From a virus, in IMG/VR virus record IMGVR_UViG_3300048861_000143, positions 89,078 to 149,800 of that record: a stretch of DNA of 60,723 nucleotides; one strand, given 5' to 3'. The position numbers were made by a program, and so were the translations under genes. Shown here in pieces: positions 1 through 60,723 of this stretch. The notes below the pieces were generated by a model. The model was not told where the DNA came from and searched no databases. It saw only the letters and a program-made list of their open reading frames with translations. Each line of letters starts with the position of its first letter. Positions within the stretch are counted from its first letter, which is position 1.

Positions 1-213
1 TTCCTGATCGAATACGAGAAGTGGCTGCGATCCGGTCGGCCCGGCCTCGCTCCCTCTCCTATCCCGCATGGCATCCTGGCATCTGACGTCATCCGGGAGA
101 CCTCGGAACTCGAAGGTCGGATCCGGAAGGAGAGCGGCCTGTCGTCGTGGCTCTACTACGAGCCGAAGCGATACGCCGCGATGCTGGAACAGCAGCGGGC
201 CGCTGCTCGATGA
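1..213 (+). CDS. hypothetical protein, 5'-truncated by window edge
   Basis: Frame 1 is open from base 1 (FLIEYEKWLRSG...QQRAAAR*). Its stop overlaps the next ATG (ATGA at 210-213). Confidence 0.6.
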   Translation, partial: FLIEYEKWLRSGRPGLAPSPIPHGILASDVIRETSELEGRIRKESGLSSWLYYEPKRYAAMLEQQRAAAR

Positions 214-1238
214 GCCTCGAGTTTCTGCTGGGGCTGCCGTATCTCCGCGGGCCGCTGCTCGCCCGGGCGCGCGAGCTCGGCGCCCCAGTGCTGGTGAGCG
301 CGAACAGCTTCTCCCGCTGGAAGGATCAGGGATACTGGCGGGAGTGGCGAGGCTTCCGCGTCCCCTCACCTGAGGTCTTCGCCTGGCTTCCCGTGCACCT
401 CGACAGCGCAGGGTTCGTCGCCGCCGCGAAATACCGCGGCTGGCCCTGGGCTGTGGAAAACTACCTTGATCTTTGCGCGGCGGCACCCTGGCGCTGGTTC
501 GCCAGCATGGACTGGTGCGTCGAGCCCGAGGTTGCGGCCGACGAAGACACGGTCCTGGACCGGATCAGCGGCACGGTGCGCCTCAACGTTCAATGCCTCA
601 ACGCGGCCCGGGAGAGGGGCATCCAGGACCGCCTGATGCCCGTGATCCAGGGATGGGAGCCGGACCATTATCTGCGCTGCCTGGACCGCCTGAGCGGCGT
701 CCTGGGCGGCTACCAGCTGGTTGGGGTGGGCAGCATGTGCCGGCGGCACGTGGAGGGCGTCCGGGGCGTCCTCCAAGTCGTGGATGCCCTGGACCGAGCA
801 GCGCCAGCGGGCATGCGGTTTCACCTCTTTGGCCTCAAGAGCCAGGCGGCCGGCGAACTCCGAGGCCACCCCAGGATCGCCTCCGTGGACAGCCAGGCTT
901 ACGGGGTCCGCGCCCGACAACTCGCGATCGAAGCCCAATGCTCGAAGTCGGAGGCGTTCGTCGCTGACGTCATGGCGTCCTGGTACCGGCAGCAGGCCGA
1001 TCGGCTTACCACCGCCGGCTATGCCTTCCGGCATCCCACACCGCTTCTACCGTTCGATCCCAGGCCTTGCGATGGGATCGAGAAGCGCATCGCTCTCCAC
1101 CGAGAGCATCTACGGATGCTGCACGAGAGCGGCGAGATCGACTGGCAGGACGTCAACCCGCTCCACGCCTACTACGCACTGGCAGACGACGACGATGACG
1201 AGAATCCGAACGCAGTCGCTCCCCAACTCGCGATTTGA
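210..1238 (+). CDS. queuine tRNA-ribosyltransferase-like protein (DpdA/DUF7221-like), putative DNA deazapurine modification enzyme
   Basis: TGT-fold motifs LDSAGF, MDWCVEP, PVIQG, VGVGSMCRR, FHLFGLK, SVDSQAY. Start moved to ATG 210 (ATGA overlap). Confidence 0.7.
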   Translation: MSLEFLLGLPYLRGPLLARARELGAPVLVSANSFSRWKDQGYWREWRGFRVPSPEVFAWLPVHLDSAGFVAAAKYRGWPWAVENYLDLCAAAPWRWFASMDWCVEPEVAADEDTVLDRISGTVRLNVQCLNAARERGIQDRLMPVIQGWEPDHYLRCLDRLSGVLGGYQLVGVGSMCRRHVEGVRGVLQVVDALDRAAPAGMRFHLFGLKSQAAGELRGHPRIASVDSQAYGVRARQLAIEAQCSKSEAFVADVMASWYRQQADRLTTAGYAFRHPTPLLPFDPRPCDGIEKRIALHREHLRMLHESGEIDWQDVNPLHAYYALADDDDDENPNAVAPQLAI

Positions 1239-1284
1239 CTAGCCGAACCAATTCAGGACACTATGGCGTCAATAGGAGAAAGAA

Positions 1285-1653
1285 ATGGCTACTCGTACCG
1301 CGCCGCGCCGTTCGGAGCTGACCGGCGCGCAGCTTGCCCACATCCTCAATGTACTTGGCGTGAAGCTGAAGGACTTCGCTTACCATTGCGGCGTTGCCGA
1401 ACGAAGCGCCGTGAGATGGGTGTCTGGCGAATTCGATGGCCAAATCCCAGTGGTCGCCGAGTGGGTGCTGCTGGCATATCGCCTTGCGCCACGAACTCGA
1501 TTCCTTCAAGGCAAGCTCGCCCTACCCAACCTCCCGATCGACGAGTGGATGGCAGCGCCCGCGGCTGCACGGCCGGAAGGAACACCGGGTAGACCGTTGG
1601 CAGAGCGAGAGGGCAGAAAGAGTTGCGGCGTCCCGGCGCAAGGGGTCGTCTGA
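1285..1653 (+). CDS. XRE-like HTH protein
   Basis: GAQLAHILNVLGVKLKDFAYHCGVAERSAVRWVSG helix-turn-helix pattern; SD AGGAG upstream. Confidence 0.6.
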   Translation: MATRTAPRRSELTGAQLAHILNVLGVKLKDFAYHCGVAERSAVRWVSGEFDGQIPVVAEWVLLAYRLAPRTRFLQGKLALPNLPIDEWMAAPAAARPEGTPGRPLAEREGRKSCGVPAQGVV

Positions 1654-2165
1654 TGCCCGAGGTGATCGAGGGAACAGGCATTGTCGACCGGATCGTGACG
1701 TGGGCGGAGGTGGATGACGCCCTGTTCTTCTACGACATCGACCTGAAGCGCTTCGTCAAGCAGACCGGCATGAGCAGGCGCTACCTTCAGCGGCTGCTGG
1801 AGACCGAGGAGCCCGCGCCTGGATGGGTGGTGATCGTCCTGATGATGTACGAACGATTTCCGGAGCTGAGGCGGCTGAACGGGCTACCGGGCGTGGACGG
1901 GATACACCCTGATGAGGAGGTTACGCCCGAGCTGCTGAGGTCAGCCCTTAGTCGGCGCGCGGTCAGTCCGGAAGCCTTCACTCGCCACGCCAGGATGGCG
2001 AAGATAGCAGTCGAGCACATGCTGGACGGAAGCCGTCCAGTGCTGAGGCCGTGGGTTAGGTGGGTGCTCCTCATGTACGACCTGTGGCCTGAGATGAGAA
2101 CGCTCCGACAGCCTCTTCACCTACCTCACGCCAAATGGCCTTCAGAGGACGAAGATCTGACATGA
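1653..2165 (+). CDS. protein with two tandem XRE-like HTH domains, paralogous to the upstream gene
   Basis: TGATG coupling at 1651-1655. Two repeats end WVVIVLMMYERFPE and WVRWVLLMYDLWPE. Confidence 0.55.
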   Translation: MPEVIEGTGIVDRIVTWAEVDDALFFYDIDLKRFVKQTGMSRRYLQRLLETEEPAPGWVVIVLMMYERFPELRRLNGLPGVDGIHPDEEVTPELLRSALSRRAVSPEAFTRHARMAKIAVEHMLDGSRPVLRPWVRWVLLMYDLWPEMRTLRQPLHLPHAKWPSEDEDLT

Positions 2166-2173
2166 AGGAGACC

Positions 2174-2791
2174 TTAGGTCTCCTCTTGATCCGGTTCGGC
2201 GCGCTTCAGCGCCACCGCTTTCGTCCCAGGCGTGCTGCTTCGGTGCTGCGCTCGATCGGCGATCGCGTAGTGCGTCGCCAATACGTCCAGACAGCGCTGC
2301 AGCGCACGAGTGGCCTCCTCCCGATCTATTCCCATCTCGCCACCAAGCCACGCGTAGCTCTTGTCGTGCACAAGGGCCTCGGTCACGAAAGATGACGGCC
2401 TGATGTGGCCACAAGCCTTACGGGCTTCCGCGTCCGAGTCCAGGTAGCGCACCGCGGCCATGTGCCGACCAGCCGCTTCGTGCCGGTGATCGCTACCATC
2501 GTCGCCGGACGATCGAACGCTCGTGTCAAGGCTGCACCGGCTCTTGCCGATGATCCCGACCAGGTAATCCAGCACCCAGCGAACGCCGGCATCCCAGGCC
2601 TCAGCGCTGATCTTGTCCGCCCGTAGCAGCGCTTCGTGCTTGGGCAGCCTGCGATTTCCGCCGCCCTTCACATCTCGCCGGATGATCTCGTGCTTCTCGA
2701 GGAACTCCGCTGTTGGATACGAGGTAGACTCCTCATCGAGCGCCGGCATCTGAGGTAGTCTCAAGGCTCGGCCCTTCCCGGACTCAATCAT
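2174..2791 (-). CDS. DUF6456-like phage transcriptional regulator (last gene of the leftward early operon, Q-like position)
   Basis: LLRADKISAEAWDAG...LQRCLDVLATHY pattern with a C-terminal HTH; ATGA overlap with the DUF1643 stop. Confidence 0.5.
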   Translation of the reverse strand: MIESGKGRALRLPQMPALDEESTSYPTAEFLEKHEIIRRDVKGGGNRRLPKHEALLRADKISAEAWDAGVRWVLDYLVGIIGKSRCSLDTSVRSSGDDGSDHRHEAAGRHMAAVRYLDSDAEARKACGHIRPSSFVTEALVHDKSYAWLGGEMGIDREEATRALQRCLDVLATHYAIADRAQHRSSTPGTKAVALKRAEPDQEET

Positions 2792-3393
2792 GATCGTTCC
2801 GCAAATTTCCATGGTATTGGAGTCACCGCTTCTGGGATGAAATTCTTGCCCCGAGCCAGAGGATGCATCGGGACATTGTCCGGGGTCAGGCGAAGCACGT
2901 GCAGCTGATGACCCGCTTCCTGCAGCAGCCGACACATCGAGTGGGCGTGGCGCTGGAGGTTCCCCGGCAGGCGTCCGTGGGCGATTACCACAATCGCGGC
3001 GTCTCGAGCCATCTCCAACAGCGCCTGGTGGTTCCCGGGCCCGACCGGATCCTCCGTCTCGAGCAGGGCCTTAGGCGACACATGGCGGTATGCGCAGGAG
3101 TTTCCGATCCACTGGCCGCCGTAGCCCAGCCGCCGGGCGATCCTTGACGTTTTCATCACGGTCATATCGCCCGCCCTTTCGTCGGCCCCGGATGGGTTTG
3201 TCATGAAGAACGCGGCCAAGGGCCCATCTCCCCACCGGTAAAGAAGCTTGTACCGATACTCCTGAACAGGACCGTCGAACTCCGCCGAAACAGTCCAGTC
3301 GGCGGGGATCCTCGACAACCTGCGGCAGCCATGATCGTGACTGGCGCTGAGAGGTAGGGCCATTTGCTCACTCGCGGCGCTGGCGATCTGCAT
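2788..3393 (-). CDS. DUF1643 domain protein
   Basis: YRYKLLYRW, FFMTNPSGADE...DMTV, GNSCAYR, VIAHG and HPL motifs. Confidence 0.8.
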   Translation of the reverse strand: MQIASAASEQMALPLSASHDHGCRRLSRIPADWTVSAEFDGPVQEYRYKLLYRWGDGPLAAFFMTNPSGADERAGDMTVMKTSRIARRLGYGGQWIGNSCAYRHVSPKALLETEDPVGPGNHQALLEMARDAAIVVIAHGRLPGNLQRHAHSMCRLLQEAGHQLHVLRLTPDNVPMHPLARGKNFIPEAVTPIPWKFAERS

Positions 3394-3518
3394 CAGCCGC
3401 GCCAATGGCGATGGCCGTAGCCATGGTGATGCCCAAGCGGCTCGATCGGCGAGCGAACGACGCATCCGCCCAAGAGCAACAGACAGGCCGCAAGAGCGAT
3501 GACTATCCTCGTCTTCAT
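3393..3518 (-). CDS. small His-rich lipoprotein
   Basis: MKTRIVIALAACLLLLGGC lipobox; translationally coupled on both sides. Confidence 0.55.
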   Translation of the reverse strand: MKTRIVIALAACLLLLGGCVVRSPIEPLGHHHGYGHRHWRG

Positions 3519-3961
3519 CACAAGCCCCGTTTCAGCTGCTGCACGTAGTCGCAGTGCGGGCACATCGCGTCTTCCGCTCTCTCGGGCCTGAGAGACCGAG
3601 CGAGACGATGCCCATAGGCGCCGCAATCACAGCGGACCACCCAGCGCGCGGCCTTGCAGCCACCCGCCGGCTTGCCGTAGCCAACCACGACTAGGCGGCC
3701 AACCCGGTACCCCCGCCTAAACGGCACTGTTGATTCCCTGGGCCACGGTCCGATCGGCAAGGGTGTGTCTTGCCAAGCGTCCGTCGGCCTCAGCAATTTC
3801 TTCGCAGGTTCCCAGTGAACCCCGCGCCCGAGAACCCTAGACGCGGTTTTGTTGACCGGAACACTGGATATCAAACGATCGTTGATGGTCTGTCTCCTGT
3901 CTACTCGGTCAAGCCGGAGCCGCTTCCGCGCATCGTCGGATGGAGCAGGTCCAGCAGCCAA
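3518..3961 (-). CDS. phage Zn-binding protein (GRL-V...W-x-x-x-CDCG module seen N-terminal to HNH/AP2 proteins)
   Basis: GYRVGRLVVVG...WVVRCDCG...CPHC; start codon uncertain. Confidence 0.5.
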   Translation of the reverse strand: MAAGPAPSDDARKRLRLDRVDRRQTINDRLISSVPVNKTASRVLGRGVHWEPAKKLLRPTDAWQDTPLPIGPWPRESTVPFRRGYRVGRLVVVGYGKPAGGCKAARWVVRCDCGAYGHRLARSLRPERAEDAMCPHCDYVQQLKRGL

Positions 3962-4000
3962 AAGTTGCGTGAGTTTTGCGGCGGTATCGCAGCGAGAGCG

Positions 4001-4603
4001 TCAGCCAGCGCCCGAGACGCTTTGCTTTCCTCCCTGCACGTCGTGCACATCCGCGGAGACCCGGTCGTTGACCGCCTCGGGAAGCTTGTCTCCGTCGGTC
4101 GAGATCCGCACAGGACGCACTCCCTCCGACTGGGACGGATCACCTGTTACCAACTCCCCCTCGAAGACGGTCTCGGGTTGCAGCACAGGAACAGGAACGT
4201 CCGCTTCCACCCAGTGGAATACCTCCCCCTCCTGAAGCCCCTCGAGATAGACGCACTCGCGATTCCGCTTGTCGTCGCTCGCGTATTCAGACGTGCCGCC
4301 CGCACTCCAGGCGCCGGTATGATCGACTGCAACAGCTATGCGGACTCGGACGGTGCGGCGTGCCAATGGGGCGCTTCCGCCTGTATGAACATCCCCGGCT
4401 TTATATGCTCCGAGATAGATCATTGGGAGCTCGAGGGCGCCCTGGTGGGTCCAGACCCCAAAGGGCCCGCAATCCCATGTTCCAGCCCACCATCGGGCGA
4501 CGAACGTCGTCCCATCAAGTTGCAGAAGATGATATGTCCCGTCTGTTATTTCGGTAGGCCATGGGGCGACCATCCAGGGGTGGGCAGTTTTATCGTCAGA
4601 CAT
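4001..4603 (-). CDS. hypothetical phage protein
   Basis: ORF within the tightly packed minus-strand operon; SD GAGG upstream. Confidence 0.5.
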   Translation of the reverse strand: MSDDKTAHPWMVAPWPTEITDGTYHLLQLDGTTFVARWWAGTWDCGPFGVWTHQGALELPMIYLGAYKAGDVHTGGSAPLARRTVRVRIAVAVDHTGAWSAGGTSEYASDDKRNRECVYLEGLQEGEVFHWVEADVPVPVLQPETVFEGELVTGDPSQSEGVRPVRISTDGDKLPEAVNDRVSADVHDVQGGKQSVSGAG

Positions 4604-4868
4604 CGCTGATTCTCTTTCCTCGTCCAACCGACATCCCGGCCAGAAACGCGGCCTCCATGTTCCAGCGCGTAAAGCGCAGTCCATCGTACGCCATTGGCTC
4701 GCTCGGGTTAGGGCAGCCGTAAGCCCGATTGATCCACCCATGGATTTCTTCGGTTGTAGGCCGGGTGGTTTCAGGAGTGTTGGTTGGCACAGTTACGCGC
4801 TTACGCGGATCGCCTAGGACACTCTGCTCATGCTTGAGCTGATCGTGATCAGGCGCTGATGACATCAC
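4596..4868 (-). CDS. hypothetical protein
   Basis: Overlaps both neighbours in the operon; start uncertain. Confidence 0.4.
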   Translation of the reverse strand: MMSSAPDHDQLKHEQSVLGDPRKRVTVPTNTPETTRPTTEEIHGWINRAYGCPNPSEPMAYDGLRFTRWNMEAAFLAGMSVGRGKRISDV

Positions 4869-5130
4869 TCATGTCCCTCATTGCGAACAGCTTCTCGGCC
4901 TGCCCATTGTCGATGTCCTGAGCACGTAGGAGCCATTGCGGTTCGGGGTGCCATTTGGTCGAACCAAACTCAACACGGACCGGCACCACGTGACGCCTGG
5001 ATGTCTCCCCGCGCCAGTTGGTGTAGGTGAAGCTAGTTCGGGTGGTGAAGCGGTGGTCCAGAGCCAGAGTCGACGTCACATCGGTCAGATTGTCCTTCTG
5101 ATCCCCGGCGATTTGGTTCGTGTCGGTCAT
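4849..5130 (-). CDS. stand-alone WYL domain protein
   Basis: FTYTNWRGETSRRHVVP...WHPEPQWLLRAQD...KLFAMRDM. Confidence 0.75.
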   Translation of the reverse strand: MTDTNQIAGDQKDNLTDVTSTLALDHRFTTRTSFTYTNWRGETSRRHVVPVRVEFGSTKWHPEPQWLLRAQDIDNGQAEKLFAMRDMSDVISA

Positions 5131-5441
5131 CGCTTGCACTCCTCCTCGATCATCGGCCAGTAGGTCGCGATCTCTTCCTCCATCAAGGCGAGCAGGCACA
5201 CCGGGCATGTGTGCGCCTTCTTCGTGCAGTCGCCGCTGTGCTCCGGGTGCTCAGCCACCCACGCCCGCAGCTTCGCTTCGTCGGTCTCCCAGGTTCGGAA
5301 CCAGAAGCGCCGGAACGCCTCCAGCGTGAGCGTCACGGGCTCCGGAATGACTGTCACCGATGCCCGGAGCGCGTTCATGAACGTGCGCTGCTCGGCCGAC
5401 GTCAGCTCTCTGGCACCGGCTGTTTCAGGAGTGTCCGTCAT
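5127..5441 (-). CDS. hypothetical protein with H/C-rich metal-binding motif
   Basis: HSGDCTKKAHTCPVC; ATGA overlaps. Confidence 0.55.
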   Translation of the reverse strand: MTDTPETAGARELTSAEQRTFMNALRASVTVIPEPVTLTLEAFRRFWFRTWETDEAKLRAWVAEHPEHSGDCTKKAHTCPVCLLALMEEEIATYWPMIEEECKR

Positions 5442-5860
5442 CGCTTCGCGCTCGGCCTAAGGTCGAAGTCGCTTGCTCCGAAAAACTCGATCCGCTTGAG
5501 TTCCCCGTCCGGGTGATACTCGAAGGCGCGGATGAGATAGCACTTGTCGGTGTGTCCCAAGCCGCAGAACGGGCACGATGATCGTCCCATGTCTCTGAGC
5601 CGGTTCTCCAAGATGTCCACGACCGGCGAAACTAGGTCCTCAGAGGAACCGGCAGCCTCGCCTCTTATCGCGACGACCTCTTCGAAGTGGCCGCCAAGGA
5701 ACTCGCTAAGCGGCCTTGCCCACACCCGGCCATCGTCGCCCGTGTAGATCACCAGCTCGGTCCCGGTGACGACGTCGCGCAAGCTCACGAGCTGAGCACC
5801 GCCCACCTCAGTGTACGGAACGCCTCGCCTCATCCAGCGGCGGCCAGAACGGTTCTCCAT
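5438..5860 (-). CDS. DUF1653-like domain protein
   Basis: ELVIYTGDDGRVWARPLSEFLGGHFEEV motif followed by CPFC. Confidence 0.55.
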   Translation of the reverse strand: MENRSGRRWMRRGVPYTEVGGAQLVSLRDVVTGTELVIYTGDDGRVWARPLSEFLGGHFEEVVAIRGEAAGSSEDLVSPVVDILENRLRDMGRSSCPFCGLGHTDKCYLIRAFEYHPDGELKRIEFFGASDFDLRPSAKR

Positions 5861-6099
5861 CACCTGCCTCCTCGCTTTGCAGCTCGCTCTTTGCCGGCCT
5901 GCGCCTTCCGCCCCCTTCTTTTCGCCTCTGCAATCTGGGACTCGATCATCCGCTCGTTGTGCAGCTTGAGCGCCGGATCCACCGGGACATCCGCCGTCGT
6001 CTCGGCTACGACTGCAGGGGCACATATCGTAACCTCCCCGCGCGCCAGTCGCGCCTCGAGCTGGGCGGCTTCATCCGGCGTCAGCGGTCGGCGGTTCAT
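5860..6099 (-). CDS. hypothetical protein
   Basis: Translationally coupled (TGATG) within the operon. Confidence 0.5.
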   Translation of the reverse strand: MNRRPLTPDEAAQLEARLARGEVTICAPAVVAETTADVPVDPALKLHNERMIESQIAEAKRRGRKAQAGKERAAKRGGR

Positions 6100-6233
6100 G
6101 CGCCCACCCGGCGGGGCCAGACGATCGTGTTGGGGTCCGGCGCTGGCAGATCGATCGCCACATGCCAGGGCCTTGTGAGCCACCGCAGAGCCCGCCTGAG
6201 CAGGTGTGAACCCTTGCTGGCCTGGAGCATGGC

Positions 6234-6545
6234 TCAGGCCTCCCTGGCGCGGCGCAGGGCCGCCAGACGGCGGTTCCGCTCCCGGTCGGACTGGTGCGGG
6301 AAGTACCGCCCCGGCTCAGCCTTAGGAGCCGGGTGGGTGGCGTCCCTCACCGTCTGCTGCTGACGGTGCTTCGCCAGAGCTCGCTCGGCCTTCCGACGCT
6401 CCGGGTTCACCGGACGGGGGTTCTTGCTGGCGCGGATCCGCTCCGCCAAGCCGTCCACCGGCGACGTCCGGCCGCTTTCGGCCCAAGCGTCACGAGCTGC
6501 GGCATGGTTTGCCTCGCGCACCTCGTCCATGGCCCGCAGCTTCAT
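6234..6545 (-). CDS. hypothetical basic protein
   Basis: ATGA overlap with the upstream gene; SD GGAG. Confidence 0.5.
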   Translation of the reverse strand: MKLRAMDEVREANHAAARDAWAESGRTSPVDGLAERIRASKNPRPVNPERRKAERALAKHRQQQTVRDATHPAPKAEPGRYFPHQSDRERNRRLAALRRAREA

Positions 6546-6754
6546 GACCGCGTCTCCTGGCTGGCCCGGTGAAGCGCTGTGCGAAGGATCTGCATTGGTC
6601 GGTGGTCTCCATCGTGCGGTCGGGCGCTCGTCGTGAGCACCCGGTTGATCAGGGGATGGGTGAATCTCAGGTGCTGGCGATCGGTGACCCTCACCGAAAA
6701 GCCGCGGCGCTTGGCCCACGCGACCAGCGCTCGCGAATCCTTGGTCAGCCGCAT
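6542..6754 (-). CDS. HicA-like dsRBD-fold protein
   Basis: WAKRRGFSVRVTDRQHLRFTHP...TTSARPHD matches the HicA-like pattern; TGATG coupling to DUF1376. Confidence 0.5.
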   Translation of the reverse strand: MRLTKDSRALVAWAKRRGFSVRVTDRQHLRFTHPLINRVLTTSARPHDGDHRPMQILRTALHRASQETRS

Positions 6755-7884
6755 CAGGCCGCCCGCAGCCGCCTGATCGAGCTGTCGAACATCATCAGGG
6801 TGGCTGGCGGACGGTAGTCCTCCTTCCTCGCCCAGTTCTCGATCAGGGAGATGATCTCGCGAGGCTTGAAGCCCTCGTTCAGCCAACCCTCGAGCACGGA
6901 CCAGTCTCCGGTCCAGGCGTGCGGAAGCCTCCCGACGTCTGCGACTTTCCGAGCAACCTGGTCGATCACGCACTGGCCGTCAGGCGAGTACCATCCACCG
7001 GTCTCCCGATCGGCCTCGAGCGTCGGCTTGAAGCCCGCGGACTGGCACCATCGCTTGATGCCCCTGGGGTCATTGGCATCGACCACGAGGCGGGGACCCG
7101 CAGGCTCAGGCGCGCCGGGACGGCGTCCCGTTCGGGACGTGATGCAGGCCGTGATCCAGGCAACTGGCTTCCTGGGAGGCTCGGCCGCCGTTTCGCGCAG
7201 GATGTCCAAGACCATCGCCGCGTCGTCCCCGGCTTGGTCCAGGAAGCGCGTGATCTGGGCTTTGACGCGGTCTCGCCCGGCCGGGAGCTCGATCTTGGTC
7301 AGCTTAGAAAGGAGCTGGACGCCCTCGCTGTAGCAGAGCTGCTTAGGGCTTGGCTTCGGCTCCTCGCCAAACAGGTTGGTTGGCCAATTCTCATGCGGCC
7401 GCGCAGCGCCCTGAAGCGAAGCTTCAGGAGTACCTTCTGTCTCTTCTGTCCTTTGTCTATTGTACGAAGGCAAAACGGTGGCAACCGGATAGCAATTGCC
7501 ATCTCCCGCTTGGCAATTGCTATCCTCTTGCCTTCCCTTTGCCTTACCCCATCGCTTTTGGCTGCCGCGCTTCCCGGCCGCGCTTCTCTCAGCGCTTATC
7601 GTCGCACGCTTTGCAAGCTCGGCATCGGCCCGCTTTTGATGGAGGAGGCCATCATCCGCGAGGGTGAAGAACGTCCGCAAAATCGGACCGATGCGGGACT
7701 GCCAGATATCGAGAGGGACCCTCGAGATCGCAGAGAGCATCGCATCGTCGTTGGGCAATGGGCCCTTGCGCCAGTAGTGCATCAGCAGGAGCAGGTATGG
7801 GCCGTGCTGATCATAGGTCAGGTGACCCGTATCGCCGATGTACTCGGCGACATAGAGCGGCATCCACTCATCGAAAGTAGCCAT
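6754..7884 (-). CDS. DUF1376/YdaU-family phage replication initiator
   Basis: N-terminal WMPLYVAEYIGDTGHLTYDQHGPYLLLLMHYW...GPLP...QKRADAEL; adjacent to dnaB. Confidence 0.8.
   Translation of the reverse strand: MATFDEWMPLYVAEYIGDTGHLTYDQHGPYLLLLMHYWRKGPLPNDDAMLSAISRVPLDIWQSRIGPILRTFFTLADDGLLHQKRADAELAKRATISAERSAAGKRGSQKRWGKAKGRQEDSNCQAGDGNCYPVATVLPSYNRQRTEETEGTPEASLQGAARPHENWPTNLFGEEPKPSPKQLCYSEGVQLLSKLTKIELPAGRDRVKAQITRFLDQAGDDAAMVLDILRETAAEPPRKPVAWITACITSRTGRRPGAPEPAGPRLVVDANDPRGIKRWCQSAGFKPTLEADRETGGWYSPDGQCVIDQVARKVADVGRLPHAWTGDWSVLEGWLNEGFKPREIISLIENWARKEDYRPPATLMMFDSSIRRLRAA
7430..7525. promoter_or_regulatory. putative lambda-like replication origin inside the initiator gene
   Basis: Perfect 15-bp inverted repeat GGATAGCAATTGCCA (7487-7501) / TGGCAATTGCTATCC (7511-7525). 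GCAA phased at 7470, 7481, 7492 and 7513. Adjacent pyrimidine-skewed tract at 7432-7460. Confidence 0.55.
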
Positions 7885-7945
7885 GCTGGCTCACTCCTTT
7901 CCACTCGGCCGTAGTGTCAGATTTGCTCCGATTGCAGATGCGCCA

Positions 7946-9424
7946 TCACCAACCACGCTCACGGAAGCGGGTCGCTGGCCCATCGAATCGCATGTATCGA
8001 TGCAGCGGCGCCTCGCCGCGGCGCACCTTGGGGATGATCAGCTCCGCCTGGTCGGCGAGCTCGTTGAACTTGGCCTGCCACTCAGCAAGCCGCGCCTGAA
8101 ACCCAGGCTCAGTCTCTCCGCTGTCGAGGTCCTTCACCGGCCGCTTCTGTTCGAAGTAGCGGACCTCTCGGTAGGGGAAGACGATCGCATCCGCAGCGTC
8201 CTCGATCTCGCCGCTCTCCCGCAGGTCGCGCATGGTCGGGCGATGATCGGGGCGGTCATCGACCTGACGACCTAGCTGCGACAGCAGCATGACGGTGGTC
8301 TCTCGGTCGCCGGCGAGATCCTTCATGGCGTAGGCGTTTGCGCCGACTGCCAGCCTCTTCTCCTTCACCCCCACCGGGTCGGGCATGAGCTGCAGGTAAT
8401 CGACAACCACGAGGCCAAGCTTTCGCCGCAGCTTCTGCTCCAGGCGTCGGCAATCGCGCGCGATGCTCTGCCAAGTCTGCCTGGGCTTCTGAATGACGTA
8501 GAGCTGCGCCTGTTCGAGCCGGCGCTGCGCCCGCTTGATCCGATCAGCCTCTTCGACGGTGTACGTTCCGCCCAGCAGAACCTTGACGGGCACTCGAGCT
8601 AGCGATGCAACGGCGGCTGCGCCCGCGTCTATCTTGTGCTCCTCGAGAGAGAAGTAGGCGACTGGCCGAGCAAGGTCGGGCTCGTCGTAGAACTGGCCCT
8701 GTGTGGTTTCGCCCTGCCCGCAGGAGACGTTGAGGGCGACCGTCCTTCCAAGCGAGGTCTTTCCCATGCTCGGCCGGCCGCCACACACGATGAGATGCGC
8801 GGGGCGGAGGCCGAGGATAGCGCTGTCCAGCGACGGGAGGCCCGTGGACGTTCCGGTTGCCCCGGGGTTCTCTCGAGCAAACTCCCCCTCTTCTAGGGCA
8901 AGCCGGACGCATTCACCGATCGTCACTGGCCCGTCCTGGGATGACCCCACGCCGGCCGTGATGGCAAAGAGCTTCTGCTCGGCCTCCTCCAGGAGCGCCG
9001 ACGCATTCACATCGGGCGAAGCCTCAAAGGCCTTGGCCGCGGTATCGGACCCGAAATCGATCAACTGGCGGCGCAGCCATGCCTCATAGACGGCACGCCC
9101 GTACTCTCCCGTGGTGATGATGCTGACCATCGCCGACAGGAGAGTTGCGATGTATGCCGGCCCTCCTACTTCGGCGAGTTGGCCGGACCCCTCGAACATC
9201 GTCTTGAGCGTGACAGCATCAACGAAGCCGCCGGCCTCGATCTTTTTCGAGATCGCTTCGTAGATCACACCATGGACGCGATCGGCGAAGTGCTCCGGCC
9301 GAAGAAAATCAGCAACGCGCTCGTACGCGCTGTTGTTCGAGAGGATCGCGCCAAGCAACGCTTGCTCGGCCTGTACGTTTGACGGCGGCAACCTGAACGA
9401 GAAATCGGTAAGCGCATCCGGCAT
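7946..9424 (-). CDS. dnaB: replicative DNA helicase
   Basis: PPSNVQAEQALLGAIL N-domain, Walker A GRPSMGKT, FSLE, VVDYLQL, LSQLGR, DLRESGEIEDAAD. Confidence 0.93.
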   Translation of the reverse strand: MPDALTDFSFRLPPSNVQAEQALLGAILSNNSAYERVADFLRPEHFADRVHGVIYEAISKKIEAGGFVDAVTLKTMFEGSGQLAEVGGPAYIATLLSAMVSIITTGEYGRAVYEAWLRRQLIDFGSDTAAKAFEASPDVNASALLEEAEQKLFAITAGVGSSQDGPVTIGECVRLALEEGEFARENPGATGTSTGLPSLDSAILGLRPAHLIVCGGRPSMGKTSLGRTVALNVSCGQGETTQGQFYDEPDLARPVAYFSLEEHKIDAGAAAVASLARVPVKVLLGGTYTVEEADRIKRAQRRLEQAQLYVIQKPRQTWQSIARDCRRLEQKLRRKLGLVVVDYLQLMPDPVGVKEKRLAVGANAYAMKDLAGDRETTVMLLSQLGRQVDDRPDHRPTMRDLRESGEIEDAADAIVFPYREVRYFEQKRPVKDLDSGETEPGFQARLAEWQAKFNELADQAELIIPKVRRGEAPLHRYMRFDGPATRFRERGW

Positions 9425-9508
9425 GATTTTAGTTTCCTCCGCCTAGAAAGGCGCGCCAGCCGAGGCTGTGCTCGGGGCTGGAAGTTTCTGGATGTCGTTG
9501 GCCATACC

Positions 9509-10066
9509 TCACTCCCACCCGGGAATGAGTCGCCCGACTTGGCGGGTGATGGTTGCAATCGCTTTCTGATCGATGAGCTTGACCACCACATCGGGGTGAT
9601 ACTTCGCCATGCGCCGCAGCTTGGTTTTGCTGCGAGCGTCCATGTATCCCTTCACTTCGTGGTACTCGAACGAGCCAGAGAGAAGCTCGACGTCGAAGTC
9701 GATCAGATAGCTTCGGACACCACGCCTGATCTGCTCGAACCAGAACGTGGTCTTCTCGTGCGCCCAGGAGCGGATCAGTTGTCGATCCTGCTGCCACTGG
9801 AGGAACCGAGCGTAGTTCGCCTCGGCCTTCGACCGGGCAAAGATCCTGGTTCCGCCGATCTCACGCCATCCCGCACGCCAAGTGCCGATCATTGGATTCA
9901 CGACACCGCGGGGAGAGCCTGCGGACCGCGCGGAATGCTTGACCTCAGCCGACAGAGCGACGAAATCTGCGGCGGACATCCGGTCCTGCTTAGTGGCTTC
10001 CTGGATGGCGGCCTCGGTGCGAACGGGGCCGCCGCCCACCCGAATCTCAGTTGCTCGTCGTGACAC
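9509..10066 (-). CDS. DUF1064-like PD-(D/E)xK nuclease
   Basis: FARSKAEANYA...SYLIDF...YHEVKG motif. Confidence 0.7.
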   Translation of the reverse strand: MSRRATEIRVGGGPVRTEAAIQEATKQDRMSAADFVALSAEVKHSARSAGSPRGVVNPMIGTWRAGWREIGGTRIFARSKAEANYARFLQWQQDRQLIRSWAHEKTTFWFEQIRRGVRSYLIDFDVELLSGSFEYHEVKGYMDARSKTKLRRMAKYHPDVVVKLIDQKAIATITRQVGRLIPGWE

Positions 10067-10243
10067 TACCTACCTCCCGCGAGGTATTGGGGTAGACCGC
10101 GCTGAATTTTATACTTGCCGATTCGTCGTTCGTTACCATACAAGGCAGACGAGCGAGTAATTCGTTAATATGAGCGCGCTCGATCGAAGCGCCAAAAAGG
10201 GGAATTTCAAGTGATCGCCCTGAGTCTCTGCTCGACGAGATCA

Positions 10244-10498
10244 TCAAGCCGCCTCCTGCATCTCAAATCGGACTGGGTGTCCGTTCTCTCTGCAGTGCCG
10301 CTGGATGGTCTCGATGGTGCGGAGGGTCAGTCGGCCCTCCTTGATCTTCTGGACGATGTGCCCGTCGTTGAGGACCATCTTGCCCCAGCGGGAGGGCGGG
10401 ATCTTGCGTTGAGCGCAAACCGCCTCAATCGCCGCCAGCAGCGCAACGCGGATCAGGCGGTCGGGATCGTCATCGGGATGGGAGCGGTGTTCAGCCAT
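10244..10498 (-). CDS. Cro-like repressor
   Basis: Short HTH (IPPSRWGKMVLNDGHIVQKIKEGR.TLRT); first gene of the leftward operon, divergent from the repressor. Confidence 0.7.
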   Translation of the reverse strand: MAEHRSHPDDDPDRLIRVALLAAIEAVCAQRKIPPSRWGKMVLNDGHIVQKIKEGRLTLRTIETIQRHCRENGHPVRFEMQEAA

Positions 10499-10505
10499 GC
10501 CCGCT

Positions 10506-10534
10506 CATTTAGTGGTAAAATTACCACCGCACAA
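10506..10534 (-). promoter_or_regulatory. PR-like promoter with operator in the spacer
   Basis: Minus strand TTGTGC-17bp-TAAATG. The spacer contains the palindrome GTGGTAAAATTACCAC (10512-10527). Confidence 0.65.
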
Positions 10535-10599
10535 GAGGGAATAATCAGATTGGCCTCAAAGCCGTGCTCCGTGGGAAAAAGTCGCGGCGGACCACTGTG

Positions 10600-11157
10600 A
10601 TGAGAGTCATGTCAGAGGCAGATGATCGGCACCCGCTTGCGGCTGAGGTTGAGCGGCGCATGGCGGCGGCAGGCTTCGAGAACAACATGCGCGGGCTATC
10701 GCGCGCAGCCGGCCTGGGGCCGACCTATGTCCGGGACCTTCTTACTCCTGGCCGGAAGAACAATCCCAAGCTCGGGGAGATCTACCGCCTTGCGGATGCG
10801 CTCGGCTGCACGGTGACGGAACTGATGTCTCCGATCCTGCGCAAGAAACCGCAGCGGACCCCACAGCAGCTGCGGGCCGCCCGCTTCCGGGCGGCACGTT
10901 GGGCAGTGTGGGGTGACGACGTCGGACTTGCCGCCAGGTGGCTCGAGATCGAGCCGGATCGGCTGAGAAGGATCGAGCGGGCAGAAGAGCCGCTGCCTGA
11001 CGACATACTCAGGAACTTCTGTCTCCTGACGTCGTGCCCTCTCGCATGGGTGGAGGCTGGCCAAATGGAGGGTATGCCGGACCGGATGTTGGCCCGTGCG
11101 GTTTATTCGGATCCGACTTTGGTCCCGGATCCCGATCAAGACCCAAATCCTGACTGA
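10600..11157 (+). CDS. CI-position repressor with two XRE HTH domains and no S24 peptidase
   Basis: HTH1 MRGLSRAAGLGPTYVRDLL...RLADALGCTVTELM; HTH2 LAARWLEIEPDRLRRIER...CPLAWVEAG. Confidence 0.7.
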   Translation: MRVMSEADDRHPLAAEVERRMAAAGFENNMRGLSRAAGLGPTYVRDLLTPGRKNNPKLGEIYRLADALGCTVTELMSPILRKKPQRTPQQLRAARFRAARWAVWGDDVGLAARWLEIEPDRLRRIERAEEPLPDDILRNFCLLTSCPLAWVEAGQMEGMPDRMLARAVYSDPTLVPDPDQDPNPD

Positions 11158-11545
11158 ACGCTGCAGGCACTCGTTTGCGCATATACCTTACCTTTGACGG
11201 CCTCTTGGCATTTCGAGAACGGCGCCGTGACGGAACAGCGCGGGAACAGTCATACGAATGTAGCGCCGTGGTCGGTAACGTGAAAAAATTTGCAAGCCCA
11301 ACCAATTGACCGTTCCGGATATCCTACGACCGTCTGTGAAAATGGCAGCCTAACTGACTCTGGTGTCGATATCATCGTACGAATCACAGACTGGCGAGAT
11401 CTCGTAGTTACAATAGCCTGCTGTCGCGCAAACTTTTGAGATCCGAAGAAGCGCGCCCGGATTAACGATTTTATCACGGGCCATTGACTGGTGCCGCGGC
11501 CGCCACCATTGCGGTCGGGCAACTCTGTCATCTTGATCCTGATGT

Positions 11546-11899
11546 TCACATCGGCGTGTTGGGCGTGCCCGGTGGGGAGCGTTGTGGGTGTTCGCTCAGG
11601 ATGCTCCGCACCTCTTCTACGAGGCTGGTGAGATTCTCATCGTAGAACGCGACCAGCTTTTTCGTGGGATATACGAGAGTGCGCCGTGCCCCATTGGGGG
11701 CGGGCTTTAGTACGACGAGCCCGTAGGTTGCGAGCAGTTCCAATTCGGACCGGCAGGTCGGGAACGTTCTCCCGAGCCAGGCCGTCTCGCGGTGAAGCTC
11801 TGATACGGACAGCACCCTGCCTTCAATGAGCGCGATCATGCATCGTCGCACCAGCGCGGCTCGCTGCAGGCTGGGTTTGTGCTGACGCCCTCCGCCCAA
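11546..11899 (-). CDS. winged-HTH (MarR-like) protein
   Basis: LSVSEL...ELELLATYGLVVLKPAPNGARRTLVYPT wing motif; start uncertain. Confidence 0.5.
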   Translation of the reverse strand: MGGGRQHKPSLQRAALVRRCMIALIEGRVLSVSELHRETAWLGRTFPTCRSELELLATYGLVVLKPAPNGARRTLVYPTKKLVAFYDENLTSLVEEVRSILSEHPQRSPPGTPNTPM

Positions 11900-12064
11900 G
11901 AGGACCCCTAGGCGCCGATTCCATGCCTGTGCAATCGGCGTCCAGATCGCGAGAGCCTCAATCAGAGAGGCGGGGATATCGGCCTGAGTGGCTTCAACGG
12001 TCAGACTCAGTTGCTTTGCTCCCTTTCAGACGTGCCGGGCGGAAGGCTTCCGGCGTAATATCAA

Positions 12065-12116
12065 TTGGGGTTTTTACCATCACGTCATTGACTGATGGTA
12101 TTTTTACCACTATATC
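12065..12116 (+). promoter_or_regulatory. PL-like promoter with two operators
   Basis: TTGACT(12088)-17bp-TATATC(12111). Operator ATGGTATTTTTACCAC (12095-12110) lies in the spacer; a degenerate copy TTGGGGTTTTTACCAT is at 12065-12080. Confidence 0.7.
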
Positions 12117-12158
12117 AGGTGGCAGACATCTTCAACAGTAAAGCAGGCAGAGAAGCGT

Positions 12159-12383
12159 ATGACCTGGACGATTAGGGCCAAAATGGTCTCGGCAGCTGCG
12201 GCGGGCTTGTTCGCCTTGGGGATGATCTCGGCCCTGACAGCCGCCGCTTTCCTGGATGGAAATGCGAGAGTCGCCTTCCTGGTGATCGCTGTCGCTGAAG
12301 GGCTCGCGGTCCCGCTGCTGTGTTGTGACGACGGTACGGGACCCGAGCCGCATCAAGTGATGCCGCGGCAGGCGCTTCGTTAG
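12159..12383 (+). CDS. small membrane protein
   Basis: Two hydrophobic segments; first ORF after the PL-like promoter. Confidence 0.5.
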   Translation: MTWTIRAKMVSAAAAGLFALGMISALTAAAFLDGNARVAFLVIAVAEGLAVPLLCCDDGTGPEPHQVMPRQALR

Positions 12384-12567
12384 TCTTGGACGAAATGCAA
12401 ACCGCATCAGTCTGGTCCAACGATTAGCCAGGCTGGAGAGTGTCGCGCGGTAGCGCGGGGTGGCCAACCATAAAATTCCGCCCGAACGATTACCCATGAA
12501 TCAATACTGCGAAAACTGGATCTGTCGCGTTACTTGCGACTGCGTTCGCAATCAGCACGGAGGTTGA

Positions 12568-13545
12568 ATGCCAATTTTGCCCATGCCGGCCACCCGCGAG
12601 GAGTGGCTGGAGATGCGCAGGAATTACGTAGGGGCTAGTGAATCCGCCGCTTTGCTTGGAATGGGCGCGGGTTTCTCCAAGTCGCCGCTGTCACTCTATC
12701 TCATCAAGCGCGGCGAGCTGGTCCCGCAGGACGAGGACAACGAGCGGATCAGAGAGGGCGTCAGGCGAGAGAACGAGGTTGCGCTGTCCTCGAGCGCCCT
12801 GGCCGGACGAAAGCTGCTGCCGGCTGTGTACGCCGTGCACGATCGGGTGCACGGCATGGCGGCCAGCCTCGACAGGGTGGTGCTCCCAAGCGAGGCGGAC
12901 ATCGAGCAGGGTCGGATTGGCCCGGGCGCCCTCGAGTGCAAGATCGTCTACAGCGATGCATACCGCCGCGATTGGCGGGATGGGCCTCCGGCCTACTATC
13001 TGATCCAGAACCAGCACCAGATGGCTTGCTCTGGATACCTCTGGGGCGAGATCGCCGCGATCGTCGTGAACCCGAAGACCGGCCAGGACGAGGGGGTGCC
13101 GAGGTTCACATACGCCGCGCACCCTGAGCTCATCGGGCGCATTGAGGAGGCGGTGGCAGAGTTCTGGGACCGGGTGCGCCTGGGCATCCCACCCGACCCG
13201 GACGGCCACAAGAGCACTCGAGATGCTCTGCGCGCGATGTTCCCCGCCCCGCAGGACGAGGAAGTCGACCTTCAGTTCAGCAACTCCCTGCCCATGTTGG
13301 CGCGCCGATATGCGCGGATGACGGCGCTCGAGGCGAGGCTGAAGAAGAGCAAGCAGCAGATCAGCAATGACTTTCGTGCGGCGATGGGGACGGCCAAGCG
13401 CGCTCGCCTCGCCGGGAAGATCACGATCACCAGGACCGTCTCCGAGGACACGCCAGACCGCCCTGCCCTCCCCGGAGAAATCATCAAGGGCCGCAAGGGC
13501 TCTGACCAGATCCGAGTGAATGTTCCGAAGGATTCGACCCGATGA
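12568..13545 (+). CDS. YqaJ-family (lambda-exonuclease-like) recombination nuclease
   Basis: EEWLEMRRNYVGASESAA, ASLDR, LECK, YYLIQNQHQM. Confidence 0.9.
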   Translation: MPILPMPATREEWLEMRRNYVGASESAALLGMGAGFSKSPLSLYLIKRGELVPQDEDNERIREGVRRENEVALSSSALAGRKLLPAVYAVHDRVHGMAASLDRVVLPSEADIEQGRIGPGALECKIVYSDAYRRDWRDGPPAYYLIQNQHQMACSGYLWGEIAAIVVNPKTGQDEGVPRFTYAAHPELIGRIEEAVAEFWDRVRLGIPPDPDGHKSTRDALRAMFPAPQDEEVDLQFSNSLPMLARRYARMTALEARLKKSKQQISNDFRAAMGTAKRARLAGKITITRTVSEDTPDRPALPGEIIKGRKGSDQIRVNVPKDSTR

Positions 13546-14606
13546 GCGATACGCTAGAACCGCCTGCCCACCTGGATAACATCCCGCCCCCGGAGGCCAC
13601 GGAGCAGGCACCGAAGCGACCGGCATTCGCGCCCGCTTCCCAGTCTGAATCTGGCTGGTCGACCCCGGTTCGGCCGCCGCGTTACCTGGAGGAGCAGGGG
13701 GAGCATACACCCGAGCTCAACAAGGCTGTGGCCGATGTGCTCGCTGAGATGAAGTGGGTGGAAAAGCGCGGACACAACAAGTTCTTCAACTATGACTACG
13801 CGACCGCTGACGACATCAGGGAGCATGTAGCCCGCCTCCTCGGCGGGCACGGCCTTTCATACGTGCAGCATGAGGACGAGATCCAGCCGAGCGGCCCGCT
13901 TCTGAGGGTCACCTACTGGTTCCAGGTTGTGCACCAGAGTGGCCAAAAGGGGCCCTTCGAACGCGTGACGGTCTTGACCAACGCGATATCCGAGCGCGGC
14001 AAGGCAGACGACAAGGCTCTATCCAAGGCCCGGGTTCTGGCGCTGAAGGATTGGACCAAGAATAGGTTCTCGATCCCGGCCGGCGATGATCCGTCAACCG
14101 ATCCCGACTTCGACGGCAATGTCAGTAGCGACCAGCCACAAGGCCGGCAACAGCCGTCCGGCCAGCAACAGGCGTCCGGCCAACAGCGATCGGACCGCCA
14201 GCAAGGCAACAAGCTCGACCAGATTGCGAGTGCCGCCACAAGGGGTGCCGGCTCCCAGTCTCAGCAGAAGCCGCCTCTGCCAACCGCCGAGCAGATCGCC
14301 AACGCGGAGTCGCTCCGCCGCAGGATCGTGCAGAGGGTGGACGAGCTGCCCGATCCTGCGGCTGTCGCCGAATTTCTGTCCAGCCAGGAGGTGGACCGCG
14401 AAATCGTCGCGCTCCGAAAGTTCATGCGCGAAACGGTGTATCGGGGTCTGGTCGAGGATCTCGCCTCACCGGAGCGCATCGGGAAAACGATGCCGTTCCT
14501 GGCGCCGCATAACCCGCCGCTGCACGGCGACATCGCCGAGCAGATGGCGCGCCAAAACCGGGACAAGAAGGCCGGCCCCACAGATCAGGTCCGGGGCGCG
14601 CGTTGA
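13542..14606 (+). CDS. ERF-family single-strand annealing protein
   Basis: KRGHNKFFNYDYATADDI...DKALSKARVLALK...FSIPAGDDP..DPD; follows the exonuclease. Confidence 0.8.
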   Translation: MSDTLEPPAHLDNIPPPEATEQAPKRPAFAPASQSESGWSTPVRPPRYLEEQGEHTPELNKAVADVLAEMKWVEKRGHNKFFNYDYATADDIREHVARLLGGHGLSYVQHEDEIQPSGPLLRVTYWFQVVHQSGQKGPFERVTVLTNAISERGKADDKALSKARVLALKDWTKNRFSIPAGDDPSTDPDFDGNVSSDQPQGRQQPSGQQQASGQQRSDRQQGNKLDQIASAATRGAGSQSQQKPPLPTAEQIANAESLRRRIVQRVDELPDPAAVAEFLSSQEVDREIVALRKFMRETVYRGLVEDLASPERIGKTMPFLAPHNPPLHGDIAEQMARQNRDKKAGPTDQVRGAR

Positions 14607-16564
14607 TGAATTCGATCAGCACAGGGATCATCAGCAGCGTTCGCACGATCTATCACGCGCACCTGTTCTGCGGATTGGGCGGCGGCGCCAAAGGGTTCAA
14701 CGGCGCCCAGCCACGGATGGGCAACCTGCTAGGCCGATTCGAGTGCCTAGGGGGTATCGACGTCGATCCGGGGGCTATCGCTGACTTCGAGCAGTTGGCC
14801 GGGGTGAAGGGCACTGTCCTCGATCTTTTCGACGAAGAGCAATACCGCGAGTTCTATGGGTGCAAGCCTCCGTCAGGGTGGAGGCCGGCGGGCCCGGCTG
14901 ACCTTCATCGTGCCTTCCAGAACAAGCGCCCGCACGTCGTATTTGCGTCTCCGCCGTGCAAAGGCCTGAGCGGGCTGCTTTCCGAAGCGAAGAGCAAGAC
15001 CACGAAATATCAGGCCCTGAACCGGCTCACGGTGCGCGGCGTATGGCTGATGCTGGAGGCCTACAAGGACGATCCAATTGAGCTGTTCCTACTCGAGAAC
15101 GTGCCGCGCATCGCGACGCGCGGTCGCCACCTGCTCGACCAAATCGTTCAGCTACTCGAGGCCTATGGGTATCGGGTAGCTGAAACAACCCATGACTGTG
15201 GTGAGATCGGCGGCTTGGCGCAGAGCCGGAAGCGGTTCCTTCTGATTGCGCGGCACATGGCGAAGATCCCGCCGCTCCTCTTCCAGCCGACCAAGCACCG
15301 GCTCCGCGGGGTCGGCGAGGTGCTTGGAGCGATGCCCTTCCCCGGAGATCCCGCCGCGGGCCCGATGCACCGCGTGCCCGCGCTGCAATGGCAGACCTGG
15401 GTTCGTCTCGCGTTCGTGGAGGCCGGTTCGGACTGGCGCTCCCTGAACAAGCTCGCGGTCGAGAATGGGCATCTCCGCGATTACCTGATCGTCCCCGAGA
15501 TGCGTGGCGGGGGGCTCGGGGTGAAGCGTTGGGAGGATGCCGCCGGCACCGTAGCTGGGAAGAGCCTTCCGACGAATGGCACGTTCAGTGTTGCCGACCC
15601 GAGGTTCGCTGCCTCGGATCGGTGGAAGGACGGTCAGCAGTACGGCGTCACCCGTTGGGATCAAACCTCGCACACGATCGCCGGACAGCAGGCTCCAGGA
15701 CAGGGGCGATACGCGGTTGCCGACCCGCGCCACACGGGGCCGGCCAAGCACAACAACTGCTTCAGGATCGTGCCTTGGGGCGAGGCATCCCCGGCGGTGA
15801 CTGCCGGGACCGGTCCGACCGCCGGTGGGCTCGCTGTCGCTGATCCGCGGCCGAAGAACAACCGTCAGTTCGAGAACATCTATCGGGTGCAGGGATGGGA
15901 CCAGCATTCGCGGACGGTGATTGGTCGAGCTCAGCCGTCAGACGGCGGTCTATGCGTGGCTGACCCCCGCGCCACCAGTTCGTATGGTGGCAAGGGCAAA
16001 TACCCGGTCTCCGGATGGGACGATCCGGCAGGCACGGTCATCAGCTCCAGCACGACGGGACACGGCGCCTTCGCCGTCGCAGATCCCAGGCCGGCCGGGC
16101 TGAGCCGCGAGAAAGGGGATGCCTACCTCACGGCCGGCCACTACGGGGTCGTTGGCTGGAACGAGCCGAGCGGCGCGGTCTCGGCGGCGGCCTGCCATGA
16201 CAACGGGCGCTGGGCAGTGGCAGACCCCAGGCTCCCTGCCACCACGGACCGTCTGGTGTGCGTCATCGAGGCGCTGGATGGCACGTGGCACCGGCCGTTC
16301 ACCACCCTGGAGCTAGCGGCCCTGCAGAGCCTCGTAAGCCCCGGGGAGACGTTGCAGCTGGCTGGCTCATCAGACCAGGACTGGCGGGAGCGCATCGGCA
16401 ACGCAGTCCCCGCTGACGCAGCCCGGGGCATCGCTGAGACGATCGGGGAGACACTCCTCGCCGCATGGTCGGGCGAAACCTTCCTGCTATCGAGCCGCCC
16501 CGTGTGGGTGCAGCCAGTTGCGATCGCACTCTCGGTTGCCTCACCAGAAGAGCGGCAGTGGTGA
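14606..16564 (+). CDS. DNA (cytosine-5) methyltransferase with six internal VADPR repeats
   Basis: Motif I FCGLGG, IV SPPCKG, VI ENV, VIII QSRKR, IX/X ELAALQS...IGNAVP. Confidence 0.9.
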   Translation: MNSISTGIISSVRTIYHAHLFCGLGGGAKGFNGAQPRMGNLLGRFECLGGIDVDPGAIADFEQLAGVKGTVLDLFDEEQYREFYGCKPPSGWRPAGPADLHRAFQNKRPHVVFASPPCKGLSGLLSEAKSKTTKYQALNRLTVRGVWLMLEAYKDDPIELFLLENVPRIATRGRHLLDQIVQLLEAYGYRVAETTHDCGEIGGLAQSRKRFLLIARHMAKIPPLLFQPTKHRLRGVGEVLGAMPFPGDPAAGPMHRVPALQWQTWVRLAFVEAGSDWRSLNKLAVENGHLRDYLIVPEMRGGGLGVKRWEDAAGTVAGKSLPTNGTFSVADPRFAASDRWKDGQQYGVTRWDQTSHTIAGQQAPGQGRYAVADPRHTGPAKHNNCFRIVPWGEASPAVTAGTGPTAGGLAVADPRPKNNRQFENIYRVQGWDQHSRTVIGRAQPSDGGLCVADPRATSSYGGKGKYPVSGWDDPAGTVISSSTTGHGAFAVADPRPAGLSREKGDAYLTAGHYGVVGWNEPSGAVSAAACHDNGRWAVADPRLPATTDRLVCVIEALDGTWHRPFTTLELAALQSLVSPGETLQLAGSSDQDWRERIGNAVPADAARGIAETIGETLLAAWSGETFLLSSRPVWVQPVAIALSVASPEERQW

Positions 16565-16592
16565 TTACCGCTCTATAAGCAAAGGACCCAGA

Positions 16593-17042
16593 ATGGTGGA
16601 ACACAACATCCTCTCGGCCACGACCGCAATCGTGTCCAGCTACGCCTTGCACAGCCCGCCAACGCATAACCCGGCGGAGCTGATCGTGAGTGTGTATTCA
16701 GCGTTACTGAGATGCGAGACGGCTGCATCCCGCATCAGGACTGGAGGTGGTCGGCTGGATGATTTGCAGGACCTCGCTTCTCCTCAGCGCGTGGCGGAAC
16801 CGGCCGTCCCGATATCGGAGATGAGCACCAAAGAAGGGGTAGCCTGTCTCGTTTGTGGGCGCCGCCTGCAGATGCTGAAAAGGCACCTGCTCACGGAGCA
16901 CGACCTATCCCCGGACGAGTACCGTGCGCGGTACGGCCTCCCCTCCAACTCCCCCCTCACGTCGGAGGATTACTCGAGGGTCCGCTCGGATCTGGCGATC
17001 GCCTCTGGCCTGGGTCGCAAGCGGGGGAAGCGAGGGAGATAG
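16593..17042 (+). CDS. mucR: Ros/MucR family transcriptional regulator
   Basis: AIVSSY...LIVSVYSAL, PAVPI, CLVCG...LKRHL...H.LSPDEYRARYGLP..PL...YS..RS.LA...GLGRK. Confidence 0.88.
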   Translation: MVEHNILSATTAIVSSYALHSPPTHNPAELIVSVYSALLRCETAASRIRTGGGRLDDLQDLASPQRVAEPAVPISEMSTKEGVACLVCGRRLQMLKRHLLTEHDLSPDEYRARYGLPSNSPLTSEDYSRVRSDLAIASGLGRKRGKRGR

Positions 17043-17060
17043 AGCGAGCACGCAATCGTG

Positions 17061-17096
17061 AAGGGCCGCGCGGGACGAACCTGCGCGGCCTTCTTT
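17061..17096 (+). terminator. intrinsic terminator ending the PL-like operon
   Basis: GGCCGCGCGG...CTGCGCGGCC hairpin followed by TTCTTT. Confidence 0.6.
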
Positions 17097-17119
17097 ACGA
17101 GTGGCGGCAATCATCGAGG

Positions 17120-17338
17120 ATGAGCAGCCTAATGGACCGCCTCAAAGACCTGACCAGGGAGCCGCTCGTCGCAGCTGCCGCGTCCATATGTGAGAACAGC
17201 GAGCGTGGGATGCCGCCCTGCCCGATCTGCGTCGCGAGAGCTGGCTTGATCGCGGAGAAGATCCTGCTCCGCCTGCCAGCGGGTCGATACACGGGCTCCG
17301 AAATTGCACGCGCGGTACGGAACGCTTCACTCAGTTAA
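17120..17338 (+). CDS. hypothetical protein
   Basis: ORF with C...CPIC. Confidence 0.4.
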   Translation: MSSLMDRLKDLTREPLVAAAASICENSERGMPPCPICVARAGLIAEKILLRLPAGRYTGSEIARAVRNASLS

Positions 17339-17480
17339 CGAAGAATGGATTCCATACAGTGTGCCAACAAACGTCGGAAGAGTTGACGTTTATACCCATA
17401 AAATGTCACAGCTTTCACCCGAATCGGGGTGAGGTTGGAAGGGTGAAGGTTCGTTCCAAGCGGTTTCCTGGACGCGCTGC

Positions 17481-17975
17481 GTGACTAGGAAAGGACAGTC
17501 CGACGAGCCGGATGCCGCTGACGATGGCATGCCCCTTGAAGCCTCGAAAATCTTCGGAGCTAACCTGCGCGCCGCGCGCCTACGACTGGGACTAAGCCAG
17601 TCCGAGGTCGCCGACAAGGCGGGCATAGGGAAAACCTCAGAGTGGTACATTGAGAGCGGGAGGCGAAATCTCACGTTCAGAACCGCTGAGGATCTAGCTC
17701 GAGCGGTCGGATCGACCATGATTGGCCTACTTACCGGTCCGGCTATAGCCGACGAGGCGGCCGCGGCGAACTCGCACTCCGAGGCACCCTTAGCGATTCA
17801 GACATCTGGCCAGTTGCCCCTTAAAGAGGGGCGACTTGCGATGGAATTTCCGCCTGGCGCTGCCTTCGTGGCAGCGCAAGCGTCAGCCGCGTCACTGGGT
17901 CAGCAGGTCGCACTCTATGATCCCATCACACGGGTGATAGCCGGCGTGGCCTCCCCCATAAAAAGGAACGAGTGA
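17481..17975 (+). CDS. XRE-family regulator upstream of virB
   Basis: FGANLRAARLRLGLSQSEVADKAGIGKTSEWYIESGRRNLT...LARAVG. Confidence 0.85.
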   Translation: MTRKGQSDEPDAADDGMPLEASKIFGANLRAARLRLGLSQSEVADKAGIGKTSEWYIESGRRNLTFRTAEDLARAVGSTMIGLLTGPAIADEAAAANSHSEAPLAIQTSGQLPLKEGRLAMEFPPGAAFVAAQASAASLGQQVALYDPITRVIAGVASPIKRNE

Positions 17976-18014
17976 TCGTTCCAAGTATCCCGAAGCTGAT
18001 AAAATTTCCATCCG

Positions 18015-18059
18015 TATAGTGATATTCCGATTGCGTTGAGTTCACTATAAGGGCATTAT
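18015..18059 (+). promoter_or_regulatory. putative virB promoter/operator
   Basis: TTGCGT-17bp-CATTAT; inverted repeat TATAGTGA (18015) / TCACTATA (18042). Confidence 0.5.
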
Positions 18060-18093
18060 CTCCTCCGTGATCAGCGCGAGAGGAGATGATCTC

Positions 18094-18753
18094 ATGGCGG
18101 CTATGCCGCTTGCCGCGATACTAAGCATAGCGCTGCAGATCGATCCGACGTCGGCTCCCGACACGATCGCCGCCATTGCGTGCAAGGAGAGCGGCTTTAG
18201 GAACGCGCGCTGCGCGACGGTCAGCCCCTACGCGATCAGCGACAACTGCGGGGGCCGGTCATTCTTCCCTGACACTGAGGCCCGAGCGATCGCTATTGCA
18301 GCTGAGCTGCTGAGGGCATGCCAGTCCATCGATGTCGGGCCCATGCAGGTCAATAGCCGCAACTGGACGGCTTACGGCCTCACTCTGTCGACCGCCTTTG
18401 ACACAAAGGCGAACATCGCCGCTGGCGTGCGCATCTTAGGGGATGCCTACCAGGCCTGCGGCGGCCGTAATGGCTTGGCGGCCAACCAGAAGGCTGACGT
18501 GCTGGGCTGCTCCCTCAGCCGATACCACACCGGCAAGGATAATGAGGTTGGCCGCGCATACGCAGCGAGCGTGTGGCGGCTGGCGGCGTACGTTCCTTCC
18601 ATCAAAGACCTGCCCGCGCCCGCGCCCGGGTTGAAGGACGTGGCCCATGGGGAGCCTCAGCGTCCCCGTGCGGCTTCAGATACGCCGCATGACGAAGCTC
18701 AGATCGCGCGGGGCTCGGGGCTTATTCAACTGCCAATCACGAGGGACGAATGA
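18094..18753 (+). CDS. virB1: VirB1 lytic transglycosylase
   Basis: AIACKESG, IDVGPMQVNSRN, NIAAGVRIL, LSRYHTG. Confidence 0.85.
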   Translation: MAAMPLAAILSIALQIDPTSAPDTIAAIACKESGFRNARCATVSPYAISDNCGGRSFFPDTEARAIAIAAELLRACQSIDVGPMQVNSRNWTAYGLTLSTAFDTKANIAAGVRILGDAYQACGGRNGLAANQKADVLGCSLSRYHTGKDNEVGRAYAASVWRLAAYVPSIKDLPAPAPGLKDVAHGEPQRPRAASDTPHDEAQIARGSGLIQLPITRDE

Positions 18754-19052
18754 ACGAACGTAGGGTCACAGTTCTTGTGCTTGCCGCAATCCTGATACCT
18801 CAGGCCCTCCCAGCTTTTGCTGGGTCGGTCGATCCGGAGACCGGTCTTGCGAACCTAGTCCAGTACGGACTGACACTGGCCGGGATCATGATTTCAGGGA
18901 TCTTCGTCTGGAAGGGCGTCCACGCTGCCATCGATGGAAGGCACTTCGGCCCGCACATCTTTGGACTTCTTGGTGGTCTCGCCCTCGCCTTCGGTGGCCC
19001 GGCGATCATGCAGCACTACGGCGCCGGCGGCGGCGGCATCCTTTCTCTCTAA
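18750..19052 (+). CDS. virB2: VirB2 pilin
   Basis: Signal peptide plus two hydrophobic helices; position in the operon. Confidence 0.7.
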   Translation: MNERRVTVLVLAAILIPQALPAFAGSVDPETGLANLVQYGLTLAGIMISGIFVWKGVHAAIDGRHFGPHIFGLLGGLALAFGGPAIMQHYGAGGGGILSL

Positions 19053-19073
19053 CCCAAGCCCAAGGAGGCTGAT

Positions 19074-19412
19074 GTGCCAGACTCAAGGGATGAAGTGATT
19101 CGACATCCGGTGCCGCGTGCAATGGCCCGCGCTGCCATGATGTCGGGGCTGAATATCCCTGTCTGGCACATCCTTTGGGTGCTTGGGATACCGGTCCTCT
19201 TTGTCATCGTGTCGCGGAATTTTCTGTGGGTCGCGCTAATCCCAGCGCTGGCTTACGTTTCGCGTGAAATCACTGGAGAGGATGAGTTCCGGGCGCGATG
19301 CGTTGCGCTCGCCATAATAAGCGGCGTCTTTTTCTCGAGGCGGCGGGGTGGGGCGCACGTGGTCCCTGCCCTCCCGCCAAACAAGCGAATTCAGGGTATG
19401 CTCGATGGTTGA
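19074..19412 (+). CDS. virB3: VirB3
   Basis: RAMARAAMMSG.N.P followed by TM segments; lies between the pilin and VirB4. Confidence 0.7.
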   Translation: MPDSRDEVIRHPVPRAMARAAMMSGLNIPVWHILWVLGIPVLFVIVSRNFLWVALIPALAYVSREITGEDEFRARCVALAIISGVFFSRRRGGAHVVPALPPNKRIQGMLDG

Positions 19413-21837
19413 GAAGCGTTTCGCTCCGCTGGTCGGCCCGTGGACCCAGAACACTGGTATCACCGACAAGGGTGGTCTCTACGCGACGTTCCGGGTGTCT
19501 GGGATCAGCGCGGACCTAGCTGCCGGTTCGCAGATCGACCAGGCGCATGCCATCTTCAACGACATCTGCATCAGATTCGGAAAGCGCGACTATGAGTGGT
19601 GGGGGCATTTCACTCGCGTCCGCCAAGCTAGAATGACGCCGCTTCCGGAGTGCTCTGGATGGTTCGCATCACGCTTCGATCAAGCGTACACCGAATGTCT
19701 CGGTAAGAATCTATTCCAGAATGACCTGTGGTTCACCGTCTTTCGGCGCGCGGACGCTGGTCTGAAGTCTGGGCTCAAGGGCCTGTTCCGGGCAAGCCGC
19801 GCAGCGATGCGGTCTAGGAATCCTCTATCTCGCTACCCGGTGCCGTATGCCGAGCGGATGTTCCTTGACGACTTTCAGGACACCGTTGAGCGCATCCATG
19901 GGGCGTTGAATAGCAACTTCGGCTGCCGGCGACTTGGCCTGGAGAAGCGCCATGGTGTGTGGTTCTCGGAGATCGATGAAGCCTACCACATCATCATGAA
20001 CAACTTCGCGCGGCAGATCCCGGTTTCCAGGGGACGGTCGTCCTACAACATCCTGCCGTATGCAACGGACTTTGGGGACCGTGCCCTTAGCTTGTCGCGT
20101 GGGGCGACTTCGCACGTGTTCGCAAGCATGCTCGGCATGCTGAACTATCCCACAGAAGCGCCAGCAACGATGATGGACGCAATGCGGGCAGTCCCGTTCG
20201 GGCTGACGATCACGAACTCCTACGCGTTCCGCCGCCAATCGGTGTCCATTTCGGATCTGACGAAAAAGGTCCGGATGATGACCTCGGGCAATGATCTGGC
20301 AGAGGAAGATCTGAGGGGAGTCGTCGATACCCGCAAGCATGTGGCGGCAAATCGGCAGGTGATGGGTAAGCACCACCTCTCGGTCGCGGTGTTCAGCCAC
20401 GAGAGCCTCGAAGATCTGGACCGCAAGGCCATCGACGCGGAAACTACCCTTTCCAACGCTGGCCTGAACGTCACGCGCGAGGACGAGGGGCTGAAGCCGG
20501 CCTACTACGCTCAGCTACCCGGGAACGCCAGGTGGCGCACTCGCCCCATCCCGATGACCAGCACCGTATTCTGCTCGATGGCCGCTATGCACAACGTGCC
20601 GCGGGGGCAGTTCGAGGGGCGTTGGGGGGCTCCGATCATCAATTTACGGACCACCCAGGACACCGAGTACCCCTTCCACTTCCATGTTCAGGGATCCGCA
20701 CAGATCCCCGCGGAGGATCTCGGTAGCTGCCTGATGATCGGGCCATCCGCGAGTGGCAAGACGACAGCCCTAGGCGCCCTGGCGTTGCTGTCGGAGCGGC
20801 AGGGTGCGCGGGTCGTCATCGTGGACAAAGACTTCGGGCTGGCGCCGCTAATCCATGCCTGCGGCGGGTCCCATGCTGTTCTTGGGGACGGCGAGCCCTG
20901 CCTAGCCCCTCTCCGCGCCCTCCCGAACACGCCAGACGCTGTGAACTACCTCACCAAACTCATCCGCATGCTGATCATGTGGGACAATCAGGGGGAACTC
21001 AGCTCCCAGGAGGAGGAACGGCTTCCTCGGGCGGTGGCGTTGCAGATGCAGCTGCCTCCGAAGATGAGGGAGATGGCAGGTATCGCGGCAATGCTCGGCC
21101 AGAGTGAGGGGGCTGGAGCCCGCGCGAGGCTGCGGAAGTGGTGCCGTGGCGAGCGGCTAGGGTGGGCGCTGGACGGGCTCCAGGATGGGCTGGACACCAG
21201 CAAGCGGATGGTCGGCTACGACACCACGGCGTTGCTGAAGAACGAGGAAGTCTGCAGCCCGATCCTCTCGTACATCTTCTATCGCACCCGGCAGCTGATC
21301 AACGGCCAGCCGATCGTCCTGTTGGCCGACGAGTTCTGGAACCTGGATCGCAATCCGGCCTTTGCCGAGGACAACAACGACCAGCTCAAGACGATCCGTA
21401 AGAACGAAGGGGTCGTTATCTTGGGCACGCAAAGCGCCCGGGATGTGCTGAACAGTGCCAACAGCCACACCTACCGCCAGCAGATACCGACGAAGATCTT
21501 TGCGGCGGATGCATCAGCCTCCCGGGAGGATCTGATCGACGGCCTGGGTCTGACCGAGACCGAGTTCCTGTGGGTAAGGGAGAGGCTCTCGGCGACCGGG
21601 CGGCACCAGTTCCTGGTGAAGAGGCCTAGCGAGTCATTCATCGCTCGGTTCGACCTCAGCCGGAGGCCTGACATGGTGGCTGTGGTCTCGGGCAGGAGGT
21701 CCACCTACGAGCTCATGCTCGACCTCAAGCGAAAGCATGGCGACGAGCCAGAGAAGTGGGTGCCGCATTATCAGCGGCTGGCCCCCCTCGTCGCCAAGAA
21801 CCCTCGGCAACGTTTGGAGGAGGCAGAAGCAGCATGA
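19405..21837 (+). CDS. virB4: VirB4 ATPase
   Basis: AYYAQLPGN, Walker A GPSASGKT, VDKD, LADEFW, TIRKNEG..ILGTQS. Confidence 0.92.
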   Translation: MVEKRFAPLVGPWTQNTGITDKGGLYATFRVSGISADLAAGSQIDQAHAIFNDICIRFGKRDYEWWGHFTRVRQARMTPLPECSGWFASRFDQAYTECLGKNLFQNDLWFTVFRRADAGLKSGLKGLFRASRAAMRSRNPLSRYPVPYAERMFLDDFQDTVERIHGALNSNFGCRRLGLEKRHGVWFSEIDEAYHIIMNNFARQIPVSRGRSSYNILPYATDFGDRALSLSRGATSHVFASMLGMLNYPTEAPATMMDAMRAVPFGLTITNSYAFRRQSVSISDLTKKVRMMTSGNDLAEEDLRGVVDTRKHVAANRQVMGKHHLSVAVFSHESLEDLDRKAIDAETTLSNAGLNVTREDEGLKPAYYAQLPGNARWRTRPIPMTSTVFCSMAAMHNVPRGQFEGRWGAPIINLRTTQDTEYPFHFHVQGSAQIPAEDLGSCLMIGPSASGKTTALGALALLSERQGARVVIVDKDFGLAPLIHACGGSHAVLGDGEPCLAPLRALPNTPDAVNYLTKLIRMLIMWDNQGELSSQEEERLPRAVALQMQLPPKMREMAGIAAMLGQSEGAGARARLRKWCRGERLGWALDGLQDGLDTSKRMVGYDTTALLKNEEVCSPILSYIFYRTRQLINGQPIVLLADEFWNLDRNPAFAEDNNDQLKTIRKNEGVVILGTQSARDVLNSANSHTYRQQIPTKIFAADASASREDLIDGLGLTETEFLWVRERLSATGRHQFLVKRPSESFIARFDLSRRPDMVAVVSGRRSTYELMLDLKRKHGDEPEKWVPHYQRLAPLVAKNPRQRLEEAEAA

Positions 21838-22607
21838 AGAAGCTCGGTTTGTATGTGGGGGTCGCGCTCGCCATCAGTGCCAGTTCGGCGCACGCGCAAA
21901 TGGCAGTCTTCGATGCAACTCTGAACAGCACCGGTCTCGGAACGCTGGTCAAGGAAGGCATGACTGCCGTCAACACGGCAGAGACGGTCCTCAACACTGC
22001 GGCGACCGTGAACAGCGTCATGCACGGCAACTTCATGGCGCTTGACCGCTTGGCTCCCGGCCTGATGACCAGCGAACTACTCCAGCCGCTTGGGTTGGAC
22101 TCAGGAGCGCTCGCGAACACGCTGGGCGGCGCTGAGCAGCTGGGCCAACTCGGGGGCAAGATCAGCGGCCTATACCAGCAGGCCCAGGGTATGACGAACT
22201 ACTATGTCCCGAACGGTAGCGACTTCCGGTCGATGCTGAACATGAGCACGGCGCGCTCGATCGCCGGGCAGCTCGCGCTGAGCAAGCAGATGATGGACTC
22301 TACAGCTGAGCGGCAGCAGATGATCCCCGGTCTGCTTTCCGCGACTGCGGCCACGCGCGACGTCAAGGACGCGGTTGACGCCGGCACAACGGTAGCTGGG
22401 CAGCAGCTCGCGCAGACCTCCCAGACCAATCAGTTGCTGGCCCTGCAGCTCTACTCCCAAGCGGAAGAGCGGCGCGAGCGCGCGGTCCAGGATCAGGCTT
22501 GGATGCAGGGGGCGGACACGCTCTATGCAACGGCAAAAGCGGCTGCGAACCGAGCAGCCAGCGGACAGGTGGAGTTGGTGAGCGATGATGTCACTCAGGC
22601 TCAGTAA
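21834..22607 (+). CDS. virB5: VirB5/TrbJ-like minor pilin
   Basis: Signal peptide ending AHAQMAVFD; Gln-rich helical body; position. Confidence 0.7.
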   Translation: MKKLGLYVGVALAISASSAHAQMAVFDATLNSTGLGTLVKEGMTAVNTAETVLNTAATVNSVMHGNFMALDRLAPGLMTSELLQPLGLDSGALANTLGGAEQLGQLGGKISGLYQQAQGMTNYYVPNGSDFRSMLNMSTARSIAGQLALSKQMMDSTAERQQMIPGLLSATAATRDVKDAVDAGTTVAGQQLAQTSQTNQLLALQLYSQAEERRERAVQDQAWMQGADTLYATAKAAANRAASGQVELVSDDVTQAQ

Positions 22608-22986
22608 AGCACTTTGGGCTGCCGCTATCCTGACTGGGGTGGCAGCAAGCGCATCGGCGCAGGATGGCCCTCGTTCGGTGGCGTGGTTCATAACTCATCC
22701 GTCTGACCTGCAGACCATGAGTGCATGCCGTGCCGGATCGCGCACGGTCGCGGAAGTCGAGTGTCAGAACGCCCGTGCGGCTTCGTATTGGCTGGTCGAG
22801 GCGTCCGCGAAGAGCAAGGCGCACGCCCGGGAGTTTAGCGCGGCGAGCATTCACAGCCCGTCCTACTTCACTCAATTCCCCATCGCCCGGGCCGCGGTTC
22901 TCCGCGAGTGCGCCAATCCGAGCAGTCAAATCGGTCCGACCAGAAGTGAGTGCAGGGCCGCACAGATGGCGGAGAACCTCCGGTGA
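22585..22986 (+). CDS. EexN-like entry exclusion protein with a duplicated domain
   Basis: RSVAWFITHP...C...ECQNARAA and a second copy SPSYFTQFP...C...ECRAAQMA; lies between virB5 and virB6. Confidence 0.6.
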   Translation: MMSLRLSKALWAAAILTGVAASASAQDGPRSVAWFITHPSDLQTMSACRAGSRTVAEVECQNARAASYWLVEASAKSKAHAREFSAASIHSPSYFTQFPIARAAVLRECANPSSQIGPTRSECRAAQMAENLR

Positions 22987-24017
22987 TTTCGCCTATCGGA
23001 AGTTGGCTAGCCAACATGGACGCTATGATGACGACGTCCATGGACGTGAGCATCGGCGGCCTGGTCGACTATGCTCTTCGTCCGATGCTTCTGTGCGTCT
23101 CGGTCTACTACATCATCGAAGGCATAAAGCTCGCCCAGGGCCAGGCAAAAAGCGCTGGAGAGTACATCCTTGAGCTGGCGAAGATCGGCTTCGCGTTATG
23201 GATAGCCACCAATCAGGACGTCTACACGCGGGTCGTGAGGGACTTCTTCTACGAGGGGATCCCGACCGCGCTAGGAACAGCTGTCGTCGCGAGAGGCGGC
23301 GCTGGGGCGTTCGTCGCGGGAGGAGTCAAGGGAACGGCGGCCGTGTTCGATCAGGTGTGGGACCTGATGATCGCTGCGTGCGCGAACGTTCTGCGCGGCG
23401 CCTCGATGTGGGACTTCGGGCCCCAGCTGGCTGTGATCCTGACCGAGATCGGCAGCGGCATTGCCTTGATCGCTATGGCTCTAGTCTACCTGTTCGGCCG
23501 CTTCATCCTGTCGGTCGTGCTGGTGCTCGGGGTGATCGCGATTGCTCTTTACCCGATCCCAGCAACCTCTCAGATCCTCGAGCGCTGGCTGGGGAAGGTC
23601 ACCTCTCTCCTCTTCCTCCAAGTGGCGGTGGTGGTTGTCGTCCAGCTCGTACTCACCGGCGACCAGCAGTTCATGGATCACATGACGCAGCCGGGGACTG
23701 GCCTCCCCATGATGATCCAGGGCTTGCTGAGCATGGTGGTCTGGTTCTGCATGGGCGCTTTCGCAATGTATGCCCTACCAGCGGTCGCTTACTCGCTCGG
23801 GACGGGCGTCACATCCAGCGCCTTGCCGGCGGTAGCCGCGCTCTTCGGAATGGGCAGTTTGGCGGGCCGGGCGCTGGAGAAGATCCCGCCGTTTCCCGGC
23901 ATGGGGGGCGGCGCGGGGAAATACGAGCTCGCTTTGGCTAGATCAGAGGTCGGCGGCAGTAGGGCGGCAGCACTGCCGCCCCCGCCCCCGCCGGCGATCT
24001 CTGCGACATACCACTAG
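22983..24017 (+). CDS. virB6: VirB6
   Basis: Polytopic membrane protein with P.T..ILERWLG motif; position. Confidence 0.8.
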   Translation: MISPIGSWLANMDAMMTTSMDVSIGGLVDYALRPMLLCVSVYYIIEGIKLAQGQAKSAGEYILELAKIGFALWIATNQDVYTRVVRDFFYEGIPTALGTAVVARGGAGAFVAGGVKGTAAVFDQVWDLMIAACANVLRGASMWDFGPQLAVILTEIGSGIALIAMALVYLFGRFILSVVLVLGVIAIALYPIPATSQILERWLGKVTSLLFLQVAVVVVVQLVLTGDQQFMDHMTQPGTGLPMMIQGLLSMVVWFCMGAFAMYALPAVAYSLGTGVTSSALPAVAALFGMGSLAGRALEKIPPFPGMGGGAGKYELALARSEVGGSRAAALPPPPPPAISATYH

Positions 24018-24026
24018 GGAGAAGTC

Positions 24027-24221
24027 ATGCGGAAAGCGATTGTCGCGCTGGCCCTCGCGCTGGCGTTGGGAGCGTGCGCCTCCGACAAATATGGGGCGGC
24101 TCCAATGCCAACAGGACCACTCACACCTGCCAACGAGGATCCAGTCATCACTGCTCCGCAACCGGCTCCAAAGGCGGCGGTGCAGCCCTCAGAATTCCGG
24201 ACGTCGGTTCTGTATCAATGA
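24027..24221 (+). CDS. virB7: VirB7-like lipoprotein
   Basis: Lipobox LGAC, P.P.GP..P.N; lies between virB6 and virB8. Confidence 0.65.
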   Translation: MRKAIVALALALALGACASDKYGAAPMPTGPLTPANEDPVITAPQPAPKAAVQPSEFRTSVLYQ

Positions 24222-24970
24222 ACGACATGGTCGAGATGGTGCCTCCCTCTGCGCTGGTTGAGCGTGGCGAGGCAAGCGACGAAATCAGGGAGATCCTGGC
24301 TGAGAACCAGCGGCAGGAAAACCGGCGTTGGTGGTGGGACCTAACAAAGAACGTCGCGCCATGGGCCTGTGCCGCGGTGTTCGGATGCTACGCGCTCGGC
24401 GCCGGCATCATCATGCATGATCGGCCGGTTCCGCGGGACCGGGTTTACTTGGCGGGCTTCAGTGCTGACGGCACCTATACGGTGACGGAGAAAGACGACC
24501 TGAGCGTCGGGCTCAAGGAAACGGTTCGCCGTTCCACCGTCATCAGGTTCGTCCAGTCGTTCATGGCCTACGCCTGGCGCCATAATCAGTCCGACTATCA
24601 CATCGTCTCAGTGATGACCGCTGGCGAAGCGTTGCAAGCTCAGTATCAGAAAGAGTTCAAGGACTCCGAGCCCAACAATCGAGACAAGCGCCTCGGGCCA
24701 AACGTCACGCAAGATGTTCCTGCCATCGAGGTGTTCAGGCCCAAGGCGGCACCGAACGCGGCTGATGTGAGCTTCCTGGTCCGCACGCGTAGAGCGGATG
24801 GAAGCGCCGTGTGTCAGCACTTCCAGGGGCGGATCACGTTCCGGGAAGACAAGGCTGACCTAATCCCGATCGGCGAGCGCGTCGGGTTCGATCCACTCGG
24901 CATCATCTTCGTGTCCTTCGACAAGTGGGTCGACCCGCTGAATCCGCGAGAGGTTCCATGCAACACATGA
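24218..24970 (+). CDS. virB8: VirB8
   Basis: Single TM, DY..V..M, C-terminal DPLGIIFVSF (NPLG-like). Confidence 0.72.
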   Translation: MNDMVEMVPPSALVERGEASDEIREILAENQRQENRRWWWDLTKNVAPWACAAVFGCYALGAGIIMHDRPVPRDRVYLAGFSADGTYTVTEKDDLSVGLKETVRRSTVIRFVQSFMAYAWRHNQSDYHIVSVMTAGEALQAQYQKEFKDSEPNNRDKRLGPNVTQDVPAIEVFRPKAAPNAADVSFLVRTRRADGSAVCQHFQGRITFREDKADLIPIGERVGFDPLGIIFVSFDKWVDPLNPREVPCNT

Positions 24971-25899
24971 AAATCATTGCTGCTGCTCTGCTCGCTACAA
25001 CCATGCTGGCGGGAGCGGCACGCGCCGACACGGCGCCTGCTAGCGCGCCCGATCCGCATGAGCCTACTCCAGGGAAGGAAGACTCGCGCATCCGGACGTT
25101 CAAGTTCAGCACGCTCGTCCCTATGCGCGTGACGGCGACAGACCTGAACCCAGTCAGGATAGTGTTTCGGCCCGGCGAATCGGTTGTGAATGCCGTAGGG
25201 ACGAACGTCGAGACGGATCAGAAGAAGGCAAAATCGGGCTGGTACGCTGACATCATCAGCAATTCGATCGTGATGCAGCCCCTCGCCAAGGGCCTCCCCA
25301 CCAGCATCATGTATCTGACCACCGCCTATGAAGGCAGGCCTTACCAGATGGTTGTGGAGCTGCGGCAAAGACCCGGCAGCATCGACGACCCCGAAGACAA
25401 GGGGGCCTATGTCGAAATCCAGATGGTTTATCCGAAAGAACCGTCGCCGGCCGCCGTCGCCGCGGCGAGCATTAGGTCATCCGAGATCAAGGCCCAGAAG
25501 ATCGGGACGAGGTTTGCCCAGGCTCAGAACGAAGCGCCGAAAAACTGGAACTACGACAAGCAAGGCGAAAGCTGCGTTTACCTGATCCCGCACCACACTC
25601 GCTGGGTGTCAGACGATGGCCAGTCCACGTACATGGTGTTCCCGTCTCGGATGCCCCGCCCGGTCATGAGCGTGTTCTACCCCGGCGATCAGGACCCCAC
25701 CGTTGTGACGCCCACGGGCGTGACTGTTCAAGGCGGGCAGACGCAGTACGTTCTGCCGAACGTCTATCCCAAGATCCTTCTGACCCGCGGGCAGAAGTCC
25801 TGCGCGTTGTACAACGAAGCCTACTCTCAGGACGGGGCCGACCCTGGGACTGGAACGACATCGCCTAACGTCCTTTTGGTCCGAAACAGGGGGGAATGA
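24967..25899 (+). CDS. virB9: VirB9
   Basis: Signal peptide, DSRIRTF, I.F.PGE.V, NWNY, VSDDGQSTY..FP. Confidence 0.8.
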   Translation: MKIIAAALLATTMLAGAARADTAPASAPDPHEPTPGKEDSRIRTFKFSTLVPMRVTATDLNPVRIVFRPGESVVNAVGTNVETDQKKAKSGWYADIISNSIVMQPLAKGLPTSIMYLTTAYEGRPYQMVVELRQRPGSIDDPEDKGAYVEIQMVYPKEPSPAAVAAASIRSSEIKAQKIGTRFAQAQNEAPKNWNYDKQGESCVYLIPHHTRWVSDDGQSTYMVFPSRMPRPVMSVFYPGDQDPTVVTPTGVTVQGGQTQYVLPNVYPKILLTRGQKSCALYNEAYSQDGADPGTGTTSPNVLLVRNRGE

Positions 25900-25903
25900 C
25901 AGC

Positions 25904-27007
25904 GTGAGTGCAACTCAGCAGCGCTTTTCGCCGGTGGCCCGAGGGCGGTCTGGAACGCCGCTGTGGGTAAAAGTCGCCGCCGTGGCGTTGGTGGTGTTGT
26001 TGATGCTCGCATTCGGGTACTGGTTCTTTCTCGCGCCAAACGCTCCGGTCGAGATTGCATCCGACCAGCCACGTCAGTCTTTCGATTTGGGTGCGCAGCT
26101 GAGAGAGCCGACCGCACCGCCAGCGTCGGTGGCGCACAGCGAGCCTCCGAAGACGCAAACTGATCCGAAGCCCAAGCCGGACATGCCACCTCCGAGCGGC
26201 CAGAACTCAGATCCCGGAGTGGCCCCAGTCTCGAGCTACGTCAATCCGAAGGCCGAGCAATTGCTGTGGGCCGTTGAGCAGAAGCCAGGCTCCCCAGGGA
26301 CGGACGGAAAGCCATCATCAGACGGAGCAGATGGAAAACAGGACTCGGCTTACGCCCAGTCGATGCAGACCACGCGCGTCGCTGACACGAAGCCGAAGTT
26401 CCGTCGGTTCCCGCCGAGCTTCACGCTCAGGAAGGGCGAGCTGATCTCATGCACCCCGCCGATGCCCATCGATACCCAGTTGCCTGGACCGCTCTACTGC
26501 TTGGTGGATTACGACGTCCCCAGCATGGACAACAACAACAAGAGGCTTCTCCCCGCAGGGACCCAGATTAATTTGCAGATCGAGCGGGGGCTTGGTCTTG
26601 GGCAGGACCGCGCGGTCATTGTGGCAACCGACGCCCTTACGCCTGGGCCGGACTTCCTGCCCATCCCACTCGATGGGGCGCTCGGGGCTGGCCCAAATGG
26701 TCAGAACGGTGTGCCTGTGGATGTGAACGAGCACACCTGGCAGCGCCTCAAGCAGGCGGCAATGCTCGCCGGAGTGGAGAACGGAAGCTCGATCCTCCAG
26801 TCGGCTTTGTCGCACGGCAACAACGGGAACACCTATTTTGGATCGGTCGGGAACTCTACCCAGAGCTTGGCGAGCATAGCCTTTCAGCACGACATCAACA
26901 TCCCAGTCACAGGATACCGAGGGCCAGGCTATCCGATCACCATCTACGTCAACCACTACATCGACCTCTCCAATTTCTATCGCAACGAACTAGCCGGAGG
27001 CCGCTGA
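25904..27007 (+). CDS. virB10: VirB10
   Basis: TM plus Pro-rich linker, L.KG..I.C...IDTQLPG, LLPAGT, GQNG, NIP.T...PG..I.IYV. Confidence 0.85.
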   Translation: MSATQQRFSPVARGRSGTPLWVKVAAVALVVLLMLAFGYWFFLAPNAPVEIASDQPRQSFDLGAQLREPTAPPASVAHSEPPKTQTDPKPKPDMPPPSGQNSDPGVAPVSSYVNPKAEQLLWAVEQKPGSPGTDGKPSSDGADGKQDSAYAQSMQTTRVADTKPKFRRFPPSFTLRKGELISCTPPMPIDTQLPGPLYCLVDYDVPSMDNNNKRLLPAGTQINLQIERGLGLGQDRAVIVATDALTPGPDFLPIPLDGALGAGPNGQNGVPVDVNEHTWQRLKQAAMLAGVENGSSILQSALSHGNNGNTYFGSVGNSTQSLASIAFQHDINIPVTGYRGPGYPITIYVNHYIDLSNFYRNELAGGR

Positions 27008-28062
27008 TGCGCGAAAAGGAAGCTCTCGAGAGCCTCATCAAGCACATGCTCACGCCCGTGCAGGAGATTCTCGATCATCCGGAGATGACCGACTTCCACA
27101 TCAACGGGGTTGGAGAAAAGAAAACGTTCATCGACATCGGTAGGGGGATGGAGCAGATCACTCTCCCTTACACGTTCCGTGACCTCGAGGATCTAGCAGT
27201 CGCTGCTGCGGCCTACACGCACCAGGACATCACAGCGACCAATCCGCTGGTCGGGACCAGGTTGCCTGGGAACCACCGTGTGACGATTGCGATGCCCTCT
27301 GCAACGATGGATGGCACGATCGTTTTTTCGATCAGGAAGCCGAAGGCTGTAACCGGCACACCTGACGATCTGGAAAGGACCGGGGTCTTCGACAACACGA
27401 AGCGTGCTGGGTCAACTGACGATGGCGTCCGGAGGGAGATGGAGAAGCTCTACAAGGAAGGGCGATTCCGGCTGCTGATCGAGGCGGCGATTGGGGCCGG
27501 CATGAACGTCGTGTTCTCTGGGTCCGTCGGGACTGGGAAGACGCACAACATGCGATTCTTCACAGATGCAATTCCCAAGACATCAAGGATCGTGACGGTG
27601 GAGGATACGCACGAGCTGGTAAACATGCCTCACCCTAACATCGTCCATCTCTTCTACTCGAAGGGAGGTCAGAGCGCGGCAAATATCAAGGCGGAGGACT
27701 TGGTCGAGGCGGGGATGCGGTTGGGGATGAACTGGATCATCAATCAAGAGCTGCGCGATGAGGCGGCCTACTCATATCTCTACGTGCTCGAGTCAGGACA
27801 CTCCGGCATGACCTCAGTCCATGCCGGCAGCGCGCAACAGACCAGAGATCGCATCCGCGGCTTGGTGAAGAAGCATCCTCGCGGCATGCACATGGCCGAC
27901 GCGGACATCATGGCATCCTTATACCGCTCCATCGATGTCATCGCGTATTGCGTGAGGGACGGAGATAACCGTCGCTACATCAAGGAGGTTCTCTACGATC
28001 CGGAACTCAAGGATCGATACTCCAGCGCTCCAACGGTTTTTCACGAGAGGGAAGCAGCATGA
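27007..28062 (+). CDS. virB11: VirB11 ATPase
   Basis: SIRKP, Walker A GSVGTGKT, VTVEDTHEL, ELRD, SGHSG.TSVHA. Confidence 0.9.
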   Translation: MREKEALESLIKHMLTPVQEILDHPEMTDFHINGVGEKKTFIDIGRGMEQITLPYTFRDLEDLAVAAAAYTHQDITATNPLVGTRLPGNHRVTIAMPSATMDGTIVFSIRKPKAVTGTPDDLERTGVFDNTKRAGSTDDGVRREMEKLYKEGRFRLLIEAAIGAGMNVVFSGSVGTGKTHNMRFFTDAIPKTSRIVTVEDTHELVNMPHPNIVHLFYSKGGQSAANIKAEDLVEAGMRLGMNWIINQELRDEAAYSYLYVLESGHSGMTSVHAGSAQQTRDRIRGLVKKHPRGMHMADADIMASLYRSIDVIAYCVRDGDNRRYIKEVLYDPELKDRYSSAPTVFHEREAA

Positions 28063-28268
28063 AGAACGCTATCGTTGGCTTGGCCTTGCTTGGGATCATC
28101 GTGTTCAACCTTCCACGGTTCGCCGACGAAGCGAGCCCTGGCCTGACCGAGATAATCGTTGTGGCGGTGTTTGCCCTTCCATTCCTCGCGTTCATCTGGA
28201 TGATCTGCCGATTCAATAGGTGGCATCGCGGGTTTCATCATCGGATGAAAACCGAAGGGTTCCGCTGA
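28059..28268 (+). CDS. small two-TM membrane protein
   Basis: Translationally coupled to both virB11 and virD4. Confidence 0.55.
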   Translation: MKNAIVGLALLGIIVFNLPRFADEASPGLTEIIVVAVFALPFLAFIWMICRFNRWHRGFHHRMKTEGFR

Positions 28269-30121
28269 TGCGGCGTCCCGTTCGCATCCTACTCGCCATG
28301 GTCGCCTGGATCGGAATTCCGCTCCTTTTTGCGGAGGCCATCGCGTCCGTCGTAACCGTCGTCCTCCTGTTCGGCTTGAAAGCGGTGAGATTGCCGTGGT
28401 GGGGCTGGTGCTTCGGCTGGGCCTATTACCGGTGGTACTATCCGCGCGATGCGGATGTTCTCTGGTCCTCCAAGCTTGGGGCCTTCGCTGGCCTGCCAAT
28501 TGCGGTGGTCATGGCAGGTGGGCTCGCTCTGGTCCTCTTCACTCGACGAAAACCCGACCTGCGAGAGCAGACGAATCCTGAGGAGGCACCACACGAAGTT
28601 CGCCGGGCGAACTCGTCATTGCATGGCAGCGCCAGGTGGCTTGAGCCACACGAAGCCAAGCAAGCTTTCCGGCAGCCCGATGAGGAGCTCGGCTACATCC
28701 CGATTGCGGAGCTCTACCGCGTCGACAAGGATCGGTCAGCTGGCCGGGTGTTTGACGAGCTTGACCCGAGCACATGGGGGAAGGGTGGCACGGCCGAGTT
28801 GCTGAAGGATCCCCTCACGCGCGGGCGGGCTAACATGGGGATCGTAATCGCAGGGTCAGGATCAGGAAAGACGGCCGCTTTCACGGTTCCCGCTTGCCTG
28901 AGCTACCGAGGATCGATGATCGTGAATGATCCCTCCGGGGCTGTGTCCGAAATGACCAGGGACTTCCGGGAATCCCTGGGGCATACCGTGGTTGTCATAG
29001 ACGGCCGCACTCCAACCGTGGCCTTCAATGCTCTGCACCACATTGACATCACGTCACGCACAGCGCCGCTCTTAATCAAGAACATCGTCCATGACGCCAG
29101 CAAGCCGCTGAAAGCAGACGCCGGCGATAAAGACCGGTTCTTCAAGCCGAAGGCCCTGCAGTTCGGAGCAGCCGTGCTTGCGGACCTGCTCTATGACCCT
29201 TCTCTGCCAGCCAAGCAAAAGACGCTCCGGGAATGGCGGCGCCGGTTGGTGATCCCGCAGCGCGAGGCTAAGGACGTGCTCGCCAGGATCTATGCAAAAA
29301 GCAGCAGCGATTATGCCCGCGAGGTCGCCGGCGAGTTGATGGAAACCCATCCTGAGTCGCTGTCTGGCGTGCTCGGGCAGCAAACAGCCGATACCGAATG
29401 GTTGTCGATCCCGACATTTGCGGACCTTCTGTCGGAAGATTCATTCGATCCCAGCGAGTTGTGCCGCGGCAAATGCACGGTCTACACCCAGTTCGATACC
29501 AACGATCTCCAGTCCGACCCGTCAGTTGCTCGCGTGGCTATCGGAACTCTGATGCGCGCCGTCATGGCAGCAAAAGGGCGCGTCACCACTCCGGTCCCGG
29601 TCATCATCGATGAGATGTACCAGCTGAAGTACATGGCGATCCTGGAGATCGTGAGGGATGAGGGTCGAAAGTACAACATGCCCCTGTTTCCGATGTGGCA
29701 GTCCGAGCAGCAAATCGAAGAGGTCTGGGGGAGGTCTGGCAGCAAGTCCGGCAAGAAGGCGTGGTTCGCCAGCGCATCATGGCGAATGTACCTGCGCGTC
29801 GATGACCTCGAGACGGCAAAGGAGTTGTCGGAGTTGTCCGGTTCCTACACTGGCCTTGCCCCTTCCCAAGGGGACTCGACCAGTCGGCCCTGGTCCGCTC
29901 TCTCGCCCTCGAGCGCCACACGGGGCCGGACCAGCAATCTCGCACTGACCAAAGTCGCCTTGGCCGACCCATCGCAGATACGGACTGGCTTCCGGGGCGA
30001 TGAGGCGATGCTGATCATCAAGGGTCAGCACCCAGCCCGCTTGGGCGTGCCGTACTACTACCGACGGCCGGAGATGCTCGCCCTTGTGAACCCCGATCCA
30101 ACAAGACTCGAAGCAGCCTAA
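28268..30121 (+). CDS. virD4: VirD4/TraG coupling protein
   Basis: N-terminal TMs, LHGSARW, AGSGSGKT, DPSG, IIDEM, EGRKY, WQS..QI. Confidence 0.9.
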   Translation: MRRPVRILLAMVAWIGIPLLFAEAIASVVTVVLLFGLKAVRLPWWGWCFGWAYYRWYYPRDADVLWSSKLGAFAGLPIAVVMAGGLALVLFTRRKPDLREQTNPEEAPHEVRRANSSLHGSARWLEPHEAKQAFRQPDEELGYIPIAELYRVDKDRSAGRVFDELDPSTWGKGGTAELLKDPLTRGRANMGIVIAGSGSGKTAAFTVPACLSYRGSMIVNDPSGAVSEMTRDFRESLGHTVVVIDGRTPTVAFNALHHIDITSRTAPLLIKNIVHDASKPLKADAGDKDRFFKPKALQFGAAVLADLLYDPSLPAKQKTLREWRRRLVIPQREAKDVLARIYAKSSSDYAREVAGELMETHPESLSGVLGQQTADTEWLSIPTFADLLSEDSFDPSELCRGKCTVYTQFDTNDLQSDPSVARVAIGTLMRAVMAAKGRVTTPVPVIIDEMYQLKYMAILEIVRDEGRKYNMPLFPMWQSEQQIEEVWGRSGSKSGKKAWFASASWRMYLRVDDLETAKELSELSGSYTGLAPSQGDSTSRPWSALSPSSATRGRTSNLALTKVALADPSQIRTGFRGDEAMLIIKGQHPARLGVPYYYRRPEMLALVNPDPTRLEAA

Positions 30122-30138
30122 AAGAGGAGCTAGCACGC

Positions 30139-30681
30139 ATGACAAAGACTCCAGTCGAGGCCACCCCGACGCCACCGATGGCTCACCTCTCCCCACCTCC
30201 AGAGGCGGTCGTCGCAGCCCTGAATACTCTCAGGAGTGAATGCGGCACGTGGTCGCAGCAGCCCCTGCCAAACCACCCGGACGCAAGCCCAAAAACGTAT
30301 GACTTCACCGCGGAAGGCACAGCCTGCCAGGTGGCGCAGGATTACCAGCGATTCAGCAAGAGCATTGAAGGCGGGATGATATTCTTCGGTATCACGCTCG
30401 CCCTTATCGCAGCCTTGATGGTGACCCTGCTCCCCCGGCGACTCAACGTCCGAAGCGGGTGGAGTTGGGCGGCGTTCGCGGGCCGTTGTTTAGCAATCGG
30501 CTTTTGCGCGTTTATTGCGGGTGTCGTCGTGTCGGCTGTGTCGTCATTGTCAACTCCTAACGACGCACTCTCCTACTCTGCGCCACTTTTTCTTGCGCTT
30601 TTGTTCGTGCTGCTTTCAGCGGCGCTTGGACTGGTGATGTCAGACGCTTTCCACCAGATCCGGGCCCGGGTCCCATGCTGA
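30139..30681 (+). CDS. membrane protein (3 TM)
   Basis: SD GAGGAG; three hydrophobic segments. Confidence 0.55.
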   Translation: MTKTPVEATPTPPMAHLSPPPEAVVAALNTLRSECGTWSQQPLPNHPDASPKTYDFTAEGTACQVAQDYQRFSKSIEGGMIFFGITLALIAALMVTLLPRRLNVRSGWSWAAFAGRCLAIGFCAFIAGVVVSAVSSLSTPNDALSYSAPLFLALLFVLLSAALGLVMSDAFHQIRARVPC

Positions 30682-32948
30682 TGAGATGGAGGGCGAGCCT
30701 TGTGCTCGCATCTCTTGCAGCATCCTCAAGCGCAGCGATTGCCGCGAGCATCGAGCAAGGATCCTTGGGCGGAATGCCCTACCAGATTGAGCTTCCGAAC
30801 GACGGGTGTTCGCAGACTTCGCCCTGCCAGGTGGTCACCTATTTCCACTTCCTGGGAGCCACACCCTCCGACGTAACCAGTGACCTCCAGAACTACTTCG
30901 GCGAATCATTCATGGCGGCCCATCCACACACGATCGTGGTTGCGCCGGAATTGCTTAACAGCAGTGCGACGAACAACTGGGGCGGGGTGCAGCCTGGGGT
31001 GTCCAGCGGGATGCAGCAGGCCGTGGCCATCGTCCAGTCGGTGATGTCCAAGTATCCGACGAACTCCAAGGATGTCATAGCAACCGGCGGTAGCATGGGC
31101 GGCTATGGAACTGAGTCGGCGCTGGTCAACTTCGGACCGAATGGCCTTTCCGGCCAGCACATTTTCACCGGCGGCGTGGCCTATGACGGGGGGGATCAAA
31201 TCGACTCTCCGGAAGTGCTCAAGAAAACCCTGTGCGGCGTTCCGCTCTCCATCCAACACGGGGGGGCGGACCCGACGGTGCCGGTTCAGTTCGACCAGCG
31301 GGTGGTATCGGCGCTCTCCGGGTGCGCTAATTTCTCGTACACGGAGATCCCTGGAGCAGGGCACGGCACCTGGGGGGACGCCTACAAGAATGGGACTCAG
31401 ATCTCGTCCGTCATGGGCGAGGTGAACGGCCAAAAAGTCCCCGCCAACACCGGCAGCAGCAATGACACAACCAAGCTCATGCCGGCGGTCACTGCCGCCC
31501 GGGCCACGTGCACGGCAAACCTGCCTAGCGTCCCCGGCCCTGCAAATCCGGCCCTCCTCCCGGCCGGATATCTGTCAACCAAGGGGAATCAGTACGTCAG
31601 CTCAGAAGGGTCTCAGGTCCGGATAGCAAGCGTCGGATGGAACCAGGGCTTCGACAGCCCCGCCGCGTCTTTGCTCGCCATCAAGTCGGCGGGCTTCAAT
31701 GCCGTCCGAGTCTCGTGGGTCAATGCGACCATGGAAGATGACCTCCGGAGGATCGACGGTATCGTCGGCGCCGCCGGCCTTTTGGGCATCAAGGTCATCC
31801 TGGACAACCACACCAACGAGCCGGGCCATGGCCCGCAAGACAACTGGGGAGCTCAGCAGAAGAATGGTCTCTGGTACGACGTCGGCGGTGCATCGGATGG
31901 AACCGACGGCGGGGGAAACCGGGGCACCGTCACCAGCGAGAAGTTCACTGAGGACTGGGTGTCATTCGCTAAGCACTACGCAGGAAATCCTACCGTCATA
32001 GGGTTCGACGTCAGGAACGAGCCACTCGAGTATGCGAATGCGTCATCGTGGGGCGACGGGAACCCTGATACCGATATTCGAATGATGTATGAGCGGGTCG
32101 GCGCGGCGATCCAGGCAGTCAATCCAGACGTGTTGATCATTGTCGAAGGGCCGCAGAACTACTCGACAAACGCCCCTTGGGGCGACCTAACCGGGGTGGC
32201 CACCGCACCGGTAAGGCTGCCAATCCCGAACAAGCTGGTCTATTCCGTGCACGACTACCCACTCGAGATTTCAGGCTGGTCACCGGACAATGGCCCCCAG
32301 AAGGTGGCCATGATGAATCGCGACTGGGGCTGGATCGTGAAGCAGAACATTGCTCCAGTTTGGGTCGGCGAGATGGGCAGCTCGCTGGCTAACTCGGATG
32401 CTCTGGCCTGGGCACAGACGCTCACCGACTACATGAACGGCAAGCTGGGCTCGCAGGGCGGCCCTACGTTCACTGGCGACCAGCAACCCATCTCTGGCGA
32501 CTGGTGGGCCTGGGGGAACCTTCCCGGCCAGTTCCCGGATGGCACGCTCGATGACTCCGGGCAACTCAAGCAGGACCAGCAGTTGGTCTGGTCTCAGATC
32601 CTGTTCGTCCCCATGAACGGCCAGGTCCGATGCGAGGAGGCTGCGGGCGGGCTTTCCAACACGGACATCGGCATCACGATCTCGACCGGCACTGATCCGT
32701 CGGACGTGCAAGACGCCACGGCGTCGACCGACAGTCAGCCCACGTCCACTATCAACGCGGCGGCGTCCAATCGAACGTCTCCTCTGCTCGCGCAGACCGC
32801 CGACCGAACCAACACTGCCCCCAGCAAGGCCTGGGCATCATCCGAGGTCACCAGCACGCCCTGGCGCTCCTCACTCCCCGGAGCGGACACAGCGCAGGGT
32901 TCTCAGGGGAATAGCTCAGGCGCCGGCGTGTTCAGCGCCCAATGGTAG
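30675..32948 (+). CDS. secreted alpha/beta-hydrolase (esterase) + GH5 glycoside hydrolase fusion
   Basis: Signal peptide; GGSMGG, HGGADPTV and GAGH triad motifs; GH5 motifs GFNAVR, ILDNH, RNEP, VHDY, GEMG, WWAW; Ser/Thr-rich tail. Confidence 0.85.
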   Translation: MLMRWRASLVLASLAASSSAAIAASIEQGSLGGMPYQIELPNDGCSQTSPCQVVTYFHFLGATPSDVTSDLQNYFGESFMAAHPHTIVVAPELLNSSATNNWGGVQPGVSSGMQQAVAIVQSVMSKYPTNSKDVIATGGSMGGYGTESALVNFGPNGLSGQHIFTGGVAYDGGDQIDSPEVLKKTLCGVPLSIQHGGADPTVPVQFDQRVVSALSGCANFSYTEIPGAGHGTWGDAYKNGTQISSVMGEVNGQKVPANTGSSNDTTKLMPAVTAARATCTANLPSVPGPANPALLPAGYLSTKGNQYVSSEGSQVRIASVGWNQGFDSPAASLLAIKSAGFNAVRVSWVNATMEDDLRRIDGIVGAAGLLGIKVILDNHTNEPGHGPQDNWGAQQKNGLWYDVGGASDGTDGGGNRGTVTSEKFTEDWVSFAKHYAGNPTVIGFDVRNEPLEYANASSWGDGNPDTDIRMMYERVGAAIQAVNPDVLIIVEGPQNYSTNAPWGDLTGVATAPVRLPIPNKLVYSVHDYPLEISGWSPDNGPQKVAMMNRDWGWIVKQNIAPVWVGEMGSSLANSDALAWAQTLTDYMNGKLGSQGGPTFTGDQQPISGDWWAWGNLPGQFPDGTLDDSGQLKQDQQLVWSQILFVPMNGQVRCEEAAGGLSNTDIGITISTGTDPSDVQDATASTDSQPTSTINAAASNRTSPLLAQTADRTNTAPSKAWASSEVTSTPWRSSLPGADTAQGSQGNSSGAGVFSAQW

Positions 32949-32956
32949 GGGATACC

Positions 32957-32979
32957 CGGGAACTTCTCGTTCCCGGGCC
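32957..32979. terminator. hairpin between convergent genes
   Basis: CCCGGGAAC-TTCTC-GTTCCCGGG. Confidence 0.5.
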
Positions 32980-32994
32980 TAGCCAGGACCCCCG

Positions 32995-33417
32995 TTAGAC
33001 AGCCAGGGCCACGACTGTGGACTGGCTGTCCTCTTTTGCGGTGGCATCCTTGCCGTCACGGCACCGGCCGTTCAGCATGCTCACAACCGGCCAGTAGACC
33101 TTCCGGCTCTCTCGAGTCATCGGGGCCGGGCCCGCGTGAATGCAGAGCCCGCTCTGATCCCACCATTCGCCGCTGAGCCCATACCGGTAGTGGGGCTGAA
33201 GCGGCTTCCCCCCGGGCTGATAAAAGAAGGCGCAGACCCGACACGGGACCGGAGAGATCTCAGTGTCTCCGAGGGAACAACGATCCTCGTCGGCAACCTC
33301 CGGCCAGTAGGTGATCTCGATCTTCTCACCCGGCCCTGGCGTGGGGCCTCTCAGGTGGCAGAGGCGCGTCACCTGATCTCGGGCAGCGCAGGCTGCGCAG
33401 CTCTCCGCTAGGGCCAT
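32995..33417 (-). CDS. Cys-rich protein with a duplicated CxxC...C...WPxV...C module
   Basis: Two repeats visible; starts 1 nt after the relaxase stop. Confidence 0.6.
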   Translation of the reverse strand: MALAESCAACAARDQVTRLCHLRGPTPGPGEKIEITYWPEVADEDRCSLGDTEISPVPCRVCAFFYQPGGKPLQPHYRYGLSGEWWDQSGLCIHAGPAPMTRESRKVYWPVVSMLNGRCRDGKDATAKEDSQSTVVALAV

Positions 33418-33418
33418 C

Positions 33419-36400
33419 CTAAGCTCCCAGACCGGGCGGCGCTGGCCTCGTATTAGGCGCCTGACGCTGCGACTCCTGCTGCCGGCGCTGCATATCCTGC
33501 GAGCGCTGGGCTTGGTCCTGGCGCTTCTGGGCGGCCTGCCTCATGGCATCCTCCCGCCGCGACTGGGTGATGGTGCTCTTGCGCTCGACGTTTGCCTGAT
33601 CAGGCATCTTGATCCCCTTCGCTTCAAAGGCTGCACGTACGGCCATGCGCTGCTTCGCCATATCGGCTCCGCCGTGATCGAGCGCATAGTCCTTCCAGTC
33701 GGTGCCTTTGTCCCCCGGCTGGAAATCTGGGGTTACGACCGTGCCGCCCGTGAGGCTGGCCGCCTTGGTCGCTTTCTCGATGCCCTCATTCGGCCGGGGC
33801 ATGAGACGGTGTTCGGCGAACACCCTGACCTCATAGCGGGCGCCGGGCGCCTGCCCTGGAACGACAATCGCGGTCCCAGCTTGGTCCATCCCGCGCGCCG
33901 CGGTCTGCCACTCGGGCATTCCGGCCAGGCGGTACTGCACCGTGTTCCCTTTATGCGCGTCGCCGGTCACGCCCGCCTTCCACGCATACCGAATCGTGCC
34001 GGTCTCATCCGCGATGACGCTGGCAGTTACCCCGGGCAGGTGGTGGTCGTTGTCGCTGGCGTAGATGAGCGGGCGATCCGGTTCGGCCCGGCGCGTCGCC
34101 ACACCGACGTGCACCATATTTGCCGAGTCAAAGGTCACACGGGTGGATAGAGCCGTCGAAGTTCTCAGAGCATCGCCTGTCGCGAGGCCCTCTACTAGGA
34201 CCCGGGCTTCTGTTGGAGACGCTGGCTCGCCCAAATCAAAGAACAGCCCCTGCTTGCGTCCCGGCAAGTAGAACTTGTCGCCTCTGGCGTTGATCGTCTG
34301 GAGATTCCAGATCTTGCCGTTGATATCCATCATCGGGACGAGCAGCCGCCCTCCGATGTTCATCGTGCGCCCCTCGGTCATGGTCGCCGTCATCCCGGCC
34401 GGCGCGATGCGCGTGCCGTGCGTGTCGGCCATCTTGCGCGTGAGATAGGGGTGGCTCTTGGCCGGGCGGCTGGCATTCCAGATGCGCAGCGCCTGAATGG
34501 CGCCGTCCTCCTCCCGCTGACGCTGAGCGTTCAAAGCCTGCTCCCGAGCTCGTCGCTTCTCGAGGTCCAGGCGCTGACGCTCCTCCGGCGTCAGGATGCG
34601 CCCTTCAACCTTCGCTGCCGTCCAGGTGATCCGTTCGTTGGTCGCGTGGTTCACAGCCCACCCGCCCAGACCGTTCTCCGAAAGGAAGTAGGATCCCCGC
34701 TTGCTGCCCTTCTTCGCGCCTATGGTCGAAACGTAGTGGATGCGCCCGTCAGCGATCGGGTGACTGACGCCGCGCTCGTTCAGCATCAGTCCTATCGCGT
34801 CTAGCTTGCGCGAGAACTCGGCGCGCGCCTCAGCTTGCGTCATGGTCGGTGCTTCCTGCTTCTGGCGAGGCGCCCTGGTCGGCTTCGCCTTTCTGGATGG
34901 CCTTGGTGTTTTGGCGATCTGCTCCGCGGCCTTCCGCACGGCCGCCTGGTGGACGAGCAGCGCGTTCACCGCGCGCTGGGCCGGCTCCTGCGCCGCGGCC
35001 TCGGCTTGGCGGCGCTTGTAGGCCCCCCGCCCCGTCTGCCCTTGCGCACGCCGATACCAGGATGCGCGCATGGCATCGACGGTGCCGGCATGGAGGTCTC
35101 GGGCCTTGTCCTCGAAATCGGTCGCTAGGGTCTTCTCGTCCTGCCGAGAGAGGTTCCGCGCCATGTTCTGGAGGATGGCCTCGTTGACCGCGGCGGGCCG
35201 CTTGTCGTCGTTTCTCGGGTCATTCAGCGGCCGGCGATCAATGATCTCCTGCTGCTCCATCCCTTGGCTTGTGATGATGTAGCTGCGCTGGCGGTTGCGA
35301 GAGTCGCTCGTGTAGGCCTTGTACGCGTTCACGGTCGAACTGCCGCCCGGCATGACGGTGATGTGGTCCGTGTTCGTGTCGCCCTGGCGCGAGTCGATCG
35401 TCAGCGCGTAGCCGTATGTGAGCATGATGCGCCCGTTCCGCTGGCTGCGCAGGCTTCCCCATGAGACGGTCATCTCCCGGCCATCATCGCGGCGAACGGT
35501 CATCCCGGACGCCGGATCGATCGACGCAACCTCTACAGTGGTTCCGTTGTACCCAAACGACCCGTCTTCGTTCTTGAGTTCCCGGAACAGGCGCACCCGG
35601 TCCCCAGGCGAGACCTCCAGGCTGAAAGACAAGCCCGTCTGGTCCGTCGCCTCGAGCTCGACCGTGGTTCCGACCGGCGTGCCGGCTGCGGCCGCGCGCG
35701 CGAGGCGCCGACGGCGAACTTCCTGACCGATCGCCCGTGCATCGGAGTTAGTCGGAACGCTGATCGCGACCGTGGCCTTGGGGTCATTCGCCCTGGCGGC
35801 CACCCGTTCTTCCCAGCGATCAACGCCGGCCCGGATCGCGTGCTCGTATCCGCCAGGCACAATCTCCAGCAGGCCTGCGGCAAGCTTGCGGTCGAGCGCG
35901 GTCCGGGCGGCGGACTCCTTCCCCTCCCGGAACATCAATGACGTGAGGCGGTCTTCCTCGTTTTCCTGCCGAACGGTCTCGAGGATCTCGGGAACTTCGG
36001 TGGCGCCCAGCGCTCGCCGCATCAGCTTCACCGTCGATCCGGCGTCTATGCTCTGGCACTGCAGGTCGTCGCCAAATCCGGCGATCTTGAAGCCGAATTG
36101 CTTCCGGAACTGGCTGAGCTTGAGAACCTGACGTGTCCCGACCTGAGCAATCTCGTCAACGAACACGATCGTCTTGTTGTCAGGCTTGATGTAGCCGCGT
36201 TCCACCCCGTGCAGGAACTTGGTCAACGCGAAGGTGTCTGACTTCTCGAGTCGGGCGTCCTCATAGACCTTGGTGTCGGCTTCCTTCTTCCGGGCCGGCT
36301 TCCGCTTCCCGACACCGGTATCGCCCAGGGCAGCGGCCTGACGCCACGCAACGGTCGTGCCCATCGTCCGGTAACCGAGCGAATGCGCCGCCTCAGCGAG

Positions 36401-38011
36401 AACGCTGAGCACAACGCCCTTCCCAGCACCCGCGACCCCAATGCCCACCGTCGCCGCACCAGCTGCGCCCAGGCGCTTCGCCATCTCGAGCTGCGCCAGG
36501 CCCTGCTCATTTGTGAAGTCGTAGCCGCGCTCTCTGGTCAGCTTCTCCGCGGCGGCCTCGATGATTTCGGCTGGAATAGCGAGGCTGAAGTCGGCCGCCG
36601 CCTCCCGCAGCAGATCGATCGCCTCGCGCTCCTGTGCCACGTGGAGCCCGGTCGTGAACTGAGCCCATTTCTTGTCCTGATACCGCCCCCACTTCAGGTT
36701 CGTCTTGCGGCCGTCCTGCAGCACACCCTCGGTCCGGTAAGCCTTGGTGACCCTGTCGATCTCCTTGATCGACTGCAGGCCCCACTGGATGAAGCCAATC
36801 GCTGCAGCCTCACGCGCGATCGCGCCTTCAAATACCCCGCGGCGCTCCAATTCCGGCGCCAGGATGGGCAGAGAGGTCTCGTAGGCACCCTGCTGCCGGA
36901 TTTCGGCCGAAGGCATCTCCTGGATGTCGTCAGGCCTCAGCACGGATCGGTGCTCGTATCCGGCGTCCTGGGCCTGCTGCATCCAAGCCTCGAAGTCGGG
37001 CGGCCCCTCCTTCGCTTGCCTGCCCAGCGTCGCGCCCGTCTTCAGCAGCCTGATACGCTGCTCAGGGGAAAGCGTCGCCCAGTCGATGCCGCGATCGGCT
37101 GCGAACTTGCGGGCAGCCTCCTCACCGTTCGCGCTCCGCTTGCTGTAGTGCTCCTCGAGCCAGCGGGGTATCGCAGTCAGCCTTCCGCGCCTCGCATGGA
37201 TCGACTTCGTGGTGTCGCTGTCCGCTTCCCACTCAACGCCGTCCTTGCGCAGCTCCACGCCCAGGTATGCCTGAAACACGGCGCCGATCTCGAGCACCCG
37301 TTCGTGCATACGCATCAGGTGGAGAGAGGTAACCCTGCCTTTGTCTGTGACCACGGCGTTTGGGACGATGACGTGGGCATGCCGGTGCGGGTCTCCGACC
37401 ACCTTGATCGCCGCGATCTCGGTAGCGTCCTGACCATCGACCTGCTTCGGGATCATCGTGGTCGGGCGAGCGGAGAAGTGGTGGAAAGCGGCCCAGGCTA
37501 CGTGGCCTTTCTCGTGCCCATCCCTGCCACCCTTCCCTTTCCGCGCAACCCCAATGATCCCCTCTACGTCGACCATGACCCGGTCGAGCGCCCGGCGAAA
37601 AGCCAAGTCGAGCTTCGCCCTCTCCCGCTCCGTCTGAGCCAGGGCCAAGGCTACGCTGAACGATTTCGGCGCCTGGAATGCCAGGTCAATATAGGCCGTG
37701 CGGACCTTGTCCTGCGTATTGCGCTGGATCTGCTTCCCTGGGATCCGAGCGCCATCCGTCCGGTTCCCCATAAGCAGGTTCGCGATCTGCTCCTTGGTCA
37801 GCCCCTTGCTCGGATCAATCCCCAGCTTCTCGGCCAGGAGCGGATGCATGTCCTGCCGCGGCACGCCCGCGACCAGGGCCGCCATCTCCTCGTCGTAGTA
37901 CGCGGCAAGCTTCTGCGCGAGTTCATGCTGATTGGCTTCGTCGGTCAGGTAGGTGGCCATCGCCATGGCGGGCGAAGCCGTCGTCGCAGCCGCAACCTTG
38001 AAAGTCAGCAT
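33419..38011 (-). CDS. MOBF (TrwC-like) relaxase - SF1 helicase - Toprim primase fusion
   Basis: AAYYD, DLAFQAPKSFSV, H..ARP, GDPHRHAH; helicase GVAGAGKG, VDE, GD..Q, YALTIDSRQG; primase HPYL.RK, LLVPM...NLQ.I, VEGLATG, SDND, TDW.D. Confidence 0.9.
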   Translation of the reverse strand: MLTFKVAAATTASPAMAMATYLTDEANQHELAQKLAAYYDEEMAALVAGVPRQDMHPLLAEKLGIDPSKGLTKEQIANLLMGNRTDGARIPGKQIQRNTQDKVRTAYIDLAFQAPKSFSVALALAQTERERAKLDLAFRRALDRVMVDVEGIIGVARKGKGGRDGHEKGHVAWAAFHHFSARPTTMIPKQVDGQDATEIAAIKVVGDPHRHAHVIVPNAVVTDKGRVTSLHLMRMHERVLEIGAVFQAYLGVELRKDGVEWEADSDTTKSIHARRGRLTAIPRWLEEHYSKRSANGEEAARKFAADRGIDWATLSPEQRIRLLKTGATLGRQAKEGPPDFEAWMQQAQDAGYEHRSVLRPDDIQEMPSAEIRQQGAYETSLPILAPELERRGVFEGAIAREAAAIGFIQWGLQSIKEIDRVTKAYRTEGVLQDGRKTNLKWGRYQDKKWAQFTTGLHVAQEREAIDLLREAAADFSLAIPAEIIEAAAEKLTRERGYDFTNEQGLAQLEMAKRLGAAGAATVGIGVAGAGKGVVLSVLAEAAHSLGYRTMGTTVAWRQAAALGDTGVGKRKPARKKEADTKVYEDARLEKSDTFALTKFLHGVERGYIKPDNKTIVFVDEIAQVGTRQVLKLSQFRKQFGFKIAGFGDDLQCQSIDAGSTVKLMRRALGATEVPEILETVRQENEEDRLTSLMFREGKESAARTALDRKLAAGLLEIVPGGYEHAIRAGVDRWEERVAARANDPKATVAISVPTNSDARAIGQEVRRRRLARAAAAGTPVGTTVELEATDQTGLSFSLEVSPGDRVRLFRELKNEDGSFGYNGTTVEVASIDPASGMTVRRDDGREMTVSWGSLRSQRNGRIMLTYGYALTIDSRQGDTNTDHITVMPGGSSTVNAYKAYTSDSRNRQRSYIITSQGMEQQEIIDRRPLNDPRNDDKRPAAVNEAILQNMARNLSRQDEKTLATDFEDKARDLHAGTVDAMRASWYRRAQGQTGRGAYKRRQAEAAAQEPAQRAVNALLVHQAAVRKAAEQIAKTPRPSRKAKPTRAPRQKQEAPTMTQAEARAEFSRKLDAIGLMLNERGVSHPIADGRIHYVSTIGAKKGSKRGSYFLSENGLGGWAVNHATNERITWTAAKVEGRILTPEERQRLDLEKRRAREQALNAQRQREEDGAIQALRIWNASRPAKSHPYLTRKMADTHGTRIAPAGMTATMTEGRTMNIGGRLLVPMMDINGKIWNLQTINARGDKFYLPGRKQGLFFDLGEPASPTEARVLVEGLATGDALRTSTALSTRVTFDSANMVHVGVATRRAEPDRPLIYASDNDHHLPGVTASVIADETGTIRYAWKAGVTGDAHKGNTVQYRLAGMPEWQTAARGMDQAGTAIVVPGQAPGARYEVRVFAEHRLMPRPNEGIEKATKAASLTGGTVVTPDFQPGDKGTDWKDYALDHGGADMAKQRMAVRAAFEAKGIKMPDQANVERKSTITQSRREDAMRQAAQKRQDQAQRSQDMQRRQQESQRQAPNTRPAPPGLGA

Positions 38012-38026
38012 GTCGCCGTGTCGCGA

Positions 38027-38440
38027 TCAGCCGTCCGCGCGCTCATCCGGCGGCGGCAGGTTCTCGGACACCCAAGCCCAATCGACAGCGGAGGCGGGGT
38101 CCGCCGGGTCATCGACCAAACCCCCAAACTTCACTTTGAGATCGTCCAGCCACTCGCGCCACTCAGCATGCGCCGCCGGCGCGTCGCCCATCCGCGCGAG
38201 ACGCTCGATGTGCCCGGCCTGCATCAGGACCGCCTCAGTGAGCTTCTCAATGGCCTCCTGAAGCGGGCTCGGGCCAGAGGGAGCCCTCATGTCGTCCTCG
38301 ATGATCGCCAGCCGGTCGGCAAGCAACTCCATGGTGATCTTCATCGCCGGGAGCTCGCTGACGAAGCCGGCAATCTCGCCCAGCTTCTCCTCGATCCCTG
38401 CCAGTGAGCCCTCTGCCTGCACCACGTCGCTCATTGCCAT
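38027..38440 (-). CDS. putative relaxosome accessory protein
   Basis: Coiled-coil protein between oriT and the relaxase, same strand as the relaxase. Confidence 0.45.
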   Translation of the reverse strand: MAMSDVVQAEGSLAGIEEKLGEIAGFVSELPAMKITMELLADRLAIIEDDMRAPSGPSPLQEAIEKLTEAVLMQAGHIERLARMGDAPAAHAEWREWLDDLKVKFGGLVDDPADPASAVDWAWVSENLPPPDERADG

Positions 38441-38501
38441 GCCTGCCCATAAAGAGACCCGTAACCCACTAAACGGATACGAGGCCGGGCGCAAGAAAAA
38501 C

Positions 38502-38531
38502 GCATCCCTGAAAGGGTGCAATGGTCTGTAG
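38502..38531 (+). promoter_or_regulatory. putative oriT/nic site (MOBF, R388-like)
   Basis: GCATCCCTGAAAGGGTGCAATGGTCT^GTAG resembles my recollection of the R388 nic region (GCACCGAAAGGTGCGTATTGTCT^ATAG). It lies in the divergent gap upstream of the relaxase operon. Confidence 0.65.
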
Positions 38532-38755
38532 GAGATTGAGCGTCTTGGAGACGCTTCCGCAAAGCGGGCTTAGCTGAGGTCAAACGCGCTGTTTCTGGCG
38601 CGTTTTCTGCCCATTGCCGAGCCCACAGCGAGGCGCAACTGAAGCCCTGCCGAAGCCACAAGTGGCGCACTCCGAGGCGTCCGTGAAGCGCTTCGGGTGC
38701 ATCGTGATGCCATTAAAGAGTGGACATGATGCCACTATATGGGCATTATGATCCC

Positions 38756-39214
38756 ATGAAGGCGGACATGCAGCGGCTTCTAACGCTGGTCAGACAGAAG
38801 GGGTGGGCGCGGCACTCGACGCTGTGGCTGATGATGCGGGCGCATTTCGACGAGCTGAGCAGAGCCATAGAGGACGGCGAGGCGACGATCACAGGCGTGG
38901 GGCGAGCGCTGGCGGAACAGGGCGCGCGAGACCGCCGCGGGCGAGAGCCAAGCGACAGGTGCATCAGGCAGACCTGGAGGCGTGTGGCGGAAGCTAAGCG
39001 GGCGGCGGCAGCCAAGGCAGCGAGAGCTGCGGATCGGAGACAGCCACTGGCCGGGCCGGTCGTTGCCAAGCCCGAGGCGGCTCCCGGAGTGCGGTTGATC
39101 CAGCAGGAGAGTGAAACCCAAGGAAGCGGGGCCATAAGCGTGGCGGCCGCGCTCGAGGGGTTCAAAGAGGCGGTCCCGTGGGCGGGTCCGAGGCAAGCAC
39201 GGAGGAGAGAATAG
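38756..39214 (+). CDS. TraK/StbA-like oriT-proximal protein
   Basis: First gene divergent from the relaxase; promoter TGGACA-17bp-CATTAT at 38721-38749. Confidence 0.5.
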   Translation: MKADMQRLLTLVRQKGWARHSTLWLMMRAHFDELSRAIEDGEATITGVGRALAEQGARDRRGREPSDRCIRQTWRRVAEAKRAAAAKAARAADRRQPLAGPVVAKPEAAPGVRLIQQESETQGSGAISVAAALEGFKEAVPWAGPRQARRRE

Positions 39215-39217
39215 ACA

Positions 39218-40042
39218 ATGGTGAAAAAGGAAGTGGATGAAGGCGTCGCCGCTGCGCCTCCAGAGGCCAAGGCGGGACAGGCGCGGCGGCCTATCCTGCT
39301 GATCATCGCGGGCCGCCAGTCGCGCGGGAAGAGCGTCCTTGCTTCCGTGGTGTGGGAGCTGGCTCAACGTCGGTACCCGCTCAAGCTGATCGAGGCATCG
39401 ACCAACAATCACCGCCTGGCTGAGCGTCTCGGAGATGCTGTCCTTGTCCCCGAGGGTTCCAGCGATGATCGGAGGCTATGGATTGAGGACGCGATCGCGG
39501 CCTGCGCAGCGGCGGCGGACACTCCCGAGCAACACGACCTGCTCATCGACATGCACGGCGGGGATGATCTTCTCTATCGCTGGGGGACCGAGACCGGAGC
39601 GGTTCAGCTGATGGAGCGACAGGGGCTTGACCTTGTGTTGATCCACATGGTCGGGCCGGACCCGGCCGACGTGGACTACATCGCGGACCTGGAGGCTGGC
39701 GGCGTTTTCGCGCCGGCAAAGACAGCCGTGATCATGAACGGCGGGTTGGTGACCGGGAACCGGCGCCCTGAGGCGGCTTTCGCACCGGTAGCTCGCCGAC
39801 TGATGGAGGTCATCAAGCGCAAGATCCTCATTCTCACCATGCAGCCACTCCCCTGCATGGATGGGATCCTTGAGCAAAACATCCCATTCCGCGAGGCCGG
39901 CCACGCTACCGACAAGCTGACCTTCTTTGACACCGGGCGAGCGGCGAGCTGGGTCAACCACGCTTTGCCGAAGCTCTTTGCGGGGAAACCCGGCGATCCC
40001 GCGAGCTTGAACCGCTGGCTGGACATCGAGGTGCATCCCTGA
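39218..40042 (+). CDS. TraL/StbB-like P-loop ATPase
   Basis: GRQSRGKS deviant Walker A, LLIDMHG; position. Confidence 0.6.
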   Translation: MVKKEVDEGVAAAPPEAKAGQARRPILLIIAGRQSRGKSVLASVVWELAQRRYPLKLIEASTNNHRLAERLGDAVLVPEGSSDDRRLWIEDAIAACAAAADTPEQHDLLIDMHGGDDLLYRWGTETGAVQLMERQGLDLVLIHMVGPDPADVDYIADLEAGGVFAPAKTAVIMNGGLVTGNRRPEAAFAPVARRLMEVIKRKILILTMQPLPCMDGILEQNIPFREAGHATDKLTFFDTGRAASWVNHALPKLFAGKPGDPASLNRWLDIEVHP

Positions 40043-40488
40043 TGGGCGCACCAACATCGGTCCGAGAAGCCGTGGCCGAGTGGGAAGCGATTGCCACTTC
40101 AGTCGGCATCAGGAAGGACCAGCCTGAGGGCGCTCTCTTTGCGACGATGCAAAAGACAGCGCTGAGCCTTAATGAGGCAATCGAGGTCTTGTCGGAGCTA
40201 CTTCACAGCCTCACGTCGCCGCAAGGCTCTCCGGCTCTACAGAGGGCCATAGCTCCAGCCGCAAAATCGGCATTTGCAAGTGTCGCTGGCGCACTGATCA
40301 GCTCGATCAAGTGGTACGCCCTGGCGGCAGTTACCGCTCTAGCGGTGGTTTGCTTCTCTTCCGGATGGCTAGCCCGCGGCTGGGCGGCTTCCCCACTCGA
40401 AACTCGGATAGCCAACGATTGCTTGCGGGCTGCTAAGCCGGCGCAAGGCGGAGGAGTCGCATGCGCAATTTGGGTGACGCGGCCATGA
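40042..40488 (+). CDS. TraM/StbC-position membrane-anchored protein
   Basis: TGATG coupling; one TM. Confidence 0.45.
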   Translation: MGAPTSVREAVAEWEAIATSVGIRKDQPEGALFATMQKTALSLNEAIEVLSELLHSLTSPQGSPALQRAIAPAAKSAFASVAGALISSIKWYALAAVTALAVVCFSSGWLARGWAASPLETRIANDCLRAAKPAQGGGVACAIWVTRP

Positions 40489-40648
40489 GCGAGCGCCGTC
40501 ATGATCTGCTGGGGCCTACGACGGATCGCTGGCTAGCTCGCGCCGCGATCGTAGCGCTGGTTCCCTCAGTGCTTTTTCTCTGCTGGATTGTTGCGAGCGT
40601 TCTTGGCGCAGCGCCCTGCTGCTGGCGCTGATCAACGGAGGTTTCATC

Positions 40649-40912
40649 ATGAGCCGCAGACAAATCCCAATGCCGCCGGGCAAAATCGAGATGTTCATCG
40701 GCTGGGATCCTGGCCAGCAGACATTCTACTTCCAGGGATATGACTGGAACCAGCCCGAGCAAGACAATCCAGTGCTGTGGCTCGGCGCCTTACCTCCGTA
40801 TTACCCTGACCTCGACGGCCTCCTGGCAGAGTTGAAACCCTTCGAGCTTCCTGCAGACATCCGGAGGGAATTGCTCGAGGATCAGCGGCTCAATCGCACC
40901 GACCATGGGTGA
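40649..40912 (+). CDS. hypothetical protein
   Basis: SD GGAGG; IGWDPGQQTFYFQ motif. Confidence 0.55.
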   Translation: MSRRQIPMPPGKIEMFIGWDPGQQTFYFQGYDWNQPEQDNPVLWLGALPPYYPDLDGLLAELKPFELPADIRRELLEDQRLNRTDHG

Positions 40913-41065
40913 GCCGCTTCGCTCCAAGGAGCAGATTGCAAGGAGGCTCTGGCTGAAAGTGGGGCTCCTGGCCGTCTTTACCGGACTGCTTGTGATCGCG
41001 GTCGGTATCTGGGGATCTCCGATACGGGCGGTATATGAAATGCTAAGCGAGCATGCAGCGATCCG

Positions 41066-41257
41066 ATGAGTACGCCCGAGACATCCGAGCAGCTCTACCG
41101 ATGGTTCTGGAAATCCCGCCTTCCAGAGAGGCGAGGCGAGGACTTCCGAGTGCTCGTTAGGGGGACGCTGAACTCGCGACTAATCGAGTTCGTGTCGGAC
41201 GGCTTCAAGGTCGTGACGAGCGGGAATGCGCTAAGGAAGCGCCCTCGTACGGAATAG
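41066..41257 (+). CDS. hypothetical protein
   Basis: YRWFW...R.G..FRVLVRG..NS.LIEF.DG..VVTS.NALR. Confidence 0.55.
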   Translation: MSTPETSEQLYRWFWKSRLPERRGEDFRVLVRGTLNSRLIEFVSDGFKVVTSGNALRKRPRTE

Positions 41258-41267
41258 GCTGCAGGAA

Positions 41268-41354
41268 CAAAAAAAGCCCCGGCACGAGGCCGGGGCAGTT
41301 TAGGGAGGAAACGTCCAAGATGCGGACACAGTCTGCTGCGACTGCGCAAGCAGA
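41268..41354 (-). ncRNA. suhB/MmgR (alpha-r8)-like small RNA
   Basis: Minus strand TTGGACGTTTCCTCCCTAAACT followed by a GCCCCGGC hairpin and U7; two further 5' hairpins. Confidence 0.65.
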
Positions 41355-41399
41355 AGATACATAGTTGGCAACGGTCCGATTTGAAGGGTCCCTGCCCAC

Positions 41400-41470
41400 A
41401 AAAAAAAAAGCCCCGGCACTGAGGCCGGGGCAAGGTTCGCTTCAGGGAAACCGGCACCATTGGTGCCAGC
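41400..41470 (-). ncRNA. second, paralogous small RNA
   Basis: Near-identical terminator hairpin plus a long U-run, GGCACCAATGGTGCC hairpin, GTTTCCCT single-stranded motif, and an upstream promoter motif shared with the first unit. Confidence 0.5.
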
Positions 41471-41562
41471 ACACAGATAGTTGCATGCGGCCCCTTTTTA
41501 AGGGTCGCCCGACGCTAAAAAGCGTGGCAGAATCTGCCTGCATATTGAGAGGAGACAGGCTG

Positions 41563-41994
41563 GTGAGTGGCATCGCTTCACCTCGAGAAGCTGAAGACGT
41601 CCCCTATGATCCGCCGCCAATCTGGATACGCGGCCGCGCCATCTGGGAAAACTCCCTGCGCCGCTGGACGCGCAACACCAGCGTTGATGATTTCCTACTC
41701 CACCTGGCCGAAAATGACCGAGTGTGCGTCGTGGCGTGGCTCGAAAAGCAGGCTGTCCCGCCGGGCATCCTAATGAGCGAGAGGCTAGCGCTGGAGCGCG
41801 GCCTGCAGGCCAAAAGACCTGGTATGCGCGCCTCCATCCCTCCTCGCGCCGGTCGGTTAGGCACGGTCCCAGTGCTCTGCGGATCGGGTCGGTCGTGGGA
41901 GGTGCTTGTGTCCGTGCGGGATGACGATCGGGATGCGTGCTTCGCACGTGCAGAGGGCTACGTCAGGGAATTCAACGATCATGTCCCATCCTGA
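41563..41994 (+). CDS. hypothetical protein
   Basis: GTG start after SD GAGGAG. Confidence 0.45.
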   Translation: MSGIASPREAEDVPYDPPPIWIRGRAIWENSLRRWTRNTSVDDFLLHLAENDRVCVVAWLEKQAVPPGILMSERLALERGLQAKRPGMRASIPPRAGRLGTVPVLCGSGRSWEVLVSVRDDDRDACFARAEGYVREFNDHVPS

Positions 41995-42253
41995 AGCGGC
42001 GCTCGACTGGGATGCTCTGCACGAGGTCTATTCCCTCGGTTTCCGGCAGGCGATGGAAATGTCGGCCGATTGGCCGCGCGAGAAGATCCTCGCCGTCCTT
42101 CCAAATTGGATGGGCCTAGCCTGCGGGCCTCAGCGCAATCGACCGTCGAACTTGACGATCTCCTACGCCTGGGGAGCCATCGACGCCTTCACGCAACTTC
42201 TCCTAGAGCGCGACGGGCTAGCGCCCGTTGAGCTTCCCCAGGGCCTCCGGTGA
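41981..42253 (+). CDS. hypothetical protein
   Basis: Overlaps both neighbours. Confidence 0.45.
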   Translation: MSHPEAALDWDALHEVYSLGFRQAMEMSADWPREKILAVLPNWMGLACGPQRNRPSNLTISYAWGAIDAFTQLLLERDGLAPVELPQGLR

Positions 42254-42513
42254 TGCCCGTGCACGATGATGCGGGTGCGCAGACCTATGTCGTTCGCGTG
42301 GAGCGCGGACACCTCGACGTCATGTATCTCAGGTCTGAACACGACGGCGACTTCCAGTTTCACCGCTCCAAGCGAAGGGCTCTCCTCCTCTCCGATCTGC
42401 AGGAGGCTGCTCGGCTCGCCGAGAGGATCAGGAGAGAGTTCCGCTACATCGCAACAGAAGAGATCGCCAAATTCGCGAAGCAAGAAGGTAAAGCCAAAGT
42501 AGCTTTACGTTGA
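42250..42513 (+). CDS. hypothetical protein
   Basis: GTGA overlap with the upstream gene. Confidence 0.45.
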   Translation: MMPVHDDAGAQTYVVRVERGHLDVMYLRSEHDGDFQFHRSKRRALLLSDLQEAARLAERIRREFRYIATEEIAKFAKQEGKAKVALR

Positions 42514-42592
42514 CGATCGCAATACGGCAAAATCAGACCAGTTAAAAAACGCATAGCTGCTATAACCGGATAGAAATCGCAGCTTCTATTAC

Positions 42593-42627
42593 TTGAAGAG
42601 CGGCCGCCGCGGTGGTATAAATACCAC
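42593..42627 (+). promoter_or_regulatory. promoter with the phage-repressor-type operator, heading the ssb operon
   Basis: TTGAAG-17bp-TATAAA; operator GTGGTATAAATACCAC at 42612-42627. Confidence 0.65.
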
Positions 42628-42628
42628 T

Positions 42629-42904
42629 ATGAGGACCAAGCAGAGCCCCGACACATGCGCGCACAAACCGGTCAGCATCGATCGGATCGTGTGTCGTTGT
42701 GGGCGGCCTGCTGTGGTGATCAGCCCTGGATCTGAGGATGAGTGTGCGCCGGGAGGGATCCTGATCTCGCGCGGCGCCCCACTCACCGGCCGATGCCTGG
42801 AGCATTGGCCAATTGAGGGTGGTCTGTTGTTCCGCCTCGAGGAGGTCCCGCCGCCGAAGCGCGGCACGGATCCGCTCATGCAATTCAAGGGAGGCCGTCG
42901 ATGA
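42629..42904 (+). CDS. hypothetical Cys/His protein
   Basis: ATG directly after the promoter; CRCG...CLEH. Confidence 0.45.
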   Translation: MRTKQSPDTCAHKPVSIDRIVCRCGRPAVVISPGSEDECAPGGILISRGAPLTGRCLEHWPIEGGLLFRLEEVPPPKRGTDPLMQFKGGRR

Positions 42905-43170
42905 CGGAGGCCGAGCTCGTGCGAAATCTGTCCGTAGGTGAGAAGGCGGCTCTCAAGTGGCTGCCTGAGGACGGCACCTTCAAGGAGGTCACTAGGAGCC
43001 TGAACGTTGTCCCGCCCCTCCTGAGGCTGCAGGAGCGCGAGTTGGCCGTCAGGTGCCACCCCAACAAGCTGCGCAATGCCTCCTGGGCCCTGACGTCTCG
43101 TGGGCAGAGGGTCGCGGCATTGCTTGGGACTGGTTTGGAGCCCGACCCAGGGCCGAGGCCGCGATGGTGA
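42901..43170 (+). CDS. hypothetical (winged-helix-like) protein
   Basis: ATGA overlap; L.RLQERELA...WALTSRG. Confidence 0.45.
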   Translation: MTEAELVRNLSVGEKAALKWLPEDGTFKEVTRSLNVVPPLLRLQERELAVRCHPNKLRNASWALTSRGQRVAALLGTGLEPDPGPRPRW

Positions 43171-43212
43171 GCCCAGCCATCGGCCCGCCAATCAAGAACC
43201 GAAGGAGACGAA

Positions 43213-43488
43213 ATGTCTGAGCATACCGACGGTGCTGTCGAGCCTAGTGGATCGGCATCAGATCCACGGACAGACCGCATCGCTGAGCTGACGAAGATCA
43301 TCTGGGCCCGGTTCCATCCCCGCTTCACCGGCGGCACCACCCCAACGGAGCAGGACTTCCAGCGCCGATACGAGGCTTGGCTGGGCGGGCGTCCGAACAG
43401 CGACCCATTCATCCAGCAGGCCCGGCTTGCCGCGGACGACATTGCGGCGGGGATCGACAGCGGCAAGTTCGTGCTGAGGGACGAGTAG
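43213..43488 (+). CDS. hypothetical protein
   Basis: SD AAGGAG. Confidence 0.5.
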
Positions 43489-43489
43489 C

Positions 43490-44077
43490 ATGGCGGGTAG
43501 CGTCAACAAGGTCGTCATAGTCGGCAACCTGGGCAAAGACCCAGAGGTCCGCACGACGCAAGACGGGTCGAAGATCGTCAATCTCACGGTCGCGACCAGC
43601 GATGTCTGGAACGACCGCAGTTCCGGCGAGCGCAGGGAGCGCACCGAGTGGCACCGGGTGGTGATCTTCAATGATCGCCTCGGAGATGTCGCTGAACGCT
43701 TTCTGCGGAAGGGAAGCAAGGCCTACATCGAGGGCGCCTTGCAGACACGGAAGTGGACCGATCAGCAGGGACAGGACCGCTACACGACCGAGGTCGTGCT
43801 CGCGAAGTTCCGCGGCGAATTGGTGCTCCTGGATACCCGCGGCGGCGGTGAGAACGGCGGTGACGCGCCTCGCGGCGAAGATCAGCACTCTCGCGGATCG
43901 GGATACGGGGGCCAGGGCGGCGGACGCTCGTCCAGTGGAGGGAGATCCGGCGGCGCGGCCCGCGGTGGCGACGCGTGGGGCGGCGGCGGAGGATCCTGGG
44001 GGCCGTCTTCGGGTGGCTCACAGGCGCCCGGCGGCGATCTGGATGACGAGATCCCGTTCGCCCCGTGCTGGATGTGA
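43490..44077 (+). CDS. ssb: single-stranded DNA-binding protein
   Basis: [21 protein letters not shown]...TEWHRV...DLDDEIPF. Confidence 0.96.
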
Positions 44078-44088
44078 GGGCCCGTTCA

Positions 44089-44271
44089 TCAGGGCCCACT
44101 TCGGTGCCGCTGCTTGCCGGAACTGAGCAGCTTCAGCGCTGCGAGAGCGGTTCCGACAGCAAGGAAAAGCACCAACAAGTCCAGTAGCGCCATCGCAGAG
44201 CGCAGCAGAAAGCTCGCCACAAGTGCCGCGACGATGGCGGCGAGAACGGTGAAGACAAGCCTGAGTGTCAC
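44089..44271 (-). CDS. small membrane protein
   Basis: Two hydrophobic segments; SD GGAG. Confidence 0.4.
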   Translation of the reverse strand: MTLRLVFTVLAAIVAALVASFLLRSAMALLDLLVLFLAVGTALAALKLLSSGKQRHRSGP

Positions 44272-44295
44272 AACAGATCTCCAGGAGACAAAACG

Positions 44296-44748
44296 ATGAT
44301 GGATTGGTTGCGGAACGCTGGCCAGACGCTCCGGAAGGAGCTCGATGACGGCGTGTCACGGTTCAAGAACAGGCCGTTCATGGAGGCTGTAGTCGCCGGC
44401 TGTGCCCTGGTCTCAATGGCAGATGGGGTCATCAAGCCAGAGGAGAAGCGGAAAATGCATCTCTTCTTGGAGAAGTCCCCAGAGCTGCGAGCCTTCAAGA
44501 TCAATGACGTCCTGGCGTTCTTCCAGGAGGTGGTCGGGCACTTCGACTTCGACTTCGAGATAGGGAAGACGGAGGCCCTCAAGATCATCCGGAAGATCAA
44601 AGACAATCCCGAGGCAGCGGCGATCGCCGTGCGGGTGTGTTGCGTCATCGGCGCCTCAGATGGCGATTTCGACAATGAGGAGAAAGCAGTCGTCGCAGAA
44701 ATGTGCCGGGAGCTGAACCTGGATCCTTCCAAGTTCGGCCTGGCCTGA
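44296..44748 (+). CDS. terB: tellurite resistance TerB family protein
   Basis: FMEAVVAGCALVSMADGVI..EE...IGASDGDFD..EK. Confidence 0.88.
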   Translation: MMDWLRNAGQTLRKELDDGVSRFKNRPFMEAVVAGCALVSMADGVIKPEEKRKMHLFLEKSPELRAFKINDVLAFFQEVVGHFDFDFEIGKTEALKIIRKIKDNPEAAAIAVRVCCVIGASDGDFDNEEKAVVAEMCRELNLDPSKFGLA

Positions 44749-44785
44749 ACACCAATCACTGACCAGTGGAGCACCGAGAAGCACT

Positions 44786-45394
44786 ATGAGCAGCACAATC
44801 GCGAACAACTTCGAGCTGAACAAGGGTGATCAGTTCATCGTCGCCCTGGACATCTCCGGGTCCATGCAAATGAAGGACTGCCCGGGCAACGCCAGCCGGT
44901 TCTCCTACGTGCTGGAGACCATGGAGGTGTTCATCAGCGAGGCGTCGAAGTGGGATCCTGATGGCGTGTCCTTCTATGCCTTCAACAACGAGGTCCAGGA
45001 GTTCCCGGACGTCGCGTCGACGGAGGCGCTCCACGAAACCATCGGACGGCTGCGTCCGGGCGGCGGGACTGCCACCCATCGGGCGATTTCGGCCGCCTAC
45101 AGGGAGCACAAGCTCAAGGGCAGCGAGCAGACCTTCCTCCTCCTTTTCACCGATGGTGAGCCGTCCGATCGGCAGGCGGTGAAGCAGGCGATCGTGGATA
45201 TCACCAACGACGTGAAGGACGAGAAGGAGTTCCGGATCTGCATCCTGACCGTCGGTGCCAGGACCCCGGAGCTGAGCGCGTGGCTCTCTGATCTGGACGA
45301 CAACCTGACCGAGGCGAAGTACGACATCGTCGACATCGAGAAGCTCGAAGACGTCGATTTCGAGCGCGCGGTCGCCAACGCCATCGAGGGCTGA
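44786..45394 (+). CDS. vWA domain protein (Ter-associated)
   Basis: MIDAS motif DISGSM, GGT.T, FTDGEP. Confidence 0.85.
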   Translation: MSSTIANNFELNKGDQFIVALDISGSMQMKDCPGNASRFSYVLETMEVFISEASKWDPDGVSFYAFNNEVQEFPDVASTEALHETIGRLRPGGGTATHRAISAAYREHKLKGSEQTFLLLFTDGEPSDRQAVKQAIVDITNDVKDEKEFRICILTVGARTPELSAWLSDLDDNLTEAKYDIVDIEKLEDVDFERAVANAIEG

Positions 45395-45460
45395 ACCAAG
45401 CCGGCCGGCTGTCCGGCGACGTAGCCGGCGGCCGGCTCTTAGGAAGGTGGAAGAGAGCCT

Positions 45461-46165
45461 ATGAGTGCAGTCCTCGTCCTGTCCGTGCTCCAGATCACGT
45501 GGATCGACATCCTGCTGTCTGGGGACAACGCCGTTGTCATTGCCATGGCCTGCAGGTCCCTCCCTCCCCGCAAGCGGGTGGTCGGGATCACGCTGGGCGT
45601 GATAGCGGCGTTTATCCTCCGGGTCTGCTTTGCAGCTGCGATCGCCTACCTTCTGGCGGTGCCCTACCTGAAGCTGGTCGGGGGAGCGCTCCTGCTGTGG
45701 ATCGCTGTGAAGCTCGTGCGCGGCGAAGACGAAGATGGCGGCCCGACCAAGGAGGTGACCGGCCTTATCAGGGCCGTCCTGACGATCGCGGCGGCGGATG
45801 CCGTCATGAGCCTCGACAACGTGGTAGCCATCGCCGCGGCATCCCACGGCAATGACGTCCTGTTCGTGCTGGGCCTGCTGGTATCCATGCCGCTCATGAT
45901 CTTCGGAGCATCGCTCATATCAGCCGCCGTCTCGAGGTGGCCGATCATCGTCTGGGCTGGTGGAGCGCTCCTGGGCTGGATTGCCGGCGAGATGGTGCTG
46001 TCGGACCGTCACGTCATCGAGGCGGTCTACATGGCGGTGCACGACGTCCGCGTGCTTGCCTCCTATGCGGCCGCGGCGTTCTGCGCCCTGCTGGTTGTGG
46101 CCTTAGGCCAGATTGCGAGGGGCTTTCGCCAAGCCCCCTCCCCTGCCCCGGAACCGGCTCCATGA
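45461..46165 (+). CDS. TerC family membrane protein
   Basis: IDILLSGDNAVVIAMA, ADAVMSLDNVVAIAAA. Confidence 0.9.
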   Translation: MSAVLVLSVLQITWIDILLSGDNAVVIAMACRSLPPRKRVVGITLGVIAAFILRVCFAAAIAYLLAVPYLKLVGGALLLWIAVKLVRGEDEDGGPTKEVTGLIRAVLTIAAADAVMSLDNVVAIAAASHGNDVLFVLGLLVSMPLMIFGASLISAAVSRWPIIVWAGGALLGWIAGEMVLSDRHVIEAVYMAVHDVRVLASYAAAAFCALLVVALGQIARGFRQAPSPAPEPAP

Positions 46166-46518
46166 CGGTCTACGTGGATTCCATGCGGGCGAAGTACGGC
46201 AGGCTCGTGCTCTGCCACATGATCGCCGACACGGACGAAGAGCTGCACGCCATGGCCGATCGCATCGGCGTCGCTCGGAAATGGCATCAGTCACCGCCCC
46301 TGGCCAGCAGCAGTCACTACGACATCGCGCTCTGCAAGCGCGCATTGGCCATCGAAGCCGGGGCCGTCCCGATCACGTGGCGCCAGTGCTCGCTGATGAC
46401 GATGCTGCGCCGGCGGAATCCTGATGCGCCGCTCATAACCCCGGAGGAAGCCGAACGGCTTCTGCGCGATCGGGCGATACCCGACGCAGTGGCTGGAACT
46501 CGGCCAGACCTGTTTTGA
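46162..46518 (+). CDS. DUF4031 domain protein
   Basis: MTVYVD...CHMIADT.EELHAMA.RIG..RKWHQ...HYDI...KRA.AI.AGA. Confidence 0.85.
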   Translation: MTVYVDSMRAKYGRLVLCHMIADTDEELHAMADRIGVARKWHQSPPLASSSHYDIALCKRALAIEAGAVPITWRQCSLMTMLRRRNPDAPLITPEEAERLLRDRAIPDAVAGTRPDLF

Positions 46519-46530
46519 GGAGCACCAGCA

Positions 46531-46743
46531 ATGGACAAGCAAGAGCAGCGGTCTTCGCCTGGATCTAAGCGCGGCGAGGCCTTCGATGCCGACCTCAGGC
46601 GGCTGTGGGGTGTTGGAGACTCGATCTCGGCCATTGGGCGAAAGCTCGGCGTCTCGCGAAACGTCGTTGTGGGCAGAGCGCATCGGCTGGATCTGCCCGG
46701 GCGTGAGTCTCCCATCCGGCGCGATAACAGTCATCAGGCCTGA
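46531..46743 (+). CDS. mini-GcrA (N-terminal HTH only)
   Basis: LRRLWGVGDSISAIGRKLGVSRNVVVGRAHRLDLPGRESPIRR matches the GcrA N-terminal domain. Confidence 0.7.
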   Translation: MDKQEQRSSPGSKRGEAFDADLRRLWGVGDSISAIGRKLGVSRNVVVGRAHRLDLPGRESPIRRDNSHQA

Positions 46744-46747
46744 GCGC

Positions 46748-46969
46748 ATGCCGAGAGAGCCCAAAGAACCAGACTTCGACCCGGAGCTGGTAACCAGTGT
46801 GAGTGAGATCGTTTATCGAGAGCGACTCGGAGAAACCGATGCGGCGAAGATGATCGCCGATGATGGCGACGGCGGAGTGAAGTTCAGAAAGCGCGCCGCT
46901 GCGTACGACGCACTTACGAAGGCCTACATCCGCGCAATCCAAGCAGTCGGGTTGGATGCAAAGAAGTGA
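46748..46969 (+). CDS. hypothetical protein
   Basis: ORF following mini-GcrA. Confidence 0.4.
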   Translation: MPREPKEPDFDPELVTSVSEIVYRERLGETDAAKMIADDGDGGVKFRKRAAAYDALTKAYIRAIQAVGLDAKK

Positions 46970-47068
46970 TCACGTTTTGATGATCATGATTCCTAATTGA
47001 GTCGTAACGCTTGAACCGACGCCTCTCAGCGAGACACATGCATCACGCCAACAACACAAGAGGTTTTC

Positions 47069-47422
47069 ATGGCAAAGAGCACTGCCGCTGGCACTGGCAC
47101 GCGAGCTCGATCTCCCGATGCAGCGCCGCGCAACGGCAAGAAGTTCCTGGCTACGCTTCAGGAGACTCTGTCGGAATACCCGTCTGCTTCGATGCAGGAC
47201 ATCTGGAAGTGGGCGAGCAAGCAGATGACCGGCTGGGTGGCCGAGCAGAAGCGCGCATCGGCACCCGCAAGGCCGGCCCGCTCTGCATCTCAGACGCGGC
47301 GCACATCGACGCGACGCGCGACGACCACCAACCGCACTCGTTCAGCCAACACTGGGAACAGCAGGTCTCGGTCGAACGGCGCTTCAGAATCGCCGGCTGT
47401 GGCGGCGTCCGCCGACACCTGA
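47069..47422 (+). CDS. hypothetical basic low-complexity protein
   Basis: SD GAGG; Arg/Ser/Thr-rich tail. Confidence 0.5.
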   Translation: MAKSTAAGTGTRARSPDAAPRNGKKFLATLQETLSEYPSASMQDIWKWASKQMTGWVAEQKRASAPARPARSASQTRRTSTRRATTTNRTRSANTGNSRSRSNGASESPAVAASADT

Positions 47423-47474
47423 CTGGGCAACGGCGAGGGGGCGTGATCAGCCCACGCTCTCTCGCCAGGGCCTC

Positions 47475-47777
47475 ATGAGCAGGCCCATCATCTCCCCTCC
47501 CCTCACCGACCGATCTCCGCTCCTGACCTTGAGCGGCTGGGTTCTCATCGTGCATTGCCCGGCATGCGGTCCTAAGGAAAAGCCGGTCGACGCGCTGGTA
47601 GAGCACGTGCGTGGATCCGATCCGCTTGGCTCGATACTGCCCAGACTTCGCTGCGATAGGTGCAGGCAGCCCCCGAGCCGCATAACCGCGCGGTGTGATT
47701 GGATGGCAAAATTCCGCGCAGGCGTCGGACCGACTATCGATCTGTCGGCCCTGATGGCGAAGCCCGAAGCAGCCTGA
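47475..47777 (+). CDS. Zn-ribbon hypothetical protein
   Basis: CPAC...RLRCDRCRQPP. Confidence 0.55.
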   Translation: MSRPIISPPLTDRSPLLTLSGWVLIVHCPACGPKEKPVDALVEHVRGSDPLGSILPRLRCDRCRQPPSRITARCDWMAKFRAGVGPTIDLSALMAKPEAA

Positions 47778-48119
47778 TCGGCTAGCTAGCGGGCTATCCT
47801 GCTAGCATCAAAGGCTTAGAGCGATATGCACCGCTGCCGGCGTGTGTATTGAGAGCCTGTCGCCACATGGCCGTGTGATCTGCCAGCCGCCTCAGCTCCC
47901 ATGCGGCCTTGCACGCAGCAGGGTTTGAGGGCAACAGTCGCTCCATCCCGAGTGCTGGGATTACCGCTCGCCCGCCGGATCGTGGCCCAAATGGCGGGCG
48001 AGCGGGGCTCTCAGATTGGTGGAAAATTTGCCACCGCGCTGATCTTAAAGCTAAGCTGCCGTCGCGCAGCGGGCCCAGCACTCCCGCTCGCTCTTGAGCA
48101 CTCGGGAAGGGCACTCATC

Positions 48120-48785
48120 ATGTGGACGATCGTCCTAGCCGCCAGCAAAGGCGGCGCGGGGAAGACCACGCTCGCAGGTCATCTGGCCGTTGAGGCAGCG
48201 AGGTGCGGGGTCTCGCCGGTACATGTCATCGACGCTGACGAGCAGGGCAGTCTAGCGAGATGGTGGAATACGCGGGCAGATGAACAGCCAGGCTTAGCGT
48301 CTGTCGGGCAGGGTGGCTTGCGGCGAGCTCTCTCGGGGCTTCGGCAGATGGGCTCGAAGCTGGTGATCATCGATACGCCTGGGAGCCACAACCCGGGGCT
48401 GAAAGGGATCGTGGCCGAGGCCTCGCTGGTGATCGCCCCGGTGATCCCGTCGCCGCATGACCTGGCGGCAATCTATCGAACCATCAGCTTGGCCCAGGAC
48501 GCGGGTAAGCCGATCATGTTCGTCCTCAACAACGCATCATCGACCGGCAAGCTGACCAAGCAGGCGGTGGAGCTCCTGCGCCTGGTCACGCCGGGGCGGG
48601 ACGACAAGCCTTGCATCATTGCGTCGCGTCAGGACTTCCGGGCGGCCATGGTCGGAGGCCACACCGTCCAGGAGCTGAACACCAAGGGGGCGCAGAAGGC
48701 GGCCGAAGAGATCCATCAACTATGGACTGAGGTGCACTCGAGGCTGAAGGAGGTCGGCGATGGCGAACAAGCCTCAGCCGCTTAG
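48120..48785 (+). CDS. parA: ParA (type Ib) partition ATPase
   Basis: KGGAGKTT, IDADEQGSL, IIDTPG, PS.HDL. Confidence 0.9.
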   Translation: MWTIVLAASKGGAGKTTLAGHLAVEAARCGVSPVHVIDADEQGSLARWWNTRADEQPGLASVGQGGLRRALSGLRQMGSKLVIIDTPGSHNPGLKGIVAEASLVIAPVIPSPHDLAAIYRTISLAQDAGKPIMFVLNNASSTGKLTKQAVELLRLVTPGRDDKPCIIASRQDFRAAMVGGHTVQELNTKGAQKAAEEIHQLWTEVHSRLKEVGDGEQASAA

Positions 48786-49146
48786 CATGGATCTGATCCT
48801 GGCAGGGAAGGGGGGCGCGGTCGGAGTGGCGCCCGATCAGATCGTGGGCTCTCCAGATCAGAAGGCGGCCCAGGCCAGGGCAGGGGAGGGAGGACCGGGC
48901 CGCCCAGCGCCGGCCGTCCAGCAGTCGGCATCGGAGGATGCGCCCTGGACGCGCACAGCGCCTGAGAGTGGCCGGAAGGTGCCTTTGAACGTCAGGGTCC
49001 CGGAAGACGTGAGGGACGGCTTGGCCCGCTTGGTCTTCGCGACGAAAACAAACAACGAAGTTGTGGTGGCCTGGGCATTGCGGCGAGTTCTACAGGAGTG
49101 GGCCGCTGCGCATGGAGTAGAGGACTGGAGGAACGTGCCAATCTGA
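48760..49146 (+). CDS. ParG-like RHH partition protein
   Basis: Overlaps parA; C-terminal VPLNVRVPEDVRDGL strand-helix-helix. Confidence 0.6.
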   Translation: MANKPQPLSMDLILAGKGGAVGVAPDQIVGSPDQKAAQARAGEGGPGRPAPAVQQSASEDAPWTRTAPESGRKVPLNVRVPEDVRDGLARLVFATKTNNEVVVAWALRRVLQEWAAAHGVEDWRNVPI

Positions 49147-49300
49147 GCGAAATAAAGTGATCGTTTGGGATTAACTACCGAGGCATAGCGGTGGAGGATT
49201 TGGCAAGTGGGTGGTATAATTCTGCCTATAGTCAATCGGCGCGATGTCAGTTCTGTGGCGGTTCACTCGCACGTCGCGCGCAGGTCGAGGAGGCCGAACT

Positions 49301-49639
49301 ATGCCGGACCAGGGCATCGTAGAGGGGGCCGCGCGCAGGGTAGGGGAGGGGGCCTCCGTCCTGATCTTGGACGCGGAGCACACCAGGATCATCCGGAGCG
49401 CCGCCGACGGAGCAAACCTGTCCGTCGGGGACTGGCTCGCCAGAGTGGCAACGTCGCAGCGGGACGGGGTTCAGGTCACGGACATGGCTCGCGACTTGGG
49501 CAACATTGCCTCCGCTGTCCGCCAATTCCACGAGCTGCTCGAGGGGATCGATCCCAGCGAGCGCCTGGATCTCCTGCACACCATGCTGGGCGCGCTGATG
49601 GACCGGATCGAGATGATAGGATCGGCCGTCCACGCCTGA
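49301..49639 (+). CDS. RHH-like hypothetical protein
   Basis: LILDAEHTRIIRSAA...SVGDWL followed by a coiled coil. Confidence 0.4.
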   Translation: MPDQGIVEGAARRVGEGASVLILDAEHTRIIRSAADGANLSVGDWLARVATSQRDGVQVTDMARDLGNIASAVRQFHELLEGIDPSERLDLLHTMLGALMDRIEMIGSAVHA

Positions 49640-49649
49640 GAGCGTCCTC

Positions 49650-49883
49650 GTGGGAGACCTGATCCACACCAAGGGTCAGGCTGATCTGTTCGGGGCCACG
49701 CTCGAGTGCCGGCGCTGCAAAGGGGAGGGGACAGTTTACCGGTCCCGCATTCGGGGCGGCGTCTCCGTACACGGCGGCAAGCGGATCCCGTGTCCTGAAT
49801 GTGGGGGCCGCGGCAAGATCGGGCTTAGTAGAAGGCGGCGACGGGCGAGGGCAGGGGACTCCCGCCGCGGGGTGGAGTCGTGA
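49650..49883 (+). CDS. small DnaJ-type Zn-finger protein
   Basis: CRRCKGEG...CPECGGRG. Confidence 0.6.
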   Translation: MGDLIHTKGQADLFGATLECRRCKGEGTVYRSRIRGGVSVHGGKRIPCPECGGRGKIGLSRRRRRARAGDSRRGVES

Positions 49884-49895
49884 TAGGCCCGAGGA

Positions 49896-50132
49896 ATGCC
49901 CATTCCCGACGACATCTTGACGAAGGCGATCCAGGCCGACCGCGACTACTGCCGTCGGACACGCGCGCCCGGGTGTGAGAACTATGTGCCGGACGAGCCG
50001 CGGATCCGAGCCATCGCCGAAGCCGTGATGCGGGCCCTGCAGCCAGAGCGACGGCCTCAGGCCGAAGCGGCGGTCCCGGCGAAGATCAGCAGGTACATCG
50101 TTTTCGCCAGGCCACCGCGGAAGCGCAGGTAG
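49896..50132 (+). CDS. hypothetical protein
   Basis: SD GAGG. Confidence 0.4.
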   Translation: MPIPDDILTKAIQADRDYCRRTRAPGCENYVPDEPRIRAIAEAVMRALQPERRPQAEAAVPAKISRYIVFARPPRKRR

Positions 50133-50136
50133 GCGT

Positions 50137-50652
50137 TTACTCGTAGCGCCACCCGGCCTGCTGGTTTTTGACCTTCTCGTAGGCGTTCTGGCGGGTGAAC
50201 CCAAAAGCCTCAGCTGCGAGGGCTAAGCTGCCGAACCGGCCCTTAGGCGTGATGACCGGCCGGCTTTTTGGGTGCGCATCGCCGCGCTTTCCGTGGAGCC
50301 AAGCTCGCTCGCCGCGCTGGAGCTTAGCGTCCCATCCTGATCGGATCGCTGAGCGGCGCCTTTCAGGATCGACGTCTGCAGTGTTCTGGTCGTTCGTGGC
50401 GCAGTAAACGTTCTCGGGACTGTACGGGCCGACATCGCCGCGTCGAGCCATCACCAAGCCGTTGCCGCGGCGGCCCCGGCGTTCCCAGCGACCGTCGATC
50501 TGCCACCAGTCCCACCAGGCTTTCAGGTTGAACTGCATCTCGATCCCACGCCGGCGGCAACTGTGGACCTGAGATCGATAGGCTTGGTATGCTTCGTCTG
50601 GAATCCCGTAGGTGAGGGCGTCTTGTTTCGCCATTTCCACCCGGGGGTCCAT
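50137..50652 (-). CDS. HNH-like homing endonuclease with a NUMOD-type C-terminal DNA-binding domain
   Basis: RRRGI...WWDWW...RGR...LVMAR.GDVGPYSPENV...N; HPKSRPVITPKGRFGSL..AAEA; SD GAGGAG. Confidence 0.65.
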   Translation of the reverse strand: MDPRVEMAKQDALTYGIPDEAYQAYRSQVHSCRRRGIEMQFNLKAWWDWWQIDGRWERRGRRGNGLVMARRGDVGPYSPENVYCATNDQNTADVDPERRRSAIRSGWDAKLQRGERAWLHGKRGDAHPKSRPVITPKGRFGSLALAAEAFGFTRQNAYEKVKNQQAGWRYE

Positions 50653-50823
50653 TCTCCTCGAACGCGTGGCACCAGCTTGTCCCAGAAGAAGTCTTCTGTG
50701 AAGTCGCGGCATTCTTCCATTCCATGTGCATGATTGGCACACGGAAGTTAGCACTTTGTTCTCCTGTCGGCATGCGCCTCGCGTGCATATGATGCACACA
50801 GAACGACATGGAGGCCGCTTCCA

Positions 50824-51039
50824 ATGACCTACAAGCCCCGCGTGAATCTGCTGATCTCCGACGAGACCGACGAGAAGCTGACTCAGCTCTCTCAGGAAAC
50901 CGGCGCCACTCGCACGGACATCATGCGCCGGGCTCTGACGCTGATCCTGTTGCTTCATGAGGCAAAGAAGAACGGAGAGTACCTGGGCTTTGTGTCGGAC
51001 CGAAAGAAACTGGACCGAGAGATCGTCGGGTTGGTTTAA
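50824..51039 (+). CDS. CopG/RHH regulator
   Basis: RVNLLISDETDEKLTQLSQETGATRTDIMRRAL. Confidence 0.8.
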   Translation: MTYKPRVNLLISDETDEKLTQLSQETGATRTDIMRRALTLILLLHEAKKNGEYLGFVSDRKKLDREIVGLV

Positions 51040-51048
51040 AGAGGCGCC

Positions 51049-51291
51049 ATGGAGCGAAAACAGATTCTTCTCGAACTCGCCCGATGCTACCGCATCCTGG
51101 CAAAAGGCAAGACCGTCTCCCCGGAAGCCCGCCGCAAGTATCTCCGGTGGGCAGCAGAATCGCAGGCGGAAGCAGAGGCCGCCGACCTTCCCGCAGAGGT
51201 GGAGTGTGAGCCAGTTCACAGGGCTGCGCCACACACCACTCAAAAAGGATCGCAGTATCGCTTCCGTGAGTGGCGAAACAATTACCAATAA
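51049..51291 (+). CDS. hypothetical protein
   Basis: SD GAGG. Confidence 0.4.
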   Translation: MERKQILLELARCYRILAKGKTVSPEARRKYLRWAAESQAEAEAADLPAEVECEPVHRAAPHTTQKGSQYRFREWRNNYQ

Positions 51292-51336
51292 GCCACTATA
51301 GTCCTGTTGAATAACTACACAAACGGGGAAGAACTG

Positions 51337-52257
51337 ATGGCCAACAGGATTTGGAATACTTGGGCTTTTGGTAACCTTGCTGACTCGAAGAACTGGTCCG
51401 GATCCGGCCCGTTGTCCGGACGAGACACTCTGGTCATGCGGCATGGATCCGCTCACCTCGACCAGACGAACTTCGGCTACGTCGCCCCGCTCTATATCGG
51501 AGCTTACATCACCTCCCCTCTCGCCACTCCAGCGACGTTGATGCTGAACTCGAGCAGCGTAACCCTGAATATCGGAGCCTACTCGCCGACTGACGGGAAC
51601 AATGTCTTCGGCCTCCGCCAAGCAGACATCGATGCTAGCGGCAGTAGTAGCGCGGTCATGTTCTCCCAAGGACCGGGGACATCGAGTGCCAACATCAGCA
51701 TCGGCTATCGCTCCACGTTCGCGGCCTACCAGAATTTCGGTGGACAGCAGACCGTCATCCGGGTCGGCGGGGACAGCTCCGCGACATTCGTCAATGTCGG
51801 CGCGGAGCTATTCCGCACGCAGGAGCAGATCAACACCGCCGTTGTGGGGAATGGCTCGTGGAATCTCTGGGACGATGACCACATCCTATTCATGCACGAC
51901 GTCGGCCAAGGACAGTCGGTCAACCTGCACCGCAGTTCCCTGGTCGAGATGAAGGACCCGACGCACTTTCAGGGCTCGATCAATGCCGGCTCCGACTGGA
52001 GCTCGCAACTCTGGATCGAGATGGGCAACCCGATCACGGCGGCCGACTACGTCAGGGACATGACAACCGGGGCTAGCGAGCTCCTGCTCACCGCGGCGAA
52101 CGGCCAGCACGCGCAGATCCGGTTCTCTGATCCCAGCGCGGCCGGCTTTGAGCTCGAGGGAACGCCATGGGGCGCGATGCTGGCGCCTGATGCCGGACGG
52201 GCGGTGGCTCCTGGGGATACCACCCTGATCCGGCATATCGGCGCACCGACGCACTGA
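51337..52257 (+). CDS. beta-strand-rich, surface-protein-like hypothetical protein
   Basis: Gly/Ser/Asn-rich; W...G....NWS start and DP..F.G.I motif; hairpin follows. Confidence 0.55.
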   Translation: MANRIWNTWAFGNLADSKNWSGSGPLSGRDTLVMRHGSAHLDQTNFGYVAPLYIGAYITSPLATPATLMLNSSSVTLNIGAYSPTDGNNVFGLRQADIDASGSSSAVMFSQGPGTSSANISIGYRSTFAAYQNFGGQQTVIRVGGDSSATFVNVGAELFRTQEQINTAVVGNGSWNLWDDDHILFMHDVGQGQSVNLHRSSLVEMKDPTHFQGSINAGSDWSSQLWIEMGNPITAADYVRDMTTGASELLLTAANGQHAQIRFSDPSAAGFELEGTPWGAMLAPDAGRAVAPGDTTLIRHIGAPTH

Positions 52258-52333
52258 CCATATCGGCCGCTTCTCTCCCGGGAAGCGGCCAGTTCATCGA
52301 GTTCAACAAGACCTATTAGCAGGCGAGGTGAGG

Positions 52334-52738
52334 ATGACGTTGTCGATTTTTTTGGGCCGGTCAGCTCGACGGGCTTTGCCGGCCCTGCTTCTTCTGGCAT
52401 CGAACAGCGCCCGAGCAGAATTCGATCACCTGTGGACGGATCTCTATGCGCAGGAGTCGGCTAGGCTAACGCGCCCTGCCACGATGCTGTTTCAGCGTTA
52501 CTCGGCGGACTGCATGACCCTGCCCAACAGGGTTCTGAGAGCGCGCCACGACTGGGAGGAGCTCAAGCCTAAGGGCTACACCCGCAATCAGGCCATGCAG
52601 ACTCTGCTGAGCTACGACAACGATTATCAGTCCTCCTCGATCGCAATGGACATACCGTCATTCGTCAGCGATCGAGATGTCTGGAAGCGCACTATGGAAG
52701 TCTGCATGCACGAAGCCGCTCGGAGGGCGGCGGAGTGA
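52334..52738 (+). CDS. secreted hypothetical protein
   Basis: Signal peptide ending ARA. Confidence 0.5.
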   Translation: MTLSIFLGRSARRALPALLLLASNSARAEFDHLWTDLYAQESARLTRPATMLFQRYSADCMTLPNRVLRARHDWEELKPKGYTRNQAMQTLLSYDNDYQSSSIAMDIPSFVSDRDVWKRTMEVCMHEAARRAAE

Positions 52739-53112
52739 ACGCTCAAGACGACGCGCCGGAAAGCGTCTTGCTGGCGATGGAAGACGATCCCGAGCTGCCG
52801 GACTGTGTCGCCGCAGCATGGGATGTGCACTACGATCCGCCAGCCTGCAGCCCGCCGGACGAGTTTTGCGACGCCCTGTCAGATGCGTCGGAGGTGTCAT
52901 GGCACTGGATCAAGAAGAACGATGGCACTGCTTGGCCAAGAGGCTGGCGCTGCCTCAAGTGGGACGTTGCTGGCGACGCGGAGAACGGCGGCGCTTGGTG
53001 GGTGGACGGCGAGGGTTTCACCAGCGCCGAGGAGATGGCTGAAGCTGGCTGGAGCTATCACAGCCCAGCCTATCCTCCGGGCGTTGATGTTCAGGGGAAA
53101 ATACGAGAGTAG
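52735..53112 (+). CDS. acidic Trp-rich hypothetical protein
   Basis: GTGA overlap with the upstream gene. Confidence 0.5.
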   Translation: MNAQDDAPESVLLAMEDDPELPDCVAAAWDVHYDPPACSPPDEFCDALSDASEVSWHWIKKNDGTAWPRGWRCLKWDVAGDAENGGAWWVDGEGFTSAEEMAEAGWSYHSPAYPPGVDVQGKIRE

Positions 53113-53138
53113 CGCAAGGAATAATCGGGAGATTAGAA

Positions 53139-53651
53139 GTGCCTCAGAGAGCACGCAAGTCGGTTGGACCTCTGGGAGTCGGCGTATTTGCGGCTCTCTT
53201 GCTCAGCGGCTGTAAAAACGATGAACTCGAACATCAAAGTGAGAAGGCGCAGTTCCTTTCCGACCCTTTTGAAATCGGCCGAGCCGTCGGCGCATGCCAG
53301 GCGGTTGGACAGATCGACCAACCTTCGCGCGGACCGGATGGAATTGTGTTCCCGAGTTACGTCGAGAGAGACGGGCCTATAGCGCCGATTATACAAGATC
53401 CTGAGTTTCGGCTTCTGGTGGCCTCATCCCCAAGTGATTACCTGCGCGGCATTGAGGACGGAAAGAAGCGCGGCAATGACGGACCAGACCGTGCCAGCAC
53501 TGAGGCGTGGAAGATATGCACGCTGGGGCACCGCGACATTGCGGAATGGTGGTCGGCCAGGGCTCTCGAAAAGTATCGCAGGGCAGTGGCGGCTAGGGAA
53601 GAGCAAGTCGCGCTATCTCCATTGAAGGCGGAAAATAGAGATGACGACTGA
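53139..53651 (+). CDS. putative lipoprotein
   Basis: Lipobox LLSGC. Confidence 0.5.
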   Translation: MPQRARKSVGPLGVGVFAALLLSGCKNDELEHQSEKAQFLSDPFEIGRAVGACQAVGQIDQPSRGPDGIVFPSYVERDGPIAPIIQDPEFRLLVASSPSDYLRGIEDGKKRGNDGPDRASTEAWKICTLGHRDIAEWWSARALEKYRRAVAAREEQVALSPLKAENRDDD

Positions 53652-53973
53652 CACGAACCGAACCGCAGGGCCGCCGCCGCACATCATCCGCTTCATGGTC
53701 CGGAACAACCGCTGGCTGGCCGAAGTAGCTATAGACCGCCACGCCGACATACAACGTGCAGCTAAATATCTGGCTATCGCTGACAAGTGGGCCGCAATGG
53801 AAACGGATGATGATCCGAAGCCGGTGGCCGAACCAAGCGTTCACCGTCTGGTCACCCTGGCCGGGGACTTTTTCGATCACGGAAGCTACTTGCGTGCAGC
53901 AGCCCTGCTCAGAGAGGCGGCCACGCTGTGCGAGCGTCTGGGAGGCAGGCCAGTTGGAACAATCAATGACTAA
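53641..53973 (+). CDS. hypothetical protein
   Basis: Overlaps the upstream gene. Confidence 0.45.
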   Translation: MTTDTNRTAGPPPHIIRFMVRNNRWLAEVAIDRHADIQRAAKYLAIADKWAAMETDDDPKPVAEPSVHRLVTLAGDFFDHGSYLRAAALLREAATLCERLGGRPVGTIND

Positions 53974-54002
53974 TCCGGACGAGCTGGAAGAAGGAACCGA
54001 CG

Positions 54003-54215
54003 ATGGCCGATCCTGAAACCGCCGCAGATTTCAAAAACGTCACCCTGGAGACTTGCCCCAAGTGCAGGTCACAGGACGGCTACTACGATGGACGAGCGCT
54101 GGATGGACACGGGAAGCCAATCGACGCCTTAGGCCACGTCTACCCCGGATGCATCCGCGAGCGGCGGCACTGCCACTCGTGCGGATACGAGTGGAACATC
54201 CTAGGTAACGGCTGA
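54003..54215 (+). CDS. Zn-ribbon protein
   Basis: CPKC...CHSCGYEW. Confidence 0.55.
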   Translation: MADPETAADFKNVTLETCPKCRSQDGYYDGRALDGHGKPIDALGHVYPGCIRERRHCHSCGYEWNILGNG

Positions 54216-54272
54216 TCCCAGCTCCACGTTGCTCACCGAGAAACACAGAACCGAGGCGGTTCGCCAACGCTG

Positions 54273-54920
54273 ATGCGCAAGACCATCTGGAATGGAGAAT
54301 TGGATCAGGCGATCAGGGATTTCCGCTCTCAGGGCAAGACCTGGGACACGATCGCTGATCTAATCGGCTTCGATGTCGTCCAGGTTAAACGAAGAGCCAG
54401 GGACATCGGGGTCGCTACAGGCCGCCTCAACCACGGCAGGATAACCGGAGAGCAGATCGCGGCAGGTTATCCAATCAAGCCACGCCAAGAAGCTCGCCGC
54501 CGAGCCACGATTAAGGCCGAGCTTCCGTCAAAATACGGGATTAAGTATCGCCTCAGGCTGGGCATGGATCCCGAAGAAGCCAGAACCACACCTAAGTTCA
54601 TGCAGCGCAACGGCAAGCGAGTTCAGCCAGCACCTGAGCTGGACGAGGCAATCCGACAGCTCAGGGATGAGAAGAAAATGTCGTGGCAGGCGATTGCCGA
54701 GAGTGTTGGTGTGGGCCGCGCAACGGTCATCAAGCGCGCGACCGAACTTGGCATACGTGTTGGAGCGAAGAGGGTGGAACATCCTATGTCTAAGGGGGTA
54801 ATCACGCCGGCAGGACGTTTCAGCAGCCTTGGTGAATCAGCGCGGCGCCTAGGCATCACACGCGGAGCGGCCAAATACCGGGCCGACAACGGCACTGACG
54901 GATGGCGTTATGAAGACTGA
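54273..54920 (+). CDS. multi-HTH DNA-binding protein with a NUMOD-type tail
   Basis: Two ELD.AIR..R..K.W..IA...G....V.(K/R)RA..(I/L)G repeats; C-terminal HPMSKGVITPAGRFSSL...GWRYE. Confidence 0.6.
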   Translation: MRKTIWNGELDQAIRDFRSQGKTWDTIADLIGFDVVQVKRRARDIGVATGRLNHGRITGEQIAAGYPIKPRQEARRRATIKAELPSKYGIKYRLRLGMDPEEARTTPKFMQRNGKRVQPAPELDEAIRQLRDEKKMSWQAIAESVGVGRATVIKRATELGIRVGAKRVEHPMSKGVITPAGRFSSLGESARRLGITRGAAKYRADNGTDGWRYED

Positions 54921-54977
54921 CCCAAAGCGAGGGCCGCGTGGCAGCGCTCCAGCCCGAGATCGAGCGGATCCTGTTCG

Positions 54978-55193
54978 ATGACTGACCCCGCCTCCAGCCC
55001 GGCGCTTCTACCTGAGGTAGGAGAAGTCTGGCGCTGGCACGACGGAGCCAAGCTCACAATCACCGAGGTCGATGAGATCCTGATCTGCTGGGATCAGGAA
55101 GAATTGGAAAGCTCGCAGCGCATGGTCGGCCTCGCGTCTCATGGAGCATGGCTGGAGTGGGTCTCGTCGGGGTCGCTGGTGCGACAGCACTGA
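54978..55193 (+). CDS. hypothetical protein
   Basis: PEVGEVWRW motif. Confidence 0.4.
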   Translation: MTDPASSPALLPEVGEVWRWHDGAKLTITEVDEILICWDQEELESSQRMVGLASHGAWLEWVSSGSLVRQH

Positions 55194-55206
55194 TCATCAG
55201 CGTACC

Positions 55207-55428
55207 GAGTCGGTGCATAGTAGGCGGGGAATCGAGTGAGCCCGGGATGCGGGCTGATCCGGAAATGCCCCCAGGCCGAGCGAGGAAAGCAGTGATAGAT
55301 TCGGGGAAACGGGTGAGGCGCCCAACCAGATTTCAACGACTTAGCTGAGTTATCCCGAGGAATCGAGTGAGGGATCTAATACTAGGGAATCACTAATACC
55401 TTCCTAGTAGCTGCGCTCACTGCTTTCC
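55207..55428. repeat. oriV iterons upstream of repA
   Basis: GGAATCGAGTGAG (55228, 55359), GGAAAGCAGTGAT (55284), GGAAACGGGTGAG (55305), and inverted CTCACTGCTTTCC (55416). AT-rich segment at 55375-55410; IHF-like TTTCAACGACTTA. Confidence 0.7.
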
Positions 55429-55469
55429 CCGGAGACATCGCCGGCCCGAACGTGCACATGAAGTAGCTT

Positions 55470-56420
55470 ATGGGGAAAGTGCACGAACTCATTGTGGCGA
55501 AAGGCCGCCTAGGCGCGATCGATGCTGGTTGGGATCGGGCTGCGGTCGAGACAGCCGCCAATTACCTCGCCGATGAGGATAGCGGCCTGGGGTTCGCTTA
55601 TAGCGGCTGGGCACAGTGCGCCCTCCCCCACAAGAGGCTCGCGGATGATGCCCCCTGGGGCATCGTGAGCGAGAAGGTGAAGCTCATGGTGGAGCCGGGT
55701 CGGCGGCAGATCGTTGCCGCAGATGGTAGCCAGTCCTTCGAGCATGTCGGAGTGCCCTTCGGGAGCCATGCGAGGCTCATCCTGCTCTATCTCCAGACGG
55801 AGGCCCTGCGGACCGGCAGGCGCGAAGTGGAGCTGGGCGGCTCGATGCGCGCCTGGCTCGGGCGAGTTGGCATCGCCGCGGGCGGTATGTCTGGCAAAAG
55901 CGTCCGCGACCAGGGAGAGCGGATCTCGAGATGCAAGCTGACATTCGACATTGCGACCGGGACGCGGAGTTCTGGGCTGATCCAGCAGACCATAGTCGAT
56001 AAGGCGCTGTTTCTGGAGGCTGATGAGTCGTCGCGACAGGGCCGGCTCTCCCTGGAAACGGCCAAATTGTCAGAGGGCTTCTTCGAGCAGCTCCGCAAGC
56101 ATCCGGTTCCTCTGGAGGAGGCCGCGATCAAGGCGCTCTCGAACAACGCGCCAGCCCTGGATGTTTATCTCTGGCTCGCCTACCGTCTTCACGCTCTGCG
56201 GGCGGACCGAACCGTATCCTGGCCCGCACTCAAGGCTCAGTTCGGGACAGGCTTCTCGAAGCTCTACCACTTCAAGCACAAGTTCCCCGGGACCGTGTCA
56301 CTCGCCACCGCGGTCTACCCGGACGCTCAGGTCGAGTTTACGGACGACGGTCTCGTTCTGAAGCCTTCCCGGCCGGCCGTTGCTCCGAAGCTGATCGCCA
56401 TAGGTCGGAGCGCTCACTAG
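55470..56420 (+). CDS. repA: plasmid replication initiator, RepA_C (IncW-like) family
   Basis: QCALPH, GVPFGSHARLILLYLQTEA...EVELG.S, LSEGFF..L..HPVP, ALDVYLWLAYRL. Confidence 0.88.
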   Translation: MGKVHELIVAKGRLGAIDAGWDRAAVETAANYLADEDSGLGFAYSGWAQCALPHKRLADDAPWGIVSEKVKLMVEPGRRQIVAADGSQSFEHVGVPFGSHARLILLYLQTEALRTGRREVELGGSMRAWLGRVGIAAGGMSGKSVRDQGERISRCKLTFDIATGTRSSGLIQQTIVDKALFLEADESSRQGRLSLETAKLSEGFFEQLRKHPVPLEEAAIKALSNNAPALDVYLWLAYRLHALRADRTVSWPALKAQFGTGFSKLYHFKHKFPGTVSLATAVYPDAQVEFTDDGLVLKPSRPAVAPKLIAIGRSAH

Positions 56421-56750
56421 ATTCCCCGCTCGTTTGGACCTACTGGCTCCTCACCTTCAACGAACTGCCCGTTCCGTTGAATCTCGCCGGGCACCTTCAA
56501 GGGATGTGAGATCCGGTCATCGCGCCCCCGGCCTCCCACGCGCGTTCCATAGGTCCAGCAGGTCAGTCCCCGTCACTGGCGAGCGCGTGGTAAGGCGGCC
56601 GGGAGGCGGGCTGGGCGTGTGCAGGCCCCTCGTTTGAGCCCACCTGCCAAGTGGGTCCCCAGCCGCAGCCTTGGTAGCTCCGCAGGCCGCCGCCTGTCAC
56701 CCGCGCAATGCACGGATGCATCGGCCAGGGCGTCGCTGTATCATGGCCGC

Positions 56751-57245
56751 ATGGATCATGACCCATCCCGCCTGGTTCGAGATCTGGTTGAGGCGTCATT
56801 CCCAGCTCTGAGCTCCTGGCGCATCCGCGTGAGGCTGGTTAGCTCTGATGGCTATGTGGCTGCTGTTCTGCCTTTCCGGCCGCTCAGGCGCGCGCTCCTG
56901 CTGGTCTGCAAGCAAGACTGGGCCAGGATGTCCAAGCGGGCGGCGCGCGGGGTGCTGGCGCACGAGCTCTGCCACCTCGAGGATGCTGCTTCGACGCCGA
57001 TCGTTAAGCACGCGCTCTCGTTGGTCTGGCAGTGCTTATCGAAGAGTGCGCGGGCAAACGATGAACGCTCGGCTGATGAGCGAGTGATCGCGAAGGGTTA
57101 TGGCCTCGATTTGCTTGCGTTCCAGGAATACCACGACCGGGAGTACGAGCCTTACGGTCAAGACGACGGCCTCACGCTTGACGAGATTCGGAAACGGATC
57201 GTCAGGACGGCCTCGCCGGCTAGTCCCCCCGGAGTGCGACGATAG
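56751..57245 (+). CDS. HExxH zinc metallopeptidase-like protein
   Basis: GVLAHELCH...ERSADE. Confidence 0.6.
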   Translation: MDHDPSRLVRDLVEASFPALSSWRIRVRLVSSDGYVAAVLPFRPLRRALLLVCKQDWARMSKRAARGVLAHELCHLEDAASTPIVKHALSLVWQCLSKSARANDERSADERVIAKGYGLDLLAFQEYHDREYEPYGQDDGLTLDEIRKRIVRTASPASPPGVRR

Positions 57246-57410
57246 CATCGGCCAGGGCGTCGTTGGCTCTGATCCACGCGGCCTTGAGCTGCTCGAGCTC
57301 GGCATAGGTCGCTCCGGCGGCCATGGCGTGGTCGAGGGCGCTCCGAGCCGCGGCCTCGGCCTCTGCCAGCGGGCGCAGGCGGGGATCGATCTCAGGAGAC
57401 TTTCTCTAGG

Positions 57411-57608
57411 TCAGGACTTAATGCGTGAATTTGCTCGTTTGTGAGCGCTCCGGTCCCCGTTCACGGGCATAAAGCCTCGCTCGCGGCAGTAGTCACGAAC
57501 GGCTGTTTCGATGAGGTTTGTGACGGTCCGGTTCTCGTGCTCGGCGCAGCGCTCAGCCGCGTCTTTCAAAGAAAGATCAAGCCTCATGGTGTAAGATTTC
57601 TTAGCCAC
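57411..57608 (-). CDS. CopG/RHH regulator divergent from tnpB
   Basis: SYTMRLDLSLKDAAERCAEHENRTVTNLIETAVRDY. Confidence 0.7.
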   Translation of the reverse strand: MAKKSYTMRLDLSLKDAAERCAEHENRTVTNLIETAVRDYCRERGFMPVNGDRSAHKRANSRIKS

Positions 57609-57659
57609 TGCAAGCAGCTCCGTATTGACATCGACTCCCATCGTCAATACATAGACCTT

Positions 57660-58967
57660 ATGATCCTCGCGCACAAGGTCTCTCTTGACCCGACGGTTGA
57701 GCAGGGAATCCACTTCGCCCGTGCATGTGGCGTTGCGAGGTTTGCCTGGAATTGGGCGCTTCGCGAGTGGCGCGCGCAATATGAGGCTGGCGAGAAGCCT
57801 AGCGCCCGTAAGCTCAAGGCGCAGTGGAACGCGATCCGGCGCACCGAATTTCCTTGGTCCCTCAATGTGACGAAGTGCGCCAGCGGCCAGGCGATCATCA
57901 ATCTCGGCACGGCCTATAGCAACTTCTTCCGGGATCTGCAGAAGCCAAAAGGGGCACGCAAGGCTGGTAGGCCTAGGTTCAAGAAGAAGGGGCAGCGCGA
58001 CAGTTTTGCCCTTTGGAACGACCAATTCGAGGTGCGCGCTTGCATTGATCGGTTTGGCAAGGACCGTGGCGAAATCCGCGTGCCAAACCTGGGGTGGGTC
58101 AGGATGCGCGAGCCGCTGAAGGTTCCCGGACGCATCATCGGCGCCGTCATCAGTCGGTCCAGCACTGGCCGTTGGTTCGTGTCCATCCAGTGTGAGGCGC
58201 CCGACAAGGATCTCCTGCACCCGGCACCGGGAACGGTGGTTGGGATCGACCTCGGCGTATCGGCGCTGATGACGCTCTCGAGGCCACTCCCGGACGGCCG
58301 CGACAAGATCGAGAACCCGAGACCACTCCGCCGTTCGATGAAACGGATCAAGCGCCTATCCCGCCGGATCAGTAGGCAGGAAGAGATGCGCAAGAAGCGT
58401 GCGGCCAAGACCAGCCGGCGGATGAAGCTCCGGCGCTCGGCTCTCGCCAAGCTGCAAGGCTACGTGGCTGCCGTCCGTCGTGATGCCATTCACAAGGCCA
58501 CCACAATCATCAGTAGGGCCTTCGAGACGATCGTGCTCGAAGACCTGCATGTAGCCGGTATGGTCAAGAACCACGCCCTTGCCGGCGCTGTCTCTGATGC
58601 CGCCTTCGGCGAGATCAGGGGGCAGTTCGAGTATAAAGAGCGAAAGCTGGGCGGCTATGTCCGCACGGCTGATCGCTTTTTCCCGTCCAGCAAGTTGATG
58701 TCGTGCTGCGGCGTCGTGCTGGACAAGCTGCAGCTCTCTTGCCGGACCGTAGCATGCCCAGAGTGCGGCACGATCCACGATCGCGACAGGAACGCGGCGA
58801 AGAACCTTGAACACCTATTGGTAGGGCCGGCTTGGTCCGAACCGTCGTCGGAAGATCCGGCGGCTACGATCGGGGAGATTGCAGCGCTGGCTGCATCGCA
58901 AGATGCAGTGAAACTGCGGTCGGTGAACCGAGAACTAAACCGAGGCGCACATGTGCGCACAAATTAG
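57660..58967 (+). CDS. tnpB: RNA-guided endonuclease TnpB
   Basis: ACGVARFAWNWAL, PRFKKK, RuvC motifs GIDLG / LEDL / DRDRNAA, CPECG; promoter TTGACA-17bp-TACATA. Confidence 0.93.
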   Translation: MILAHKVSLDPTVEQGIHFARACGVARFAWNWALREWRAQYEAGEKPSARKLKAQWNAIRRTEFPWSLNVTKCASGQAIINLGTAYSNFFRDLQKPKGARKAGRPRFKKKGQRDSFALWNDQFEVRACIDRFGKDRGEIRVPNLGWVRMREPLKVPGRIIGAVISRSSTGRWFVSIQCEAPDKDLLHPAPGTVVGIDLGVSALMTLSRPLPDGRDKIENPRPLRRSMKRIKRLSRRISRQEEMRKKRAAKTSRRMKLRRSALAKLQGYVAAVRRDAIHKATTIISRAFETIVLEDLHVAGMVKNHALAGAVSDAAFGEIRGQFEYKERKLGGYVRTADRFFPSSKLMSCCGVVLDKLQLSCRTVACPECGTIHDRDRNAAKNLEHLLVGPAWSEPSSEDPAATIGEIAALAASQDAVKLRSVNRELNRGAHVRTN

Positions 58968-58995
58968 AAAGCAGGATCCCAGGGCGACCGGCTTC
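58820..58995 (+). ncRNA. predicted TnpB omega/reRNA (scaffold overlapping the tnpB 3' end, plus flanking guide)
   Basis: Structured 3' region (TGCATC-GCAA-GATGCA and GCGCACATGTGCGC hairpins); established TnpB architecture; boundaries approximate. Confidence 0.5.
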
Positions 58996-59055
58996 ATTCA
59001 CCATGCTCCTGCTCCAGGTCCAGGCTCCCTTTGACGAAACATTGGGAGCGGCAAA

Positions 59056-59259
59056 ATGCCACTCAGTCGCACGCGACAGCTATCGCTGTGGCCTGGTCAA
59101 GCCAAGAAGGTTTGCGGCCGATGCTCTGGCACGGGGCGGGTCTATTATGTCAGGCCACGGGCTGCCGTGGTTGGCGGCAAGCGTGTGACCTGCCCTGAGT
59201 GCCGCGGGTCCGGGAAGATCGTAGACATTCAGGCGACGAGCCAGGAGACGAGACCGTAG
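59056..59259 (+). CDS. small DnaJ-type Zn-finger protein (paralog of 49650..49883)
   Basis: CGRCSGTG...GGKRVTCPECRGSGKI. Confidence 0.6.
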   Translation: MPLSRTRQLSLWPGQAKKVCGRCSGTGRVYYVRPRAAVVGGKRVTCPECRGSGKIVDIQATSQETRP

Positions 59260-59263
59260 GCGA

Positions 59264-59500
59264 ATGCCGGACCTAGAGACCCAGATCCACAATGAGCGGG
59301 TGAAGTTCACCGCGGGATTTCTGGACCGGTTCGCGACGGCGAGCCTGACGGTCGGTCTAGCGACACCGGTCGCGGCCCAGGTGTTCGGGGCGACGTCGGT
59401 GACCGTCGGATGGAAATACGGGGTGGCGTGCCTTATGTTCGGGGTGGTCGGCGTGGCGATGCACGCGGTCGGCCGCAAGCAGCTCGGGAGGCTCAGATGA
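59264..59500 (+). CDS. small membrane protein
   Basis: IHNERVKFTAGFLD followed by two TMs. Confidence 0.6.
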   Translation: MPDLETQIHNERVKFTAGFLDRFATASLTVGLATPVAAQVFGATSVTVGWKYGVACLMFGVVGVAMHAVGRKQLGRLR

Positions 59501-59637
59501 GCGAGGACGTCATTTTCCTATTCGCCCTGCCGGCGGCGATGGTCCTTGCCGTAGCTGCCTTTACGAGTTGGCTGCAGTGGCGCGACACCAAGCGCTATGA
59601 CGAATCCCGGGCCAAGCAACCGGGAGCTGCGGAGTAG
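59497..59637 (+). CDS. small membrane protein
   Basis: ATGA overlap; one TM. Confidence 0.45.
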   Translation: MSEDVIFLFALPAAMVLAVAAFTSWLQWRDTKRYDESRAKQPGAAE

Positions 59638-59811
59638 CTCTAGGCTCACGGTCCGGTCGGCGGTGAGATCCCCGTGGCCGCGCGCTGTAGGGCTTCCTGA
59701 GCGGTCCTGGGTGGCTTCCCCCTCCCCCAGAGCAGGAAGCGGTCCAGGAGGCGCCTAAGCCGGCTCCTGGGCGGGTATTCCGGCACGGAGCCGCGGGGAG
59801 CTGTGGCCGTT

Positions 59812-60126
59812 TCAGAATCTCGGGTCATCTCCGATTCCCTTCCAGTAGGCGGCCAGTGTGGCGGGCGTCCATGCCTTCCAGTTCTCGCACTGCTCCTTGC
59901 ATTCGACCCGTCCAGGACCGTTGGCGTAGATGCAGCTTTCGCGGCACCCCTCATCGATCACGCACCCGTCCGGCTCTGTGCCGGGCTCCATGGTGAACAG
60001 ATCGGCAAAGCATCCATACCGGACTTCGGCGGGCGGCGTGACCATCCAACCTGCGGAGCGCAGGAGTCGCGCGGCGGCTTCGACCTCTGGAGTTGGAAGG
60101 CCGGCCGTTTTGTCGTCACCGGGCAT
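59812..60126 (-). CDS. Cys-rich hypothetical protein
   Basis: GCF.DL...DGCVID..C.YA...C..W. Confidence 0.5.
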   Translation of the reverse strand: MPGDDKTAGLPTPEVEAAARLLRSAGWMVTPPAEVRYGCFADLFTMEPGTEPDGCVIDEGCRESCIYANGPGRVECKEQCENWKAWTPATLAAYWKGIGDDPRF

Positions 60127-60316
60127 TGCTTGCCTCCGCGTTGAGTGCCTGCAGGATCTCCTCACCATAGGCGCGCTCAAGGCATGCCGCGTGCTGCTCC
60201 AGCGTGTCCCCTGGCTGCGGCACCAAGGGGAACATCAGGAGCCGCTTGGCAAGTTTTGCTGCGAACTCCGCCCGTGCCGCCGCTGCCCGGATCTCGGCCG
60301 TATTGTCAGCGCTCAT
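60116..60316 (-). CDS. hypothetical protein
   Basis: Overlaps the next gene. Confidence 0.4.
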   Translation of the reverse strand: MSADNTAEIRAAAARAEFAAKLAKRLLMFPLVPQPGDTLEQHAACLERAYGEEILQALNAEASNAR

Positions 60317-60334
60317 TGTCGATTGCCCTTCCGT

Positions 60335-60723
60335 TCACTCCAGTCCTATACATTCGCTCATGATCCGGTTTCCTAAGAGAAATTCTTGAGGATCTCCTGT
60401 GAAATTAATGTATGGGTAGACTATGTGGCCGCCTATCACGATTGTCGCAATCTGACCGCGAGGTGGGAATGTAACTGCAAAAGGTTTCATTCCGCCGTAG
60501 CCCCCGACGCTACTCTTGGAATTAACCCAACCACAAACCAAGCCCGGAGAAGGGTGAACCAAACCCTTGAATCGAGCGGAGTCCGGGTCCTTCAATACGG
60601 CGGTCACAGCTTCCTGTCCTTGAGTGCGCCAGTCGCCCTCAACTACGCCTTCTCGCGCCGCGTCCATGAATTGCCAGTAGATCCGCTCAGACTCTTCGGG
60701 GTAGGCCGAAGCGGAGGACGCCA
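60335..60723 (-). CDS. exported hypothetical protein, 5'-truncated by window edge
   Basis: LKDPDSARF...VCGWVNSKSSVGGYGG..PF motif; frame open to the window end. Confidence 0.65.
   Translation of the reverse strand, partial: ASSASAYPEESERIYWQFMDAAREGVVEGDWRTQGQEAVTAVLKDPDSARFKGLVHPSPGLVCGWVNSKSSVGGYGGMKPFAVTFPPRGQIATIVIGGHIVYPYINFTGDPQEFLLGNRIMSECIGLE

Follow-up and report, generated by a model that had tools for sequence, protein, structure and literature searches.

A circularly closing 149.6-kb metagenomic element that probably unites a phage-plasmid with a complete, in silico predicted conjugation system

Introduction

[quoted passage not shown] 2021, PMC7969092), and none of these is conjugative (PMC12282955). 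According to a 2025 review, no phage-plasmid has been found to combine virion, plasmid and conjugation functions. The 60,723-nt stretch of DNA analyzed here (hereafter the window), which is the right 60.7 kb of the 149,800-bp contig IMGVR_UViG_3300048861_000143, raises the question of whether such an element exists, as its phage-like early region runs into a type IV secretion system (T4SS), a relaxase and an iteron replicon. The initial annotation proposed either a temperate phage-plasmid that also conjugates or a conjugative plasmid that took over its switch from a phage.

Results

Early region and regulatory switch

Most modules recognized by the initial annotation found matches in Pfam and PHROGs (Table 1), including the DUF1376 initiator, the DnaB helicase and the YqaJ-ERF pair. 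The supposed Q-position regulator had no family support, and positions 2174-2935 gave no credible match. The proposed cro/repressor switch held in part: a divergent HTH repressor-like gene and an 84-aa gene are separated by a 16-bp palindrome, and the latter gene is placed as Cro by position. Its product matched no Pfam or PHROGs family, and no S24 peptidase domain was detected in the 197-aa repressor-like protein. Operator-like sites number four in the window for 0.02 expected and are present in both halves. An operator-like site preceding virB1 fits poorly, with mismatches at about 4 of 16 positions. The third strong copy belongs to the plasmid half, where it precedes the ssb/ter operon. A homolog of the Ros/MucR regulator adjoins the T4SS in a plasmid-like contig from an Acetobacteraceae MAG (L068).

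Conjugation module

The order of Pfam matches fits a complete virB1-11/virD4 set. VirB2, VirB3 and VirB5 scored slightly below the Pfam cut-offs, at the expected positions, and the VirB7-like lipoprotein (24027-24221) has the lipobox LGAC. This set and its order are shared with IncW R388 (TrwC MOBF relaxase, Trw MPF_T) and with Agrobacterium VirB/AvhB. The relaxase was confirmed as TrwC/MOBF: its N-terminus aligns to the R388 TrwC structure 1omh and keeps FHH...DPHRHAH, i.e., an intact 3-His motif, although identity to TrwC is only remote (phmmer E ~1e-5). The element further differs from the R388 and Agrobacterium systems by the C-terminal primase-like part of the relaxase, the glycanase ending the T4SS run and a phage genome as host replicon. 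That glycanase is a paralog of the giant virion-block proteins (61% identity over 371 aa with contig 5341-9744), and a glycanase gene follows VirD4 in relatives too. The annotated oriT stands as a candidate, an inverted repeat located between divergent genes, ahead of the relaxase operon.

Plasmid functions

The iteron replicon was borne out by a RepA_C initiator flanked by five 16-nt iterons, the fifth at 56413 (7 iteron matches in the window vs 0.94 expected). A ParA-like ATPase is indeed encoded, but the gene directly before repA (54273-54920), where parA had been placed, encodes an HTH protein. The reported lack of integrase and IS holds for positions 2174-56420, but not for their surroundings, where we found TnpB (57441-58967) and a tyrosine recombinase (contig 84426-85433, 3.6 kb left of the window). 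The latter is homologous to recombinases on the Rhodovastum plasmid described below and on an Acetobacter conjugative plasmid. Since a tyrosine recombinase is present, the element may also have an integrated state.

Table 1. Features of the window, with the evidence for each assignment
Feature	Position	Strand	Evidence
DpdA-like DNA-modification (7-deazaguanine) gene, phage early/anti-restriction region	147-1238	+	Pfam PF23859, E 3e-19
DUF1643 protein, end of leftward early operon	2788-3465	-	Pfam PF07799, E 1.5e-27
DUF1376 phage replication initiator/primosomal protein	6754-7884	-	Pfam PF07120, E 1e-18; phrog_3992, E 3e-27
DnaB-type replicative helicase	7946-9424	-	Pfam DnaB_C, E 1e-53; DnaB, E 6e-26
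Holliday-junction-resolvase-like early protein	9509-10066	-	phrog_190, E 1e-13
Cro-position 84-aa gene, opens leftward early operon	10244-10498	-	Position and divergent orientation only
Operator-like palindrome GTGGTAAAATTACCAC, between divergent switch genes	10513-10526		Perfect 16-bp palindrome
HTH repressor-like protein, 197 aa	10564-11157	+	Pfam HTH_31/HTH_26; phrog_4 transcriptional repressor, E 2e-6
Second operator copy, ahead of rightward early operon	12096-12109		Within promoter-like TTGACT-N17-TATATC
YqaJ exonuclease (12568-13545) and ERF annealase (13542-14606) recombination pair	12568-14606	+	Pfam PF09588, E 5e-16; PF04404, E 7e-10
C5 cytosine DNA methyltransferase	14603-16564	+	Pfam PF00145, E 6e-15
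Ros/MucR regulator	16518-17042	+	Pfam PF05443, E 2e-26
HTH_31/HTH_3 regulator directly 5' of virB1	17481-17975	+	Pfam, E 2e-10
MPF_T-type T4SS operon: VirB1 (SLT), B2, B3, B4, B5, B6, B7-like lipoprotein, B8, B9, B10, B11	18067-28062	+	Ordered Pfam matches
VirD4 type IV coupling protein	28220-30121	+	Pfam T4SS-DNA_transf, E 1e-59; TraG-D_C, E 6e-16
Esterase-GH5 glycanase, closes T4SS run	30675-32948	+	Pfam Cellulase, E 9e-32
MOBF TrwC relaxase, SF1 helicase and C-terminal primase-like part, 1530 aa	33419-38011	-	Pfam TrwC, E 1e-35; AAA_30, E 5e-22
Candidate oriT hairpin AAACGCGC-N8-GCGCGTTT	38582-38605		Position only; inverted repeat
Third strong operator copy, arms GTGGTAT/ATACCAC	42613-42626		Over promoter-like TTGAAG-N17-TATAAA
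SSB, TerB, VWA and TerC genes (leading-region/cargo block)	43490-46165	+	Pfam
ParA-like partition ATPase	47901-48785	+	Pfam CbiA/MipZ
Iteron cluster, CGGGGAATCGAGTGAG and variants: three direct copies, one inverted	55225-55431		Sequence matches
RepA_C plasmid replication initiator	55470-56420	+	Pfam PF04796, E 3e-21
Terminal overlap, closing the circle	60567-60723		Equals contig bases 1-157 save one base

The complete element

Virion genes are absent from the window, as had been noted, and are found elsewhere on the same contig, where 5.3-64.5 kb are taken up by a full module for a contractile-tail virion, packaging and lysis. It encodes TerL, portal, protease, major head/capsid, sheath and tape measure (TMP) proteins, as well as TerS, baseplate, tail proteins, fibers and a GH108 endolysin. 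Although CheckV/IMG labels the record as linear, the contig ends overlap by 157 nt (156/157 matching), and a 148-aa ORF is whole only when read across the circular junction. The overlap gives a unit of 149,643 bp without host flanks. The VirB4 protein is itself located on this 149,800-bp metagenome contig, so we are not dealing with a trimmed provirus. The contig showed neither rRNA or tRNA genes nor housekeeping genes. Read in silico, the genes point to one complete, circularly closing 149.6-kb replicon, a phage-plasmid with a full encoded conjugation system, a reading to which we assign a probability of about 0.7. Its host is probably a soil Acetobacteraceae bacterium. Among 50,697 GenBank phage records, VirB4 matched only 3, all unannotated fecal fragments.

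Relatives and origin of the combination

The resident plasmid of the cultured strain Rhodovastum atsumiense G2-11 (Acetobacteraceae; NZ_OW485605.1, 114.9 kb; hereafter RHOApd) shares 16 syntenic virion proteins with the element at 30-53% identity (portal 51%, protease 53%, capsid 52%, sheath 50%, baseplate 31-45%). The likeness extends to RepA (45% over 287 aa, vs 30% to the Acetobacter conjugative plasmid), ParA (31%) and the tyrosine recombinase (36%). In contrast, RHOApd is 35 kb smaller, has a TerL of another family (PBSX type) and is typed non-mobilizable; VirB4 and TrwC were both looked for and are absent. A description of RHOApd as a phage-plasmid was not found in the literature searched. 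Since the backbone is shared with a replicon devoid of VirB4 and TrwC, the comparison favors an Acetobacteraceae phage-plasmid backbone to which the T4SS/relaxase module would be a later addition. The initial interpretation is supported, and of its two alternatives the comparison favors a phage-plasmid that gained conjugation over a conjugative plasmid that acquired a phage switch.

Relatives of the T4SS lie mostly in plasmid- or ICE-like contexts (VirB4 46-54% identical), and in two other elements homologous T4SS modules are accompanied by genes for phage tails or heads. A 124.7-kb JGI contig carries GPD, base V, Baseplate J and fiber genes syntenic with those of our element (32-50% identity, in a comparison that covered the tail genes), together with T4SS, VirD4 and GH5 genes (37-62%) and an ERF gene (53%). 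More distant is a 106.8-kb viral contig (G001), which combines TerL, portal, capsid, sheath, TMP and baseplate genes with a T4SS and a relaxase 37.5% identical to ours. Judging from protein identity, the phage-T4SS association is old enough to be common to a relative at about 45-50%.

Discussion

The element could instead be a former phage-plasmid that is turning into a plain conjugative plasmid, having become too large, or lost its packaging motor, once it had acquired cargo and the T4SS/relaxase module of 20 kb. Conjugation would then be its only way to move, and its virion genes would be relics or serve a tailocin- or GTA-like use. P1-derived lineages, after growing, gained oriTs and lost phage functions (2025 review). 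Here the sole TerL gene has a 39-nt in-frame insert with two TGA codons within Walker A, so packaging either needs recoding or is dead, and the genome might surpass the capsid capacity of its lineage because it is 30% larger than RHOApd (149.6 vs 114.9 kb). However, the insert preserves the reading frame exactly, and skipping it restores GGSAGGGKT; the TerS and endolysin genes are intact, as are about 40 ORFs of the virion block, which have high GC3 and include five of 1013-1706 aa; and both gene sets are kept in two relatives. We consider this course unlikely. A remoter idea is that the T4SS serves accessory secretion (effector export, DNA uptake or release, or an aid to infection) in an ordinary phage-plasmid that is not self-transferred. 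The secreted glycanase linked to VirD4 across the clade would fit it, as would an oriT that is a candidate by position only. Against it stand the full-length MOBF relaxase beside the T4SS, which combines an intact HUH-type 3-His motif with a helicase and a primase-like part, a block with SSB of the kind that characterizes the leading regions of conjugative elements, and the clade relatives, which are conjugative-plasmid-like and carry TrwC-Toprim relaxases.

Phage genomes also occur on or beside conjugative elements, as in the Hodor conjugative megaplasmids (PMC12934698) and the Streptococcus phage-ICE tandems (PMC13651849), whose prophages bring along integrases or transposases of their own and are excised as separate circles. 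Likewise, E. coli p1002-1, a "conjugative phage-plasmid" with both functions on one replicon, was read as a fusion of two recognizable E. coli replicons, each also found separately (SegMantX preprint, 10.1101/2025.03.14.643293). A recent cointegrate of this kind, or an ordinary prophage in an unrelated conjugative plasmid, with independent and separable parts, would agree with the tyrosine recombinase, with the plasmid- or ICE-like contexts of most T4SS relatives and with the MucR and recombinase genes adjoining the T4SS in Acetobacteraceae plasmid-like contigs. It is nevertheless decidedly improbable here, where no separable prophage or border integrase was found: the lone integrase-family gene lies off the module borders without att-like repeats around it, phage- and plasmid-type genes are interleaved, both halves carry the operator motif and GH5 paralogs, the replicon's RepA is of phage-plasmid type and groups, like ParA, with RHOApd rather than with the Acetobacter conjugative plasmid, and the combination recurs in a relative at about 48% identity. 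A chimera in which separate phage and plasmid contigs were wrongly fused at ~17-18 kb of the window, the misassembly feared at 17.0-18.1 kb, has a negligible chance. A linear contig that passes, left to right, from phage genes to plasmid genes is the pattern that a single false join would leave, but a 106,677-nt Logan contig crosses the site, matching window 6001-26000 with 0 differences at a flat depth of 21.9 (a second assembler on what is probably the source sample, hence independent as an assembly but not as data). In addition, the far contig ends close, and relatives show the same linkage. Composition also couples the two halves: the tetranucleotide correlation between the T4SS and early regions is 0.93-0.94.

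For the preferred reading, a phage-plasmid with its own conjugation system, we propose the following working. In the quiescent state, RepA with its iterons and ParA would keep the element as a low-copy plasmid, the tyrosine recombinase would resolve dimers, and the HTH repressor would bind the palindrome GTGGTAW-N2-WTACCAC at four promoters, three of which serve the switch, the recombination operon and a DarB-like anti-restriction gene, while the fourth lies before the ssb/ter operon of the transfer half. Exit could then follow two ways. The relaxase may nick the predicted oriT near 38.6 kb and a single strand move through the T4SS, or lytic replication may lead to packaging and lysis. Tail proteins and the last gene of the T4SS operon have esterase/GH5 depolymerase domains that are related to each other and might clear the same exopolysaccharide for both routes.

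Megablast against phages and plasmids found no sequence relationship to the classical phage-plasmids, from which the element differs by its complete MPF_T T4SS, T4CP and MOBF relaxase. [quoted passage not shown]

Closure of the contig and integrity of the assembly

A conjugative phage-plasmid had been proposed in the initial annotation for window 2174-56420, with circularity and virion genes to be sought on the whole contig. The IMG/VR record that contains the window (IMGVR_UViG_3300048861_000143, hereafter G000) is classed as "linear" and has a completeness of 97% by CheckV; the window occupies its bases 89,078-149,800. The contig on which its VirB4 protein is recorded measures exactly 149,800 bp, so the record corresponds to the whole metagenome contig and not to a provirus trimmed from a chromosome. 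Contig bases 1-157 match the final 157 bases with a single mismatch, which accounts for the "linear" class. Circular closure rests on this overlap and on a 148-aa open reading frame (MPDDKTA...), complete only across the junction and belonging to a left-end array of small genes with a common N-terminal word. The contig thus closes on itself, to a genome of 149.6 kb, and no host flanks were found. This circular assembly could also represent virion DNA or the product of excision, and the contig does encode a tyrosine recombinase. GC content across the window is 0.60-0.66, and no tRNAs were found in it.

A misassembly between 17.0 and 18.1 kb had been named as a possible artefact. In a Logan assembly, a single contig of 106,677 nt covers window 6001-26000 with no differences and no gaps at a depth of 21.9. 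The assembly is of the single soil-metagenome run in which the stretch was found, probably that of the source sample, and the agreement is therefore between two assemblers and not between independent data sets. Since this contig is intact across 17-18 kb, a misassembly at the junction is unsupported. By arithmetic, it would span from about contig 44,700, where a 252-nt tandem repeat breaks 31-mers, to 1,576 nt beyond the right end, and would jointly carry capsid, portal, terminase, early region, type IV secretion system (T4SS) and repA.

Virion genes and early region

Phage-plasmids were considered in the sense of Ravin and of Pfeifer et al. (2021), as elements combining virion, DNA packaging and lysis functions with plasmid replication and partition. 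The rest of the contig was found to contain a virion block that provides the first set of functions, with one caveat. The sole TerL gene carries, inside the Walker A motif, an insert of 39 nt that keeps the frame but contains two TGA codons, reading GGSAGGG / L(stop)RPAAQSAGH(stop)S / KTW. When the insert is skipped, GxxxxGKT is restored.

Coordinates of the main features of G000
Feature	Window	Contig	Strand	Remarks
Terminal overlap		1-157 and final 157 bases		
Junction-spanning 148-aa gene	60335-60723	continues at 158-215	-	
Virion block		5.3-64.5 kb	-	TerS, TerL, portal, head protease, major head protein; sheath, tube, tape measure, baseplate (GPD, V, W, J); several tail or fibre proteins of 1,000-1,700 aa with esterase and glycanase domains; GH108 + PG_binding_3 endolysin, DPBB lytic transglycosylase
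1467-aa protein		5341-9744	-	end of virion block
Second region compared with esterase-GH5 protein		21048-25844	-	L001, L002
Insert in TerL		about 61261-61299	-	L004:7261-7299; outside window
Leader hairpins		69113-78405		L004/L005; outside window
DarB-like Eco57I-type methylase + SNF2 helicase		78426-83528		1700 aa; L005:6426-11528; putative operator palindrome 350 nt upstream
Tyrosine recombinase		84426-85433		only one on contig; outside window
DpdA-like gene	147-1238			
Position initially annotated as Q-type regulator	2174-3465			DUF1643 match
84-aa cro-position gene	10244-10498		-	
HTH repressor-like gene	10564-11157		+	
Esterase-GH5 protein	30675-32948			last of T4SS run; secreted
Candidate oriT	38582-38605			inverted repeat, 8-bp arms
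suhB/MmgR sRNA	41261-41334		-	Rfam RF00519, 45.9 bits (cut-off 41)
TnpB	57441-58967		+	OrfB_IS605 + Cas12f1-like TNB + HTH_OrfB

In the early region, Pfam and PHROGs searches bore out the DUF1376 initiator, DnaB, YqaJ and ERF, and also detected a C5 methylase. No Pfam or PHROG family backs the Q-type regulator of the initial annotation, the DUF1643 match being the sole credible one at that position. At the putative cro/repressor switch, divergent HTH and 84-aa genes are separated by a 16-bp palindrome, but the cro candidate has no family match. No S24 domain was found in the HTH protein. Further regulators are a Ros/MucR protein and an HTH regulator directly before virB1. The DarB-like and DpdA-like genes would be anti-restriction cargo of use to either entry route.

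A leader hairpin with the apex GCGGTAATCGGGCCGC is present in nine copies ahead of early or anti-defence genes. A direct-repeat search for this known hairpin was uninformative; with a fuzzy search, copies were detected at contig 69-78 kb alone and none in the T4SS and plasmid part, so the hairpin provides no link between the two halves of the element.

Conjugation machinery and plasmid functions

The conjugation genes were evaluated as those of a self-transmissible MPF_T/MOB_F element, following CONJscan logic. As initially annotated, Pfam searches recovered VirB1, B2, B3, B4, B5, B6, B8, B9, B10 and B11 in order, with VirD4 next; the accessory set VirB1-3 and 5-11 lies within 10 kb. VirB2, B3 and B5 scored 1-2 bits under the Pfam cut-offs, and the VirB7 slot between virB6 and virB8 is occupied by a 64-aa lipoprotein with the lipobox LGAC. 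The VirB4 ATPase (CagE_TrbE_VirB, E = 2e-29) and the coupling protein (T4SS-DNA_transf, E = 1e-59, plus TraG-D_C) were both recognized by Pfam. The predicted relaxase is a 1530-aa TrwC/MOBF protein (TrwC domain, E = 1e-35), whose FHH and DPHRHAH segments correspond, in an alignment, to H150/H161/H163 of R388 TrwC, so that the three-histidine motif of the HUH-type metal site is intact. As for oriT, an inverted repeat is found in the expected intergenic region, but this repeat is a candidate only. Two VirB4 relatives, P0002 and P0029 (L055:10001-13114), both contain a LAGLIDADG_3 (intein-type) insertion, and at the L055 locus the VirB4 N-domain is encoded as a separate ORF.

On the plasmid side, repA was confirmed (RepA_C, E = 3e-21), and a 16-nt iteron word occurs five times around it (7 matches in the whole window against 0.94 expected). 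A ParA-like ATPase is present as well, but the gene immediately before repA encodes an HTH protein and not ParA. G000 thus carries replication and partition functions, with RepA and ParA homologous to those of RHOApd, a plasmid (NZ_OW485605.1) of Rhodovastum atsumiense G2-11. The plasmid part also contains SSB and TerB/VWA/TerC genes (Pfam), and a suhB/MmgR sRNA was detected in the stretch that separates the ssb operon from the relaxase region.

The absence of integrases and insertion sequences noted initially holds inside 2174-56420. Beyond that span, a TnpB gene without tnpA is located near the closure point, and a tyrosine recombinase lies 3.6 kb left of the window. No serine recombinase was found on the contig.

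Relatives carrying both gene sets

We searched for relatives with the same gene combination. The clearest is a 124.7-kb contig, Ga0642624_00206 (JGI 3300072491), whose gene order is repeated in contigs of two sister samples. This order begins with a TMP-like gene, Phage_GPD, base V, W and Baseplate J, followed by FN3, GH26 and beta-helix fibres. It continues with ERF, Gp157 and an HTH repressor, then GcrA, an HTH_36 initiator and a primase-helicase, and ends with the VirB T4SS, VirD4 and GH5. The virion genes covered on this contig, those for tail and baseplate, encode proteins syntenic with those of G000 at 32-50% identity; the T4SS proteins are at 37-62%, VirD4 at 48%, GH5 at 46% and ERF at 53%. 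The portal of this relative was not among the 120 portal matches listed.

In a more distant relative, G001 (IMG/VR record 3300031472_000015; 106.8 kb, CheckV 100%), TerL and portal lie at the right end and the major head gene at the left, indicating that the module continues from one contig end to the other. The contig carries sheath, TMP and baseplate genes as well. At 80-101 kb it encodes a T4SS, VirD4 and MOBF relaxase homologous to those of G000 (VirB4 46%, VirB11 53%, relaxase 37.5%). Neither a PF00589 recombinase nor a CbiA-type ParA was found in G001.

Outside these elements, other members of the T4SS clade occur in plasmid- or ICE-like contexts. An 81-kb ENA contig with an "Sf6_terminase" match near a related T4SS was rejected as a further example, being plasmid-like with Tn and EPS genes. 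For VirB4 in IMG/VR, a single-protein scan gave no match and an alignment-based scan gave three loci, while a metagenome scan returned mostly short contigs without extra context. Among 50,697 GenBank phage records, VirB4 matched only three unannotated faecal fragments (22-28%), and the window had no megablast match among PLSDB plasmids or GenBank phages.

Gene sets of both kinds are thus located on one closed contig, and relatives share the combination. Judged from gene content, the supported reading is that G000 would be a phage-plasmid with a complete conjugation system, common to at least one clear relative and one more distant element.

Sequence elements shared by the two halves

A recent cointegrate, or an ordinary prophage inserted into a conjugative plasmid, could also bring such genes together. 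A prophage would be expected with an integrase at its border and flanking att direct repeats, and neither was observed. The tyrosine recombinase, at contig 84.4 kb, is internal and not at a module border, and an att search around it gave nothing convincing: the longest word common with other regions is 17 nt and flanks a single gene. In G000, on the plasmid RHOApd and on an Acetobacter conturbans contig alike, the recombinase is plasmid-borne, and a role in dimer resolution is more likely. RepA is of phage-plasmid type. The tetranucleotide similarity of the T4SS part to its own element is 0.93-0.94 in G000 and 0.90-0.91 in G001, whereas the two T4SS parts compared with each other give 0.82. 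This measure does not distinguish a single element from a pair of elements residing in the same host.

Two features cross the supposed border and argue against both insertion and cointegrate formation. One is the palindrome of the switch, a putative operator (GTGGTAW-N2-WTACCAC), which recurs at three other promoter-like sites, ahead of YqaJ/ERF, the DarB-like gene and, in the plasmid half, the ssb/ter operon. Four sites were counted in the window against 0.02 expected; a degenerate copy 70 nt before virB1 was given no weight. The other is a set of depolymerase paralogues. The T4SS-linked esterase-GH5 protein matches, with its residues 292-644, residues 9-378 of the 1467-aa protein of the virion block at 61% identity (371 aa), and its esterase part matches segments of two giant tail proteins at 31-33%. 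The same depolymerase domains thus appear to serve both transfer machines. A glycoside hydrolase directly follows virD4 in the T4SS clade (GH5 in three elements, GH16 in one; relatives L053, L096, L097), and may be a "matrix-clearing" accessory that the mating systems of this clade have in common.

Origin of the backbone and host

The best named relative of the G000 portal is found on RHOApd (114.9 kb, Acetobacteraceae), typed as non-mobilizable by MOB-suite. RHOApd shares 16 syntenic virion proteins with G000 (30-53% identity), as well as RepA (45% over 287 aa), ParA (31%) and the tyrosine recombinase (36%), whereas neither VirB4 nor TrwC was found on it. This distribution points to an existing Acetobacteraceae phage-plasmid as the probable backbone of G000 (virion block, RepA, ParA and recombinase), to which the T4SS and relaxase would have been added. 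In contrast, a plain conjugative-plasmid-like contig of Acetobacter conturbans, with RepA, a recombinase homologue and T4SS side by side, has a RepA only 30% identical to that of G000.

RHOApd (L104, L105) contains a full virion module, RepA and ParA, together with the defence genes HerA, Z1 domain and Vsr/Dcm. This gene content suggests that a cultured strain harbours a phage-plasmid; no description of RHOApd as such was found in the literature searched. A close portal was seen in just two of the 401 Acetobacteraceae genomes sampled, that of Rhodovastum and one more. Assignment of the host to Acetobacteraceae is also supported by the nearest genome relatives of VirB4, which are Acetobacteraceae MAGs (43-52%), and by the tetranucleotide similarity of G000 to Acetobacteraceae contigs (0.86-0.91).

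Proposed life cycle and significance

RepA with its iterons and ParA would maintain the element as a plasmid, with the HTH protein repressing through the palindrome. Two exits may then be available: transfer by the relaxase and T4SS from the candidate oriT near 38.6 kb, or lytic replication driven by DUF1376-DnaB, followed by packaging and lysis. The shared depolymerases may clear a cellulose- or acetan-like matrix typical of Acetobacteraceae. We give a probability of about one in three to the broader reading that G000 belongs to an old, undescribed and truly bimodal lineage of tailed Acetobacteraceae phage-plasmids. In such a lineage, lytic development and the conjugative leading region would be governed by a single repressor/operator circuit, tail and mating apparatus would bear the same depolymerase domains, and the host would be either killed for particle dispersal or spared for contact transfer.

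The E. coli element p1002-1 was termed a conjugative phage-plasmid in a 2025 preprint (10.1101/2025.03.14.643293); unlike G000, it is interpreted there as a fusion of two replicons that both still exist separately. Hodor megaplasmids (PMC12934698) also differ, in that their prophages are excisable and have their own integrases.

Spread as a phage and spread as a conjugative plasmid are treated as alternatives, the former lethal, high-yield and receptor-limited, the latter benign, low-yield, contact-dependent and of broad host range. A natural lineage with both machines intact would show that these two strategies are compatible within a single genome. It would offer a system for testing the trade-offs between them, and would explain how some phage genomes could cross receptor barriers. 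Because virus and plasmid classifiers have to assign each such element to either class, soil metagenomes probably contain more of them than have been counted.
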